64,000 bases of DNA from contig CAVZQC010000002.1 of assembly GCA_963777315.1 (NCBI GenBank), positions 96,001-160,000 on the forward strand, written 5' to 3'. Positions 1 through 64,000 of the stretch are shown here, in pieces. Under the pieces are notes generated by a model. The model was not told the DNA's origin. It made no database searches and saw only the letters and a program-made list of their open reading frames with translations. Made by a program: the position numbers and the translations under genes. Source of the DNA: Vulcanimicrobiota bacterium. Lineage in GTDB: Bacteria; Vulcanimicrobiota; Vulcanimicrobiia; Vulcanimicrobiales; Vulcanimicrobiaceae. Positions within the stretch are counted from its first letter, which is position 1. Each line of letters begins with the position of its first letter.

Positions 1-867
1 CGTGGCCGAAAAATCATTTCGCACGGCGGAAATATCGACGGAATGAGCGCGCTTGCATGCGCGGTACCGGAGGAGAACCTCGCCGTCACGATCCTCGCAA
101 ATCTGGACGGCACGATGCTGCCCGGGGGGATCCTCTATCGGATGCTCGACGAGTCGTTCGGCCAGACCTCGCGCGCGTGGGTGAGCGAATTTCTTCAGAT
201 CGAGCAAACCCTCAAAGAGCAGGCGGACTACACCGAGCAGGAGCGCGCGCGAAACCGCATCGACGGTACGAAGCCGTCGAGACCGCTAGGCGCGTATGCC
301 GGAACGTACGAGGACGCGTTTTATGGGACCGCGGACGTGTCGGAAAGCGCCGATGCATTGCGCATTGACTGTATCGGATTTCGAGGCACACTGGAGCACT
401 GGCATCTCGACACGTTTTCGTTCACGCCCGACGAGCCGATCCTTCGCAAATACAAGCCCTTGGTGCGCTTTACCGTAGACGACTTCGGCGACGTCACGCA
501 AATGACCATGAGCCCGATCGGCATGCCGGAGCTTGCATTCGCGCGCATTCCGGAGCGCATTTCCGCTGTAGAGCTGCCCGGAAGCGAACTTGCTGCATAC
601 GAAGGGTCCTTCGTTGCGGACAAGTTGCCCGTCAAAGCCGATGTCGAACTGATCGGCGATACGCTCAAGGCGTGCCTTCCCGGCGCCTTTGCCGGGCGAC
701 CGGACGCGGCCACCGTCGTTTCAACGCTTCAGCCTCTGGGCGACGGGCGGTTCGCGCTTGCGTCGAGCCGCGCGATCGCGGTTTTCGAACGCGATGGCGA
801 AGCCGTCACCCGCTTACGCCTCGAGGCGCCGCACGTCTTGCCGGTAGTGTTCTTCAAGAAGCCTTGA
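1..867 (+). CDS. Beta-lactamase-family serine hydrolase with DUF3471-like C-terminal domain (5' partial)
   Basis: Frame is open from base 1 (RGRKIISHGGNIDGMSA, HGG motif); PSRPLGAYAGTYEDAFYG...LEHWHLDTF is DUF3471-like; paralog of 2477..4024. Confidence 0.85.
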   Translation, partial: RGRKIISHGGNIDGMSALACAVPEENLAVTILANLDGTMLPGGILYRMLDESFGQTSRAWVSEFLQIEQTLKEQADYTEQERARNRIDGTKPSRPLGAYAGTYEDAFYGTADVSESADALRIDCIGFRGTLEHWHLDTFSFTPDEPILRKYKPLVRFTVDDFGDVTQMTMSPIGMPELAFARIPERISAVELPGSELAAYEGSFVADKLPVKADVELIGDTLKACLPGAFAGRPDAATVVSTLQPLGDGRFALASSRAIAVFERDGEAVTRLRLEAPHVLPVVFFKKP

Positions 868-885
868 ACGCCGGCGGCGCTGGAA

Positions 886-2469
886 TTACTTCGTCAGAGT
901 CCACGTCGCTACGTTCCACAGCGGCGACTCCGGTGAGGGGCGAAATCCGCGCAATTCCTTGGGCGTGACGAAAACGGCGTTTCGCTGCCACAGCGCAAGG
1001 TATGGTAAGAGCAGCGCGACGCGGCGCTGCACGATCGACGCAAAGCGACGACGCGCGGCACGATCGTACGTCGCGACGCCGGCTGCTTCGGCCCGGTCGG
1101 TGGGGGCGTCGCAAAAGCGGCTCAAATTGAACCCGTGCGGCGCGGCTTGCGAGCACGCCAGATACCACTGCGTGTCCGGATCGGCCGGCGTCAATATCTC
1201 CGTAAACGCCATTTGAAATTTACCGCCGAAGATGGGGCCGCCGTCTGTGGCGGGCGCGACGAAAAGCGTCGGCGTGTACGATCGCGTGGACACCGTGATG
1301 CCCACCGCGCGAAGCGCTTGCTGCACTTGAACGGCCACCGATGCGCCGACGGCATTGCCGCTGACGTAGGCGAATTGCAGCGTGCTGGGACGCCCGGCAG
1401 CTTTCAACAGCTGCTTCGCGTCGGACGGACGGTACGCCGGAGTCGGAATTGACGGATCGTATCCCCAACTGAACAATCCGCGATTTGCTTCCTTCGTCGT
1501 CTGCGCCCCGCGTGTGGCGTTGTGCACGATTTGCGGAAGGTCGAGCGCCTCGGCCACGGCTTTACGCACGCGAACGTCGGTCAGCTTCGGATCCGTGACG
1601 TTGAAAAAGAAGTCGCCGATGCCTGCAATGGGGGTGCGCACCACCTTTACCGCCGGAATCGCTGCATATTCGCGCAGATACGCCGGATCGGCGCGGAGGT
1701 CCATGTCGACTTCCCCGGTGCGCAGCTCGTTCAAAATCGTGCTCGTGTCCGACACGAACTTCAAGGTTATTTCACCGATTGACGGCGCGCCTCCGTAGTA
1801 AGAGGGATTGCGAATCAGGCGCAAATGATCGCCGCGATCCCACTCCGCCACGCGATACGGGCCCGAGCCGATTGGCCGGGCGTTGTAGGGAGCATGGTTG
1901 ATGTTCGGATAGCGCGCCAGCAGATGAGCAGGCAGAATCCCGTAGTTCTGATTCGGCGCCAAAAACATCCCGAGAATAGGCGCGTACGGCGCTTTGAGCC
2001 GCACGCGCAACGTGTAAGGCCCGATGGCCTGGACGCTGCGGATGCGTTCGTAGCCGTCGCGCGACGGGACGTTATTTTCGGGGTTCATAACGGCGTGGTA
2101 AGAGAAAACGGCGTCGCGCGCGGTTAGGGACGTCCCGTCCTGCCACGTAACGTTCTTGCGCAGATGGTACGTAATGATCATACCATCGGCGGAAATGCCT
2201 TTGTTGGCCTGCGAAGGCACTTGCGTCGCGATGTCGGGCTGCAGGCTGCCGCGATCGTCGATCGTGAGCAGGTAGGAATACAGCAGCGGAACGATCGTTG
2301 CCGTGGATGCGCCTTCCATGAGGAGCGGATTGAGCGAAGGCGGTTCTTCGGGCTGCGCGAGGACCAGCCGCGTAACCCGATGCGTGCGATCGGTCCCCGA
2401 ACTGCAGGCTGAAGCTCCGAAGCAGAGCAGGGAAAGAGCGATCGCGACAAACGCAGCAGGCCGCGTCAC
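886..2469 (-). CDS. Peptide ABC transporter substrate-binding lipoprotein (SBP family 5)
   Basis: Signal/lipobox ASAC; SLNP, LQPDIA, TYHLRKNVTWQDG, PIGSGPY motifs; GTG start chosen just after the upstream stop. Confidence 0.9.
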   Translation of the reverse strand: MTRPAAFVAIALSLLCFGASACSSGTDRTHRVTRLVLAQPEEPPSLNPLLMEGASTATIVPLLYSYLLTIDDRGSLQPDIATQVPSQANKGISADGMIITYHLRKNVTWQDGTSLTARDAVFSYHAVMNPENNVPSRDGYERIRSVQAIGPYTLRVRLKAPYAPILGMFLAPNQNYGILPAHLLARYPNINHAPYNARPIGSGPYRVAEWDRGDHLRLIRNPSYYGGAPSIGEITLKFVSDTSTILNELRTGEVDMDLRADPAYLREYAAIPAVKVVRTPIAGIGDFFFNVTDPKLTDVRVRKAVAEALDLPQIVHNATRGAQTTKEANRGLFSWGYDPSIPTPAYRPSDAKQLLKAAGRPSTLQFAYVSGNAVGASVAVQVQQALRAVGITVSTRSYTPTLFVAPATDGGPIFGGKFQMAFTEILTPADPDTQWYLACSQAAPHGFNLSRFCDAPTDRAEAAGVATYDRAARRRFASIVQRRVALLLPYLALWQRNAVFVTPKELRGFRPSPESPLWNVATWTLTK

Positions 2470-2476
2470 GTCGCGC

Positions 2477-4024
2477 TCATTTTGCCGCCGGAACCCGGGC
2501 GAACACCGCGTTCGGATCGCCTTCGATGCGGACGACGGATACTCTGCCGAACGGATCGATCTCAAACGTCACCAGCGGACGCAGCAGTTCATCGGTGTTC
2601 GGGACCAGCAGCCGGAAAGAATCCTGATTGAAATGCTCGAGGTCTGCATCGTAACCGAGCATGCGGAAATGCAGCTTGCCGCCGATCAACGTAACCGTCG
2701 CATTCCCGTAGAGATCGTCGTGGTAGGTCCCTGCATACTTGCTCAGAGGCAAGCTCGGATTCGGTCTATATGAAACGATGCGCTCGGATTGCTTCACGGC
2801 CGCGAGCGACTTGGCGTAGAACGCCTGATAGGCGGAATGCAGCTCGGCGCTCCAGTCTCGCGGAGCCGCATTGAGCGTTTCGTCCCAAAAGCGGTTCATG
2901 ATGGCGGTCGTCGCGAAATTGTCCCCCTTGTTGGTGAGGATGACGATTCCGGCGCGCTCGTCCGGAAGAAGCCCGACCATCGCGGTCATGCCGTCGACGT
3001 TGCCCGCATGCTGGATGGCTTTGTGTCCGCGGTAGTCGTCCAAAATCCAACCCATGCCGTAGTCCATGAAGTGCGATATGGGACCGAAAAACGTCCACGG
3101 AATCTCGAGCGGCATGATCGTTTCCGGAGCCCACATATCGCCCAACGTTTTCGCCTGCAGCAGGCGGTGTCCGCGGTACGTGCCCCCGTTCAGCAGCATT
3201 TCCAGCCAATGCGACATGTCGATCGCGTTGCTGTTGATTCCGCCGGCGGGCGCGATATTGTTCAGATTGTCGGGCGGCACTTTTCGCAGCTTGCCATCGA
3301 CGACGTCGTGCGGCGCGGCGACGTCGCTCGCGGCCTTCAGGCCGTCATAAGTCGTCGTCGACGACGTCATTGCGAGCGGAACGAATATTCTGTTATGGAC
3401 AAAGGTGTCCCAGCTCATTCCGGTTACTGCAGGCACGATCTGTCCGGCCGTAAGCACCATGTTGTTGTTGTATTCGAAGCGGGCGCGAAAGCTGTATGCA
3501 GGCGGCAGATACCGCAACCTTCGGACTATCTGGTCGCGGCTCAAATCGCTATTGGCCCACAGCTCGTCGGCTCGTGCGAGCCCCGTACGATGGCTGAGCG
3601 CGTCCCGAATCGTGACTTCCCGCGTGACCCACGGATCGTACATTTGAAACCACGCAAGCCGGTCGATGATGCGATCGTCCCATGAAATCTTTTTTTCGTC
3701 GACGAGCATGCCGAGCGCAGCGACGGTAAAAGCCTTCGAACTGGAACCGATCTGGAAGATTGTCTTGCTATCGACCGGCGCGGGATTCCCGAGCGCTCGG
3801 ACGCCGTACCCTTTGACGTAAACGCGGCCGTCGCGGACGATGGCGATCGAGAGTCCCGGAATGCCCCAATCATGCATTGCCTTGAGCACGTAGGCATCGA
3901 AGCCGGCGGACACCACCGGCGTAGCGTCGGGCGCGCCGGCCGCCCGCGCGGACAACGCTCCAAGACCGAAGAAAACGGCCAGGAAAGCGGCCATGCACCG
4001 CCGCGTCGTTAAAGCAATGCTCAT
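2477..4024 (-). CDS. Secreted beta-lactamase-family serine hydrolase with DUF3471
   Basis: SSSK (SxxK), YNN, HAG motifs; signal peptide; TGATG overlap with upstream gene. Confidence 0.9.
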   Translation of the reverse strand: MSIALTTRRCMAAFLAVFFGLGALSARAAGAPDATPVVSAGFDAYVLKAMHDWGIPGLSIAIVRDGRVYVKGYGVRALGNPAPVDSKTIFQIGSSSKAFTVAALGMLVDEKKISWDDRIIDRLAWFQMYDPWVTREVTIRDALSHRTGLARADELWANSDLSRDQIVRRLRYLPPAYSFRARFEYNNNMVLTAGQIVPAVTGMSWDTFVHNRIFVPLAMTSSTTTYDGLKAASDVAAPHDVVDGKLRKVPPDNLNNIAPAGGINSNAIDMSHWLEMLLNGGTYRGHRLLQAKTLGDMWAPETIMPLEIPWTFFGPISHFMDYGMGWILDDYRGHKAIQHAGNVDGMTAMVGLLPDERAGIVILTNKGDNFATTAIMNRFWDETLNAAPRDWSAELHSAYQAFYAKSLAAVKQSERIVSYRPNPSLPLSKYAGTYHDDLYGNATVTLIGGKLHFRMLGYDADLEHFNQDSFRLLVPNTDELLRPLVTFEIDPFGRVSVVRIEGDPNAVFARVPAAK

Positions 4025-5775
4025 CACGGCAAGTCGATCCGATACAGCTCGAAGCCGTCTTCCCATAGGCGCTGCATCTTGCCGGCCGCCGGAGTGTCGA
4101 AACGAATCGTCGTCGAGCCCACGGTAAACCCTCCGTCTTTGCGCGGCGTAAGAGGCGCGCCGTCAAGCATCAAATGCCCTTTGAGGACGAACACTCGGCT
4201 TGCGGCGGCCGTTCCCCACACGCCCAAACTTTCGTAGCGGCCTATCAATGCATTCCAGGCGTGCGGATACGAGAAGCTTCGTGCGCCGGTGTATGCCGGC
4301 GTTGCGTACCACAGGTCCCCCGACGTCACTTGATCCATCGCGCCCGTCTTGCCGCTGCGCGAAAACGATAGACCGAAGATCTGAAATCGCGGATCGTCGA
4401 CGTAAAAGGTTGCGCCGCCTCGCGGATAGAGCACTTTAGCGCCCCCGGGATCCTGCAGTTTCAAGCTCGTGCCGTCGGTAGTGACCACCACGCTCGAACC
4501 GTCAGGTGCCGTGTACGTGCCCGCATAGCTCGCGGCGTCTGGAACGTTCGTGCGCTGCAGGTAGTTGCCCATGGAGGGCGGCAGGGGCGGCAGCGGGCTC
4601 CCTGCGCCTTGCGCTTGCAGAACTTTGATTGCATAGAGCACAATGGCACAGGGATGGAGCGGCGCTTCGACCAGATTCGACATCGCAATGACGCCGAAGC
4701 CGCGCGTCACGTCATTTTCCATGCAGGCCGAATATCCGGCGATTCCGCCGGTATGCCCCACGATCGTATCGCCGTTCTCCTGGTGAACGGCCAAACCGAA
4801 AGCGTAGTGCTCGTACATCTGCGGCGCTTCCTCGAGTTCGGGCGAGACCTGTCCGGCGACTTTGCCGTTCGTCGAATCCGGCGTCGTCCACAAGGCATAG
4901 CTCGACGGCGACACGACGCGCCGCCCGGAGTCGCTCACCCCCTGATTTAAAATCACCCGCATGTACTTTGCCATGTCTTCGGGCGTTGAGATAACCGAGC
5001 CGGCAGGATCGATGTAATCCCCCGGCAGCGAGTACACCAGTGGCGGACTGGGCGGCGTAATGCGATTCGTATCTTGAAAGACGTACCCGTAGGCTGCGTC
5101 GGCGAGCGTTTCCGGCGTGAACACCGCGCTGCTGTGCGCCATGCCCAGCGCGTCGAACACGCGTGCCTGCAGCGAATCGGCCCAGGGTTTTCCATCGAGC
5201 GCGGCTTGAATCGCACCCACCGTCGCAAGCCCGTCGTTGGAATATGACCAACTCGCGCCGGGATTAAATATCGTGTGCGCGTTCCGCAGCGCTGCCACCG
5301 TATAGAGATAGCCCGGCGCAATCGAAAAATCGTCCGGGAAACCGGCGGTGTGCGAGAGCAGCTGATGAGCGTAAACGACCTTGCCGCCTGAGTGAATCGA
5401 GAACCACGGCAGATAGGTGCGCACTGGTTTGGCTGGGTCGAATTTGCCTTCGTCGCGCAGTTCCATAAGTGCCAGCGCCGTCATGCCCTTACTAATGGAA
5501 CCTATGGGAAAGCGCGTGGAACCCGTGACCGGAGTCTTCGCCTCGAGATTCGCATAGCCGAGCGTAATGATGCGCAGCGTGTGACGACGATCGGTGATCG
5601 CGACCGACATCCCCGGTGCGCCTTGTTCCTGCAAGGCTTGTGGGGCGTAGGCTTCGATGTTTCTGAGCGCATCGTCCATGCTGGGCGGCTGCGCGGCGAT
5701 TGCGGGCACGATGCTGGAAAACGCTGCGGCGACGGCGATGCCTGCAGCGATTCTACGGTACAGAGAACTGCGCAT
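4024..5775 (-). CDS. Secreted beta-lactamase-family serine hydrolase
   Basis: SISK, LLSHTAG, YSN, HTGG motifs; signal peptide; GAGGAGGA RBS. Confidence 0.9.
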   Translation of the reverse strand: MRSSLYRRIAAGIAVAAAFSSIVPAIAAQPPSMDDALRNIEAYAPQALQEQGAPGMSVAITDRRHTLRIITLGYANLEAKTPVTGSTRFPIGSISKGMTALALMELRDEGKFDPAKPVRTYLPWFSIHSGGKVVYAHQLLSHTAGFPDDFSIAPGYLYTVAALRNAHTIFNPGASWSYSNDGLATVGAIQAALDGKPWADSLQARVFDALGMAHSSAVFTPETLADAAYGYVFQDTNRITPPSPPLVYSLPGDYIDPAGSVISTPEDMAKYMRVILNQGVSDSGRRVVSPSSYALWTTPDSTNGKVAGQVSPELEEAPQMYEHYAFGLAVHQENGDTIVGHTGGIAGYSACMENDVTRGFGVIAMSNLVEAPLHPCAIVLYAIKVLQAQGAGSPLPPLPPSMGNYLQRTNVPDAASYAGTYTAPDGSSVVVTTDGTSLKLQDPGGAKVLYPRGGATFYVDDPRFQIFGLSFSRSGKTGAMDQVTSGDLWYATPAYTGARSFSYPHAWNALIGRYESLGVWGTAAASRVFVLKGHLMLDGAPLTPRKDGGFTVGSTTIRFDTPAAGKMQRLWEDGFELYRIDLP

Positions 5776-7123
5776 GTTCCTCCTCGTTCGGCTGCGCGAT
5801 CGGCGATACGACGACTCTTGCGGGCGCTCGGCGCCACAAGAGATAGATTGGTATGCCGGAAAAGAAAATTCCTAGACCTACGAGTGAATCACGCGGAAAC
5901 GCGACGTACGCGTTGATCACGAAAACGGCGCTCACGCCGGCAAAGAACAGCGTGCTCCACGGATGTCCCGGAATGCACCAGCCCGGCGTGCGTTTGCGCG
6001 CATCGCGCCGGCGAAAAATAAATACCGCCGCGGCCGCGAGGGTCATATATAGGAAGTCCATCGGCGTGACATAGTTGAGGATGCGCTGGTAGCTTCCCCA
6101 GCCGACGATGACTCCGGCAACGGCGCATTGCAGTGCAATCGCTACGATCGGCGTCTTTGCTTTGGGATGCAAGTACGCGAGTTGTTTGAAAAACACCCCG
6201 TCGCGCGCCATCGTATAGTATAAGCGCGGAATGGTCAGCGCCATATTCCCCAAAAAACCCAGCGTGGAGAGCGCGATGAACGCGGCTACTATCCCTTCCC
6301 CAGGGCCGCCGACGACCATCTTCACCATGTCGGTTGCCGGTGTCGGTGTCTGCGCCAGCCCCTGCGCTCCAAGCATTCGCAAACCGCCAAGCGTTACGGC
6401 CAGATACAGGACGACGACGCCGATAACGCCGAGCACCAGCCCTACGGGCAGCGCGCGTTGCGATTCCTTCATTTCACAGTCCATGTACGGCGCGGTTTGC
6501 CAGCCGTCGTACGAATAAAAGACCGGGATGAGCGCGGCGCCGAGCGCGGCCAGCATGCTCAGCGAACCCATGGACGCCGGCAGCACGACATGCTGATGGT
6601 GCCCCGGCGGGCCGAAGAATCCCGCGGCGATGATTAGCGCGATTGCGCCGATCTTCATGATCATCATCACGTTCTGCGTCACGACGCCTTGCCGCACGCC
6701 AAAACAGTTTACGAGCCCGGTCGCGAGGATCGCGGCAACCGCCAGCAATCGCACGTCGAACGGAAGCCACAGATGCGCATACGTGCCGAAAGTCACCGCA
6801 ACGGCCGCGATCGCGCCGCTCTCGCTCACGAGCAGCGCAGTCCATCCGGACATAAACGCAAGACCCGGATGATAGGCGTCGCGCAAATATCCGTACATCC
6901 CGCCGACATTCGGTCTGCGCGCCGCCAATTCGGCAAACACGAACGCGCCAATCAAGGCGATGACGCCGCCCAGCAGCCACGCGAACACGATCAGGCCCGT
7001 GGAGTGCAAGCGCTGCGCAACGACCGAAGGATTCATGAAAATGCCGGACGCGATGATGCCGCCCATCACGATGAGCGTAGCGTCGAAAGGGCCCAGTCGT
7101 TTGACGAGGTGCGGCCGGCTCAC
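5753..7123 (-). CDS. APC-family amino acid permease
   Basis: About 12 TM segments; GGIIASGIF, FAELAA.RP..GG.Y, FYSYDGW motifs. Confidence 0.9.
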   Translation of the reverse strand: MSRPHLVKRLGPFDATLIVMGGIIASGIFMNPSVVAQRLHSTGLIVFAWLLGGVIALIGAFVFAELAARRPNVGGMYGYLRDAYHPGLAFMSGWTALLVSESGAIAAVAVTFGTYAHLWLPFDVRLLAVAAILATGLVNCFGVRQGVVTQNVMMIMKIGAIALIIAAGFFGPPGHHQHVVLPASMGSLSMLAALGAALIPVFYSYDGWQTAPYMDCEMKESQRALPVGLVLGVIGVVVLYLAVTLGGLRMLGAQGLAQTPTPATDMVKMVVGGPGEGIVAAFIALSTLGFLGNMALTIPRLYYTMARDGVFFKQLAYLHPKAKTPIVAIALQCAVAGVIVGWGSYQRILNYVTPMDFLYMTLAAAAVFIFRRRDARKRTPGWCIPGHPWSTLFFAGVSAVFVINAYVAFPRDSLVGLGIFFSGIPIYLLWRRAPARVVVSPIAQPNEEEHAQFSVP

Positions 7124-7171
7124 TGCCGTAGCGTTACCTGGTCTCAGCCGTAGTTCCTCGCGCTACTGCGC

Positions 7172-7270
7172 GAAATATCGCCCATGCTGCTGAAATATCG
7201 GCACTTAATGCGTAGGTGGACCGCCGGCAGGTCGCCGAAATTCCGTCCTGGAAGGCGAAATTCTGTCCTG
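7172..7270. promoter_or_regulatory. Two pairs of 20-bp-period direct repeats in the divergent promoter
   Basis: GAAATATCG at 7172 and 7192; CGAAATTCYGTCCTG at 7236 and 7256. Confidence 0.6.
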
Positions 7271-7304
7271 CTCCCCCGCACGGATTTTAGAGAAAGGCAC
7301 CCGG

Positions 7305-8318
7305 ATGCACCGCACCTCGAACGCCGTCGCCGTGAACGCAACACTCGAACGCTGGCCGCTGCGCTATCCGTTTCGCATAACCGGCTACGAATGGACCCAG
7401 ACGGAGGTGCTGGTCGTGGAGGTGGAAAGCAGCGGCTTGCGCGGCCGGGGCGAAGCCTGCGGCGTCTACTACAAAAACGACACGCCCGAAAGCGCTTTGG
7501 CGCAAGTACGAGAGGTATCCAACGACCTTGCCGGCGGAGCCGGACGCCGGGAGCTGCAGGCGCTGCTGCCCCCGGGCGGCGCTCGCAACGCCCTCGATTG
7601 CGCGCTCTGGGATTTGGAAGCCAAACACTCGGGAACTCCGGTGTGGCGGTTGGCGGGTCTCGAGTCGCCGCGACCGCTTCTCACGACCTACACCTTGGGC
7701 GCGGACGTTCCGGAAACCATGGCGCAACGTGCTCGCGATTTCGCCGGCGCGCGCGCACTTAAACTCAAGCTGACGGGTGACGGCAACGACAAAGCGCGCG
7801 TTCTGGCGGTCCGCGCGGCGCGACCGGACGTGTGGCTGGCCGTGGATGCGAATCAAGGCTTTACCGCCGAATCACTCGAGCAGCTAATGCCGGCGCTGAC
7901 TGCAGCGCGAGTCGAACTCATCGAACAGCCGTTTCCAATCGGCCGCGAAGGCGATCTCGACGGGTTCGAATCGGAGATTCCGATCGCGGCGGACGAAAGC
8001 GCGCAAAGCATGGCCGATCTCGCCGGCCTCGTCGGACGCTTCAAAGTCGTAAACATCAAGCTGGACAAGTGCGGAGGACTTACGCACGCGCTCGAGATGG
8101 AAGCCGAGGCGCGCCGTCTGGGCCTAAAGGTGATGGTCGGCAACATGTCCGGAACCTCACTTGCGATGGCGCCCGCCTTTGTGCTGGGGCAACGGTGCGA
8201 TGTAACGGATCTTGACGGGCCGTTGGTGCTGCAGCGCGACCGGCAACCGGGCGTCAGTTACGAGCGCGGCTGCATTTGGTGTCCCGAGGAAGTATGGGGC
8301 GCAGGAGCGATACGTTGA
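7305..8318 (+). CDS. Enolase-superfamily dipeptide epimerase (L-Ala-D/L-Glu epimerase / DgcA-like racemase)
   Basis: KLK, VDANQG, IEQP, ADES, NIKLDKCGG and DLDG motifs. Confidence 0.88.
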   Translation: MHRTSNAVAVNATLERWPLRYPFRITGYEWTQTEVLVVEVESSGLRGRGEACGVYYKNDTPESALAQVREVSNDLAGGAGRRELQALLPPGGARNALDCALWDLEAKHSGTPVWRLAGLESPRPLLTTYTLGADVPETMAQRARDFAGARALKLKLTGDGNDKARVLAVRAARPDVWLAVDANQGFTAESLEQLMPALTAARVELIEQPFPIGREGDLDGFESEIPIAADESAQSMADLAGLVGRFKVVNIKLDKCGGLTHALEMEAEARRLGLKVMVGNMSGTSLAMAPAFVLGQRCDVTDLDGPLVLQRDRQPGVSYERGCIWCPEEVWGAGAIR

Positions 8319-9436
8319 GAGCGTTGATTGCGGCGATTCTTACGCTCGCGGCCGGCACCGCTGCGCAAGCACACCCGTTCACCCCGGCCCAAACCGCAAA
8401 CTTTAACCGCATCGTCGCTCGCGCAATGGCGCAGGAGCATATTGCCGGGCTCGAGCTCGGAATTGGGAGAAAGGGCAAAGTGCTGTTTGCCCACGGTTAT
8501 GGACTGCGTGACCGCCAACGCCGTTTGCCGGTGACGGCGCAAACGGTGTTTCCAATCGGCTCTATCACCAAGCAGTTTTCGTCGACTGCGGCGCTCCTGC
8601 TGACCGAGCGGGGCCGGCTCACTCTCGACGCGCCGGTCGCACGGTATCTTCCACGCGCGCCGCATGCGAGCGAGATCACCGTGCGCGAATTGCTCGATCA
8701 AACCAGCGGCTTGCCCGACTATTTGGAGAACAAACCGCTTCTTGCGGCTATTTTTAAAGGCACTGCCGGACCGAGCTCGACCGCGAGTTTGGTGGGGCTC
8801 GTGCGCGGCATGCCGCTGCACTTCAAGCCCGGCACAAAGTACGAGTACAGCAACACGAACTACGCGCTCGTCGGAATGCTGATAGCCCGCGTTTCGGGAA
8901 TGTCGTACCCGCAGTTCGTCGAGCAGCACATTTTCGATCCGCTGGATTTGACGTCGATGCAATACCTGCGGACGTCGATTCCGGCGGGCGATGACGCAGC
9001 CAACGGCTACAATTATCAAAAAGGGCGCTTTTTGGTCATTCCACGAGAATCGATGGATTGGGCGAATGCGGCCGGAGCGCTCGCGTCGACCGTGACGGAC
9101 CTCATTCACTGGGACGGCGCGTATTTCGGCAATCGCATTTTGCCGGCTCGCCTGGTGCGCGTCGCGACGACGCCGCCCGCGCACATCCCCATGGTCACGT
9201 CGAAGGATCAAAAGAACAATCTGGGCGTAGGTTACGCATTCGGATGGGCGCGCGGATATTTCGATTCGCGTCCCGTAATCTGGCACAACGGCGGCCTTCC
9301 CGGCGCCCGCGCGATGAATCTGGTGTACCCGCGGGACGGTTTGGAAATCGAAGTGCTTACCAACGTCACCGATGCGTCGCCGGAGGTCATTGCGCTCAGA
9401 ATCGCACGCGCGATCTACCAAGCTTCGACCCGCTAA
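8315..9436 (+). CDS. Secreted beta-lactamase-family serine hydrolase
   Basis: SITK, YSN, HNGG motifs; TTG start overlaps the epimerase stop; AGGAG RBS. Confidence 0.88.
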   Translation: MRALIAAILTLAAGTAAQAHPFTPAQTANFNRIVARAMAQEHIAGLELGIGRKGKVLFAHGYGLRDRQRRLPVTAQTVFPIGSITKQFSSTAALLLTERGRLTLDAPVARYLPRAPHASEITVRELLDQTSGLPDYLENKPLLAAIFKGTAGPSSTASLVGLVRGMPLHFKPGTKYEYSNTNYALVGMLIARVSGMSYPQFVEQHIFDPLDLTSMQYLRTSIPAGDDAANGYNYQKGRFLVIPRESMDWANAAGALASTVTDLIHWDGAYFGNRILPARLVRVATTPPAHIPMVTSKDQKNNLGVGYAFGWARGYFDSRPVIWHNGGLPGARAMNLVYPRDGLEIEVLTNVTDASPEVIALRIARAIYQASTR

Positions 9437-9441
9437 GACCG

Positions 9442-10929
9442 ATGCGGATCTTCACCGCTGCGATCGTGACCGAGACCAACACGTTTTCACCAATTCCAAC
9501 GGGATGGCAAGCGTTTTCGCAGCACGGTATCCAGCACGGTCGCCATGCCCGGGTAGAGCCTACGTCCGAGTTTGCCACCATGGTGCGCTGGCGGGAGCTG
9601 GCGCAGATGGAAGGGCACACGATCGTCGAGAGCGTGGCGGCGGCGGCCGAGCCAGCGGGCCCAACGCTGCAACCGGTTTATGAATCGCTGCGGGACGAGC
9701 TGCTCGAAGATCTCCAGCACGCTCTGCCGGTCGACGTCGTATTGCTCTATCTGCACGGCGCCATGGTGGCGCAGGGATATGACGATTGCGAGGGCGACAT
9801 CCTTGCTCGCGTACGCGCAATAGCCGGGATAAAGACGATCCTGGCAGCTGAACTGGATTTGCACGCGCATCTGACGCCGCAAATGCTCGCGGCGTCGACG
9901 CTGGTGATCGCGTATAACGAATATCCGCACACCGATATCGTGGAGCGCGGCGAGGCGCTGTATTGCATGAGCGTAGCAGCTGCGCGTGGAGCGATCCGTC
10001 CCGTCATGGCGGCGTTCGATTGCAAAATGAGCGGCATCTTTCCGACGGAGACCGCGCCGATGAGGGCACTGCTTGGCGAAATGCGCGCAGCAGAATGCGG
10101 CGGCGTGCTTTCGCTGAGTCTGGTTCACGGGTTCCCGTGGGGCGACGTGGCGCACGCCGGCGCCAAGTTTCTTGCCGTCGCCGACGGCGACGCCGATCTC
10201 GCGCGTTCGACGGCGACGCGATTCGGGCTCGCGTTTTGGGACATTCGCGAGCGAGCGCAAATCCAAGCTCATTCGATCGACGGGGCGCTGGATGCAGCAC
10301 TTTTGGCCGCCGCCGGACCGGTGGTATTGGCGGATGCCGGCGACAATGCTGGCGGAGGCGCTCCCGGCGATGCCACACATGTGCTTCGCCGCGTGCTCGA
10401 ACGCAACGTGAAGAACGTGGTCAGCGGCGTGTACTACGATCCCGGCGCGGTTCAAATATGTTTTGAGGCGGGAGAAAGCGCCGTCATCGATTTGCGTTGC
10501 GGAGGAAAACTCGGTGCCGCATCGGGCATGCCGCTCGACTTGAGGGTGACCGTACGCAAGCTGTGCGAGCATCACTCGCAAGATTCGATGGACGATTCTC
10601 AGCCGGTTCCATTCGGGCGCGCTGCTTGGGTGGAAGCGGACGGCGTACATCTGGTACTCGCTTCCATTCGGGGCCAAGTGTTCGCCCCCAATGCTTTTAC
10701 CAATCTCGGCATTCCAATTGACCTGGCGCGGATCGTCGTGGTGAAATCCTCACACCATTTTTGGGGGAAGTTCGCGCCGATCGCGACCCAGATGTTTCAT
10801 CTATCGAGCCCCGGAGCGCTCCCACTCGATTTCGCAACCATCGACTACAAGAAGCGTGAACTGGACTATTGGCCGCGCGTTGCCGACCCATTGGGTCGAC
10901 TGCGAGAGCCCTGCGCCGGTAGCGGGTAA
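9442..10929 (+). CDS. M81-family (MlrC-like) metallopeptidase
   Basis: MRIFTAAIVTETNTFSP, LHGAM, LDLHAH, YPHTD, DNAGGG, VVKS motifs. Confidence 0.9.
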   Translation: MRIFTAAIVTETNTFSPIPTGWQAFSQHGIQHGRHARVEPTSEFATMVRWRELAQMEGHTIVESVAAAAEPAGPTLQPVYESLRDELLEDLQHALPVDVVLLYLHGAMVAQGYDDCEGDILARVRAIAGIKTILAAELDLHAHLTPQMLAASTLVIAYNEYPHTDIVERGEALYCMSVAAARGAIRPVMAAFDCKMSGIFPTETAPMRALLGEMRAAECGGVLSLSLVHGFPWGDVAHAGAKFLAVADGDADLARSTATRFGLAFWDIRERAQIQAHSIDGALDAALLAAAGPVVLADAGDNAGGGAPGDATHVLRRVLERNVKNVVSGVYYDPGAVQICFEAGESAVIDLRCGGKLGAASGMPLDLRVTVRKLCEHHSQDSMDDSQPVPFGRAAWVEADGVHLVLASIRGQVFAPNAFTNLGIPIDLARIVVVKSSHHFWGKFAPIATQMFHLSSPGALPLDFATIDYKKRELDYWPRVADPLGRLREPCAGSG

Positions 10930-10938
10930 AATGCGCCA

Positions 10939-11154
10939 ATGGAACGGCGCTTCAAAGTCGGCGATCATGTGAGCTGGAATTCGGAAGCCGGGCGCGTCAG
11001 CGGGACCATCATCAAAGTGATCACGTCCGCTACTGAATTCAAGGGCTACACCAGGCATGCGACGCCAGCCGAGCCGCAGTACGAAATCAAAAGCGATAAG
11101 ACCGATCACATCGCGATGCACAAGGGGTCGGCTCTACGCCGGCTGGCGCCGTAG
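10939..11154 (+). CDS. DUF2945/HVA1-like small protein
   Basis: FKVGDHVSWNS...EPQYEIKSDKTDHIAMHKGSAL signature. Confidence 0.85.
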   Translation: MERRFKVGDHVSWNSEAGRVSGTIIKVITSATEFKGYTRHATPAEPQYEIKSDKTDHIAMHKGSALRRLAP

Positions 11155-11211
11155 CGACCTGCCGCATTCGTTTGCAGCAAGGCGTCGCCCAAGACCGTCG
11201 AACGTCACCGC

Positions 11212-11952
11212 ATGGAAACTACTGCACAGTGGCCGACCTTTCGATCGCCCTTGCGAGCGCGCCGGCAGGTCGCCGAGGGAACGATGGCTTTCGAGTTTGC
11301 CAAGCCCTCCGACTGGACGTTCGTCGCCGGACAATTCATCGACATCACGCTGCTCGATCCGCTCCAAACCGACAAAGAAGGGAACACCAGAGGGTTTTCC
11401 GTCGCGAGTGCACCGTACGAAGAAAACATTATGATCGCTACGCGCACGCGAGACACGGCGTTCAAACGCGTGCTCAAATCCGAACTCTTAGGGACGGAGG
11501 CGAAAATTGAGGGGCCGTTTGGAGGTCTGACGCTGCACGAGGACGCTACACGGCCGGCCGTTTTTCTCACCGGCGGCATCGGCGTAACGACTTTTCGCAG
11601 CATCGTTTTCCAAGCGGCGCACGAAAAACTTGCTCACCGCATCGTGTTGTTCTATTCCAACCGCCGGCCTGAGGACGCGGCTTTTTTAGCCGAGCTGCAA
11701 TCGCTGCAGGAAACGAATCCCAACTACACGCTCGTTGCGACGATGACGGACATGAAGGACTCAAAACAAGCCTGGTCCGGGGAAACCCGGAGACTCGATG
11801 CTCAAATGTTGGCGACCTACTCCGACGCCACCAAAAACGGGATCTATTACATCACCGGGCCGCCCGGCATGGTGCAGGGATTGCAAACGGTGCTTTCCGG
11901 AATCGGCGTCGCCGGCGATGACGTCCGCGTAGAGGAATATACCGGCTACTAG
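11212..11952 (+). CDS. FNR-family FAD/NAD(P)H oxidoreductase
   Basis: RGFSVAS, GPFG, GGIGVT, YITGPPGMV, EEYTGY C-terminus. Confidence 0.88.
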   Translation: METTAQWPTFRSPLRARRQVAEGTMAFEFAKPSDWTFVAGQFIDITLLDPLQTDKEGNTRGFSVASAPYEENIMIATRTRDTAFKRVLKSELLGTEAKIEGPFGGLTLHEDATRPAVFLTGGIGVTTFRSIVFQAAHEKLAHRIVLFYSNRRPEDAAFLAELQSLQETNPNYTLVATMTDMKDSKQAWSGETRRLDAQMLATYSDATKNGIYYITGPPGMVQGLQTVLSGIGVAGDDVRVEEYTGY

Positions 11953-12010
11953 ACGGTGCAATGCAGTAGCTGGCGACGAAAATATTTAGCGAATCGGAAC
12001 GAGGGAGCGA

Positions 12011-13129
12011 TTGAGACACGATTTCATAACGAAGTGACGGGATGACGGCAGTGAACATCTGTGGCACGGGTACCCCGATGAATGCTTTGCGCTGACGTCG
12101 TTCGCGGACTCCCTTGTAGCACACGTTCTGCTCAACGGCGGGTGGTGGATTCAGCAACCCATTACCGTAGTCCGAATGGCGTTCGTAGTTGATTTCGTCT
12201 CCACGCATGAAGCGCAAGCCGACGCATCAATTCAGCATGGCTGGAACGGCGCCTGGGAGCTCCCGATGGGCGTCGCCAACACCGTGTATAGCCGGACGGA
12301 AGTGAACGAACAGAACGCCCGAATCGAGCGGCACATATCCGTCATAGCCACCGCGATGACGCATGAGTTCTTCCATAAGACGATCGGCGAGAAGCTGCTG
12401 GATGCCCACTCCTGCCCGGACAAGGAGCACTGCACTATATGTAAAGGGAGATCGCCACGGGGCCTAGCGGACGTGTTTCAATTACTCTCGGCCGGCACGG
12501 ATCAGCCGGACGTACATCTCTTTTCACGATGGACGCCAAGCAAAGATTTGACGGCGATATTAAAGGCCGATGGAGTCAATATCGTACACCACGATTTGAG
12601 CGACATCCCGGTCGCCGATCTCGAGGCCAATCGAGCATATCATATCTGGGATGGCACCGAGAATCAGGGTCACGAGTTCCGAGAGGCAGTTTGGGCGCCC
12701 GCGTGGCGTAAGCAACTCGTTTATGGCAAGGCTCTAGGCGGACTGTTGTTCCTCACTCGCCTTGAGGCGCAGGATCTGGCGCAGTTCAATGAGCTGCGCG
12801 GCGTAGTAAAAACCTGGGGCGAGTTCCGCCGCCGCGTGTCGCCGCGAATCTTGGCAAGGATCACCGGTGGCGTCGCCGATGCGATACCCGACAGTGATCC
12901 GTTTGCGGATCACGATCCCAAGTCGGACTATTGGCCCTTTCCAAACAGCGATCAACTCGACTTTCTCCCAAAGGATGTTGTCGAACTCGGTGAAGTCACC
13001 GACACAGGGGAGGGCGACAGGTTAGACTTGCCGATCGACAAGGAAGCCGAGATCGTAAAGCGCCTTCGCTGCCACGGGTTCGAAGTCGAGCGCGACGATG
13101 CGCTCGTCCGCGCAGCGGCTGATTGCTGA
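12011..13129 (+). CDS. Hypothetical Cys/His-cluster protein; probable true start TTG 12011 with in-frame TGA at 12035
   Basis: GAGGGAG RBS before TTG 12011, in frame with the 317-aa ORF from 12176; HSCPDKEHCTIC motif. Confidence 0.55.
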
Positions 13130-13201
13130 TACCGGGCGGCGCGGAGCCGAATTGCCGGCGTGACGAGGGGGGATCTCGCTCGCGAAGGCCTGCTCCCCGC
13201 G

Positions 13202-13470
13202 TTAACGCCACTTGTTTCCCAGAGCTCCGATGTCCGAACGACCCAGGTCCGCAGTCATCGCGACTCGGAAACGAGTCTTCGCATTGAAGGTCAGGAAAAA
13301 CGGCTCCGCAAAGCGCGGAACGTCGGAAGGATCGTTGAGATTGATGACGAGCACCGCGCCGCGGCAGCCATCGTACTCCGAAAAGTAGGCGGCTTCGGGT
13401 TTGATGTCCGAATTTTCTGGATTTTGTCCCCGGCACTTCCATCCCGGACATTGACTGCGTTGGGCGCTCG
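13202..13470 (-). pseudogene. Frameshifted small conserved protein (RDGSAG-KI..KPEAAYF family)
   Basis: NVRDGSAGDKIQKI is in one frame and DIKPEAAYFSEYDGCRG..PRFAEPFFLTFNA in another; no intact start. Confidence 0.6.
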
Positions 13471-13538
13471 GTGAGTCGTCGCGGATCAAGTCCCCTGGCT
13501 ATGAGTCGTTACCGCTTCCGGCATTGCGGCTATGACCG

Positions 13539-14930
13539 TTACGTAGGTTTGATGTTTTGGTTGATCCGGAATAGATTTTCCGGGTCGTATTTCGCCTTTA
13601 TCCGTGTGAGGCGTGGATAGTTATCCCGGTACGCAGCTTGTACGAACGTTTCGCCTTCATCCATGACCATATTAACGTAGGCGCCTCCCGCCGCGTAGGG
13701 ATGGAGTGCAGACCAATAGTCCCTCGCCCATTGCACGAGCATCTCCTTGCCTGAAGGATCGGGATCCACGCCGACGATGACTTCGGCGAAATTTGCGTCG
13801 CGAAAGCTCCACGCCGTATCCGATCGGCCGACGCGATGCGCCGCACCGTTGACGGGATAAAGGTGCATGGAGGAGTGCATACTCGGAAGACTGTCGGCGT
13901 ATTTGACGTGCAGGTCGATAGCGGCTTGGGGGAGATCGCGAAAGAAGTCCGCCTTCCAATACCAATATAATCCGGGCGGATAGAGCGGGTCGAACATGCT
14001 TTGCAGCGCCTGGAACGGGATGGGTCCGGCAAAATCCATGATCGGCGGTGCAAACGCCCGCACCGGTCGCAAGGCAGCCTCGGCGCCGGCGAGGTCGCCC
14101 GTGTAACACCAGACCGTCACGCACATCTTCTTGAGATGGTGTTCGGCGGGAAACGGCGGCGTCGGCGGCACTGTCACGAACCCGAACCATCCATTGAGAT
14201 CTTCCGTTGCGTTCAAGATGAAGTCTTTCCACTTGCGAAGCACCAGTGCGCTTTGCTCGAGCGGCCAGAAAATCGGCCCGCCGTATACAGTCTGCACAAA
14301 GTTGCCCCTGAACAGAAACGACGTAACGACTCCAAAGTTTCCGCCGCCGCCGCGGATCGCCCAAAAGAGATCGGGATTCTCATCCTCGCTCGCTCGAACG
14401 AAGCTCCCGTCGGCGAGAACCAGGTCCGCACTCAAGAGGTTATCTATCGTCAACCCATAGCGTCTCGTCAAGTATCCGATTCCGCCCCCGAGAGTAAGTC
14501 CCCCGACGCCGGTGCTTGAGATGAAGCCGCTCGGCACGGCGAGCCCAAACGCGTGCGTCGCATGATCCACGTCGCCCCAGACGCAGCCACCCTCAACCCG
14601 AATGGTGCGCTTCTCAGGGTGCACGCGGACGCTTCGCATGCAAGACAGGTCGACGACGAGTCCGTCGTCGCAGGTGCATAGGCCCGGACCGCTGTGACCG
14701 CCTCCCCGCACCGCGAGCGGCAACCGGTGGTCGCGAGCGAACCCGACCGCTGCGATTACGTCGGCAACGTCGACGCACTTCGCAATCATTGCAGGGTGTC
14801 GATCGATCGCCCCGTTATACACGCGGCGGGCGGCTTCGTATGCGTTTTCAGCGCGCGTCAGCAAATCGCCCCGCATCTTCAAGCGCAGCTCCGTCGCACA
14901 TTCGTCAACGTTGGTCGTTGCGATGTTCAC
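13539..14930 (-). CDS. FAD-binding oxidoreductase (BBE/VAO-like, probably His-linked FAD)
   Basis: VRGGGHS, GVGGLTLGGG.G, LFWAIRGGGGNFGVVT, KYDPENLF; TAGTG overlap with upstream gene. Confidence 0.92.
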   Translation of the reverse strand: MNIATTNVDECATELRLKMRGDLLTRAENAYEAARRVYNGAIDRHPAMIAKCVDVADVIAAVGFARDHRLPLAVRGGGHSGPGLCTCDDGLVVDLSCMRSVRVHPEKRTIRVEGGCVWGDVDHATHAFGLAVPSGFISSTGVGGLTLGGGIGYLTRRYGLTIDNLLSADLVLADGSFVRASEDENPDLFWAIRGGGGNFGVVTSFLFRGNFVQTVYGGPIFWPLEQSALVLRKWKDFILNATEDLNGWFGFVTVPPTPPFPAEHHLKKMCVTVWCYTGDLAGAEAALRPVRAFAPPIMDFAGPIPFQALQSMFDPLYPPGLYWYWKADFFRDLPQAAIDLHVKYADSLPSMHSSMHLYPVNGAAHRVGRSDTAWSFRDANFAEVIVGVDPDPSGKEMLVQWARDYWSALHPYAAGGAYVNMVMDEGETFVQAAYRDNYPRLTRIKAKYDPENLFRINQNIKPT

Positions 14931-15706
14931 TATGTTCCGGAAAACGCCGGCGGAAGCCAAACAGGGTGCGCCACGATCAGTACCGCCCAGAGGATCAGTG
15001 CAATGCCGATGGCAGGAACGGCGCGTTTGCCGTATGCGCCGATTTTTTCGTACACCATAAGCGCCGTGAGGGCGGCCATCCACCACAGGTTAGCAAAGCC
15101 CGCGGCAAATGCGATCAGCATAAGCGCCCAGCAACAGCCCAGGCAGAATAAACCGTGATGGCGGCCAAGCGCAAAAGCAGCGCCCACTCCACGGCGATAA
15201 TGATGCAGAAGAAACATTCCCGGCAGCCGGCATTTGCTCAGGCACGCATCCTTGAGCGTTGAGAATTGGAACGCGCCTGCCAGCGCTAGAACGCCGGCGG
15301 AAATGAGCCAGTGATGCGCTGCCAGCCAGCCCCAACGATCGACGAGGCGATGTACCATCACGTCGCCCGCGAAGGCCGCCACGCCGAAGGCACTCCAAAC
15401 CGCGGCATACCCGCTCAAGAAGGCAGCCATGACCGCGCTGCGGCGTGGCTGGCTGTGAGACGTAGCGGCAAACATCCTGATTAACGGCAAGCTCGACGGC
15501 AGCATCATTGCCGCTATCATCGCTTGCCACGCGACAACGAAGAGCAAAAGGGCTATCCAAAGCGGCAAACCGCCCTCGATCAATGTATCGTGATGCAGTA
15601 GCATCCCGGATCCGCTGACTTGGCCGACGGCCGCGATCACCCACGCAACCGCGATGGCGACCACGACCGGTGAAGAGATCCGGCCCGCGCGAGCGTACTC
15701 GATCAT
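14930..15706 (-). CDS. DUF2182 predicted metal-binding membrane protein
   Basis: MIAAMMLPS, FQFSTLKDACLSKC, GLFCLGCCWALM motifs. Confidence 0.9.
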   Translation of the reverse strand: MIEYARAGRISSPVVVAIAVAWVIAAVGQVSGSGMLLHHDTLIEGGLPLWIALLLFVVAWQAMIAAMMLPSSLPLIRMFAATSHSQPRRSAVMAAFLSGYAAVWSAFGVAAFAGDVMVHRLVDRWGWLAAHHWLISAGVLALAGAFQFSTLKDACLSKCRLPGMFLLHHYRRGVGAAFALGRHHGLFCLGCCWALMLIAFAAGFANLWWMAALTALMVYEKIGAYGKRAVPAIGIALILWAVLIVAHPVWLPPAFSGT

Positions 15707-15709
15707 ATG

Positions 15710-16378
15710 CTAGCCGGAAAAGTCGATGACGTAGTCGCCTTGGATCGCGTTGCGTCCCTCGAAGGCCCACACCATTCCGTACTGCGGGATGTTGACGCGA
15801 TTCTTTTTCGCCTTTGCCACGTATGCCGGTGATCCGGGTATCGTCGAAAACACGGAATCGCGTAGCGTGGTGACGGATCCGTCGGGGCCGCGATACGGTT
15901 CCATTTCCGAATCGATGAAGTTGCCGACTTTGAGCGTGCCGGTGCCTTCTCTGACTTGGTGGGAAATCGGTACGCGCTCTACTGCGGAAACTTCCCCGAC
16001 GAGTTGCGCGAGGTCCGCAAGCGGTCCGCCAAGCTTGCCGAAATACGCGTCTTGCAATGCTTGGAATTGTGCGTCCGTGGCGCGATCGTCGACGAGCACC
16101 AGAACCTTCCAGGTCTTGGGCTTAAGGACGTTGCCGGGAATTTTGCACACGTTGACCATTGAAAGGCCGCTGACGCCGACGCCGTCGATCGTGCCTCTGT
16201 CGAAATGATAGGCAACGAACGCATCGCACGTGCCTTTGTCCGGGTCCTCGCCAATCCAGCACGGGCACAGCACGTTGCACGAGCATGCCTCGAGCAACGT
16301 GCCTTGAAGGCTGTATAGGGTGCCTTGCGTTTGCGTCTTGGCTTGGACGGTCGCTCCCGATTGCTGCGTCATAGGCAT
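15710..16378 (-). CDS. DUF1326 Cys-rich protein
   Basis: EACSCNVLCPCWIGEDPD.GTC motif; AGAGG RBS. Confidence 0.9.
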   Translation of the reverse strand: MPMTQQSGATVQAKTQTQGTLYSLQGTLLEACSCNVLCPCWIGEDPDKGTCDAFVAYHFDRGTIDGVGVSGLSMVNVCKIPGNVLKPKTWKVLVLVDDRATDAQFQALQDAYFGKLGGPLADLAQLVGEVSAVERVPISHQVREGTGTLKVGNFIDSEMEPYRGPDGSVTTLRDSVFSTIPGSPAYVAKAKKNRVNIPQYGMVWAFEGRNAIQGDYVIDFSG

Positions 16379-16437
16379 AACTGTTGTACCTCTCTGTTGA
16401 GCTGGGCAAGTCTGAGGAACCCAGCATAACGCCGCAC

Positions 16438-16455
16438 CGTTAGCGAATCGTTAGC
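16438..16455 (-). promoter_or_regulatory. SARP-type heptamer direct repeat upstream of the DUF1326 operon
   Basis: GCTAACG-attc-GCTAACG (11-bp period) overlapping the regulator stop codon. Confidence 0.55.
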
Positions 16456-19400
16456 TCGGCACGGTCCGCCAACAATGACCGCGCCCTCATCAGGTCCGGC
16501 GTATCGAACCCTTCCGTGAACGATTCCAGCGTCCGCCGAAGCCGCCGGTTCGACTCCTCGGCCATCGGCGACGAACGCCAGAGCCGCGCGACGCTCAGCG
16601 CCGCACGCAGTTCGAGCGATTTTGCTTGCTGCGCACGCGCGATCTCTAAGGCGCGCCGGTATGCCGCGCCGGCTTCGTTCGTGCCGGCCCCGCGCTCGAT
16701 GAGGAGGTCCCCGCGCAGGCGGTGCAGTTCGGCGTCCCACCATCGCTCGCCGGTCTCACGGGCCGCGCCCAACGCCTCCTCGAGGACAACGAGCCCCCGA
16801 TCCGGCTCGTGCGCTCGTTGACAGACGTCGGCGAGCAGAGCCAAGTAGTACGACAAGCGCATTCGAGCTCCAGTACTCGTAAAGTGGTCGATCGCTTCGC
16901 GCACTTCTCCAATCGACTCCGCGCATGGCCGATCACACGCGGTTGCATAAGCGACCAGGATCGACGACCACGCGCGGTAATATGGGGCTTCGAACTGGTT
17001 GCTCAGGCGTAACGCATCCTCTGCTTGGTGCCGGAACGTCGAAGAATCGGCACGCAGTTGTTGCAGCAGGGCCAAGTACGTTGAGGCGATCACCTGATTG
17101 AACGGCTGCTTGAGCTCAAGAGCCAACCGCGTCGCTTCACTACATCGTTCAAGGGCCGTTTGCGGGCGACCAACGCACCAGAGCGCATGAGATTGCCACG
17201 CGCACGTGAGCACGCGATAGTTGAGGCCTTGCGAATCCTGCAGATGCTGAAGCTGCCGCGGGTCGAAATTGCCCAGCAGATCTTCCCACTCGGCGATTGC
17301 CTCATGGAACCGCCCGCGGGCCAGCTGCGCACCTACCATCATGGCGATCGCAGACAGTGGGCGCTCTCCGCCCGGCCCGTAACGTAAGAGATCGGCAATC
17401 TCGTCGGTAATCGCCTGCGCCCGGTCGTGCTTTCCTTGAACGATGTAGAGCGATTGCAGTCCGTGGAGCACTTGGCTGCGTTGCGGAAGGCTCCCGACCT
17501 TGTCGCTGAGCGCCAGCGCGCGATGGAGCACCTCTTCGAGCGCGGGCGTCGTCCAGCCGCTGGTGGTCCTCAGTATCGGTGCTCGCACGAGTTGCAACTC
17601 GAGTTCCCAAGAATCACGCTTCGAGCTTTCCGGCAATGCGAGGGCCAGCGCAAGGCCGCGCTCGGCCAGCACTTGTGCTTCACCGTTGGCGTACATGGAC
17701 TGTGCAGCGGCCGAAGCGCGAATGTAATACGGAATGGCCATTTCCGCTAAACCTGCTCGATCGAAGTGCCTGGCGATTTGCCCGCTCACCCTGTCCAGCT
17801 CGGGCCCGTCGGCGGCCTCCAGCGCGCGCGCGACGATCCGATGAAGCGAGCGTCGCTCCGGTGCGCTGATTCCTTCGTAGGCAACCTCGCGCAGCTTGTC
17901 GTGCGTAAAATCGTAGGTGTTTGCTTGCCGTTCGCGGAGTATTCGCTTCTGCCACAGCTCGTCGAGCGCGGCAATCAACTCGCGATCGCTGCAGCGTACC
18001 GTTTGTGCGAGGATCGAGGGGTTGAACGGGCGCGCCAGCGTCGCCGCCGCCGAGACGACTTGTCTTGCGATCTCCGAGAGTTGTGCAAGCCGACGCGCAA
18101 TAACGGCGTGAACGCGAGGTGGCAACGCGGAACGATTTGACGTTTCGTCGAGAGCACGTCCGCCGTCTGCGCGCATCATCTCGACGACGAAAAGTGGGTT
18201 GCCTTCCGTCTCCCCGTAGAGGCGCGTTGCCGCATCGGCATCGAAGGGGCGGCTCGCCACTTGCGACGCGAGTGCTACCGTCTCGTCGGGATTGAGCGGC
18301 TCGAGCGAGATTTCCGTCAGCGCCGATTCCTCGCTCAGCCGCAATTTGAAATCGTGCACGGCGTGCGATCGCGACAATTCCTCGGAACGAACGGTCCCGA
18401 CCACGAGCAGCGAAGCTGCGGCGTCGAACCGAAGCAGAAAATGCAGCCACTGAAGCGTTTCGAGGTCGCACCACTGCAGATCGTCGATGACGAGTAGCAG
18501 GGGCGACGGCGCGCTCATCACCGCGCGGGCCAATCCTTCAAAAAGCCGCCGGCGCTCTCCGAATGCCGGCGGGGGCGAGTCGCGCCGCTCCGTTGCCAAC
18601 TCGGGCACGACGCGTGAAACTTCCGCGAACCATACGTCTTCGAGCGTGTGGAGGTTCGAACGCAGCGCTTCGCTTCGAAGCAAATCCGTTACAGGGGCGA
18701 GGGCGAGCCGGCCTTCTGCGGCGTAGCAGCGCGTCGTCGCGGCGGCCAAACCTTGGCGGATTGCCCACGACACGAGTTCAGCTGCCAGTCGCGACTTGCC
18801 GATACCGGCCTCACCCGCGATCAACGCGAAGCGGGCGGTTCCCGACGCCGCCGCATCCCACGTTTTTCGAAGAACGAGCCACTCGTCGGCGCGGCCGACC
18901 AGCGGCGGAGAGGGCGCGTAACCGGGCCGAGCAGGCGCGCCGGTGTCGCCGGTCCGGTCTCCTTCCTGGATGCGACCGTGGAGGCGAAGCGTTTGTTCGC
19001 TGGGCTCAGCGTCGAACTCCCGCCGCAACGCCTCACGGCACTCGCGGAAGACGCGTAACGCCGCTATGCGATCGTCGCAAAGTGCGTGCAGGCGCATGAG
19101 GCAACGATAGGCTTCTTCATCGCTCGGATCGTGTCTGCGCCAGTGTTCGACATACGGGATAGCCGTCTCGTATTCGCGCGTCGCTTCCACACACTCCACG
19201 AGCTGTTGCACTGCTAGTTTGCATTGACGCGCCAAACGATCGCGCTCGGGCACAATCCAGTCGTCATAACAACTCGGAAGGAGCGGGCCGGCGCACAACT
19301 TCAGCGCGAGTTCGAGATTGGAGCGAGTGCGCGGCGTGTCACCGGACGATCGAGCCCGTCCGGCTTCCGCGATAGCTTCCTGGAAAGCGGTGGCGTCTGC

Positions 19401-19697
19401 AAGACATGCATCGGAGGGAGCCCATTGGATCGAGCTTGCAGTGGTCCGGACCGATCCCTGCGCATCTTCCAGCGCTTCTCGGAGCTGATGCAGGAACTGG
19501 CGAAGATTGTTGCGCGCATTGGACTCGGTAGCATCCGGCCAAAAGAGAAACGCAACTTGGGAACGCGACAGCGGCGCGTCGGCGTGGAGCACCAAGTACG
19601 CGAGCAGCGATTGAAGTCGCCCACCGGTCAGCTTTGGTAGAGGACGCCCGTCTAGCGCGGCGCCGAATTGCCCCAGAAGCCGAATCCGAAGTTCCAT
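16440..19697 (-). CDS. AfsR/SARP-like regulator: wHTH + BTAD + AAA ATPase + TPR
   Basis: LRIRLLG, LLAYLVL, FWPD..ARNNLRQ, BTAD region, Walker A GEAGIGKS, DDLQWCD, C-terminal LELRAA. Confidence 0.92.
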   Translation of the reverse strand: MELRIRLLGQFGAALDGRPLPKLTGGRLQSLLAYLVLHADAPLSRSQVAFLFWPDATESNARNNLRQFLHQLREALEDAQGSVRTTASSIQWAPSDACLADATAFQEAIAEAGRARSSGDTPRTRSNLELALKLCAGPLLPSCYDDWIVPERDRLARQCKLAVQQLVECVEATREYETAIPYVEHWRRHDPSDEEAYRCLMRLHALCDDRIAALRVFRECREALRREFDAEPSEQTLRLHGRIQEGDRTGDTGAPARPGYAPSPPLVGRADEWLVLRKTWDAAASGTARFALIAGEAGIGKSRLAAELVSWAIRQGLAAATTRCYAAEGRLALAPVTDLLRSEALRSNLHTLEDVWFAEVSRVVPELATERRDSPPPAFGERRRLFEGLARAVMSAPSPLLLVIDDLQWCDLETLQWLHFLLRFDAAASLLVVGTVRSEELSRSHAVHDFKLRLSEESALTEISLEPLNPDETVALASQVASRPFDADAATRLYGETEGNPLFVVEMMRADGGRALDETSNRSALPPRVHAVIARRLAQLSEIARQVVSAAATLARPFNPSILAQTVRCSDRELIAALDELWQKRILRERQANTYDFTHDKLREVAYEGISAPERRSLHRIVARALEAADGPELDRVSGQIARHFDRAGLAEMAIPYYIRASAAAQSMYANGEAQVLAERGLALALALPESSKRDSWELELQLVRAPILRTTSGWTTPALEEVLHRALALSDKVGSLPQRSQVLHGLQSLYIVQGKHDRAQAITDEIADLLRYGPGGERPLSAIAMMVGAQLARGRFHEAIAEWEDLLGNFDPRQLQHLQDSQGLNYRVLTCAWQSHALWCVGRPQTALERCSEATRLALELKQPFNQVIASTYLALLQQLRADSSTFRHQAEDALRLSNQFEAPYYRAWSSILVAYATACDRPCAESIGEVREAIDHFTSTGARMRLSYYLALLADVCQRAHEPDRGLVVLEEALGAARETGERWWDAELHRLRGDLLIERGAGTNEAGAAYRRALEIARAQQAKSLELRAALSVARLWRSSPMAEESNRRLRRTLESFTEGFDTPDLMRARSLLADRAELTIR

Positions 19698-19849
19698 GGC
19701 ACAGCCTCCGCAACGATGCTTCGCGCCGCCGGCGGAGTCTCTTTCCGGCTGGATTGGTTACGCGTGGTTACACGCGTTTTGAAGCCATGCCGGCGGCGGT
19801 GAAGATGGGATGCTTTGCTCACCCTCGTGAGTCTCGCGTTTAGCTGGTC

Positions 19850-20327
19850 TCACCGAAAATAGTTTTCCCAAAGTTCGTCGCCGCCGTAGTTTTGCCGTTG
19901 AATTGCAATCAGGTCGTTCAACCGCTTCCAAGCGCCGATAATCAGCGAGTGAAAGACGTCGTAGATGACATCGGAGTTTAGCAGCTTGTGCCGAACTAAT
20001 GCGCCAACCTCTTCGTACGTGTGCAGCAAGAATCGTTCTTTATGGACGGAAAAATCAAGATTCGAGACGTTTTCCGCGTCGCATCGGTAGCATTCGTCTC
20101 GTAACCGATCGCCGAGCTCGTTGAAAACGAAGTGCTGGGCTTCTTGAAACTGCCGGCTGCGAAAGATTTCGTAAACTTTCAGTGCCCCGTCGAGCTGCGT
20201 CGCACTCTGAAAATGCTCCAGCTGGCGATTCATTGCGCGCAGTCTGTCGAGATCCCACGACAACCGTGACGGCGATGACTACACCGGTAAACACCGTAGC
20301 GAGTGCACCGATCGCTTCCCATATCAT
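19850..20327 (-). CDS. DUF4760-like single-TM protein, +1 frameshift at about 20243
   Basis: TM MIWEAIGALATVFTGVVIAVTVVVGSRQ joins LRAMNRQLEHF..YEEVGALVRHKLL..WEN when one base in CAGACTG is removed. Confidence 0.6.
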
Positions 20328-20739
20328 TGGGAAATTGGATACCAGCGAGGAGCGATCAGTTCCTTGGATTATAGATTATGTTCTCCGCGAGCTGCGCGAA
20401 AGCGTTGGGCTCTCCAAAATGCCTGGTGTCGTCGACTCGGATATGGACATCGTGTCGGCCAACGTTTCGTTCTTTCGGTGAGAAGTTTGGCAAAATGAAT
20501 CTTGCGAACCGAAACGGTGGCTCGTCGCCACCGGCTTTTTTTGCAGCGTCTAAGGCGTCATCGGAAACGCCGAGGACGAAATCGGTCGACGCACTGTGCG
20601 CGTGCGAGATCGATTCGCAGCGGCCCAAGCGCTTCGCGAGCGAAGCAGCCGGTGCGGTCGACGAGCTTGCGCACCGCCGGCCAAGTAGGGTTGCCTCCCC
20701 ATACGCGCCTTAGAAAATGGACGCTATCATGGTTCTGCA

Positions 20740-22083
20740 ATGAATGTTTACTTTCGTATCATCCTTACCGTGACGCTCATTGGGTGCAGCCTCTGGGGGC
20801 TCGCTGTTCCGCACGCCTCTGCGGGTACGGACGGGGCTTTTCAGATCACGGCAAACCCCCACGGCGGCACCATCCTTACCGGAACCCTAGGGAGTTCGTC
20901 GCTCCCCGCCGCGACCGCCACGCTCATGCGCCGCGTCCACGCCGAGCTCGGCACGCGGCCGACGATTGTGCAGGTTGCACTGGACGCGCGCGATCGGTCG
21001 CTGGCGTTGCTCTTCACCGCTGCTCGCCGCGGGACGCGGTATACCGGCGTCGCGATCGTGACGGCGAGCGCGGGCGCGCAGGCCGCCGGTGCAGCGCTGT
21101 ACGATACCACGGCCCGTTTTCACTCGACGGTCGGTCCGATGATGCACCGACTTCAAGGAATGACCGTCCGACCGCCGTCCAGCGCCTCGAATCGGTCCAT
21201 ACGGTTTGCTCCGCCCGAGCCGCTGATCCCGCACGCCTTCGCCGACGGTACCGGAAGCATCGGCATCCCCGCGGACTGGTCGCTGACAGTCGCGGGCGGT
21301 GGCAGCGCAGCGGCGGTCGGGCCCGCCGGCGGAGCGCAGGTTTCGTACAACATGGCCTTTACCGGGATCGATCCTTCGAACCGGCGCGCGCAAATGTTCT
21401 TGCGAATGGGATCGCCCCTGCAACGTCAGAACCTGCACGGCGCCGTGCTGCCCTACACCGGCGATCCCGTCGGCTCTTGGAAAGCCATGTACACGGTCCT
21501 GGCTCAGCAGCGGGGGCTGCCTCAACCGCAGATTCACGTGATCAGCTCGACCTCGTCAGGTCAATCGGCCGCCGACATCACCGGAACGCTAGGCACCGGA
21601 CCCAAGATGATACACTTCATCGCGCACGTATTGGTGCTGCCGCCGAATCCTAACGGTATGTGGAAGCTCTCCGACAGCCATATCTTCGTAAAGGATGCGC
21701 AGCTGGCTAGACAGGCCGCGACCGCAAAAGCGGTGCTCGAGAGCGTGCGGATCAACTTCGGCGTCCTAGCCGCTCAAGAGGACGCGATTCGGCAAAGCTT
21801 CCAGCGGCAGTTCGAGGCGCAGATCGCCAACGACAGGGCGCTCGATGCGGCGCGCCAGCAGCGAACCGATGAAGCGCTGGCGTCCGACCGGGCGGCTCAA
21901 GAAGGCATGCACCGACAGGCCGTCGCTATGGAGAACTACTCGCTCGATCGTGCGGTCGTCGTCGACACGGCGACGGGGGTGCACAGCACCGTCGATTCCG
22001 GATTCGCGGCTACGCTCGTTCACGATAATCCGAACTATCAGCAGGTTCCCGCAGCCAACCTCCTACGCGGCGTCGACTACTAG
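20740..22083 (+). CDS. Secreted hypothetical protein with C-terminal Q/A/R-rich helix
   Basis: Signal peptide; 447-aa open frame with GC-rich third positions. Confidence 0.75.
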   Translation: MNVYFRIILTVTLIGCSLWGLAVPHASAGTDGAFQITANPHGGTILTGTLGSSSLPAATATLMRRVHAELGTRPTIVQVALDARDRSLALLFTAARRGTRYTGVAIVTASAGAQAAGAALYDTTARFHSTVGPMMHRLQGMTVRPPSSASNRSIRFAPPEPLIPHAFADGTGSIGIPADWSLTVAGGGSAAAVGPAGGAQVSYNMAFTGIDPSNRRAQMFLRMGSPLQRQNLHGAVLPYTGDPVGSWKAMYTVLAQQRGLPQPQIHVISSTSSGQSAADITGTLGTGPKMIHFIAHVLVLPPNPNGMWKLSDSHIFVKDAQLARQAATAKAVLESVRINFGVLAAQEDAIRQSFQRQFEAQIANDRALDAARQQRTDEALASDRAAQEGMHRQAVAMENYSLDRAVVVDTATGVHSTVDSGFAATLVHDNPNYQQVPAANLLRGVDY

Positions 22084-22087
22084 GAAC

Positions 22088-22795
22088 ATGGTGTACGCCG
22101 GCGCGGCGGCAACGAAGGGGGTGCGGTGGAGATTCAATATCGCAACTCGGATCTGCATCGGAATCTTGGCCGCGTTCATGTTCGGATTCGCGGCCCTGCT
22201 GTTCGCTCTGCCGTTTGCATTCGGCAGCGACCGCAGCGGCGACTGGATTGTGGTGCTGACCGGACTCGCGCTGATGGGGTTCGGTGTCTTCGCGACGTTC
22301 GGCCTGATCGCCGCCGTGCGAACCAGCATCGCGCTCGACGCGAAAACGCTCGACGCAACAGTGGTCACCGGGCACAACGCGCTCTTGGCCCCGCAGTTCC
22401 GTGAAGTGCACCTGCCGTTCTCGGAGATCCGGACAGTCGAGCGCCGCTGCGAGGTATTCCGGACGCTGGGTTTCTTCACGACGCGCGAGGCGCTGTCTAT
22501 CGTAACGACCGGCGGCGAGCGGATCGGCTTGTTCAGCAACACGCTGGGGAATGTGAGCACGCTGCCCATCGACGAAGTCGCCGACGCCGTAGCCGCAGCC
22601 GCCGGGATCGCCGTGACCGACGACGGCACCGTTCGCACGAAGGGGTCCGGACTCTACGGCGCCGCGTCGTCGTCTTGGAGTGAACGCCCGCTCGATGCAG
22701 CGAGTGCAAGTAAAGCGCAGCGCATGGCGATCGCAACGGCGCGCATTTGCACCGCGTTGCTGCTGCTTACGCTCGTGCTGCGCGCCTGCTTCTGA
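22088..22795 (+). CDS. Hypothetical membrane protein
   Basis: ATG 4 nt after upstream stop; two N-terminal TMs and one C-terminal TM. Confidence 0.7.
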   Translation: MVYAGAAATKGVRWRFNIATRICIGILAAFMFGFAALLFALPFAFGSDRSGDWIVVLTGLALMGFGVFATFGLIAAVRTSIALDAKTLDATVVTGHNALLAPQFREVHLPFSEIRTVERRCEVFRTLGFFTTREALSIVTTGGERIGLFSNTLGNVSTLPIDEVADAVAAAAGIAVTDDGTVRTKGSGLYGAASSSWSERPLDAASASKAQRMAIATARICTALLLLTLVLRACF

Positions 22796-22820
22796 CCGGC
22801 GCTCACGGCACGGAGCTTTC

Positions 22821-22895
22821 TGGTAGCGCCAACGGGAATCGAACCCGTCTTTCCGCCTTGAAAGGGCAGTGTCCTAACCGATAGACGATGGCGCC
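22821..22895 (-). tRNA. tRNA-Glu (TTC)
   Basis: GGCGCCATCGTCTATCGGTTAGGAC..CT-TTC-AA..GGTTCGATTCCC..ACCA; cloverleaf with encoded CCA. Confidence 0.97.
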
Positions 22896-22906
22896 GCAAG
22901 GCGTCC

Positions 22907-23674
22907 TTAATTCAACACGGGATTCAATGGACTGTCAACCGGTTCCCCGGGCTCCACCCCCGGCATGAAGGCCTCCCAATCCGCCACGTGCTGCTTTCGG
23001 CGAGGTTCGACGAGGCGAATTCCGTCTTCCATATAGATGACCGTCATAACCGCGCGGGCGCGCTGCGACGTGTTCGCGCCGGTATGGTGGAATGTCCAGC
23101 CGGAGTGGAAACTCACTTCTCCGAGCGCGAACGACTCGCGCACTTCGCGAAAACGGCCGGATTCGAGCGCTTGCCGCAAGCTGCGTTCGCTTTCGTCCCC
23201 GATCTCCAAGTCGCGCCCCAGCGTCATGCGATGGCTGCCGGCGGCAAAGGCGAGCGGCCCCATCTCCAGCGGCGTCTCCTGCAGCGGCACCCAAGCGGTG
23301 ATCGTCTTGTGGCTCGAGAGCGGCCAATAGAATTGATCGGCATGCCAGGGCGTAATGCCGCCGTCCGGCTCTTTATACAAGGCTTGATCGTGATACAGCC
23401 GCACCCGCGCGCCGAGCAATCGTGCAGCGATCGACGCGAGCCGCTTACTGAAAACGAACTCGCGCGCAATCGCATTGGTGCGCCACAGATTTGTGACCTG
23501 CAAGAATGCGCGGCCATACGTGTCCCGTTCGGACAGCGGCGCAGTGGCGCTGTTGCGGCGCCGGACTTCAGCCGAAATGTGCTCGCGATAATACGTAAGC
23601 AGCCCGGCATCGAAGACGTTCTTGACCTTGACGAAACCGTCGCGTTCGTACGAGCTGCGATACGATGAGTCCAG
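22907..23674 (-). CDS. Phytanoyl-CoA dioxygenase-family Fe(II)/2OG enzyme (start uncertain)
   Basis: YERDGFV, TPWHAD (HxD), VSFHSGWTFH and R motifs; no canonical start after the upstream stop (CTG at 23674). Confidence 0.85.
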   Translation of the reverse strand: MDSSYRSSYERDGFVKVKNVFDAGLLTYYREHISAEVRRRNSATAPLSERDTYGRAFLQVTNLWRTNAIAREFVFSKRLASIAARLLGARVRLYHDQALYKEPDGGITPWHADQFYWPLSSHKTITAWVPLQETPLEMGPLAFAAGSHRMTLGRDLEIGDESERSLRQALESGRFREVRESFALGEVSFHSGWTFHHTGANTSQRARAVMTVIYMEDGIRLVEPRRKQHVADWEAFMPGVEPGEPVDSPLNPVLN

Positions 23675-23676
23675 CG

Positions 23677-24174
23677 CTAGCCGCCGGCCGAGGGCCTCCC
23701 GACGGGCGCTTGCGGCGCGATCATCGTCTTGGACACTTGACCCTTCGCCGGAGACGCAGGCGTGACGTTCGCCGTCAGCACCGGTTTCTGTCCCGCCGTT
23801 CCAATCGTCAGGGTCCCGGTTCCGTTTTTGCTCGTACGCGTCCATTTGATCACCAATACGTTGGCATGGCCTCGCATGCCGCCGGTAATATCCAACGCCT
23901 TGTTGGGCCAGCTGATCGTGCCGATCGGTTTACCGTTGGCCCACAGTTCGAAGGTTACGTCCTTGAGGTGGGCGCCGGTCTTGGCAAAATATTTCTCGCC
24001 CGGGCCGCTGCTGAGCGACTGATCGGGAGCTGCGGTCGAATTTGCCTGCGCCATCGTGGTGTTGGACGGCACGGGAGTTTGGCCGCCGGTGCTGCGCGTG
24101 CTCGGATGGCATCCCGACACGCATGCCGCCAATGCCAAAACGCCGAGCGAGCGAAAAATGACGGTTCGTTGCAT
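23677..24174 (-). CDS. Hypothetical lipoprotein
   Basis: Signal with LAAC/VSGC lipobox, S/T/P linker, beta-rich domain. Confidence 0.7.
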   Translation of the reverse strand: MQRTVIFRSLGVLALAACVSGCHPSTRSTGGQTPVPSNTTMAQANSTAAPDQSLSSGPGEKYFAKTGAHLKDVTFELWANGKPIGTISWPNKALDITGGMRGHANVLVIKWTRTSKNGTGTLTIGTAGQKPVLTANVTPASPAKGQVSKTMIAPQAPVGRPSAGG

Positions 24175-24212
24175 GCTCGGTCATTCCACGCGTCCCGGGC
24201 GTTAAACTCCTG

Positions 24213-24284
24213 TGGGCCCGGTAGGATTCGAACCTACGCGCAACCAGTTATGAGCCGGCCGCTCTACCGCTGAGCTACGGGCCC
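24213..24284 (-). tRNA. tRNA with CAT anticodon, probably tRNA-Ile2 (lysidine)
   Basis: GGGCCCGTAGCTCAGCGGTAGAGC..CT-CAT-AA..GGTTCGAATCC..GGGCCCA; paired 1:72 and no initiator GGG/CCC anticodon stem; CCA not encoded. Confidence 0.9.
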
Positions 24285-24378
24285 GGTAGGCAATCTGCAG
24301 CATGATATGCTGCACGCAATGCACATACAGGCGCGGCGCAGCCTTTCCTGCCGTGGCTCGGCGGAATGTCTTGCAGCG

Positions 24379-26164
<1,786 letters not shown>

Positions 26165-26221
26165 ACCGCGCCTGAAATACGGGCCGCGGGCAAGGCAAGC
26201 CTGCACCGCGAAGGCGCCCGA

Positions 26222-26962
26222 GTGAGCCGCTTTTCCCGCATTTCGCGCGTCGCCGTTACGGCAAGCACCAACGAGGACATGGCGCGCATTCTGGGCAGCG
26301 AGCGCGGACGCGGACTGACGTTGGTCGCCGATTATCAAACGCATGGAAGCGGCCGTAAGGGGCGATCCTGGATCGCGCCGCCCGGCACCGCACTGCTGTG
26401 CACGATAGGATTACCGGATCGGCTTCGCTCGAGCGAGGTCTGGATCGTGCCGTTTTGGACGGCGTACGTCGTGTGCAGCGCGCTGCGCGCTTACGACGTC
26501 GATACGACTCTGCAGTGGCCCAACGACGTGCTCGCGTCCGACGGTGCAAAACTGGCCGGCATCTTGTGCGTTTCGCGCACCGCCGGCGACGATGCCTGGG
26601 CCGGATGCGGAATCGGCATCAACGTCAACCATCCTACCGATGAGTCGGCCTTTGCCGCGCTGGATTCGCGCCCCGCGTTCGTAAACGACTTTACGTCTGC
26701 GACCGTCGACGAGGTGCTGCAGACGCTGCTGCGCACCGCCGACCGGTATTACGATCTGTTGCAGCAGCCGAAGCGCGTCGTCGAATACTGGCATGCGTGC
26801 GCGAACGTACCGGGCACCCGCTATCGCATTCTGCTCGATGGTGGGACGGAGCCGTTCGAGGCGACCGCGCTCACATTACTTCCCGGCGGCGCGCTGCTGG
26901 TAGACCACTCAGGCCGGCAGCGGACGATATCGCTTGCGGACGCGCGCATCGTGCGTCCGTAG
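26222..26962 (+). CDS. birA: Biotin--protein ligase (no HTH domain)
   Basis: [31 protein letters not shown]. Confidence 0.9.
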
Positions 26963-26965
26963 CGA

Positions 26966-27181
26966 TTATTTCACCACGCCTCCAAGCGCGATATTCGCAC
27001 CCTTGATCGCGGTTACGGCCGTGCCTTCCACGCCCCCGTCGATGCTCAGGCACAAATTCGACGCCGAATTCACGCTCGACGGTTTGGGAATCATCTTCGC
27101 CGTAACGCCGGCGTCCTTGAGCGTCTTGGTGGCGATCATGGTGTCGGCGTTGTTGGAGAAAAACAGGATGACGTCAGCCAC
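26966..27181 (-). CDS. DUF3343-like small protein
   Basis: ILFF...TM...K.LK..G....MIPKP..V...S.LCL pattern. Confidence 0.65.
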   Translation of the reverse strand: MADVILFFSNNADTMIATKTLKDAGVTAKMIPKPSSVNSASNLCLSIDGGVEGTAVTAIKGANIALGGVVK

Positions 27182-27184
27182 GGC

Positions 27185-28513
27185 TCATGCCTGCTTCGCA
27201 GAACCGCCGTGCACGAGCGTATCCAATCCGGACGCCACGTCGTTCAGCTCCGCAACGCGCGCCACGGCCTGCTGCAGTCGATCGCTCATCTCTTGGGACA
27301 GCGTATCGATGACGATCATGTCGCCGTGCAGTTCGTCGTTGACCGCGCGCAGCTGCGCGACCTTGGGAACGTCCGCGCCGGCATCGAGTTCGTCGATGAG
27401 CCGCCCCGCTCGTTCGACCGCCGCCTTGGTGGCCGCCACGTGATCGCCGGAAACTTCTCCCCCGACGATCGCAACGCCGAGCTCCTTGGCCGCCGCGCTG
27501 ACTTGTTCGCTGCGCTGGCCGATCGCTTTCGACAGGCGCTGCACGACCGGCACAGCCGCAACCAGCGCAATGAGCATGGCGACGAAGCCCCACAGCATGA
27601 ACGTTTCGGTCATGTGGTCGATGATCGCGGTGATCTGCGACATCGGCATGCCGTACCAGCGCGCACCGATCACGTTCTTCTGATCGTCGGTTATCGGGTC
27701 GAGCCGGGCAAGGTATACCGTGCCGCCTTCGCTGTCCGCGCCGACCCACGGTTTCGCGTCGGTCAGTGAAGCGAACCGCGAAACGCGCGTGTCGATCAGG
27801 CGCGTGCCGTCGGGCTGGCTGATCGTGCTCGAAACGATCGCATCCCCATCGAGCACCGCGGTTTGGCCGCCCAGCGCGCTTGTGCTTGCGTCAACCAAGT
27901 CGTAGAAATGGTTCATCAAAATGCCGCCGTAAATCGCTCCCAGCGTGCGTTCGTTTTGATCGCTCATCGGTGCCGCGGCAATCAACGCCAAGCCTTTGGA
28001 AACATGCTCGACGGTACTTTGTCCGCTTTTGACGTCGGCGTCGACCTGCGGCTGCAGGCCTTCTCCGGCCAGCTCGCCGGTCGGCATGATCACCGCGCTG
28101 CTGACCGTTTCACCCGTGAGCGCGCGCTGCACGTACGTATCGCCGGCCAGCGTTCCGCCCGTTCCGCCGTTTGCGCGGGCGACGACTTTCCCCGTGCCGT
28201 CCACCACGGTCAGGAAAGAAAGGCCCGACGTTCGCGCGATATTCGAGAGCTGGTCTTGCAGCGCCGCAGCATTTCGCGTTGCCAGATTTTTGCGCAACGC
28301 ATCGGAAACCGCGTCCTGGGCAAGCAGCAGCCGGATCTGATCTTTGCGCGAATCCCAGTATCCCGAGAACGCGTTCGAACTATTGGTCACCTGCGTGCGG
28401 CCCAAATCCATCAGGTCCCCCGCCAAGGTCAAGCGTGCTGCAACCACGCTGATGATAAAAAATAGGACCATGGCACCCACGATGGTGCCGAGCAGGCGAA
28501 CCCGCAAGCTCAT
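27185..28513 (-). CDS. Cache-domain membrane sensor with short MCP-like cytoplasmic coiled coil
   Basis: TM-Cache-TM (LSFLTVVD..G.VVAR, YLARLDPI...VIG..WYG) then about 110 aa helical tail without signalling tip. Confidence 0.75.
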   Translation of the reverse strand: MSLRVRLLGTIVGAMVLFFIISVVAARLTLAGDLMDLGRTQVTNSSNAFSGYWDSRKDQIRLLLAQDAVSDALRKNLATRNAAALQDQLSNIARTSGLSFLTVVDGTGKVVARANGGTGGTLAGDTYVQRALTGETVSSAVIMPTGELAGEGLQPQVDADVKSGQSTVEHVSKGLALIAAAPMSDQNERTLGAIYGGILMNHFYDLVDASTSALGGQTAVLDGDAIVSSTISQPDGTRLIDTRVSRFASLTDAKPWVGADSEGGTVYLARLDPITDDQKNVIGARWYGMPMSQITAIIDHMTETFMLWGFVAMLIALVAAVPVVQRLSKAIGQRSEQVSAAAKELGVAIVGGEVSGDHVAATKAAVERAGRLIDELDAGADVPKVAQLRAVNDELHGDMIVIDTLSQEMSDRLQQAVARVAELNDVASGLDTLVHGGSAKQA

Positions 28514-30150
28514 ACCGTTTCCCTTTCCGAACCCGTTTCGCTAACCTTGAATTGAGCCAGCCGGCCGTCGATGACGCCGGCGAAATCGTTCATCTGATTG
28601 ACTGAGGCCAGTATCCGCTGCGCGGCTCCCGTCACTTCCTGATTCACATAGGTGAGAACTTCGACCGACGAGGCGTTCTGCTGCGAAATTTCCGCTATGC
28701 TGCGGAACGCGGCATTGACTTCATCGGAGTGCGAGGACATCTGCTGGGTGGCTTGCACGTTCAGCTGCACGGACCGCGTGATCTCTTCGATCGAACGAAT
28801 GACCTGGTACGAATTGCTGCTCATCGCGCGCGCGACCGAAGATATCTCCGAGATCTGCTGATTGGCGCCCAGCACCGCCGAGACGATCTGGCGCAGCGCT
28901 CCCGAAGCCGAATTGGTTCCGTTCACGCCTTGCTCGACGCGTTCGGTGAGCTTGTCCATGGCGTTGACCACTTCGGTTATGACGTTTTGCGTCGAGACAA
29001 TGTGGCCGGCGATCTCTTTGGTCGCCTGAACGCTGCCGTCGGCGAGCTTGCGAATCTCCGTGGCGACGACCGCGAACCCGCGCCCGTGTTCGCCGGCGCG
29101 AGCCGCCTCGATGGCGGCGTTGAGCGCCAGCAAGTTGGTTTGCTCGGCGATGCGATCGATCACTTTGACGATGTCGCCGATCTGCTCGGAGTTGCTCCCC
29201 AGTTGGGAAATGTCGCCCGCGAGTTCGGAGATCGTGCTGCGGATCGTGTCCATGCCTTCGACGATCGTGTGGATGGCGCTGTCTCCGCGCTGCGCCGTGT
29301 GCGAAGTCTCCGTGGAGATCGACGATAGCGAGTCGACTTGCGCGGTCACCTGTTCGATCGAGGTCGCCATGTTCGTCACCGCGAGCGACGTCTCGTCGAG
29401 ACTGCGCGTCTGCTCCTCGGCGGCCGCCGCGATCGCGTCGATCGTTTCGGTGAGCTGCGCGACTTTGCGCGTGGCGTGCTCGACGATGCGGGACTGCTCG
29501 TTGATGCCGTCGTCGAGCTGTCCTTGGGCAACCGCAGCCCCTTCAATCACCGCCAGAGCCGTCGAAGCGGTCCCGTGCAGCTCGGTCCCTGCCGAACCGA
29601 GTTGCGCGTTGTTGCGATGCAGATTGTTCACGAACTCGCGCATGCCGAAGATCAGTTTGTTCAAGGCGATCGCGAGATCGTTGAGGGAATGATCCGAAAC
29701 GGCCAAATTTTTGGTAAAGTCGCCCTGCCAGACTTCGCGAATGCCCGCAGCCAGCGCCGCAATGGAACGTTCCAGCGCGAACGCAGTCGACGGACGGCTT
29801 TCGCCGGTCTTTGGGCGTGCGGCATCGTTCCCGGCGAATATGCACGCCATCCCCAGACCCACCGCTCCGAGCAGCAACGCCGAGCCCAGCGCCGCAGGCG
29901 AATGGTGCGCGCTGCGCCCCGTAAAATCGAGCGCCGCCACGACCAATGCCAGGACCGGAGCTGCCGGCATGCCCACCAGCACCGCAGCAATCGTGACCAG
30001 CGCGAGCGGAATCACTTCGAGTGCGCCGGCGCCGCTGCCATACCATACGCAAACGAAACAGGCGAGCGCGACAACTGTCGCGACGCCGATGCGAGGCATG
30101 GTCCCCAGACGCGAACGCCAAGCGGCGAGTCCGGCTTGAATCACTGGCAC
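28510..30150 (-). CDS. Methyl-accepting chemotaxis protein with multi-TM N-terminus
   Basis: IAEQTNLLALNAAIEAARAGEHGRGFAVVATEIRKLA tip motif; HAMP-like GDFT. Confidence 0.92.
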   Translation of the reverse strand: MPVIQAGLAAWRSRLGTMPRIGVATVVALACFVCVWYGSGAGALEVIPLALVTIAAVLVGMPAAPVLALVVAALDFTGRSAHHSPAALGSALLLGAVGLGMACIFAGNDAARPKTGESRPSTAFALERSIAALAAGIREVWQGDFTKNLAVSDHSLNDLAIALNKLIFGMREFVNNLHRNNAQLGSAGTELHGTASTALAVIEGAAVAQGQLDDGINEQSRIVEHATRKVAQLTETIDAIAAAAEEQTRSLDETSLAVTNMATSIEQVTAQVDSLSSISTETSHTAQRGDSAIHTIVEGMDTIRSTISELAGDISQLGSNSEQIGDIVKVIDRIAEQTNLLALNAAIEAARAGEHGRGFAVVATEIRKLADGSVQATKEIAGHIVSTQNVITEVVNAMDKLTERVEQGVNGTNSASGALRQIVSAVLGANQQISEISSVARAMSSNSYQVIRSIEEITRSVQLNVQATQQMSSHSDEVNAAFRSIAEISQQNASSVEVLTYVNQEVTGAAQRILASVNQMNDFAGVIDGRLAQFKVSETGSERETV

Positions 30151-30181
30151 CTCAACGGTTTCGGGTGGACCCCTATCCGAA

Positions 30182-30209
30182 TGTACGGCCCGATGCGCCG
30201 GAAAATTTA
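30182..30209 (-). promoter_or_regulatory. Candidate sigma-28 (FliA/SigD) promoter
   Basis: TAAA-N16-GCCGTACA upstream of the MCP gene. Confidence 0.45.
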
Positions 30210-30254
30210 GTCGGAGAGCGGAGTAGCGGCCTCAGGAGGCAAGCGTGCGCCCTT

Positions 30255-30789
30255 TTAACTACGGGCGCGGCTCCTGCGCTCGCATACTTCGCAAAAGTGC
30301 GGCATCTTGTTGTCGGTCTCGAAGATCGAATTCGAATAATACATCGCGCAGCGCGCGTTGTAGCAATGTTTGAGCCCGATGGCGTGGCCCAGATCGTGAA
30401 CGCACTCCTTGAGCGTGCGCTGAAACAGCTGATTGGGATCGGCGGCCTCGCCGTAGAATTCGCCGCGCAAGCGGTGCAGCGAAACGACTGCTATGCGCCG
30501 CTGCTCGTCCGCATCGCCGAAAATGTACCGGTGGGACGTCTTGTACAGGTCGAAATCGGTGATCGCGAGCAGCAGTCCGTCGCCGTCGGGGTATTCGCGC
30601 ATCACTCTGCCGGTCAGCGTCGAAACGAACAACTGCGCGCGCGTACCGTTCAGCGCGCTCTTCGGAACCGGGACGCTGCGCTGAACGGACACCGAATACA
30701 GGAACCGCTCTTCCAGACAGAGCCCCAAGCGTGCCAGGAACGCCGGGTCGATCGCATTGATCGGTACGATCCGCAGACTGCGTGTCCAT
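30255..30789 (-). CDS. Archaemetzincin-family Zn peptidase; +1 frameshift near start
   Basis: H(D)LGHAIGLKHC..RCAM..SNS..ETD.K...FC..C; removing one base at 30777 gives MDTQLRIVPIN. Confidence 0.85.
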
Positions 30790-30831
30790 CCTGGGGCGGT
30801 GTCTTTCGACGCGGACGCGAACGAGCCCCGC

Positions 30832-31197
30832 ATGATTCTCGGCATCGGCGTGGACCTGGCCGAAGTCGCGCGCTACCGCTTCGATCCGGCACAGCTCGCG
30901 TGGTTCGCGCGCAGAGTGTACACGGACTACGAGTTCGCGTATGCGGCGCGCAAGCGAAACCGCGCGGAGCGTCTGGCGGGATTCTTTGCCGCAAAAGAGG
31001 CGGCCCGCAAAGCGTTCGGCCATGCAATACCGTGGCGCGAAATCGGCGTATGGCACGAACGCAGCGGCAAACCCGTCATTCGACTGTACGGCAACGCCGC
31101 CGGACTGCTCGCGGCGCGCGCGATCGCGCGCATCCACTTAACGATAACGCATACCGAGTCGACCGCAGCCGCCGTTGTGGTTTTGGAAAGCGACTGA
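30832..31197 (+). CDS. acpS: Holo-[ACP] synthase
   Basis: MILGIGVDL, FAAKEA, SGKP, LTITH. Confidence 0.95.
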   Translation: MILGIGVDLAEVARYRFDPAQLAWFARRVYTDYEFAYAARKRNRAERLAGFFAAKEAARKAFGHAIPWREIGVWHERSGKPVIRLYGNAAGLLAARAIARIHLTITHTESTAAAVVVLESD

Positions 31198-32720
31198 TGT
31201 ACGTGCTCTCCCCGCAGCGCATGCGCGAGGCCGATGCGCAGGCGTGCGAACGCGTCGGGGACGTGGCGCTCATGCGCGCGGCGGGTGAAAGAATAGCCGA
31301 CGCGGCCAAGCGATACGCCAAGAATTCGCGCATCGTCGCCTTTGCCGGAAGAGGAAACAATGGCGGCGACGCGTTTGCGGCGCTCGCCATGCTGCCCACG
31401 TTCGAGCGCACGATCCATGCCCAGCCGGCGCAAGCGCCTTCGGCCGCTCGCCGCGATGCCGAGCAGCGCGCACGCGAGGCGGGCGTCACCGTCGCCCCTT
31501 TCCCCGATTCGGAATCGGCGGCCGCAGCCGCACTGCGCGAATGCGGGCTGGTCATTGTCGGATTGGTGGGAACCGGAGCGCGTTTGCCGTTGCGAGACGC
31601 CTACGCGCCCATCGTTGCCGCGATAAGCCGATCCGGTTTGCCGGTTCTTGCCATCGACATTCCACCGGGCGTGGACGCCTTGCGCGGCGTCGTGGTAGAG
31701 CCCGCAGTACGCGCCACGGTTACCGTGACGCTCGCAGCGCTCAAGCCCGGACTATTGCTGTCGCCCGCGCGCTCGCACGTCGGTGAATTGTGGCTGGCGG
31801 ACATCGGCATGCCTGCCGGCATTTTAGCCGCGCAGCCGCGAGAATTTGCAGCGCTCGACGACGACGCTTTCGCGCGGCTGCTTCCGCAGCGGGAAACCGG
31901 ATCGGATAAGCGCAGCGCGGGCGCGCCGCTGATCGTTGCCGGATCCGAACAGTTTCCCGGAGCAGCAGTGCTCAGTGCGATGGGCGCAGCTCGAGCCGGC
32001 GCGGGATACGTAACGGTTGCGGCTCCGCAAGGCGCCGCCGCCGCGCTGCGCGCCCACCTGATCGAGCAAGTCGTCGTGTCGATCGATCCGGCCCAAAGCG
32101 TCGACAATGCTGCGGAAGATCTGCTGGACGTTGCCAAGCGATGCTCGTCGATCGGCATCGGTCCCGGCTTGGCGCTCGACGATCGCACCGGTGCGATCGT
32201 GCGCGGCCTCATCGAAGCAACGGCTCTGCCGATCGTCGCCGATGCGGGCGCACTGTTTCATCTTGCCAAGCACTTGGATCCGCTGCGCGGCAAAAACATC
32301 GTCGTCACTCCGCACGAAGGCGAATTCGCGCGCCTGTCGGGCAAAGGCAGCATTCCGCCCGGTGAACGGGTGGAGCGCGTGCGGGAGTTCGTGGGACGCA
32401 CCGGCATCTGCACGCTGCTCAAGGGTGAATCGACGCTGGTCTACGACGGTACGACGATGCACATCAATACCACCGGAACGCCCGCGCTCGCCACCGCCGG
32501 CACGGGCGACGTCCTCACCGGAATCATTGCCACGCTGCTTGCGCAAGGGTTATCGCCCTTCGACGCTGCCCGCGCGGGAGCGTACTGGCATGGCCTGGCG
32601 GGCCGGCACGCCGCCACAGCCCGTTCTCGCGGCGTCATCGCACGCGACGTATACGATGCGTTGGGCGCTGCGCTGCCCAAAGGCCGCAACGAGAATGCGC
32701 CGTTAGTGCAGGTGTTTTAG
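31197..32720 (+). CDS. nnr: Bifunctional NAD(P)HX epimerase/dehydratase
   Basis: GNNGGD, GAAVL..GAG, VVTPH.GEF, LATAGTGDVL; TGATG overlap with acpS. Confidence 0.93.
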   Translation: MYVLSPQRMREADAQACERVGDVALMRAAGERIADAAKRYAKNSRIVAFAGRGNNGGDAFAALAMLPTFERTIHAQPAQAPSAARRDAEQRAREAGVTVAPFPDSESAAAAALRECGLVIVGLVGTGARLPLRDAYAPIVAAISRSGLPVLAIDIPPGVDALRGVVVEPAVRATVTVTLAALKPGLLLSPARSHVGELWLADIGMPAGILAAQPREFAALDDDAFARLLPQRETGSDKRSAGAPLIVAGSEQFPGAAVLSAMGAARAGAGYVTVAAPQGAAAALRAHLIEQVVVSIDPAQSVDNAAEDLLDVAKRCSSIGIGPGLALDDRTGAIVRGLIEATALPIVADAGALFHLAKHLDPLRGKNIVVTPHEGEFARLSGKGSIPPGERVERVREFVGRTGICTLLKGESTLVYDGTTMHINTTGTPALATAGTGDVLTGIIATLLAQGLSPFDAARAGAYWHGLAGRHAATARSRGVIARDVYDALGAALPKGRNENAPLVQVF

Positions 32721-33086
32721 CGAGCCGATCCGCACGGCGCTTCCACCGATCACCTTCCAGCCGGAGTCCTGCTTGAGCCAAATGCGCGTAAAGCGCAATG
32801 CCTGCTCCACGGCTTTGGTCGCTAAATCGATGCGGACGGTTACGACGACTGTGGGGCCGTAGTCGGCGATGCGCAGATCGCTGGTTGCATAACGAACGAA
32901 CTTGCGCGCGCCGGCCGGCCGGTGCGCTTCCAGAACCGCGGACTTGTGAATGATCGTTCCGTCGGGTCCCGTGAAGTAAAAGGCATCGTCAATCAGTGCA
33001 TCCAGCAGTTCGGGATCGGCCACGATGTCCGCCTGTTCGATCCGTTTTTCGAGATCACGGATCTCGTCTTGCGCAACGTCCGGCAT
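32703..33086 (-). CDS. NTF2-like DUF4440 protein
   Basis: LDALI.D.F.FTGPDG, RFTRIW.K...GWKV. Confidence 0.8.
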   Translation of the reverse strand: MPDVAQDEIRDLEKRIEQADIVADPELLDALIDDAFYFTGPDGTIIHKSAVLEAHRPAGARKFVRYATSDLRIADYGPTVVVTVRIDLATKAVEQALRFTRIWLKQDSGWKVIGGSAVRIGSLKHLH

Positions 33087-33088
33087 CG

Positions 33089-33597
33089 TTACGGCGACTT
33101 GTCCGAATAATACCGCAGCTGCGGCTCTATCGTTGCGTTCACAATGCGAATGATACCATATGAGTACCGCGGCTGAGTGCGTTTGTCGGTCGGCGAGCCC
33201 GGATTAAACAGCAGCACCCCGCCGTGCCAAGCGCAGTACGGCACGTGCGAGTGGCCGAACAGTATCGCGTCGACTTCCTCGTCTTTGAACGCGTTTTGCG
33301 CGCGTACGGGGGTCGAGCCGCCCGAACCGATGTCCCCGTGAACCATGCCGATTCGCACCCGGCCGATGGTAATGATCTTCTTGCGGCCCAGTCGTTCGAC
33401 CAATGCGGGCGGATCGTTATTGCCCGCGACCGCCTGCACGGGCGCGATCGCTTCGAACAGACGGATTGCCAATGCGTCCGTCATGTCGCCGCAATGCGCT
33501 ATTGCATCAACGCGGCTCTCTTGCAAACCGGCGCGCAGAGCAGCCGGAAGCGCCCTGCCGAAATGCGGCAAATGCGTATCGGAAACGACCCCGAGCG

Positions 33598-33616
<19 letters not shown>
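33089..33616 (-). CDS. YfcE-like metallophosphoesterase
   Basis: SDTH, HCGD, GNND, HG, FGHSH, NPGS. Confidence 0.9.
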
Positions 33617-35990
<2,374 letters not shown>

Positions 35991-35994
<4 letters not shown>

Positions 35995-36362
35995 TGCGCG
36001 GCGCGCCGGCTGCGGGGCGCGCTCATCACTTGGATGGGATACCCGTCCGGGTCGCCGATCACCGCAATGCGCCCGAACGCCTCATCGTAGGGATCCTGAA
36101 AGACCGGAACGCTCAACGACGCGCAGTCTGCGACGAACCGATCGACGTTGTCGACGGTGAACCCCAGCTGCAGCGAGCCGGGACGGACGGCGACCAGCTC
36201 GGTCTTGGGGTGGAGCACAAGCGTCGCGTCGTTGCCCAATTCGAACTCGGTCCAGTGCGGCGTCTTGTCGCTTTTGAGTTTGAGACCCAGCACGTCGCGA
36301 TAAAAATCGCGCGAGCGTTTGAGGTCTGCGCAGACCAGCATGGCCACCCAAAATTTCGTCAT
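35991..36362 (-). CDS. VOC/glyoxalase-family protein
   Basis: DFYRDVLGL, FTVDNVD, FGRIAVIGDPDG. Confidence 0.88.
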
Positions 36363-36369
36363 GCCGGGA

Positions 36370-39300
36370 TTAGGCTTTAACCAACTCTTCCAAAACGCGC
36401 ATGTTCTCGCGCTCCATCGCTTCGAGCGTTAGTGCGTTGGGCGGATGATGCCCGACCGCGCGCTGGTCGTCGAGCACCGGCACCAGATACCGGCCCGTGT
36501 ACGACGCCTCGTTTTGCGCAAGCTCCTCGGGAGTGCCCACGCCGACGACCGTCCCGCCGCGATCGCCTCCTTCAGGGCCCAGATCGATCACGTAATCGGC
36601 GGTTTTGATCACGTCCAGATTGTGCTCGATCACCAGCACCGTGTTGCCCGATTGCACCAAACGCTGCAGCACCTCGAGCAATTTATGGATGTCGGCGAAG
36701 TGCAAGCCGGTGGTGGGTTCGTCGAGCACGTAAAACGTGCGGCCGGTAGAACGGCGCGAGAGTTCGGTTGCAAGCTTGACGCGCTGCGCCTCGCCGCCCG
36801 AAAGCGTGGTGGCCGGCTGGCCCATCTTGATATATCCCAAACCGACGTCGCAAATGGTGCTCAATTTATTGTGGATGCGCGGGATCGCCGAGAAAAACGC
36901 GCTGGCCTCGTCGACGCGCATCTCGAGAACGTCGGAAATGGTTTTGCCTTTGTATTTGACCTCCAGCGTCTGAGAGTTATAGCGTTTGCCTTTGCAGACT
37001 TCGCACGGTACGTAAACGTCGGGCAGAAAATGCATCTCGATTTTGATGATTCCATCGCCTTGACACGCCTCGCAGCGGCCGCCTTTGACGTTGAAGGAAA
37101 ATCGGCCCGGAGTATATCCTCGCATCTTGGCCTCGGGCACCATCGAAAACAGCTCGCGAATCAAATCGAACGTGCCCGTGTACGTCGCGGGATTGCTGCG
37201 CGGAGTTCGTCCGATCGGCGATTGGTCGATCACCACCATCTTGTCCAGCTGCTCGACGCCTTTGACGCTGCCGTAGGTTCCGGCCGCGGGCTGACCGTGC
37301 AGATATTGATTGAGCGCTCTGACCAAAACCTGGTTGACCAAAGTGGACTTGCCGCTGCCGCTGACTCCGGTCACGCAGCCGAGCACGCCGATGGGAAAGT
37401 CGACGTCGATTCCCAGCAGGTTGTTGGCTTTTGCGTTCTTGACTTTGAGCCAAGCGCGGGGCGCGCGGCGCCGTTTGGGAATCGGAATGAACTTTCGCCC
37501 CGAGATGTACGCACCGGTCTCGGATTGCGGATCGGCGACGACGTCGTCCAGCGTTCCTGCCGTGAGAATGTACCCGCCTTCCGCCCCTGCTCCGGGCCCG
37601 ATGTCGACGACGACGTCGGCGGTGCGGATGGTGTCCTCGTCGTGCTCCACGACGATCAGCGTGTTTCCCAAGTCGCGCAACGTGCGCAGCGTAGCTAAAA
37701 GCCGTTCGTTGTCGCGCTGATGCAGTCCGATCGAAGGCTCGTCCAAAATATACAGCACGCCCACGAGCGAACTGCCGATTTGAGTGGCCAGCCGGATGCG
37801 CTGCGATTCGCCGCCCGAAAGCGTCGTCGCGGATCGCCCAAGCGTGAGATAATTCAACCCGACGTTGCTCAGAAAGCCCAGCCGGGCCCGAATCTCTTTG
37901 AGCACTTGATGCGCGATCTGCTCTTCTCGGGGGTTTGGAGCGAAGTCGTTGAAAAACGCTTCGCACCGTTCGATCGACATGCGCGTGAGCCGATCGATGT
38001 TCGCACCGCCCACGGTAACGGCCAGCGCCTCCGGCTTGAGTCGCGCGCCTTTGCATTGCGGGCACGTCGAGGCAGACATGAACTTTTCGATGTCTTCCTT
38101 GACGTATTCGCTCGAGGTCTCGCTATGCCGGCGTTCGAGATTGTTGATGACGCCTTCAAACGTCGAACGGTATTCCCATACTTTGCCCGCACGCGATTCG
38201 TAGGAGAAATTTTGTTCGCGATCCGTCCCGTACAGGATGATGTCCACGACTTCGTCCGGCATCTTGTCGATCGGCGTGGTGGTTCGTACCCGGTACTTGC
38301 GCAGTACGCGTTCGAGCTGCTGCAGATAGTACGGGTTCATCGACGGGAAGCGCCCGCTGCCCAGCGACTTGCTCCAGGGCACGATCGCGCCCTCGTCTAT
38401 CGATTTGCCGCGGTCCGGAATCACTTTCCACGGATCAATCTCGACCTTCTCCCCCAAACCGCTGCAGCCGGGGCAGGCGCCGTACGGCGAGTTGAACGAA
38501 AACAGGCGCGGCGCGAGCTCTTCGAACGACAGGCCGCACTCCACGCACGCGAATGCTTCGCTGAACGTCAGTTCCCGCGTGCCGCTCGAGTCCTCGACCA
38601 GGGCGGTCACGATCCCGGTCGAGAGCCGCAACGTCGTTTCGACCGAATCGCCCAGCCGTTTGCGAATGTCCGGCTTCATCACCAAGCGGTCGACGATCAC
38701 CTCGATCGTATGCTTGCGCTTTTTATCGAGCGCGATCTTCTCGCGCAGCTCTTTGGTTTCGCCGTCGACGCGGACGCGCGAAAATCCCTCCTTTGCGATC
38801 TCTTCGAACAACTTCGCGTACTCGCCCTTGCGGCCGCGCACGAGCGGAGCGAGCAGCTGAATGCGCGAGCCTTCCGGCAGTTCCATGATGGAATCGAGGA
38901 TCTGCTCGCTGCTTTGCGAGCTGATCTCGCGTCCGCACTGATAGCAGTGCGGCACGCCGATGCGCGCGAACAACAGCCGCAAGTAGTCGTAGATCTCGGT
39001 TACGGTTCCGGCCGTCGAACGAGGATTGCGCGAGGTAGACTTCTGGTCGATCGAGATCGCGGGTGAGAGTCCCTCGATGTAGTCGACGTCGGGTTTTTCC
39101 ATCTGGCCCAGAAACTGGCGCGCATACGACGACAGCGACTCGACGTAGCGGCGCTGGCCTTCGGCGTAGATCGTGTCGAAGGCAAGCGAGGATTTGCCCG
39201 ATCCCGACAGGCCGGTAATGACGATGAGGCGGTTGCGGGGAAGGACCAGATCGACGTTTTTGAGATTGTGCTCGCGCGCGCCCTTGATGACGATGGAATC

Positions 39301-39375
39301 GAGCCCGCGCGGCATCGCGACGCCGTCGCGAGCCGGAGGGATGGGCGCGCCGGGAATCTGGTCGTAGGGCGGCAT
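36370..39375 (-). CDS. uvrA: Excinuclease ABC subunit A
   Basis: GAREHNLKN, two Walker A (GSGKS), two LSGGE, Zn fingers. Confidence 0.98.
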
Positions 39376-39427
39376 GCTTAGGTATGTAACACGCCGCTGC
39401 GGCGAAATGTTTCCTTCCGCTTACGAG

Positions 39428-40204
39428 CTAGACCGACGAGTACGGCGGAGATTCCGGCGGCGGCGGTGCTGCTCCGGCGGTGCCGACGCCGGAGGTGAGC
39501 TTGATGTATTCTCCGACGATCACCAACGTAGCGTACGCCGCGACGATCTGCACGATCAGCTGGCGAATCACCATTCCCAACAGCGGGATCCCTCCGAAGA
39601 ACCGCGCGATCCATCCGCCGAGCACGAACGCGATCGCCAGCACGATGACGATGCCCAACGTTGCCAGGAAATTCTTGGTCGTGATGCGCGCCGATTCGGC
39701 CAAAGCTTCGGTAGCGGTGCGATTGCCGACGATCACGCTGGGAAGCGCATACAGAAAGAAGAGATAAAACGCGAGCAGCGCCAGCCCGAGCGTCGGAACG
39801 GAAAGCGCAACCGCCGCGATGCCCAAAAGAAAAAGCAGGACGACGGCGACGAATATCTGGCCGCCTTCGGTCCGGAATGCCGTCGAGCCGTCTTCGAGGG
39901 TTGCTTTTCCGGTGCGCCAAGCAGCGCCGGCCATCCCGGTCGTATACGCAATGACCAGAATGGTGGCCAGCATCAGCACGACCCCGACGATCAGCGCGCT
40001 CAGGAACGCCGACAGCACGCCGACGCCGCCCATGCCGACCGCCGTAAGGCCGACTGCCGAAGCGACGCCGTACAGCGCGAGCAGCCAAACGACGATCGCC
40101 GCGAGAATCCCGATGACGACCCCCGGGACGATGAGGATCCAGTTGCCGGTCAGCAGTTGCCACGCCCGGCCGAACGTGTTGCCGAAGTCTTGCGAGACTT
40201 GCAT
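39428..40204 (-). CDS. Hypothetical multi-pass membrane protein with Pro-rich tail
   Basis: About 6 TM; GGAGG RBS before ATG 40204. Confidence 0.8.
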   Translation of the reverse strand: MQVSQDFGNTFGRAWQLLTGNWILIVPGVVIGILAAIVVWLLALYGVASAVGLTAVGMGGVGVLSAFLSALIVGVVLMLATILVIAYTTGMAGAAWRTGKATLEDGSTAFRTEGGQIFVAVVLLFLLGIAAVALSVPTLGLALLAFYLFFLYALPSVIVGNRTATEALAESARITTKNFLATLGIVIVLAIAFVLGGWIARFFGGIPLLGMVIRQLIVQIVAAYATLVIVGEYIKLTSGVGTAGAAPPPPESPPYSSV

Positions 40205-40255
40205 ACGAAACCTCCAAAGCGCCAAGAGACGTTGACCTAAGTTCCTTCGCTGCGA

Positions 40256-40945
40256 TCATCGCGATGCCTGGTTGCCCGCCTTGCGCAGTTCGAGACATTC
40301 GCCGGTTGCGACCACCGTCGCGTACGCCACGGCGGCTTCCATGAGGACCCACGAAACCACCGGCCCGGCCGCTGCCCCCGCTGCCGCTAGGGTGAGAATC
40401 AGCAGGACGAGTACGAACGTCGATCCCAAATTCTGCGCGGCAATGCGCAGCGAGTCCACGAGCGCGTCGTACATCGGGCGTCCGGCGACGGCGACGAGGG
40501 GGATCGTGTAGATCGTGAACGCCATGTAGGCCAGCAGCGATATTCCGAACGTCGGAATGACGAGGGCGGCAGCGGCCAGCCCGATGAGAAGCAGCACGAG
40601 CATTGCCTGCGCAAGCGGCACGCCTTCGCGGCGCAGCTGCTGCGCACCGTGGGAAAGACGCGCTCTTCCTCGGGTCCATGCCGCGCTCGCCATGCCCGTC
40701 GTGAACGCGATTGCGAGCAGTGAAACGGCAATGCGCAGCGCCAGAGCGACGATGGTTTCGATGAACAGCCGGAACGCGTCCGGGCCAGCCGCATTCAAGT
40801 CGCCGAAAAACCGCCAAGAAAGATAACCCGCCGCGGACAGGTCGTATGCTGCCGCTTGACCGGCGAGGGCAAGCACCAGCGCGGGAACCAGGAGCGCCGG
40901 ATTGCGCCACAGCAGCGCGAGCGCGCGCAGCAGCGTTTGCTTCAC
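40256..40945 (-). CDS. Hypothetical multi-pass membrane protein, paralog of 39428..40204
   Basis: Shared TTGMA.AAW..G.A.L and .PT.G..LLA motifs; GTGA overlap. Confidence 0.75.
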   Translation of the reverse strand: MKQTLLRALALLWRNPALLVPALVLALAGQAAAYDLSAAGYLSWRFFGDLNAAGPDAFRLFIETIVALALRIAVSLLAIAFTTGMASAAWTRGRARLSHGAQQLRREGVPLAQAMLVLLLIGLAAAALVIPTFGISLLAYMAFTIYTIPLVAVAGRPMYDALVDSLRIAAQNLGSTFVLVLLILTLAAAGAAAGPVVSWVLMEAAVAYATVVATGECLELRKAGNQASR

Positions 40946-41652
40946 GGCAGCTCGCGAGCAACGTGGGCTATGGTATCGACGATCGCATCGGGCGCCGCTG
41001 CGCCGCGCGGTACGCTCTCTCCGCGCACGTTCACCCAGACCGTATACAGCCCGGCTTCAATCGCGCCTGCGATGTCGCGCTCGTACCGGTCGCCGACCAT
41101 GGCGCTTTGCGCCGGAGCGCTGTCCAGTTTCCGGCACGCGTGCGCAAAGAGCAGCGGATCGGGTTTGACCATGCCGACCTCGTCCGCCAGAAAAATCGCG
41201 TCGAAGTATTGCGCGATCTGCAGCAGCGCAATCTTTTCACGGTGCGTTTCCGAAACGCCGTTGGTCACCAATCCCAAACGCTTGCCGCGCGACTTGAGAT
41301 CCTGCAGCAGCGCGAGCGCACCGGGAAAGAGCGAAAAATACTTGCGCCGGTATGCGTGATAGTTGTCTGCGCTGCGCTGCGCGAGTTCGGCATCCTTGAG
41401 CCCAACCGAAAGCAAGGCGTTCGTCCAGAGCGTCGCTCGCAACTGCGTCATCTTGGCGCGAACCTGTTCGCTCGTCAGCCGCGTCCAAAACCCCTGCGCC
41501 TGCGCGACGTAGGCAGCTTTGAGCGCGAGCGCATCGATGCCGTGTTCTGCCGCAACTTCGCGCGCGACTTCTTCGGCGGCCGAAGTATAGGCCAGCGTAT
41601 CGTCGTGCAGCGTGTCGTCCAAATCGAAGAGGACCGCCGCGATTTCACGCAT
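40942..41652 (-). CDS. HAD-superfamily hydrolase
   Basis: FDLDDT, VTNG, KPDP, MVGDRYERD. Confidence 0.92.
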   Translation of the reverse strand: MREIAAVLFDLDDTLHDDTLAYTSAAEEVAREVAAEHGIDALALKAAYVAQAQGFWTRLTSEQVRAKMTQLRATLWTNALLSVGLKDAELAQRSADNYHAYRRKYFSLFPGALALLQDLKSRGKRLGLVTNGVSETHREKIALLQIAQYFDAIFLADEVGMVKPDPLLFAHACRKLDSAPAQSAMVGDRYERDIAGAIEAGLYTVWVNVRGESVPRGAAAPDAIVDTIAHVARELP

Positions 41653-44110
41653 GCGAAAATCGCACTCGGAACGAACGCAGACCGTACGCACCGATGTCGA
41701 ACGCGAGCGATTCGCCTCGTATCGCAACCGGCCCGTCAGCCGGCCGTTCGAGCGCATCCACCGCGGACGCCTGCGTCATGCGCGCGCCGCATCGCATCAG
41801 GACGCTGCGCGGCGAGCCGTCACATTCGCGAACGCGCACGATCGCTCCGTCGCCGTCATGCGCTGGTTTGCACGCGACGACCAGCACGGAGTCGGCATCC
41901 GGCTCGAACAGCCGCACGCGCGGTTCGTTCGCGAAACGATCCCAGGCGCGTTCGATTGCGGCAATACTCGTACCCGAGAGCGGTGCGAACGCGTACGAAA
42001 GCTCGTGTTCGCCGACGTCCGCCTGCGGATCGGGCCACGTCGTGCCGCGCAAGAGGGAATGTCCCAGCCGCACGCCGCCTTTGGGCAGCGCCCGCGCGCT
42101 CCAGCCGTACGTGTCGAGCGCGAGCAGCGCGAGCCCCACGCCGGATGAATCCCGCACCGCGGCAAACCGCTGTCCCGGCACTTCGAATTTGGCGGCCTGC
42201 GCGGGCGTTTGCGGGCGCGCGCTGCGTTCGACGATTCCGTGCGGCGCCCCGTACGTGGCGACGTCCGTTTGGATCGGCAGCCAGTTCTCGATTCGCAGCA
42301 GACGCCGCCGCTCGCGCCAATCGACGTCAAGGTCGACGCGCAAAAACGCCTCGCCGGCCGGCAGGGCGATGCGCATGCTCGCGGGCGAAGTGCCGAGCAT
42401 CAGATCGACGATCAGGCAGCCGCCTTCCACGCGGGCGCGCACGGGGTTGGCGTGCGCGATCTTACGCTCGTAGCCGCGATCCAGATTCCAGGCTTCCCAT
42501 GCCCTGGGCTTGTCGCGATAGAGCGCGAGCACGTTCGCTTGCGTGCACACGTTGCGGCCGCCGGCGCAGGCCAGTTCGACGATCGCACCTGAGCTTTGCA
42601 CGCCTGCCCGCAGCAGACCGTTGTCGAAAACATACACGCCGTCTTGCTCGCGCGGAGCGCTTGGCGCGCCTGTCGCCTGCGGGCCGGCCCCGCGCGGCAG
42701 CATCGTTTGCGCGGACGCAACGGCGCCGCCGACCAGTTCCTCGGCCTGCGCGTACTCTCGTTGGACGTCCCGATAAACGTGCGCAATCGACGTTCCGGGC
42801 AGCACGTCGTGAAACTGATTGCGCAGCACGATCTGCCATGCGGCGTGCAGCCGCGCAGCCATATCCGCCACCGCCGCTCGCGGGGCGTGCACCGCCGCGC
42901 ACCACGCCGCAAGCTCTTCGGCGTGGCCGAGCGAGCGTTCCAGCAGCGCATTGTGAAATTTCGCATCGTGGTGCGTGGTGTAGACGCCGCGATGGTACTC
43001 CAAGTACAGTTCGTCGCCGTATCGCGGCAAATCGCTGCGCGAAGCCAAAGCGTCGAACCAATCCCGGACGCGGATCCAACTGCCGATGCGTTCGCACTGC
43101 GCGAGCATCTTGTCCGTCACGCCGCCGCCGCCGTCCCCGTAACCCACGACGAGCGGTTCGCGGCGCCGCTTGGCCTTGATCACGCGCCACGGATACGGGC
43201 CGCCGTCGTAGGACTGGAGCAGCGCGGCGATCACGCTGCTGCCGTCCCGGCTCTGCCAAACGAATTGCGGATACGGAAAGGACGTCGTGTCGTTCCACTG
43301 CAGTTTCGTCGTCGCAAAATACGGAATGCCGGCGTGGGCGAGTAGTTGCGGCAACGTCGCGGCAAAGCCGAAACTGTCGGGCAGCCATGCGATCTGCGGC
43401 GCGATGCCGAACTGCCGCACGCAGTACGCGTGCGCGAAAAGCATTTGCCGAAGCAGCGATTCGCCCGACGGCAGGTTGCAATCGCTCTCGACCCACAGGG
43501 CCGCGACGTCAGGGTCGAATCTGCCGGCGGCGACGTGCGTTCGAACGCGCTCGAACAAGCCGGGATCGTCCTCTTGCACGAAGTCGTAGAGCTGCGGCTG
43601 GCTTTGAACGAAACGGAAGGAGGCATCGCGATCGAGCAGATCGCAAGCGATGGCAAACGTGCGCTGCGCTTTGCGGCGCGTCTGCTCGTACGTCCACAGC
43701 CAGGCGACGTCCAAATGGCTGTGCCCGATCAGCGATATGCCGTCGCCGCGGGCATGGTCCGCTGCTGCGAGCTCTTCGCTCGGCGCCGGGTGCACGTCGA
43801 GCGTCGTCTGCGGACGCTGGTGCGAGCGCGCGTTGATGTACCACCAGACGATTCCGGGGCCCGCAGGAAGACCGTTGGTCGGCAGCGCGCGCAGTTCGAC
43901 TTCCAGAACGAGTTCGCGCTCGCGGTCGCTCGCCGGAAGCACGACGCCGCGATGTTCGCGGTCGAATGCGCCGGCCGCCCGTCCGTCGACTCGCAGCAGC
44001 GCTCCCGTGCGCGTGCGATAGCCTAACGCAACTGGGTGATTTTGCGCAGGCAGCCGCGCGCGCAGGTACGCCGTCGACTCGTCACGTCCGGTTTCCTCAA
44101 GGTTCAGCAA
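41645..44110 (-). CDS. Glycoside hydrolase family 38 (alpha-mannosidase-like)
   Basis: GHSHLDVAWLW, SGESLLRQ, WLPDSFG, GYGDGGGG, NQFHDVLPG. Confidence 0.92.
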   Translation of the reverse strand: MLNLEETGRDESTAYLRARLPAQNHPVALGYRTRTGALLRVDGRAAGAFDREHRGVVLPASDRERELVLEVELRALPTNGLPAGPGIVWWYINARSHQRPQTTLDVHPAPSEELAAADHARGDGISLIGHSHLDVAWLWTYEQTRRKAQRTFAIACDLLDRDASFRFVQSQPQLYDFVQEDDPGLFERVRTHVAAGRFDPDVAALWVESDCNLPSGESLLRQMLFAHAYCVRQFGIAPQIAWLPDSFGFAATLPQLLAHAGIPYFATTKLQWNDTTSFPYPQFVWQSRDGSSVIAALLQSYDGGPYPWRVIKAKRRREPLVVGYGDGGGGVTDKMLAQCERIGSWIRVRDWFDALASRSDLPRYGDELYLEYHRGVYTTHHDAKFHNALLERSLGHAEELAAWCAAVHAPRAAVADMAARLHAAWQIVLRNQFHDVLPGTSIAHVYRDVQREYAQAEELVGGAVASAQTMLPRGAGPQATGAPSAPREQDGVYVFDNGLLRAGVQSSGAIVELACAGGRNVCTQANVLALYRDKPRAWEAWNLDRGYERKIAHANPVRARVEGGCLIVDLMLGTSPASMRIALPAGEAFLRVDLDVDWRERRRLLRIENWLPIQTDVATYGAPHGIVERSARPQTPAQAAKFEVPGQRFAAVRDSSGVGLALLALDTYGWSARALPKGGVRLGHSLLRGTTWPDPQADVGEHELSYAFAPLSGTSIAAIERAWDRFANEPRVRLFEPDADSVLVVACKPAHDGDGAIVRVRECDGSPRSVLMRCGARMTQASAVDALERPADGPVAIRGESLAFDIGAYGLRSFRVRFSHA

Positions 44111-44113
44111 TCA

Positions 44114-46160
44114 CTACCTTCCGACCAATTCCTTGAGCGCGTGTTCGAAGATCTTGGGTGCTTTACCCTGGAACAGCATCGATTCGTTTCCGCCGATCTG
44201 CTTGCGCAGGCTCGATCAGCTCGTCGCGCAGCGCGGCAGCCTTTTCGAACTCCAGGCTCGCCGCGTACTCGCGCATCTTCTTGTCCAACTCCGCCGCCAT
44301 CTTCATCGCAACGTCGCGCGGCAGCCGTTCGCGCCGGATGTCGGACTGCGCCTCCTGCGTCGCGCCGACCATGGCCAAAATGTCGCGCACTTCCTTACGC
44401 ACCGTGCGCGGTTCTATGCCGTGCTCGAGGTTGTAGGCCACTTGCAGCTCGCGCCGCCGGCGCGTTTCTCCGATGGCCCGCGCCATCGACTCGGTAACGA
44501 CGTCGGCGTACATGATCACCGTGCCGTCGATGTTGCGCGCGGCGCGGCCTATCGTTTGAATCAGCGAGGTGCCGCTGCGAAGGTACCCCTCCTTGTCCGC
44601 ATCCAGAATGCCGACCAGCGAGACTTCGGGCAAATCCAGCCCCTCGCGCAGCAAATTGATGCCGACGAGCACGTCGAACACCCCTAAACGGAGATCGCGC
44701 AGAATCGCGATGCGTTCGAGCGTATCGACTTCGCTGTGCAGATAGCGCACGCGAAAGTTCATCTCGATCAGAAAATCCGTGAGATCTTCGGCCATCTTCT
44801 TGGTGAGCGTCGTCACGAGCACGCGCTCCTTGCGCTCGGCGCGCTTGCGGATCTCCTCCATCAGGTCGTCGACCTGGTTGCGCGTGGTTCGGACCTCGAC
44901 TTCCGGATCGACCAGACCCGTGGGACGAATGATCATCTCGACCACTTGCGAACTGCGGCCCACTTCATACGTGCCCGGCGTCGCCGACAGGTACACGATC
45001 TGCTCGACGTGCTCTTCGAACTCGTCGTACGTCAGGGGGCGGTTGTCGAGCGCGCTGGGCAAGCGAAAGCCGTGCTCGACCAGCGAAATCTTGCGCGAGC
45101 GGTCGCCGCCGAACATCGCGTGGACTTGCGGAAGCGTCACGTGCGACTCGTCGACGAACACCAGCCAGTCTTTGGGAAAGAAATCGAGCAAACACCATGG
45201 CGTGGAGCCGGGTTCGCGCCCGGTGAGGTGGCGCGAATAGTTTTCGATGCCGTTGCAGTAACCCACCTCGCGCAGCATGTCGAGATCGTAGCGCGTTCGC
45301 ATCTCCAGACGCTGGGCCTCGAGCAGCTTGCCGTTTTGCCTGAAGTAGCGCAGCCGCTCGTCGAGCTCGGCCTCGATCGACGCAATCGCGCGCCGCAGCT
45401 TCTCCTCGGGAGTGATGAAATGCTTGGCGGGAAAGATCAGCAGTTCGTCTTTGCTCTCGACGTACTCGCCGGTCAGGATGTTGACGACGTTGATGGCGTC
45501 GATTTGGTCGCCGAAGAACTCGATTCGATGGATGAGATCCTCGTCGACGCCCATGAATTCCAGCGTGTCGCCGCGCACGCGAAACGTGCCGCGAACCATG
45601 TTCAGGTCGTTGCGCCGGTACTGCATGTCGACGAGCTTGCGCAGCAGCGCGTCCCGGTCGAGTTCCTCGCCCAGGCGCAGCTTCACGGACATTTCCATGT
45701 AGTCCGACGGCGAGCCCAAACCGAAAATGCACGACACCGACGCCACAATCAGCGTGTCGCGCCGCGTAAGCAGCGACTGCGTGGCCGAATGGCGCAGGCG
45801 CTCGATCTCCTCGTTGACCGAGCTGTCTTTCTCGATGTACGTGTCGGTGTGCGCGATGTACGCCTCGGGCTGGTAGTAATCGAAATAGGAAACGAAGTAC
45901 TCCACCGCATTGCCCGGGAAAAAGTCGCGGAATTCGGCGCACAGTTGAGCGGCCAGCGTTTTGTTGTGCGAAAGCACCAGGGTGGGCTTTTGCACCATTT
46001 CGATGACCTTGGCCATGGCCACGGTTTTGCCGCTGCCGGTCACGCCGAGCAGCGTCTGCGCGCGATCGCCGCGGACGACGCCTTCGGCCAAGGCCTGCGT
46101 AGCCTTGGGCTGGTCGCCGGCGAGCTGGTAGGGGGTGACGAGTTCGAACGCTTGAGCCAT
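44114..46160 (-). CDS. uvrB: Excinuclease ABC subunit B (apparent +1 frameshift at about 44210)
   Basis: [37 protein letters not shown]; corrected end LRDELIELRKQ...LVGR*. Confidence 0.97.
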
Positions 46161-46275
46161 CGCTTTTCTTCGACATAGCCCGGACGTTGCGGGTTGCGTT
46201 CGGGCAACCGCGAGGGTTGCGCGCGCAAGCGCGGGAACCTCATGGTCCGCCCGCCCACGTCTGGAGATTCGCCCC

Positions 46276-47301
46276 TTGAGCCACAACCCGTTACTCTTCA
46301 GCGGCAACTCGAACCAACGGCTGGCCGAGGAGATCGCCAAACGGCTCAAGCTGCACGTGGGCAAAGCGCTGGTCTCCAAGTTCAGAAACGAAGAAACGCG
46401 CGTGCAGATCGGCGAGAATGTGCGCGGCTCGGAAGTCTTCGCCATTCAGTCGCTGTGCAAATCGCCCGGCGGCAACGGCGTGAACGATTCCCTGATGGAG
46501 CTGCTGCTGATGATCGATGCGCTCAAGCGCGCCTCCGCAGCTCGCATCACCGCCGTCATTCCGTACTACGGTTATGCCAAGCAGGACAAAAAAACGACCG
46601 GGCGCGAGCCGATCTCGGCCAAAGTCGTCGCGGACATGCTCAAGACCGCCGGCGCAAACCGCATGGTCACCATGGACCTGCACGCCGCGCAGATTCAGGG
46701 GTTCTTCGACGGGCCCGTCGACAATTTGATGGCGATGCCCACGCTGTGCAACTATCTTAAGAAGGACGGTCTGTGCGAGGACCGCGTCGTGATCGTTTCA
46801 CCGGATGCGGGCGGAGTGCATCGCGCCGAACTGTTCGCCAAACGGCTGAACTCGTCGCTCGCGATCGTCTTCAAGCGCCGTCCTGAACCCGACGTCTCCG
46901 AGGTTACCGACATCGTCGGCGACGTCGCCGGCAGAGTGGCGGTGGTCGTCGACGACATGATCTCCACGGGCGGCACGCTTGCCAAAGCCGCCGAAGCGAT
47001 CATCGCGCGCGGCGCCACGCGCGTGTACACCGTTGCATCGCACGGCATCTTTGCGGGCGACGCCATCCGCGTTCTGGACGAGTCCCGAATCGAACGCGTC
47101 GTGGTCACCAACACGATCCCGTTCCCCGACGTTTCCGAGCATCCCAAGTTCGTGCAGCTGTCGATCGCGCAAACGTTCGCCGATGCGATCAATCGCATTA
47201 CGACCAACCGATCGATCTCCGAGCTCTTCACCGATGAAGGTGAAGAAAAAAAGTTGAATGACGCACCCCGCCCTATGCCGGAACCGGCAATCGTACCGTA
47301 A
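46276..47301 (+). CDS. prs: Ribose-phosphate pyrophosphokinase
   Basis: [35 protein letters not shown]. Confidence 0.97.
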
Positions 47302-47312
47302 AAAGGATCAGC

Positions 47313-47963
47313 ATGGCACAACCTTCATTGGTCATCGAGCGCCGCGAGGGCGCCGGAACCACCAAAGCGCGCGCGTTGCGCGCCGCGGGCAAGATTCCCG
47401 CCGTTCTGTACGGGCACGGCTCGACCGAACCCATCGCGATCGAGCAACGCGCGTTCGACGATCTTCTGCACCGCGTGGGCCGCAGCGGCCTCATCGAACT
47501 GCGGATCGACGGAAAACGCTTGGACACGGCGCTCGTTCGAGAGGTCCAGATCGATCCCGTCAGCCGCAAAACCGTGCACGTCGATCTGCAGCGGGTCTCC
47601 GCCGACGAAACCGTGCACTCGAAGCTGCGCATCGTCACGACGGGCACGGCCGAAGGCGTGCGGAGCTTGGGCGGCGTCATGGACGTGATCGTTCACGAGC
47701 TGGAAGTGGAAGGGCCGGCCAGCAAACTGCCCGAGAGTTTGGAAGTCGACGTCACGCAGCTCAGCATCCACGATCATATCAGCGCCGGGCAAGTGCGGTT
47801 GCCGGACGGATTCAAACTCATCACTGCGCCCGATACCGTCGTCGTGACCGTCGAAGCGTCCAAGACCGCGCGCGCACTCGAAGAAGCACAGGCGGGCGCC
47901 GCGTTCGAACAAGCGCAGCCCGAACTCGTCGGCAAAACCGAAACCGAAGGAACTTCCGCATAG
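47313..47963 (+). CDS. rplY: 50S ribosomal protein L25/Ctc
   Basis: RALR..GKIPAVLYG, Q.DPV...HVDL, C-terminal Ctc domain. Confidence 0.95.
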   Translation: MAQPSLVIERREGAGTTKARALRAAGKIPAVLYGHGSTEPIAIEQRAFDDLLHRVGRSGLIELRIDGKRLDTALVREVQIDPVSRKTVHVDLQRVSADETVHSKLRIVTTGTAEGVRSLGGVMDVIVHELEVEGPASKLPESLEVDVTQLSIHDHISAGQVRLPDGFKLITAPDTVVVTVEASKTARALEEAQAGAAFEQAQPELVGKTETEGTSA

Positions 47964-48541
47964 CGGGCGGCTCGACCGGCGGAGTCCGCATCGTCGCCGG
48001 GCTGGGTAATCCGGGCCGCGAGTACGCGCACACTCGGCACAACGTCGGCTTCATGGTGGTGGACGAAGTCGCGAGCCGTCTGCACCTGAATTCGTGGAAG
48101 ATCAAGCACGGCGCGCGCCAAGCGTTCGATTCGCAGCGCGCCGTTCTGCTGCTCGAACCGCAGAACTTCATGAACGAAAGCGGATCGCCGGTGCGCGCGA
48201 TCGCCGCCTGGTATCGAACGCCGCCCGAGCAGGTGCTGGTCGTTTACGACGACATGGATCTGCCGTTCGGCAGCGTTCGCATGCGCCCGTTCGGCGGCCA
48301 CGGCGGCCACAACGGCATGCGTTCCGTCGTCGCGGCCATGTCGGACGCGTTTCCGCGAATTCGCGTCGGCTTGGGAAGGCCCGAGTCCGAAAGCATCGAC
48401 CACGTCCTCAGTCCGTTCACCGCGCAGGAACGGGTGCTGCTCCCAAAGATCGTCGATGCTGCGGCCGAAGGCGTGCTCAGCTGGCTGGATCGTGGAACCG
48501 AAGCGGCCATGCAGTTCGTCAATACTCTACAGATCGCGTAA
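47960..48541 (+). CDS. pth: Peptidyl-tRNA hydrolase (non-canonical start)
   Basis: GLGNPG..Y..TRHNVGF, FMNESG, DDMDL, GGHNG. Confidence 0.93.
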   Translation: MAGGSTGGVRIVAGLGNPGREYAHTRHNVGFMVVDEVASRLHLNSWKIKHGARQAFDSQRAVLLLEPQNFMNESGSPVRAIAAWYRTPPEQVLVVYDDMDLPFGSVRMRPFGGHGGHNGMRSVVAAMSDAFPRIRVGLGRPESESIDHVLSPFTAQERVLLPKIVDAAAEGVLSWLDRGTEAAMQFVNTLQIA

Positions 48542-49375
48542 TTCGAAGCTGCGCGCAGCAAGCGCGGCGATAACGAAGATCCAGGCAATCGTCCAGAGCA
48601 GCATGGCCGCCGGGGGCGGCTCGGTGACGAAAAAGGGACCGGGCCACACTCGCGAGCTGCCGAGCGTGGCGATCATCGCGGCAGGTTCCAAGCGATACAG
48701 TGCGGCCTGCCACATCGCATCGCTGGGCAGCAGCAGCTGCACGATCGTGCCGGCGTGCCGCACCGTTTCGTTGGCGTAATACGAGCCGATGCTCTGCGCG
48801 ATGCCGCCCAGGCGCGCAATGATGAACGCGACGATCGCTACAATACTCGCGCCGATCGCCGGCATGCGCGTGCTCAGCAGCAGCGCGAGCGCAACCATGA
48901 CGATGCCTGAAAGCGCCAGAAAGGCGAGCATCGTTGCCGGATGCGGCGGAACGTATCCCGTGGCCGCACGCACCACGACGAACTCGCACGCGCCCGTGAC
49001 GAATGCGTATGCCGCGATGACGAACGCGAGCGCCACGGCCTTGCCGATCAGAATGGCGCTGCGCGAAATCGGCCTGGTCAGCACGGGCAGCAGAACGCCG
49101 GATTCGATGTCGTTGGCCAGTGAAGGCGCGGCGACGAACACCGCCGCCATCGCCAGCAAAAAGCTGAACAAGTATGCGACCAGGATCACGAGGACGGCCG
49201 TCATCGCGAGCAGTTCGAGATGCGTGACCGGCCTGCCGTGCCGCACGTGCAGCGTGTGCAAATAGAAAAAGCCCCAGCCGGTCGTTCCCACGAGTGCAGC
49301 CGTGGCGATTACAGCTCCTGCGAAGAAGCGGCGCCGCATGAGTTCCAGCAGCGTCAGGCGCACGACGTGCGTCAT
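48527..49375 (-). CDS. ABC-2 type permease
   Basis: About 6 TM; DIESG..LTRPISR..I..GK. Confidence 0.88.
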   Translation of the reverse strand: MTHVVRLTLLELMRRRFFAGAVIATAALVGTTGWGFFYLHTLHVRHGRPVTHLELLAMTAVLVILVAYLFSFLLAMAAVFVAAPSLANDIESGVLLPVLTRPISRSAILIGKAVALAFVIAAYAFVTGACEFVVVRAATGYVPPHPATMLAFLALSGIVMVALALLLSTRMPAIGASIVAIVAFIIARLGGIAQSIGSYYANETVRHAGTIVQLLLPSDAMWQAALYRLEPAAMIATLGSSRVWPGPFFVTEPPPAAMLLWTIAWIFVIAALAARSFELRDL

Positions 49376-50280
49376 GCGCCACGTTCGCTGGTCAGTTCCA
49401 GGAAGCGCTCCTCGAGCGTGGGCGTAACCGGCTCGATCGCCAGAACCGACGCGCCCGCGGCGACCAGCGCGTTGACCATGATCGGCACCCGATTGGACTG
49501 CACGTCGCGCACGATAAAGGCGCTGCGTTCGCGCGATACCGATCCAAAAGGCGAGAGCACGCGTTCGAGCGGCTCGCCGCCGGCGCGCGCGCGAACGCGC
49601 ACGTCCTGTCGCACCCCCAGAATGTCCGCGATCGCGCCGTGCGCGACAACCTGCCCTTTGGTGACGATCGCAATCCGGTCGCAGACCTGCTCCACCTCAG
49701 TCAGTAAGTGGGAGTTCAGAAAAACCGCGGTGCCGCGCTCCCGAAGGCGGTGTAGAATCTCGCGCACCTCCAGGCGCCCGGATGGATCCAGCGCAGACGT
49801 CGGTTCGTCCAAAACGATCAATTCGGGGTTTCCCAACAGCGCGACGGCTAGACCCAAGCGCTGCTGCATGCCTTTGGAAAACGAGTGAACGCGATCGTCT
49901 GCGCGAGCGCGCAGCCCGACCAACTCCAACACTCGTTCGATGTCGCGCGATTCGAGCTGCGAGGAACACAAACGCGCGTGGAACGCGAGTACTTCCCGCG
50001 CAGACAGCCATTCCGGGTACCGGAAGAGTTCGGGAAGATATCCCAGACGGCTTCGCGCGCGGCGATCGCCGAGCCGATATCCGAGAACTGCGCCGCTGCC
50101 GGCGCTCGGACGGATCAATCCAACGAGCAACTTGACCGAGGTGGTTTTCCCCGCGCCGTTGGGACCCAAGAATCCGAATATTTCACCGCGGCGAACGCGC
50201 AAGGAAAGATCCGAGAGCGCCTGCACGCGCCCGTATCGTTTGGCTAGCCGGTCGACCTCGATGACGCTATCGCAAACCAT
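49372..50280 (-). CDS. ABC transporter ATP-binding protein
   Basis: GPNGAGKT, FSKGM, LDEP, H-loop. Confidence 0.95.
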   Translation of the reverse strand: MVCDSVIEVDRLAKRYGRVQALSDLSLRVRRGEIFGFLGPNGAGKTTSVKLLVGLIRPSAGSGAVLGYRLGDRRARSRLGYLPELFRYPEWLSAREVLAFHARLCSSQLESRDIERVLELVGLRARADDRVHSFSKGMQQRLGLAVALLGNPELIVLDEPTSALDPSGRLEVREILHRLRERGTAVFLNSHLLTEVEQVCDRIAIVTKGQVVAHGAIADILGVRQDVRVRARAGGEPLERVLSPFGSVSRERSAFIVRDVQSNRVPIMVNALVAAGASVLAIEPVTPTLEERFLELTSERGA

Positions 50281-51217
50281 CCGCGAGCGTCATGACGTCA
50301 TCCATCGAAACCGGGCCGGCAACGACGTACACCGTTCCGCCGCGCTGCCACATGACGCCGGCGCCCAGGCCCGTGTCGTCGCCGATTGCCAAACCCGGCA
50401 TCCCGTTGACGCTCACGCGGCGAGCGGTTTGCTTGTCGACGATGACCGGCACCGGTACGGTGTTCTGGATATCGCCGAGCGCGCGAATCTGCTGCGCCAG
50501 CTTCGGCGACACGTTGGGCATCGAGAGCAGATAGCGTTCCAGCGTGTCGAGCGATGCGCCGCTCGAGGTGATTCGCGGCGTTTGCGCCTGCACGACGTCG
50601 ACGAACTGCGTGCGATCGTTGCCCGCACGGGCGGACGAGGATCGATAGCGTACCTCAAAGACGTATCCGGTCTGCAAGCGGACAGTCGTGCCGTCCAGGG
50701 AGCGCGGCATCGGCGCAAGCCTCTTGTGCGCCCGCCGTTCGAACGCGCGTGCCTTGGCTGCGCTGAACGTGAAGGTCATTTCGCCTGGACTCCACGCGGT
50801 GTACGAATGAGCCGTGAAATGCGGCGGCGCTGCCGCCGGGCGGCTCAACGCGAAAGGCACGTGCTGCGCGGCTGCCGCGAACCCGGCGTACCTGTGCGGC
50901 ATGGGCTTTCGCACGATCCGCTGCGTCCCCACGTCGTTTGCTTGCGGCAGCAGACGGAGATCGCGCAGGTCCGCACGGGAGACGTCGATCGGCTGGAATT
51001 GCCGCGGTTCGAACACGGTCAAAAACGACCGCGCGTATCCGCCCAGCGGCGTGAAAATCAGCGCGAGAACCAGAACTGCGAGCGCCGCGAATACTGCCGA
51101 CGGCCGATACCACGCCGGGCTCGTTCGCCGCGCGGCAGCGTGCCGTTCCGAGCGATCGTCCAACTCCGGCGGTTCGTCCGGCATGCGGCGCAGGGTTCCG
51201 CTCTCGAGATGCTTCAC
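50267..51217 (-). CDS. Anti-sigma-like single-TM protein with truncated N-terminus
   Basis: MKHLESGTLRR..DE start, one TM, extracytoplasmic domain ending WQRGG.VY.VAG; AAGGAG RBS. Confidence 0.65.
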   Translation of the reverse strand: MKHLESGTLRRMPDEPPELDDRSERHAAARRTSPAWYRPSAVFAALAVLVLALIFTPLGGYARSFLTVFEPRQFQPIDVSRADLRDLRLLPQANDVGTQRIVRKPMPHRYAGFAAAAQHVPFALSRPAAAPPHFTAHSYTAWSPGEMTFTFSAAKARAFERRAHKRLAPMPRSLDGTTVRLQTGYVFEVRYRSSSARAGNDRTQFVDVVQAQTPRITSSGASLDTLERYLLSMPNVSPKLAQQIRALGDIQNTVPVPVIVDKQTARRVSVNGMPGLAIGDDTGLGAGVMWQRGGTVYVVAGPVSMDDVMTLADGLR

Positions 51218-51367
51218 GTTCGATCTCCTTTTTTATCGGATCGGCCGTCCGCCCGCGCAGACATCCGTCGATCGGCTGCGTCCTCGGCCCGCGCGCATTC
51301 TGCAGTACTGCGAAAAGGCTCTCGAGCGCCGGGTGCGGTACACCGACGGCATGCCGGCAGTTACCAT
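51218..51367 (-). pseudogene. Possible ECF sigma factor remnant
   Basis: ALESLFA and KKEIER fragments only about 25 codons apart, directly upstream of the anti-sigma-like gene. Confidence 0.35.
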
Positions 51368-51461
51368 ATGCCCTTATAGCACCGCAAGACGCCGTTTTGT
51401 AACACCGATGCGTTATCTTTAGCGTAAAGGATGTCGATAACGTAGCTGAACGGAGGTCCCG

Positions 51462-52139
51462 ATGGAGGGGTTTGCAGGCAAAGCATTCGTGGTTCGGGTC
51501 GACGAGGCAACCGCCTTCGCCTCGCAAACGACGTTCTTCGACGACTTGGCCTTCCTGGCGCGCAGCAGCGTCCATCCCATCGTGGTGGCTCCCTCGAGTA
51601 CGGTGCGCCGAACGCTCGTGCGCACGATAAACCGCAGCGGCAACATGGCCGTGGGTCTTTCGGGCTCGGATGCCGCGATGCTGCCCGCAGCGGGAAGCGG
51701 CCTAGGCAACGTGCAGACCGGCATTCTCGAAACCCTCACGCGCGCCGGCTACATCCCCGTCATCGAGCCCACTGCATTTGGGGTATTCGAACCGCGCGAC
51801 CGCTACGTTGCCGCCGACGAGGTGGCAAGCGCGATTGCCGCCGCGACCGACGCCGTGCGCGCAATTTTCTTTCACGCGCTGGGCGGCGTGCCCGATCCGC
51901 AGAGCGAAGCGCTCATCAGCGAGCTCACTCCAGCTGAAGCGCTGGTCATTTCCGAGAACCCGCGCGTGCCCGCGGACTTGCGAACCGCAATTCGAGCTGC
52001 CGCATTGGGCGTGCGCGCAGGCGTAAGCCAAGCGCAGATCGTCGACGGACGGATCGCGCATGCGGCCGTGGTCGAGCTGCTGACGGCGCACCACTTGGGA
52101 ACGCGAGTGACCGGCAGCGTGTTTACCGGCGCTGCGTGA
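51462..52139 (+). CDS. Degenerate acetylglutamate-kinase (AAK)-like protein
   Basis: AVGLSG.DA, GYIPVI.P, ADEVA, IVDGR..HA..ELLT...GT present; catalytic Gly loops absent. Confidence 0.8.
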   Translation: MEGFAGKAFVVRVDEATAFASQTTFFDDLAFLARSSVHPIVVAPSSTVRRTLVRTINRSGNMAVGLSGSDAAMLPAAGSGLGNVQTGILETLTRAGYIPVIEPTAFGVFEPRDRYVAADEVASAIAAATDAVRAIFFHALGGVPDPQSEALISELTPAEALVISENPRVPADLRTAIRAAALGVRAGVSQAQIVDGRIAHAAVVELLTAHHLGTRVTGSVFTGAA

Positions 52140-53322
52140 GACACGGATCGCTGCGCCCCTGAAGCGCGGCGATACGCTGGCCCGGCGGCGGATGCGAGCT
52201 CAAATACCAATACGCGAACGGATTGGGACACACGGTGAGCAGCGATTGATCGGCGCGCCGCACTTCAAACCGAATCGCCGCCGCCGGATCGGCGGTCAGC
52301 GCAATTCCCGCCTTGTCGGTGACCAGATCCAGATTGCGGGAGTAACCGTTATAGAAGGGCAGGGCGATAAGATACACGCAGCCCACGACCGCGCCCAGCA
52401 GCGCCAGCCGCGACACCGGGTCGTCGTCGCGCCGGAATCCAATCCGATCCGAAATCAGCACCGCCAGCGCCGCCGCCAAAACCACAATCGCGCCCTGCAC
52501 CAGAGCCTGATGCAGTCCGTCGTTGGCCTCGATCCATGCGTACGAGCGCGCAAAGAGAAACCGCAGTTCGGGCGGCGTTGCGCCCGCAAGGATCGTGTCC
52601 GATATGACGATCCGCTGAGAGCCGCCCCACCCGGTGACGTACGCACTGCCCGTTCGCGTCCTGGACGAGATGCGTTCGTCCAGAACGGGTACGCCGATGC
52701 CGGTGCGTGCGCGCAGGAGAGCCAGATCCGACGCCACCGCCGCCGGCAGCGTGGCGGGAGCATAGCTCGTATAGGCGGGCGCAATGACGTATGGATTGAC
52801 GTACGAAATCAGCAGCGTGAACCCGATGACCGCTCCGATCGTATAGACGTACCATTGACGCGTTTTGTCCGCCAGCCCAAGCACGATCGCGGCGATCAGG
52901 CCCGCGACGACCATGGCGATCGCCGTGGCGGCGAGCCAATCCGCCAGCCACGTTCGAAACAGCAGCTGCGTCAGTTCCATGATGCGTGAAAAGCGGTAGA
53001 GCACCGCCTGCGGCATCAGCGCCACGATCTTGTCCAGCAGCGCGAGCAGCGCGCCGAAACACCATCGTACGGCAAACTCCGAGCGCAGCACCGAACGAAG
53101 CGAGTCGCGCAATTGCGCCGAAAGGCCCGAGTTCCAAAACCATGCCAGCACCGCTATCTGCAGGGCGACCATCACGATCCAAAGCGGAATGCGCAGCTGT
53201 TCCAAGTGCCCGGCTCCGGCTGCTCGCGCCGGATCGACGAGCTGAAACGCGGAGCGAGTCAACAGGTCGTGCGCCGGAATCGCGTTGACGGCGCGATCGA
53301 GCGCATTGGGACGGCCTATCAT
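52123..53322 (-). CDS. M48/Ste24-like membrane protein lacking HEXXH
   Basis: SSRT..GSAYVTGWGGSQRIVISDT, SHPP..QRI; Zn motif replaced by RSYAW. Confidence 0.8.
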   Translation of the reverse strand: MIGRPNALDRAVNAIPAHDLLTRSAFQLVDPARAAGAGHLEQLRIPLWIVMVALQIAVLAWFWNSGLSAQLRDSLRSVLRSEFAVRWCFGALLALLDKIVALMPQAVLYRFSRIMELTQLLFRTWLADWLAATAIAMVVAGLIAAIVLGLADKTRQWYVYTIGAVIGFTLLISYVNPYVIAPAYTSYAPATLPAAVASDLALLRARTGIGVPVLDERISSRTRTGSAYVTGWGGSQRIVISDTILAGATPPELRFLFARSYAWIEANDGLHQALVQGAIVVLAAALAVLISDRIGFRRDDDPVSRLALLGAVVGCVYLIALPFYNGYSRNLDLVTDKAGIALTADPAAAIRFEVRRADQSLLTVCPNPFAYWYLSSHPPPGQRIAALQGRSDPCLTQRR

Positions 53323-53359
53323 CGTCCGCCCTGTTCGCGGCGCCCTTGCGGATCGCTTT

Positions 53360-54463
53360 TTACTCGTACACGGCAAACGACGCGCCGGCGACCGCGAACG
53401 AAACGCGGCCGCGCCCCGTGCGTTTGCTGTGATACATCGCGGCGTCCGCAATCTCGAGCAGTTCGCCGGCGTCGCGCGCATCGTATGGGTATGCGGCCAC
53501 GCCGACGCTGGCGCTGATCGGCAGCGGCACGCCGAAATCGCAGTTGCGCACCGCATCGCAATAACGCTGCGCGCGTTCGATCGCCGCCAGTTTGTGCACG
53601 TTGCGAACGATTGCGCAGAACTCGTCGCCACCGTTGCGCGCCGCCAAATCGACACCGGCCAGCGTGTGTTCGCGCAGCAGCGAGGCCATGCGCGTAAGCA
53701 CCATGTCGCCTGCCGCATGCCCGAAGGTGTCGTTGACGCGCTTGAAATGATCGGTGTCCACGAACCACAGGCACAAGCAGGCGCGGGTGCTCAAACGAGC
53801 GAGCGCAACGTCTGCCTGCAGCGTTTCGCGAAACGCGCGAGGCGTATGCAGCCCGGTGAGCCCGTCATAGATCGCGCGGCTGCGATCGGCTTGCCGTTCG
53901 GCGGCCAGCACGTACGGGAATGCGGCCTGGGCCACTGCTCGAACCAGCAGATCCGGATCGCGGATGCAATCTTGAGCGGATGCGGCGTACACGACCGCTG
54001 CAACGCCGTCCGCCCCGAGCATAGGGACGGCCAGCGCAAAACGATCGGTCGGGACGATTGCCTGGGCGCGGTCGTCGAGCACGACGCGATGGCCGCACAG
54101 CGCTGCGCGCGCGGGCAGTGAAGCGCCGTGATCGCGCCGGACGCGCACTCCGGCATAGTGCTCGGCGCGCGAGCCGGCGACATGCACGCACGCGAGGTCG
54201 TCCCCGGCCGGAACGAAAACGAGCACCGCGTCGACCGACGGATCGAGCACTCGGAGCGTACGATCGAGTGCCGTGAGGACCGCGGCAGTCGATTCGCGCG
54301 ATGCCGCGCTCAAAACGCGCACCGCTTGCAGAACGTCGCTCTCACGGCGCTCCACCGTTTTCAAGCGCGCGCGCAGTCCGGCCGCAAGCATCCGCATTCG
54401 CAGCGCATACACGGTCGCCGCGGCGCATGCAAGCGCAAGAAACGTCAAGCCGGCCTGATACAC
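53360..54463 (-). CDS. TM-GAF-GGDEF diguanylate cyclase
   Basis: DGLTGL, DTDHFKRVNDTFGH..GD, RNGGDEF, ADAAMY..K. Confidence 0.92.
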   Translation of the reverse strand: MYQAGLTFLALACAAATVYALRMRMLAAGLRARLKTVERRESDVLQAVRVLSAASRESTAAVLTALDRTLRVLDPSVDAVLVFVPAGDDLACVHVAGSRAEHYAGVRVRRDHGASLPARAALCGHRVVLDDRAQAIVPTDRFALAVPMLGADGVAAVVYAASAQDCIRDPDLLVRAVAQAAFPYVLAAERQADRSRAIYDGLTGLHTPRAFRETLQADVALARLSTRACLCLWFVDTDHFKRVNDTFGHAAGDMVLTRMASLLREHTLAGVDLAARNGGDEFCAIVRNVHKLAAIERAQRYCDAVRNCDFGVPLPISASVGVAAYPYDARDAGELLEIADAAMYHSKRTGRGRVSFAVAGASFAVYE

Positions 54464-54492
54464 TGCCCGGTTAGTGCCCGCGTACGAGCGCC

Positions 54493-57142
54493 TTGGGCCA
54501 GCGCAAGCAGCATCGTGCGGGAAGCGAGGTCGAATTCGACGTAGCCACACTGCCGGAGGTGCCCATTCTCTCCACCCGCTTGATGCGTTCGCGCGTCAAC
54601 GAGCGCCTCGAGCGCGCTACCAGATTTCCCGTAACGCTGATAGCTGCGCCCGCGGGCTTCGGCAAAAGCGTCGCGCTGCGCGATTTCGCCGATACTTCGC
54701 GCCTGGACGCCGTTCGTTACGACGTTCACCGCGAGGACGGTACGCTGCTTGCCTTCGTTCGCCGTCTGAGCGAAACGCTCAAGCCGGTCGCGCCCAGCGC
54801 GATTGCGGCGTTCCCCGCGATACACGAACGCGTGCTTGCCGCCGACGAGCCCGTGCTTCGGCTGTCGGATTGGTTCTTCGAGCATCTCAGGCGCGTCGTC
54901 TGCACCATCGTCATCGACGATTTGCATTACGCTGCCGTCGACCGAGCGTCGATCGCGCTTTTGGCCGATTTGATCGAACGTACGACCGATCGCATTCGCT
55001 GGATCATCGCCGCACGCAGCGACGTGGGCCTTCCGGTTGCCAGCTGGATCGCGTACGGCCGCATGGATATGCCCATCGGCGAAGACGATCTGCGTTTCAC
55101 GATCGACGAAGCACTGGCAAGCGCGGATGCAGCGGCTGCCGATCTGGACCCGCACGAGATCGAAGCGCTCTGCGACTTGACCGAAGGCTGGCCGGTAGCT
55201 CTAGCAATCGCGCTGCGCACGCGCACGTACGCGGCCGATCTGCTTAGCGCGTCCTCCGGCACGCGCGAGATGGTCTACAGATATCTCGCCGAGCAGGTTT
55301 TTGCGGGATTGACGCCCGACCAGCGCGCCTTCGTGCTGGCGACGTGCGTATTTTCGACGTTCAACGCAACGATCGCGCAAACGCTGGGAGCGAGCCCGGA
55401 CGTTCTGTCCGACATACGCTCGAAAGTCGCTTTCTTAAACGAGATCGGTCCCGCCGAATACCGGTATCACGATCTCTTCCGGGATTTCTTGGAAGCGGAG
55501 TTGCGCCGCCGCGGCGAGGGCGACTGGACGCGCGCGGCGCGCCGGGGAGCCGAGCTGTTGGAACAGCGGGGCGACGACGCCGGCGCGCTCGTTTTGTACG
55601 CCAAAGCCGGTGAATCGCAGGCATTGCTGCGCATCGTGGATCGCAAGGGCTTTTCGATGTTCGAGCACGGTCAAAGCGAAGCGCTCAGCGCGGCTCTCGA
55701 CGCGATACCGGACGAGCTCAAACAGGCCGATGCGGCTGCGCTGGGATTGCGCGCGACGATCGAGGCCAGCCGCGGACGCTTTGAATTGGCGCAACGCGGC
55801 TTCATCACGGCGATAGACAAAGCCGGCGATCCGGACCTTCGAACCGCACTCGTGCACCGGTATGCCATCGAGCTCGTGCGGCACGATCGCGACTGCGTGG
55901 GTTTTTTGGAGCCGTACGCGAAGGATGGGACGCTCTCGGACGAGCAGCGCGTGCCGCTGCTGGGCACACTCGCAACCGCGTATCTGGCGGCGAACCGGTA
56001 CGCAGACGCGCTGGCGACGATCCAGCGAGCGCTGGATGCGATCGATCCGTCGATGAACGCCGAGATGCTCGCGCGTCTGTATCAGCAAGCCGCCTACATC
56101 CACGATTTCGGGCCCGAGCGCGAACGCGCCAGAACGTACGCTGCGCTGGCAATCGAGCTGGCGCTTCCGCGCAACCTGTTCGACGTGGCAGCGCGCGCCT
56201 ACAGCGCGCTGTTCAGCGTGGCGTACAACGAGGACGACGATCCGATCGCGTGTTTGAAGATTCTCGACAAGCTCGACGAATGCGCGCGCAAAGGCGCCGG
56301 AAACCAGGCGCGCGTGTTCGCGCTCATGGCCGCATACGAGCTGGAAGTCGAACGCGGCGACGATGCCGCGCTCGAGCGTTTGGACAGCGCGCTGCACGAA
56401 AACCAGGCGGCACTTCCGCGCGCGCGTTCGGAAACGTTCCTGCCGGCCGACGCACTGCGGGCGGCGTGGGTCGGCGATTTCAAGCGCGCGCTGCAGCTGC
56501 TCGCCGGCACGGCCGAACAGTTCTCCAGCGACGAACGGCGCGCGCTGCGCGCTGCAGAAATTGCGCTGTACGCCTTCGCGTGCGCAGACGGCGATCGGGG
56601 CGCGGCTGCTTTGGAGCAGGCAGAGGCCGCGCTCGAACGCTGCACGCGCGAAACGCGCCGAACGATTCGCTCGCGCATCTTCATCGCGCTGGCCGAGATG
56701 CTGCGCGGGCATTCCAGCGCGGCCAACCGCCACTTGACCCAAGCCGAACGCGCGCTCACCCCGCAAATGCGCCGAGTCCGCGCCTTGGCGCACGCCGCCA
56801 GAGCGTTGTATCGCGTCCAGCTCAATCAAGCGGATCGGGCCGCGCGTTCGGGAGTTCTGGAACGCTTGCGGGCCGAGCATTTCGGCGGGATAGCGCGCCT
56901 GATCGAGGCGCTGCCGTTCTCGGCGGATTCGGGCCAAGGCTACGGAACGCTCACCGCGGCCGAGCGCGAAATTCTCCAACTGCTCGCAAGGGGCGGCAGC
57001 ACGAAAGACGTGGCGGCCCGAACCGGCCGCAGTCCGCATACGGTCGATACGCACATTCGCTCCATCTGCCGCAAGCTCGCGTGCAGCGGCCGGCGCGAAG
57101 CCGTCGCGTTCAGCTACCAGCCAAGGCTGGGTACAGACCTAG
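54493..57142 (+). CDS. MalT-like STAND ATPase-TPR-LuxR regulator (start uncertain; +1 frameshift at about 57111)
   Basis: APAGFGKS, IDDLH, LRFT..EA, EGWP, YRYHDLFRDFL, LuxR HTH; corrected end AVALATSQGWVQT*. Confidence 0.9.
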
Positions 57143-57177
57143 AGCTTTTTCGCTGTTGCGGCTCTCGGGGAGAAGCG

Positions 57178-58374
57178 ATGTTTGTCTATCGGTGCGCATT
57201 GGTTCTCGCGTGCATCGGACTTGCGGCGTGCAGTGCGCAGCAGCGCGGCGGGGTGATCCCCGCGTCCCCCGCTTCCGGGCCGCGAACGGTCATGGACAGC
57301 CCCAGCGCTCTGCCGGGCGACAGCCCGAGCGCGCTGCCCGGAGATAGTCCGTCGGCTTTGCCGGGCGCCCAGCTCGGGTGCGATCTCACCTTCGAGGCCG
57401 ATCAGGCGAACTGCACGGTCGCGATCAACATCACCGTTCCGCCCGTGAGCGATGCGACCACGCCGGCCAATCTGCTATCGGGCTTGCATCCTATAGATTT
57501 GCGCGCGCGTTACGGGTTGCCGGTATGGCCTGCGCGGGGTGCCGTCGCGATCGTCGACGCTTACGACGATCCGCAGGCCGAGCTCGATTTGGCCGTGTAT
57601 CGCGCCGCGTTCGGCCTTGCGCCCTGCACGTCGCTCAACGGCTGTTTCCGCAAGGTCAATCAACGGGGCGCGGCGGGACCGTACCCGGCAGCCAACCTGG
57701 GCTGGGACGAAGAGATCTCGCTGGATTTGGACATGGTTTCGGCTGCATGTCCGGATTGTTCGATAGTTCTGGTGGAAGCCGATTCGGCGTCGTTCGATGA
57801 TTTGGGCAGCGCGGTCGATGCAGCGGCGCTCATGCGCCCGGCAGCAATTTCCAACAGCTACTACGGCCCCGAGTGGTCGGGCGAACGCGCGCTGGACAAG
57901 CATTACCGGCATAGCGGCATAGCAATAACCGTCAGCGCCGGCGATCAGGTCAGCCCGTTCTATCCCGCCGTATCGCCGTACGTAACCTCCGTCGGCGGCA
58001 CCACGCTTTCGCAGAGCGGCGGGTCATGGAACGAAACCGCGTGGCAATACGGCGCGCGAGGCTGCAGCCGCTTCGAACCCAAGCCGAATTGGCAGGGCGT
58101 CACGGGATGCCGCACCCGCGCCATGACCGACGTCGCCGCAGTCGCGGATCCGCAAACCGGTGTCGCGATGTACGATTCAACCGCCGGCGGCTGGGTCGTG
58201 ACGGGCGGCACGAGCGTCGGTGCGCCGCTGCTCGCAGCCGCATACGCGTTATCGTGGAACCCCAGAGATCCCGCGTATTCATACCGGCATCCCTCGGCAT
58301 TTCACGATATCGCTCCGGCAGGCTACGATCCGGCGACCGGCCTGGGATCGCCCAACGGTCTGGGCGGCCTATAG
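57178..58374 (+). CDS. S53 (sedolisin-like) peptidase lipoprotein
   Basis: LAAC lipobox; EISLD, SAGD, GGTS catalytic motifs; YDPATGLGSP; GGGAG RBS. Confidence 0.88.
   Translation: MFVYRCALVLACIGLAACSAQQRGGVIPASPASGPRTVMDSPSALPGDSPSALPGDSPSALPGAQLGCDLTFEADQANCTVAINITVPPVSDATTPANLLSGLHPIDLRARYGLPVWPARGAVAIVDAYDDPQAELDLAVYRAAFGLAPCTSLNGCFRKVNQRGAAGPYPAANLGWDEEISLDLDMVSAACPDCSIVLVEADSASFDDLGSAVDAAALMRPAAISNSYYGPEWSGERALDKHYRHSGIAITVSAGDQVSPFYPAVSPYVTSVGGTTLSQSGGSWNETAWQYGARGCSRFEPKPNWQGVTGCRTRAMTDVAAVADPQTGVAMYDSTAGGWVVTGGTSVGAPLLAAAYALSWNPRDPAYSYRHPSAFHDIAPAGYDPATGLGSPNGLGGL
57295..57366 (+). repeat. 3 x 24-nt tandem repeat encoding DSPSALPG
   Basis: GACAGCCCCAGCGCTCTGCCGGGC / GACAGCCCGAGCGCGCTGCCCGGA / GATAGTCCGTCGGCTTTGCCGGGC. 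Confidence 0.95.
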
Positions 58375-58676
58375 CGGCGCTTTCCATCGGCGACAGCGCG
58401 TTCCAGCGTGTCGTAAATGCAGAAACGATCGGCCACGCCCGTTTCGACGAGCAGACCGCGCACGAACGCCGATCCGACCGCGAGCCGCGCCGCGGGCAAT
58501 TTGCGCCGCAGACGCTGGGCGTGAACCTTCACCAGCGCGGTGATCAGCGTCGTCGTCACGTACTTGGCGGCGGATAAATCGAGAACGATCGCCGGATGAT
58601 AAAATGCGGGCTGCAGGCGCTCGTGAAGCTCCTCACGCCTGGAAACGTCCCACTCCCCTGCCAGCGAAACGATCAT
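58323..58676 (-). CDS. STAS-domain (anti-sigma antagonist-like) protein
   Basis: LAGEWD, IVLDLS..KYVTTT, V..LL..TG....F.IY. Confidence 0.82.
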   Translation of the reverse strand: MIVSLAGEWDVSRREELHERLQPAFYHPAIVLDLSAAKYVTTTLITALVKVHAQRLRRKLPAARLAVGSAFVRGLLVETGVADRFCIYDTLERAVADGKRRYRPPRPLGDPRPVAGS

Positions 58677-58791
58677 GCCGGTATCGTACGTCCGCCCGCC
58701 GGCGCGCGCCCTACTCAAATTCCGGTATGTGAAATGCGCCGGCCCGCGGGTATGCTGTGGATACAGAGAAGCATCCCCGCTTTACTGGATC

Positions 58792-58831
58792 GGAAGAGGC
58801 GCCTGATACACCGCCTCTTCCTTCATTTTTT
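58792..58831 (+). terminator. Hairpin plus T-tract just past the glmU stop
   Basis: GGAAGAGGCG-N10-CGCCTCTTCC followed by TTCATTTTTT. Confidence 0.6.
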
Positions 58832-60169
58832 CGGCAGCGGGCGCGCAGGGTTTCCGGCGACGCGCCCGCCGGGGGGCACGTCTTTGGTGACGACCGCCGA
58901 AGCGCCCGTCAGCGCCCCGTCGCCCACGCTGACCGGAGCGACCAGCGAGGTGTTCGAGCCGATCGAAACGCCGCGGCCGATCGCCGTTTTGTTTTTGTTC
59001 TTGCCGTCGAAGTTGCACGTAATCGTGCCCGCGCCGATGTTCGTGTCCTCGCCGATTTCCGCATCGCCCAAATAGGAGAGATGGCTCGCTTTGACGCCGC
59101 GCGCCAGGCGTGAGTTTTTCACCTCGACGAAGTTGCCGATACGAACGCCCTGCGCGAGCACGGTTTGATCGCGCAGATGCGCGAACGGGCCGACGGTGAT
59201 GTCGTCGGCCAGCGTGCTGTCGATGATGACGCTTTCGCGAATCGTCGCGCCGCTGCCGATCTTTGCGCCGGAAAGACGCGCGTTCGGCCCGATGACGCAG
59301 CGCTCGCCGATCTCGGACAAGCGTCCGATTGTGCTGTTGGGATAGATCACGGTATCGCGCCCGATCTGCAGTTCAGGTTCCAGATACGTGGCCTGCGGAT
59401 CGACGATCGTCACGCCGTCGCGCATGTGCTGCGCGCACAGCCGCTGGTTCATCTCTTTGCGCGCCTGCGCGAGCTCGACGCGGTCGTTGATGCCCAGCAG
59501 GTGCAGATGGTCGGTGGCCATCACCGGCACGACGCTCGCGCCCGACCCTGCCAAATCGGCGATCGTATCGGTGAGATAGTACTCGCGTTGCGCGTTGTCG
59601 CTGCGCAGGCGGCTTACGGCATCCCGCAGAGCGCTTTCGTCGTAGGCGTAAATGCCCGCATTCATCTCATCGACTGCGAGTTCGTCCGGCGTCGCGTCGC
59701 GCGCTTCCACGATACGCTCGACGTGCTGCCCGCGGCGAATGACGCGTCCGAAGCTGCAGGGCAGCGGCATCCTCACCGTGACCATCGCGAGCGCGGGCGC
59801 CCGGCCATTCGCGGACGCCAGCGAACCGATGACGCCGCGAAAAATCTCCTCGTGCACCAGCGGCATGTCGGCGTACGCCACGACGACGCGGCCCTGCGAA
59901 TCGGGTTCCAGTTCGGCCAGCGCGGTTTGCACGGCGTGGCCGGTTCCGAGCTGTTCGCGCTGAACGACGCTGCGGACTTGGAACCGCGCAACGTGCTCCT
60001 GCAGCTGGTCGTTCGTCACGACGAGGATATCCTCCACGCCCGCTTTTCGCAGCGCCTGCAGCGAGTACCACAGCATGGGCCGCCCGCACAGCTCGTGCAG
60101 CACCTTAGGAATCGCGCTTTTCATGCGCGTCCCTTTGCCGGCCGCCAGCAATATCGCGCGCACCCTCAT
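58823..60169 (-). CDS. glmU: Bifunctional UDP-GlcNAc pyrophosphorylase/acetyltransferase
   Basis: LAAGKGTRMKS..PK, QLGTGHA, EYYLTD, GNFVEVK, hexapeptide repeats. Confidence 0.97.
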   Translation of the reverse strand: MRVRAILLAAGKGTRMKSAIPKVLHELCGRPMLWYSLQALRKAGVEDILVVTNDQLQEHVARFQVRSVVQREQLGTGHAVQTALAELEPDSQGRVVVAYADMPLVHEEIFRGVIGSLASANGRAPALAMVTVRMPLPCSFGRVIRRGQHVERIVEARDATPDELAVDEMNAGIYAYDESALRDAVSRLRSDNAQREYYLTDTIADLAGSGASVVPVMATDHLHLLGINDRVELAQARKEMNQRLCAQHMRDGVTIVDPQATYLEPELQIGRDTVIYPNSTIGRLSEIGERCVIGPNARLSGAKIGSGATIRESVIIDSTLADDITVGPFAHLRDQTVLAQGVRIGNFVEVKNSRLARGVKASHLSYLGDAEIGEDTNIGAGTITCNFDGKNKNKTAIGRGVSIGSNTSLVAPVSVGDGALTGASAVVTKDVPPGGRVAGNPARPLPKK

Positions 60170-61608
60170 GGCGCAGCCGCCGCCGTCAGGACGTCAAGCG
60201 CGCAGCGCAGGCGCTCGCGCACGATGTCGCGGCCCAGCAACTCGATCGCGTCGTACAACGGGACCGATGTCGAACTGCCGGTAACCGCCACGTAAAACGG
60301 CCGCGCGACTTCACGGAATTTACGTCCCAGCGTTTGCGCCACGCCGGTGAGCACCGCTTCGATCTCCGCAACGTTCCAGCTCGGCAGCGCATCGAACCCG
60401 CCGATCGCCAGCGAAAACGCTTTACGCAGCGATTCGTCGTCGAGCTTGCCCGATCGCAGCCGATCGGCGCTGACGTTGATGCGCCCCTGAAAGAAAAATG
60501 CGACCAGCGAACCCAAATCGCTCAGCCGTTCCACGCGCGAATGCGCGAGCTCGGCGATGCGCCGCAGGCGCGGCTCTTGAAAACCCCATTGCTGCACGGC
60601 ATGTAAAAACTCGTCCTCGTCGTAGCGTTCGCGCAGGTACCGCCCGTTGAGCCAATTCAGCTTGGCGGTGTCGAACACGGGGCCTCCCGTCGAAATGTGC
60701 TCGATGCCGAAACGCTCGGTAAGCGCGCGCAGATCCATCATTTCCTGCCCATCGGCGGACGAAACCGCGAGCAAGCCCAAGAAATTGAGCAGCGCCTCGG
60801 GCACGTACCCCATGGCTTTGTAGAATAAGATGCCGGTGGGATTCTTGCGTTTGCTCAATTTGCTTTTGTCCGGATTTCGCAGCAAGGGCAGATGCATGAG
60901 CGCCGGCGGATCCCATCCGAAATACCGGTACAGCAGCAGATGCTTGGGCGCGGACGAAAGCCACTCTTCGCCGCGAATGACGTGCGTGATCCGCATCAGG
61001 TGATCGTCGACGACGTTGGCCAGATGGTAGGTCGGCATGCCGTCCGATTTCATGAGCACCTGCATGTCGACGGTATCCCACGCAATCGGAATGTCGCCGC
61101 GCCGCATGTCTTGCACGATGCACGTGCCTTCGGACGGCACGCGCAGGCGCACGACGTACGCAATGCCCTGATCCTGCTTGGCTTGCGCTTCCTGCGGCGA
61201 AAGGTTCGCGCACAGCCCGTCGTATCTGGGCGGCCGTTTGGCGGCAACTTGTTCGGCGCGCATGGCGTGCAGCCGCTCGGGGGTGCAAAAGCATTTGAAT
61301 GCGTGGTTGCCGTCGAGCAACTGCGCAACGTAATGGGCGTAGATCGAGGAACGTTCGCTCTGGCGGTAAGGACCGTACTGTCCGCCCACGTCCGGGCCCT
61401 CGTCCCACGACAAGCCCAGCCAGTGCAGCGAATCGAGAATCGCGAGCTCGGACTCCTTGGTGCTGCGCGCGCGATCGGTATCTTCGATCCGGAGCACGAA
61501 CGCGCCGCCGTGCTTTTTCGCAAAGATGTAATTGACGAGAGCGACGTACGCCGTTCCGACGTGCGGATCGCCGGTGGGCGAGGGCGCTAATCTGGTTCTG
61601 ACGGTCAA
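60166..61608 (-). CDS. gltX: Glutamate--tRNA ligase
   Basis: APSPTGDPHVG (HIGH-like), RIEDTD, KLSKR. Confidence 0.96.
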   Translation of the reverse strand: MTVRTRLAPSPTGDPHVGTAYVALVNYIFAKKHGGAFVLRIEDTDRARSTKESELAILDSLHWLGLSWDEGPDVGGQYGPYRQSERSSIYAHYVAQLLDGNHAFKCFCTPERLHAMRAEQVAAKRPPRYDGLCANLSPQEAQAKQDQGIAYVVRLRVPSEGTCIVQDMRRGDIPIAWDTVDMQVLMKSDGMPTYHLANVVDDHLMRITHVIRGEEWLSSAPKHLLLYRYFGWDPPALMHLPLLRNPDKSKLSKRKNPTGILFYKAMGYVPEALLNFLGLLAVSSADGQEMMDLRALTERFGIEHISTGGPVFDTAKLNWLNGRYLRERYDEDEFLHAVQQWGFQEPRLRRIAELAHSRVERLSDLGSLVAFFFQGRINVSADRLRSGKLDDESLRKAFSLAIGGFDALPSWNVAEIEAVLTGVAQTLGRKFREVARPFYVAVTGSSTSVPLYDAIELLGRDIVRERLRCALDVLTAAAAP

Positions 61609-61635
61609 ACTCGTGCGCGCCGGGTGCTTTTGCGC

Positions 61636-62049
61636 CTACGTGACCAATTCACGGCGTTTGCCGCATTCGCGTTCCACGAATGAAACGATCTGCGAAAGCG
61701 GCGCGCCCGGCGTGAAGATCTCTTTGACGCCGCGTTCGCGCAGCGCCTGGGCGTCTTCGGGCGGAATGGTGCCGCCGCCGAAAAACACGATGTCCTGCGC
61801 GCCTTGCGCGCGCAGCTGGTCGACGACCAGCGGGAACAGCGTCATGTGGGCGCCCGAAAGGATCGATAGACCGATGCCGTCGGCGTCTTCCTGAACGGCC
61901 GTTTGCACGATCTGCTCGGGCGTTTGGAACAGGCCGGTATAAATGACTTCCATGCCGGCATCGCGCAGCGCGCGGGCGATGACCTTGGCTCCGCGGTCGT
62001 GCCCGTCCAGCCCCGCTTTGGCGATGACGACGCGCAGCGGTCTAGCCAT
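61636..62049 (-). CDS. Cobalamin-binding small subunit of acyl-CoA mutase (IcmB-like)
   Basis: [17 protein letters not shown]. Confidence 0.92.
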
Positions 62050-62212
62050 CGAGTTCGCTGCGCGAAGCCGGGGCGAACGGCGACGGACATTCGTCGCGAT
62101 CGCTGCGGTGTTCCAACTCCTCGGCCAGCCGTTGCGCTTCTTGGAGCTTTTCCTTGACCACCCGCAACGTCGCCGACGCCGCCTGCCGCTGCTGCTCGCT
62201 GTGAATGCGCAT
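62042..62212 (-). CDS. Small 56-aa helical protein (below the ORF-track cutoff)
   Basis: [56 protein letters not shown]; fills the gap exactly. Confidence 0.6.
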
Positions 62213-62214
62213 CG

Positions 62215-63928
62215 TTAAAACGCCGGTCGCTCGGTGTAGCGGCCGTATACCTCGACCATGGCCGACGCGATCTCGCCTTCGGTGGCGTAAGCGTTCACGC
62301 AGTCGATCAGATGCGGCATCAAATTGTCCTGCGGATCCCTGCAGGCCGCCTTGAGCCGGTCCAGCGCATTCTGCAGCGCCGTCCCGTCGCGCCGCGCCCG
62401 CACGGCCTGCACCGAATCGGCTTGATCGCGCTCGACGTGCTCGGCAATCCGCAGCAGATCGATGCCCGTGCGGTCTTCGGGTTTTTCGAACGCGTTCACC
62501 CCCACGACGATGCGGTCTTTGGTTTCCAGCGAGCGCTGATAGCGATAGCTCGCATCGGCGATCTCGCGCTGGAAAAAGCCGGCCTCGATCGCTTCGATGA
62601 CGCCGCCGTACTCGTCGATCTGCTTGAAGTACTCCTCCGCGCCTTGCTCCATCCGATCGGTCAGCGCTTCGACGTAGTACGATCCTCCCAGCGGATCGAC
62701 CACGTTGGTGACGTTGGTTTCATACGCGAGCACCTGCTGGGTGCGCAGGGCGATCTCCACGGACTTTTCCGTGGGGAGCGCGAGAACTTCGTCCATCGAG
62801 TTGGTGTGCAGCGACTGCGTGCCGCCGAGCACCGCCGCCATGGCCTCGTACGCAACGCGCACGATGTTGTTTTCCGGCTGCTGCGCGGTCGCGCTGCACC
62901 CCGCGGTTTGCGTGTGGAAACGCAGTCTGCCACGAGCGCGGGTCCTTCGCGCCGTACCGTTCGCGCATGTGGCGGGCCCAAATTCGGCGCGCGGCGCGAT
63001 ACTTGCAGATCTCTTCGAAGAAATCGATGTGGGCGTTAAAGAAAAACGACAGGCGCGGGGCGAACGAATCCACCTCCATACCGGCCTTCACGCCCGCTTC
63101 CACGTACGCGAATCCGTCGGCCAAGGTAAACGCGAGCTCTTGCACCGCGGTCGAGCCGGCTTCGCGAATGTGGTAGCCGCTGATCGAAACAGTGTTCCAT
63201 TTCGGCATTTGATCGCGGCAAAAGCGCATCATGTCGACGATTACGCGCATGTGAGGGCGCGGCGGAAAAATCCACTCTTTTTGCGCGATGTATTCCTTGA
63301 GGATGTCCGCCTGGATCGTCCCGCCGAGTTTGGCGCGCGGAATGCCTTTCTTTTCGGCCGCCGCGACGTACTGCGCCAGCGCGATGCACGCCGGGCCGTT
63401 GATCGTCATCGACGTCGTGATGTCGGCCATGTCGATTCCGTCGAACAACGTTTCCATGTCGGCGAGGGAATCGATGGCCACGCCGCACTTGCCGACTTCG
63501 CCGCGCGCTTGGCGCGAGTCGGAATCGTAGCCCATGAGCGTTGGCATGTCGAAGGCGACCGAGAGCCCGTGCTGGCCGTGCGCGAGCAAAAAGTGATAGC
63601 GCTCGTTGGTCTGCGCGGCATTGCCGAAGCCCGCGAATTGGCGCATCGTCCACAGCCGGTCGCGATACATGTTCGGGTGGATCCCGCGCGTGTACGGATA
63701 CAGCCCGGGCCAGCTCAGATCGTGCGCCAAATCGAGGTCGGCGACGTCTTCGGGACCGTAGATCGCGTTCACGTTCAGGTCCGAAATGGTGCGGTCCACC
63801 GCGCGCGAGCCGGCGCCTTTGCGGCGCGTGCCCTTGGCGGAAGCGGCCTCCCACTGTTCCTTTTCGTGAATGAATTCGTTAGTCGGCTGCGCCCCCAAAC
63901 CGCTGGGACGCTGGATCATCTTGGCCAA
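62215..63928 (-). CDS. icmA: B12-dependent acyl-CoA mutase large subunit, isobutyryl-CoA mutase-like (+1 frameshift at about 62926)
   Basis: [44 protein letters not shown] restored by removing one base. Confidence 0.8.
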
Positions 63929-64000
63929 GACTGCTCCTACTGCTGTGTGCCGCGGGCTCGTTCGCCGTGCCGCAGTATTTTCCCAATAATGCCCCTACCG

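Follow-up and report, generated by a model that had tools for sequence, protein, structure and literature searches.

The single surplus bases that break genes of the Vulcanimicrobiaceae genome G000 in or beside the word AGCT are almost certainly errors of the assembly, and a modification carried by that word is very likely their cause. The explanation that we favour, and that we hold to be likely as a whole, joins four elements: a consensus derived from long reads, AGCT sites methylated at N4, a beta-class methyltransferase that writes the mark, and a basecaller that misreads it.

Surplus bases at AGCT in the window and genome-wide

G000 amounts to 2.83 Mb in six contigs with 62–63% GC, and its assembly is 90% complete; the number of contigs and their sizes (the longest reaches 936 kb) point to a long-read origin of the consensus. 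The window under study is a stretch of 64,000 nucleotides (positions 96001–160000 of contig C2), and G001, with 93% completeness, is a sister genome from the same genus. We also compared positions 27001–46999 of the window with public sequencing runs. Among the matches listed for run X1 there are eight perfect pieces of 151 to 388 bases, none of which spans a +1 site of that interval, while runs X2 and X3 returned reads of other organisms only.

The initial annotation had described six genes of the window as carrying one extra base each, with AGCT restored upon its removal. All six bases are present in the assembly. Alignment with the DNA of relatives confirms one surplus base at five of them (30777, 35095, 44210, 57111 and 62926), and the sixth, 20243, follows from frame logic. 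Four of the six lie inside AGCT (AG[T/A/G]CT), and the other two, 35095 and 57111, abut it. The features concerned are the following, together with one codon that had been proposed as a seventh site:

About 19850–20327, minus strand: DUF4760-family gene, extra base 20243 inside AGCT (frame test, Pfam).
30255–31027, minus strand: archaemetzincin (Peptidase_M54) gene, extra base 30777 inside AGCT (alignment, frame test, Pfam).
30393–30395, minus strand: Asp codon of the HDLGH motif, read as a real variant outside the error pattern.
33972–35994, minus strand: ligA, extra base 35095 abutting AGCT (alignment to five relatives, Pfam).
Gene start 46445, minus strand: uvrB, extra G at 44210 inside AGCT, near the 3' end (alignment, frame test).
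54493 to the true stop at 57140–57142, plus strand: MalT/LuxR-type regulator, extra C at 57111 abutting AGCT (alignment).
62215–63928, minus strand: acyl-CoA mutase large-subunit gene, extra base 62926 inside AGCT (alignment, Pfam, frame test).

The consequences for the encoded proteins range from the last residues to whole domains. In ligA the adenylation domain is split by the extra base, PF01653 positions 2–231 and 230–253 falling in two frames, and dropping the base extends the open frame past the site from 20 to 374 amino acids. The mutase domain PF01642 is likewise divided between two frames (positions 1–291 and 310–512), with a gain from 68 to 236 amino acids past the site when the base is removed. 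The extra G of uvrB changes just the final 30 or so residues, and its removal lengthens the open frame past the site from 15 to 31 amino acids. At the archaemetzincin site, G001 has an intact AGCT and G011 lacks the extra base. In the LuxR-type gene the extra C shifts the final ten codons and abolishes the stop, thereby joining the regulator to the downstream subtilase gene in one false open reading frame of 1293 amino acids (54493–58374); the corresponding proteins of G001 and G011 terminate at the equivalent point. Here the extra base called initially is real and its strand had to be corrected, the gene being on the plus strand and fused to the subtilase gene. Site 20243 is the weakest of the six, because no relative was found for it among the DNA compared and because the gain in Pfam match upon read-through is small (from 30–134 to 22–134), with the open frame to the stop growing from 62 to 130 amino acids when the base is dropped.

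The proposed seventh site, in which HDLGH of the archaemetzincin was taken for HELGH with one substitution error, was refuted. The 14 genomes read at this position divide into five with HDLGH (G000, G001, G011, G010 and G017) and nine with HELGH, and the carriers G010 and G017 are fragmented assemblies (60 and 270 contigs, respectively) with no match to the methyltransferase described below. Judged from this recurrence, HDLGH is a real Glu-to-Asp variant, and we rejected it as an AGCT error.

An enrichment of frameshifts at AGCT across the genome, which the initial annotation had suggested looking for, was found in both G000 and G001. G000 was aligned with 2.57 Mb of G001, whose full length is 3.0 Mb. 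This yielded 1.94 Mb of aligned DNA at 76% identity, and at each isolated indel the broken genome was assigned by the phase of third-position mismatches, duplicate events being merged ahead of counting. This gave 531 non-triplet events, from which 119 were assigned to G000 and 227 to G001, and 185 were dropped for want of a phase assignment. In G000, 61 +1 events were phase-called, and 53 of them either give back AGCT when the base is removed or lie next to it (36 inside the word and 17 abutting it), against 5.7 expected and a maximum of 11 in 200 random controls, and AGCT ranks first among all 4-mers. The corresponding figure for G001 is 101 of 147, with 12.2 expected. Without the phase filter the counts become 78/137 (expected 12.7) for G000 and 141/228 (expected 20.4) for G001. 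Events away from AGCT number 8/61 and 46/147, respectively, and 18 events of –1 type were found in G000.

The commonest form of the error is AG[T/A]CT, which accounts for 28 of the 53 events in G000. Taking the excess over the intact callable AGCT sites (2753 in G000 and 2353 in G001), about 2.3% of the sites would be affected in G000 and about 4.9% in G001; extrapolated to the 8214 AGCT of G000, this corresponds to an estimate of some 190 erroneous sites. The window, with six hit and 207 intact AGCT sites, is consistent with the genome-wide rate. In a reference-free codon-model scan, too, AGCT came out on top for either genome (57 of 138 peaks vs 27.3 expected, and 54 of 142 vs 26.9); the scan was kept out of the counts because it recovered just one of the six window sites. 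As a hint, counted with neither control nor phase test, 60 kb of G011 had AGCT restored at 8 of 18 distinct +1 positions.

To see which genes are hit, we scanned the matching frames of G001, 48 out of 53, against NCBIfam. The genes ligA, secA, secY, dnaE, valS, ftsH, guaA, map and pyrB are split in G000 at AGCT-linked sites, each into two pieces in different frames and with no second close copy. All nine are essential or nearly so. With single-copy ligA, secA, secY, dnaE and valS among the hit sites, the extra bases are therefore to be taken as errors and not as mutations, and the broken genes are very probably intact in the living organism. The initial view of intact genes bearing motif-linked consensus errors is in this respect well supported by the enrichment, by the essential genes that are split and by the same pattern in the sister genome.

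A candidate writer of the proposed mark

The window contains no methyltransferase gene, and the search for an AGCT methyltransferase located a candidate outside it. Five DNA methyltransferase loci were found in G000:

C4:926000–926989: beta-class N6/N4 methyltransferase (PF01555), orphan, candidate AGCT writer.
C2:858500–859570: C5 methyltransferase, Dcm-like, beside a Vsr endonuclease, in a low-GC island.
C5, at 146 kb: type I-like methyltransferase.
C6, at 17 kb: Eco57I-like methyltransferase.
C2, at 532 kb: Dam-like methyltransferase.

Only the beta-class gene has a match in G001 (2.57 of 3.0 Mb compared). In alignment, its product carries the PF01555 domain with DPPY before the SAM-binding motif, and it shares 56% identity and 75% positives over 331 amino acids with ADE36743.1 of Methanohalophilus mahii DSM 5219, a record titled 'Type II methyltransferase'. 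Supplementary table S3 of PMC4752239 (Blow 2016) gives three enzymes for this strain, of which two are type I; the only type II enzyme, M.Mma5219II, is entered as an m4C enzyme for AGCT with 96.2% of sites detected and no cognate nuclease, and M.MhuIV is entered likewise. By elimination, ADE36743.1 is M.Mma5219II. PMC10609329 describes HG16, a group of persistent orphan AG(m4C)T enzymes of Methanoculleus and the Methanoregula/Methanospirillum group, which includes M. mahii. Methanoculleus, Methanoregula and Methanospirillum are also the archaeal taxa among the best 80 of 321 loci homologous to the G000 gene. In a quick, midpoint-rooted tree of 34 rows, the Vulcanimicrobiota copies form a branch of their own (SH-aLRT 92); a midpoint is no true root, and we draw from this tree neither a donor nor a direction of transfer.

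The gene is flanked in G000 by an M48 peptidase and an alpha/beta hydrolase, and in the four relatives scanned by Lhr, kinases, LigB and one open reading frame with no assignment; no restriction endonuclease is found among the adjacent genes in any of these five genomes. Against m4C at AGCT, the DPPY motif and the source names read 'adenine-specific', although the M. mahii enzyme has the identical motif, and an identity of 56% leaves room for a specificity other than that of the M. mahii enzyme. Taken together, the comparison suggests that the modification is probably m4C deposited by the enzyme of C4.

The initial annotation had left m5C and m4C open. Our results favour m4C, given that G001 lacks a C5 enzyme and that the shared enzyme is close to AG(m4C)T enzymes matched by PacBio data, and they disfavour the AluI-like m5C. 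The best surviving alternative, which we nevertheless consider unlikely, is an AGCT modification other than m4C by the beta-class enzyme: m5C from the C5 locus of C2, m6A, or the product of an enzyme absent from the assembly. The C5 methyltransferase next to a Vsr endonuclease is indeed encoded in G000, bacterial AG(m5C)T enzymes exist (PMC4752239, supplement), and a writer could be missing from an assembly that is 90% complete. However, G001 presents the same errors, and more strongly, with no C5 methyltransferase match in its whole assembly (93% complete), which argues against an AluI-like m5C and led us to disfavour the C5 enzyme as writer; G011 and G015 have no such match either. In addition, the C5 gene of G000 sits in a low-GC island, and across the family the error word goes with the presence of the beta-class gene.

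Gene and error word across the family

This last comparison covers 141 published genomes of the family, ten unpublished ones being left out. The methyltransferase gene was found in 30 of them, G000 included, and where sampled it is all-or-none by genus (g7 4/4, g27 4/4, g57 4/4, g51 3/3 and g82 3/3). As signature of the error we used the ratio of the word VAGTCTG to its reversed control, a measure based on word counts alone. The median ratio is 1.33 for genomes with the gene and at most 20 contigs (n=11) and 1.01 for those with the gene and at least 50 contigs (n=16); for genomes without the gene it is 0.84 with few contigs (n=40) and 0.90 with many (n=63). The 11 genomes with 30–40 contigs were set apart, and contig cut-offs of 10 and 100 give the same picture. 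Among the 141 genomes, then, the error word is raised only where the gene and a near-complete assembly coincide, in a comparison whose members are kin and not independent, and in which the number of contigs stands as a proxy for the sequencing platform.

Within genera, all four gene-bearing genera with both types of assembly shift upward in the few-contig assemblies and the 13 genera without the gene show mixed signs, a contrast of marginal significance (p ~0.05). One genome is an exception: G006 has the gene and a single contig, and its ratio of 0.90 is not raised. An underpowered test for split uvrA genes in 151 genomes found none split in the ten other gene-bearing few-contig genomes, and some split in genomes without the gene. 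We discarded an earlier tally of CAGTCTG over 31 relatives, in which kinship acted as a confounder.

The same distribution bears on whether AGCT might be inherently error-prone for the basecaller or the polisher, the methyltransferase being a coincidence. The error word is not raised in the 40 few-contig genomes that lack the gene (median 0.84 vs 0.90 in the fragmented ones), which argues against errors at AGCT regardless of methylation, and we regard this alternative as very unlikely. That the insertions are real, by motif-directed mutation or recoding at AGCT or in a decaying strain, is barely credible: an extra base does occur at the orthologous mutase site of both G000 and G001, but its letter differs (at 62926 an extra T in G000 relative to G011, which is without it, and in G001 its own extra base, A not T), nine mostly essential single-copy genes would have been broken at once, and the error word is scarcer in the fragmented than in the near-complete assemblies of gene-bearing genomes.

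Proposed mechanism and relation to known systems

The initial reading that this genome modifies AGCT is thus supported, and methylation itself we infer from sequence. Mechanistically, this soil bacterium would carry N4-methylcytosine at the central C of either strand of AGCT, put there by the putative orphan beta-class enzyme encoded at C4:926000–926989, outside the window. The basecaller would misread the modified word, and an extra base, most often placed between G and C to give AG[T/A]CT, would persist in the consensus at about 2% of the AGCT sites. Forward and reverse reads may insert a letter at one and the same position, those of one direction a T and those of the other an A, and the errors likely survive into the consensus because the palindrome would be marked on both strands.

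In practical terms, an estimated 190 wrong positions in a reference genome give rise to spurious pseudogenes and, in at least one case, to a spurious gene fusion, and related long-read genomes are probably affected likewise. The reading also predicts 4mC at the AGCT sites of these uncultured soil bacteria, with one orphan enzyme named as its writer. In several genera every sampled member has this candidate, which is a close homologue of archaeal enzymes.

The pattern is real but artefactual, and of an already known kind. Systematic nanopore errors mediated by modification have been published (PMC10687267, Chiou 2023; PMC11610603; PMC11610573, Lohde 2024). The reported errors cluster at a motif that is methylated, as AGCT would be in G000, and like those of G000 they persist in the consensus; they are removed by amplification or by polishing against a reference (PMC10687267, PMC11610603). 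The word AGCT is absent from the main text of PMC10687267 and PMC11610603. The stress of the published accounts, in the parts considered here, is on substitutions (C-to-T, G-to-A, mismatches), whereas G000 shows +1 insertions at a palindrome predicted to carry 4mC. Among the top-ranked papers we found no publication that deals with insertion errors at AGCT or with the methylome of Vulcanimicrobiota, REBASE, subscription papers and bioRxiv supplements being outside the scope of that search.

Restriction-modification of the AluI type, on the other hand, pairs a C5 enzyme producing AG(m5C)T with a nuclease. The system has the same four-base target AGCT, and differs in that the enzyme shared by G000 and G001 is not a C5 methyltransferase and that G001 has no C5 match.

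The closest parallel is found in archaea, for which orphan AG(m4C)T enzymes have been published (PMC10609329, PMC11033074). HG16, M.Mma5219II and M.MhuIV resemble the G000 enzyme in the PF01555 domain, the full-length identity (56% to the M. mahii protein), the missing adjacent restriction partner and the all-or-none presence by genus (PMC4752239, PMC10609329, PMC11033074), and AGCT, the target of HG16, would be the implied target of the G000 enzyme as well. In contrast to HG16, the G000 enzyme has a bacterial host, belongs to a separate branch of Vulcanimicrobiota copies, and is of predicted activity. Tentatively, a branch of the Vulcanimicrobiaceae may retain an HG16-like orphan AG(m4C)T methyltransferase whose epigenetic mark is persistent across whole genera and serves housekeeping or regulation, as proposed for archaea; this methylome may then be read, without raw signal, from the spectrum of frameshifts in public long-read assemblies. 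With respect to these systems, the novelty lies in a named candidate enzyme that persists genus by genus within a bacterial family.

The methyltransferase gene and its relatives

The orphan beta-class methyltransferase gene, predicted writer of AG-m4C-T, is itself frameshifted in the congener G001 (L143), adjoining an AGCT, and its counterpart in the further relative G011 (L148) is also frameshifted, a few bases away from an AGCT. Among the best 80 of 321 homologous loci (L150-L229), homologues with 56-68% identity occur in Vulcanimicrobiota, Methanomicrobiales, Methanohalophilus, Anaerolineae, Neomarinimicrobiota and some Clostridia. This distribution suggests that the family has passed between domains. 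The tree used here is a quick, midpoint-rooted one without a true root, from which we claim neither a donor nor a direction of transfer.

Two genes of the window

Window 30393-30395, minus strand: Asp codon of the archaemetzincin HDLGH motif (comparison of 14 family genomes)
Window 54493-58374, plus strand: 1293-aa ORF resembling a LuxR regulator-subtilase fusion

The archaemetzincin zinc motif reads HDLGH, not HELGH, in five of the 14 family genomes compared (L230-L243). Judged from these sequences, Asp appears in place of the catalytic Glu in several lineages, and the protein carrying HDLGH may have lost some or all of its catalytic activity. The LuxR-subtilase fusion is a false one, produced by the extra base at 57111.

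Genome-wide features

G000:C2:854000-874000 (L087): low-GC island (52-58% GC) with a Dcm-like C5 methyltransferase, Vsr and a large ORF
G000:C2:721981-722074: predicted selenocysteine tRNA

The low-GC island looks like a mobile defence island. ARAGORN found no tmRNA in the six contigs of G000.

Across the G000 genome, TGACA/TGTCA has the lowest observed/expected ratio of all 5-mers (0.36), and the flanks of its 666 remaining sites showed no preference on examination; one guess is that a regulator binds the pentamer, another that restriction acts on it. In G001 (L007-L138), a short repeat containing TGACA is present in several hundred copies and is probably rare or absent in G000, as illustrated by one of its 7-mers, GGTGACA (501 occurrences in G001 versus 46 in G000). 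We take this repeat to be, probably, a REP-like palindromic element.

Follow-up and report, generated by a model that had tools for sequence, protein, structure and literature searches.

A candidate peptide signalling system of Vulcanimicrobiales: a MalT-type STAND regulator adjacent to a sedolisin lipoprotein with octapeptide repeats

Genes and features at the locus

Positions 54493-58374 of the 64,000-nt stretch analyzed here (the window) were assembled as a single ORF of 1293 aa, within which we recognized two genes, a STAND-TPR-LuxR regulator of the MalT type followed by an intact S53 lipoprotein. The two ORFs are merged by an extra C at 57111 (forward strand). The second reading frame at the regulator end reads ATSQGWVQT and stops at 57140-57142, and the lipoprotein ATG (57178) lies 35 nt past this corrected stop, in agreement with the first-pass annotation. 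The extra C is probably an assembly error, as judged from sequence comparison: C57111, and nothing else, was missing from one otherwise identical public contig (n = 1, 151 nt, depth 2), and the orthologs have separate stops. Among the best 120 protein matches listed, from a search in which lengths up to 1526 were covered, the window's protein alone had 1293 aa and the other 119 had 831-890 aa. The single ORF of the assembly would also fit a genuine frameshift that gave a regulator-protease chimera or knocked out the module in this strain, which we regard as extremely unlikely in view of the public contig, the absence of a second fused protein among those 120 matches and the frameshifted appearance of further genes in the window.

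The regulator (54493-57142, forward, ~860 aa) has its probable start at GTG 54559 and, with the extra base discounted, a TAG stop. It shows a MalT-like layout, with a NOD containing Walker A and B motifs, WHD, arm, helical-repeat sensor and a C-terminal LuxR HTH as effector domain. Residues 27-419 matched MalT (8bob, E=5e-15), a GerE domain was located at residues 819-872, and the score against the NCBIfam MalT equivalog (154.7 bits) was under the cut-off of 537. Precomputed annotations placed PF25873 and PF00196 on regulator homologs, and a search of the regulator for a SARP/BTAD domain gave no match, the HTH being the C-terminal LuxR type. The best fold matches of its AF2 model (pLDDT 88.5) were 6mfv, a STAND protein with a TPR sensor, and 8bob. 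In the Walker A motif (GFGKS, 54655-54669, forward) G55, G57 and K58 were at least 90% conserved, and D142 (Walker B), D143 and R175 were invariant in 82 orthologs. The sensor (residues ~410-808; 55720-56916, forward) had no Pfam TPR match and forms about ten helix pairs in the model; from this secondary structure and its co-variation with the peptide, it is predicted to be the peptide-binding domain. Inducer- and ATP-dependent oligomerization is described as a trait of MalT-like STAND proteins in the passages cited (PMC4381067, PMC6468293).

The S53 lipoprotein (57178-58374, forward, 398 aa; Peptidase_S8 E=2.4e-5), which probably doubles as a peptide precursor, had kumamolisin as its fold match (E=3.8e-19). 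Residues E179, D183, D256 and S346 were invariant in 74 S53 orthologs, and following the family motif we take E179/D183/S346 to be the Glu-Asp-Ser triad and D256 the oxyanion Asp. The basic-hydrophobic N-terminus with a lipobox (LAAC, 57220-57231, forward; Cys18, invariant among orthologs) is, by its motif, consistent with Sec export. The tandem octapeptide DSPSALPG occurs three times at 57295-57366 (forward; 742.8 Da per copy). In the precursor model residues 21-56 had pLDDT <50 and the block at residues 61-70 a mean of 89, with the final LPG ordered and the preceding copies disordered.

A promoter (-10)-like element, TGGGTACA (57128-57135, forward), lies within the last codons of the regulator and upstream of the precursor. 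At 48 of 62 tandem loci the rare codon GTA specified the Val of the GWV motif. Overall, GTA made up 209 of 4165 Val codons, and it served for this Val at 1 of 29 divergent loci, in which the motif is instead found ahead of the precursor. The element resembles the internal promoter at the receptor 3' end of rap-phr. It has 28 copies in the genome, several directly before genes, a tRNA-like sequence among these; a tRNA search of 50000-64000 found none. No promoter was found by a sigma-70 scan, a terminator-like match at 57127-57142 was at chance level (3 found, 4.2 expected), and upstream of the precursor no LuxR-domain operator was conserved, just the -10-like motif and a C-run.

A divergent GGDEF diguanylate cyclase (53360-54550, reverse, start uncertain; E=8e-34) and a convergent STAS gene (58323-58718, reverse; E=1.7e-6) flank the pair. 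The first-pass annotation had suggested a possible link to both; they are indeed present here, but they are accessory, occurring at 17/63 and 23/63 tandem-type loci, respectively (46 of the tandem-type loci had at least 2 kb downstream for the STAS count), and at 0/29 divergent-type loci, which rules out an obligate link to either gene.

Conservation of the gene pair and variation of the peptide

The proposed pairing of regulator and precursor proved to be conserved at 101 of 105 distinct orthologous loci in 82 genomes and 25 genera of Vulcanimicrobiaceae. Three of the remaining four ran into contig edges and one (L195) was a real exception, for which 4 kb of upstream and 1.4 kb of downstream sequence contained no precursor; at one locus counted as paired (L275) the genes were ~2 kb apart. 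In genus g24 the precursor lies divergently upstream of the regulator, the pairing having been kept after inversion, and five genomes each carried two such systems with different peptides. A protein scan of the genome contigs matched one locus.

The three DSPSALPG copies differ pairwise at 4, 7 and 9 of 24 nt, and, as had been noticed at first reading, all differences are synonymous (second Ser AGC/AGC/TCG). Selection on the peptide, also suspected then, was borne out by a between-copy pN of 0.037 against a pS of 0.61 at positions 1-5, and this constraint at the protein level contradicts a freely varying linker, the opposing outcome named beforehand. The octamer was uniform inside a precursor, yet 65 majority octamers were found across 91 precursors, which had 1-8 copies (multi-copy in 82/91), some of them mixed. 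No tandem xxxxx-LP[GA] array was found in 21 paralogous S53 genes without a regulator match in the fetched locus (flank covered 1.5 kb for 19 of them), and the array of the linked genes is therefore beyond chance.

We also found precursors without a protease. In this genome a paralogous receptor and a protease-free precursor (DSASALP x8) lie beside an HD-GYP gene, and 348 genomes gave 18 matches to such precursors (~40-145 aa), 17 of which adjoined an HD-GYP gene, with an HTH-less receptor paralog in 8 fetched neighbourhoods. In 14 of the precursors inspected the first copy directly followed a signal-peptide-like N-terminus, with the cleavage site judged by eye. Their cores were near-identical to those of the S53 precursors, and what the two kinds have in common is a 6-7-mer ending in Pro rather than the full octapeptide. 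Because such precursors stand beside paralogous receptors, the peptide, and not the protease, is the constant partner. In a further paralog group short lipoproteins (49-86 aa) lie downstream, and a screen for adjacent peptides found none for the large L002-type paralog group, L058, L075 or L082. An ESM Atlas search with a protease-free precursor gave matches at 0.76 only.

Co-variation of peptide and sensor, put forward as a check in the first-pass annotation, was found in an arginine ladder (56536-56772, forward) of R682 (56536), R686 (56548), R723 (56659) and R760 (56770). The ladder goes with peptides that begin with an acidic residue. R686 and R723 were each present in 59/59 receptors of peptides starting with D or E, and in 7/23 and 11/23 receptors of other peptides; positions 686, 723 and 760 were all basic in 51/59 of the former and 0/23 of the latter. 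Of the 72 columns that showed no variation in receptors of acidic peptides, R686, R723 and R682 were the most often changed in the others, and the top two levels were reached by 0/2000 (R686) and 1/2000 random sets, which were matched for clade sizes but not for branch lengths. Peptide changes shared branches with changes in helix one of the sensor's helix pairs to a greater extent than did 47-48 control protease columns (NOD tree, p 0.0004; full tree, p 0.003; both trees being quick IQ-TREE and FastTree estimates). The acidic/non-acidic co-variation comprised 6 parsimony changes and 3 independent pairs on well-supported branches, and with only 3 such pairs significance is out of reach. Counter-examples are the non-acidic lineage L173 (NGANALPG) and the HTH-less paralogs G021 and G029, whose cores are non-acidic; all three retain R686 and R723. 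An association of Pro3 with Ala610 was not upheld in independent pairs and was dropped. When the sensor (residues 392-812, with an alignment of 82 rows) was co-folded with residues 34-63 of the precursor, a run without controls gave a score of 0.02 against a mark of 0.32; the construct missed most of the arm and contained a 30-mer in place of the free peptide.

Proposed mechanism and alternative explanations

On this comparative evidence the locus probably serves Vulcanimicrobiales (Eremiobacterota) as a one-component system for peptide signalling, and we are fairly confident that the peptide is both released and the ligand of the receptor; within that reading, signalling between cells is favoured. 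The precursor, expressed from the promoter-like site inside the regulator 3' end, would be exported as a lipoprotein, and the sedolisin domain it carries, for which low pH is the probable trigger, would cut after each Pro-Gly (P2 = Pro) and yield up to three DSPSALPG per chain. The peptide may then build up outside the cytoplasm and re-enter through an Opp/Dpp-type ABC importer; the genome encodes 13 SBP_bac_5 proteins and two oligo_HPY ATPases. As the co-variation suggests, the sensor would bind it so that the acidic residue at its start rests on the ladder of R682, R686, R723 and R760, and by analogy with MalT binding would lift autoinhibition, exchange ADP for ATP and cause oligomerization, whereupon the LuxR domain would activate target promoters, with the nearby extra secreted sedolisins and c-di-GMP genes as candidate targets. 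The species-specific octamer would act as a pherotype, and the HTH-less paralogs would receive the same kind of input, with the adjacent HD-GYP enzyme as their probable output.

The host is a diderm, in which BamA and LpxC were found, and for this reason a peptide of 743 Da may be unable to pass freely out of the periplasm. The ligand might be a private (autocrine) reporter, confined to the periplasm of its producer, that signals maturation of an acid-activated protease and senses pH or envelope state instead of density. The lipid anchor of the precursor in an LPS diderm and the acidic optima of sedolisins given in the cited excerpts (PMC8053163) agree with this, and the co-variation fits it equally well, but such a reporter would gain little from having 65 variants, as many as 8 copies, and precursors in which the copies are mixed; moreover, protease-free precursors with ordinary signal peptides exist, and Rap-Phr has duplicated and diverging autoinducer copies in the portion of the literature cited (PMC5199041). 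We consider this reading rather unlikely.

Quite unlikely, in our view, is that the repeats are an element of the protease pro-region (substrate-like inhibitor, autoprocessing site or spacer) while the regulator governs secreted proteases in response to some other molecule, for instance a sugar or a product of protein breakdown. The order of the last LPG in the model, with earlier copies disordered, is expected of a bound pro-segment; the enzyme has no Pfam pro-kumamolisin match, additional sedolisins were present in 43 fetched loci (duplicates included), and the inducers known for MalT and GutR are small carbohydrates in the cited part of the source (PMC10936776). This explanation is opposed by the near-identical cores of protease-free precursors adjoining paralogous receptors, by the missing array in the unlinked S53 paralogs and by sensor residues in the regulator whose changes follow the peptide more closely than those of control protease columns. 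A peptide acting as antagonist or co-repressor, or as an AfsS-like output of the regulator, for example a modified-peptide precursor, is very unlikely: AfsR activates the adjacent small repeat-protein gene afsS in the passages cited (PMC10936776, bioRxiv 10.64898/2026.09.02.748808), and a peptide can switch RRNPP receptors on or off (PMC10075063), but a mere output predicts neither charge-matched sensor changes nor pairing with HTH-less receptors, and a screen of selected genes noticed no modification enzyme as a constant neighbour. The sign of the peptide's effect on the receptor may yet be inhibitory.

Relation to known systems

The best reading of the sequence evidence is thus RRNPP-like quorum sensing with a STAND receptor, a diderm host and a self-processing precursor. 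As in the RRNPP systems (Rap-Phr, NprR-NprX, PlcR-PapR, AimR-AimP), to the extent covered by the cited sections (PMC10075063, PMC5199041), the gene of an exported precursor adjoins that of a cytoplasmic helical-repeat receptor (35 nt apart here), the peptide is short and variable with intragenic copies identical or diverged, and both DNA-binding and protein-output receptor types occur. However, the receptor here is a STAND ATPase of ~860 aa (orthologs 831-890 aa) whereas RRNPP receptors have 250-500 aa, the precursor of this clade has 398 aa and joins a lipoprotein to an intact protease whereas RRNPP propeptides have 10-100 aa, multi-copy precursors are the norm, and the host is an LPS diderm whereas RRNPP hosts are Bacillota.

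The NOD-arm-sensor-LuxR layout with intact Walker motifs is shared with E. coli MalT and PH0952, in the parts cited (PMC4381067, PMC6468293). Unlike MalT, whose inducer is maltotriose, the regulator is similar only in residues ~26-429 and the HTH, the sensor excluded, and no maltose genes were noticed among the flanking ORFs examined. Streptomyces AfsR-AfsS, as far as the available accounts go, likewise places a STAND-TPR regulator beside a small, variable repeat-containing gene, but AfsR has an N-terminal SARP domain and afsS is described there as its transcriptional target. AfsS is cytoplasmic, while the repeats here, which are predicted to be exported, are linked to a protease and co-vary with the sensor. 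In the literature searched, which included few subscription journals, the accessible text gave no prior description of such a system.

To our knowledge the ligands of most bacterial STAND-TPR regulators are not known, and the AfsR inducer is called elusive in the passage cited (PMC10936776). Here the neighbouring gene points to the candidate ligand, an octamer that is cheap to synthesize, in ~100 natural receptor-peptide pairs, so that how STAND proteins recognize and discriminate ligands can be tested directly. If the proposal is true, peptide signalling with cytoplasmic receptors would extend from Bacillota to an LPS diderm phylum and a different receptor class, with a precursor that processes itself and a collection of peptide-inducible switches that are probably orthogonal. 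We lean slightly towards the broader view that diderm soil bacteria use NLR-related STAND ATPases as receptors of self-made pheromones, whose multi-copy precursor would be its own acid-gated maturation protease, with dozens of species-specific peptides read by a co-evolving arginine ladder and sister clades wired to c-di-GMP turnover.

In yeast, several alpha-factor pheromone copies are cut from one repeat precursor by Kex2, a subtilase-clan protease; that system is eukaryotic, with a separate protease and a membrane receptor, and serves as an analogy only. The fold, the Glu-Asp-Ser triad and the oxyanion Asp are those of sedolisins (kumamolisin, kumamolisin-As, TPP1; MEROPS S53), from which the precursor differs in its lipid anchor, disordered repeat array and short two-Cys segment and in lacking a Pfam pro-kumamolisin domain. 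For kumamolisin, cleavage at PR/PK sites has been described (PMC8053163). Pro occurred at -2 of the first copy in 45 of 91 precursors, compared with 14% in the linker, and ~19 of these 45 cases were PG ends of probable degenerate leading copies.

Conserved pairing of a MalT-like regulator with a sedolisin lipoprotein

The window corresponds to C2:96001-160000 of the genome. The region at 54493-58374 was assembled as a single 1293-aa ORF, which is two genes joined by an extra base, C57111; the base is absent from one public contig (151 nt, depth 2) with otherwise no differences. In the alternative frame the regulator ends in ATSQGWVQT with its stop at 57140-57142, and the ATG of the S53 (sedolisin) lipoprotein follows 35 nt later at 57178, as the first-pass annotation had placed it. 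Among the best 120 protein matches, 119 homologues are 831-890 aa long, and the sole exception is the protein of the window itself. A mutase-like gene seemingly split over two frames (62215-63928) and a uvrB-like ORF with an odd tail (44163-46445), both named by eye, are probably further indel errors of the assembly.

Residues 27-419 of the regulator (54493-57142, forward strand) match MalT (E 5e-15) and a LuxR HTH lies at the C-terminus, but the score is far under the MalT equivalog cut-off; the protein is a MalT-like STAND regulator by architecture, yet not MalT. Its structural model (pLDDT 88.5) has about ten helix pairs from arm to HTH, and the best fold matches are PH0952, a STAND protein with a TPR sensor, and MalT. 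Relatives carry the names Ca. Eremiobacteria, Baltobacteraceae and Elarobacter, and NCBI equates the family with Vulcanimicrobiaceae. A search at E 1e-60 recovered members of the regulator family in 71 of 81 Vulcanimicrobiaceae genomes and in both from the sister family; 67 genomes representing 17 other families of the phylum gave none. BamA and LpxC are encoded in the genome under study.

The partner (57178-58374, forward strand), a lipoprotein hereafter called the precursor, has a kumamolisin fold, and its E179, D183, D256 and S346 are invariant among 74 sequences; residues 21-56 are disordered in its model and order begins at the last LPG. We found a repeat-bearing S53 gene adjoining the regulator in 101 of 105 distinct orthologous loci reaching the regulator's C-terminus (82 genomes, 25 genera), with loci gathered by regulator similarity from part of the listed matches (those left out include one in an unpublished genome) and ten of these loci (11 locus ids) settled by eye. 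Three of the four unpaired loci stop at contig edges and L195 is a real exception. Genus g24, which forms one clade on the tree, has the precursor upstream of the regulator in divergent orientation, so the pair outlived a rearrangement. The pairing proposed from one locus is conserved among orthologues. The suggested link to GGDEF and STAS genes is not constant: these occur in 17 and 23 of 63 tandem-type loci, respectively (flank lengths limited), and in none of 29 divergent-type loci, and are accessory neighbours. Further pro-domain sedolisin genes occur near many loci (43 fetched loci, duplicates included; L035, L036, L038, L039 and others) and are candidate targets of the regulator.

Selection on the octapeptide and co-variation with the sensor

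DSPSALPG occurs three times at 57295-57366, and the copies differ at 4, 7 and 9 of 24 nt, every change being synonymous, in agreement with the earlier reading. The 91 distinct precursors contain 1-8 copies each, and their majority octamers come in 65 versions that fit [DEGNH]-[GSTNA]-x-x-[AG]-[LMV]-P-[GA], positions 6-8 being set by the search pattern. Among copies within a gene at least 5/8 identical to the majority octamer, 0.61 of synonymous and 0.037 of non-synonymous sites differ at positions 1-5; the octamer is thus kept uniform in protein sequence within species and differs between species, a sign of selection on the peptide. Variant octamers are mixed within one precursor at L038, L117 and L241, as also described for Phr duplications (PMC5199041), and five genomes each hold two systems with different peptides. 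In 45 of 91 precursors a Pro occupies position -2 relative to the first copy, versus 14% in the linker; about 19 of these 45 are PG ends of probable degenerate copies. Because of this enrichment and the constant PG end, the sequences suggest a cut after Pro-X, a cleavage described for kumamolisin (PMC8053163).

In TPR domains generally, the first helix of each pair lines the groove. On trees of 82 regulator-precursor pairs, peptide changes share branches with first-helix changes of the sensor more often than changes in 47-48 control protease columns do (p = 0.0004, NOD tree; p = 0.003, whole-protein tree). The top three sensor columns for an acidic first peptide residue were R686, R760 and R723, in three successive first helices. 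R686 is present in 59/59 acidic-peptide receptors versus 7/23 others, R723 in 59/59 versus 11/23, and 686, 723 and 760 are all basic in 51/59 versus 0/23. No variation occurs at 72 columns among the acidic-peptide receptors; of these columns, R686, R723 and R682 are most often changed in the rest, and the top two values were reached by 0 and 1 of 2000 random sets matched for clade size but not branch length. R686 or R723 was lost in 7 of 8 non-acidic clades; both are retained in the non-acidic L173 and in two paralogs from unpublished genomes. The association comprises only 6 parsimony changes, and the 3 independent pairs on supported branches are not significant. Alignment A1 includes rows from unpublished genomes G021 and G029, while the main alignments A3 and A5 do not.

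Paralogous receptors and protease-free precursors

A second module of the same genome (L001, C1:229713-235255) comprises a GGDEF-EAL-like gene, an HTH-less STAND paralog that overlaps and precedes an HD-GYP-like gene, and, convergent on the latter, a protease-free precursor of 141 aa with DSASALP x8; an SBP_bac_5 gene lies immediately upstream (C1:227646-228770). A search of 348 genomes for this precursor family gave 18 matches, 17 beside HD-GYP and one unrelated, with cores including DSASAVP, DSVTAKP, DVPSAVP, DSGAAVP, DSVPAIP and DIPHAMP; GLSPMP and AMPPIP are known only from G021 and G029. In protease-free precursors the first copy begins right behind a signal-peptide-like N-terminus, so Asp is the likely N-terminus of the peptide.

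S53 lipoproteins also lie beside or near HTH-less paralogs at L064, L074, L094, L092, L088 and L244-L253, often with an HD-GYP gene between, and carry GARAIP repeats (paired with paralogs at L064, L074 and L094), imperfect DAFP-type repeats or one xxxALP copy (copies at L092 and L088 are imperfect or single). Directly behind STAND-LuxR paralogs at L046, L047, L049, L086, L087, L089, L181, L182 and L233 are lipoproteins of 44-86 aa that end in or repeat short Pro-containing motifs, e.g. DSGGMPPN and SIQPFPV. A probable peptide-binding lipoprotein gene precedes the regulator at L071 and L087. At L079, a small secreted protein with IKLPH/VKTPH repeats is encoded behind an HTH-less STAND gene and two HD-GYP-like genes, some 2.8 kb downstream from the regulator. 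In contrast, the screen of loci found no peptide gene for L058, L075, L082 or the large, widespread L002 group beside HD-GYP, which lacks the R682/R686/E689 motif common to peptide-linked groups; its member here is a STAND-LuxR gene followed by an HD-GYP-like gene (C4:295559-299361).

Proposed mechanism, alternatives and flanking elements

The receptor-peptide module is real, conserved and undescribed; no description of it was found in a literature search that reached few subscription journals. The analysis establishes the parts, intact catalytic motifs, conserved pairing, peptide selection, statistical co-variation and import machinery (13 SBP_bac_5 and two oligo_HPY ATPases in the genome). 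Several independent comparative lines support the earlier idea of a self-released peptide sensed by the adjacent regulator. We predict that the precursor would cut itself after Pro-Gly, that the freed octapeptide would be re-imported, that its Asp1 would sit on the sensor's arginine ladder, and that the bound regulator may be switched on by analogy with MalT (activation model in PMC4381067 and PMC6468293).

The octapeptide is quite probably the released ligand of the regulator. Alternatively, it may be a pro-segment of purely protease-related role; none of 21 S53 paralogs whose locus contains no regulator match (19 with 1.5 kb flanks only) has such an array. LPGD occurs within the two-Cys pro-loop of the unlinked S53 paralogs L003, L021 and L033, a possible source of the LPG motif. 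The peptide may also be inhibitory, or an output rather than an input. Among known systems that pair a STAND protein with a small repeat gene, AfsR-AfsS comes closest, but its repeat gene is described as a target and no inducer is known (PMC10936776; bioRxiv 10.64898/2026.09.02.748808). For a released ligand, we lean slightly towards signalling between cells over a private reporter of pH or maturation. The module works like RRNPP signalling, but departs from two of the five criteria in PMC10075063, propeptide size and receptor size.

Sequence searches of the loci found no operator for the system. Tandem and divergent loci alike have TGGGTAYA upstream of the precursor gene; in tandem loci it overlaps the last codons of the regulator, where Val is encoded by GTA in 48/62 loci versus 209/4165 elsewhere and 1/29 divergent loci. 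We rejected it as the operator because it occurs 28 times genome-wide, in several cases a short distance ahead of a gene start, and reads as a general extended -10-like promoter element of the lineage. Between the STAS gene and glmU (58750-58830), GGGTATGCT precedes a strong hairpin and a run of T, possibly a short RNA or terminator.
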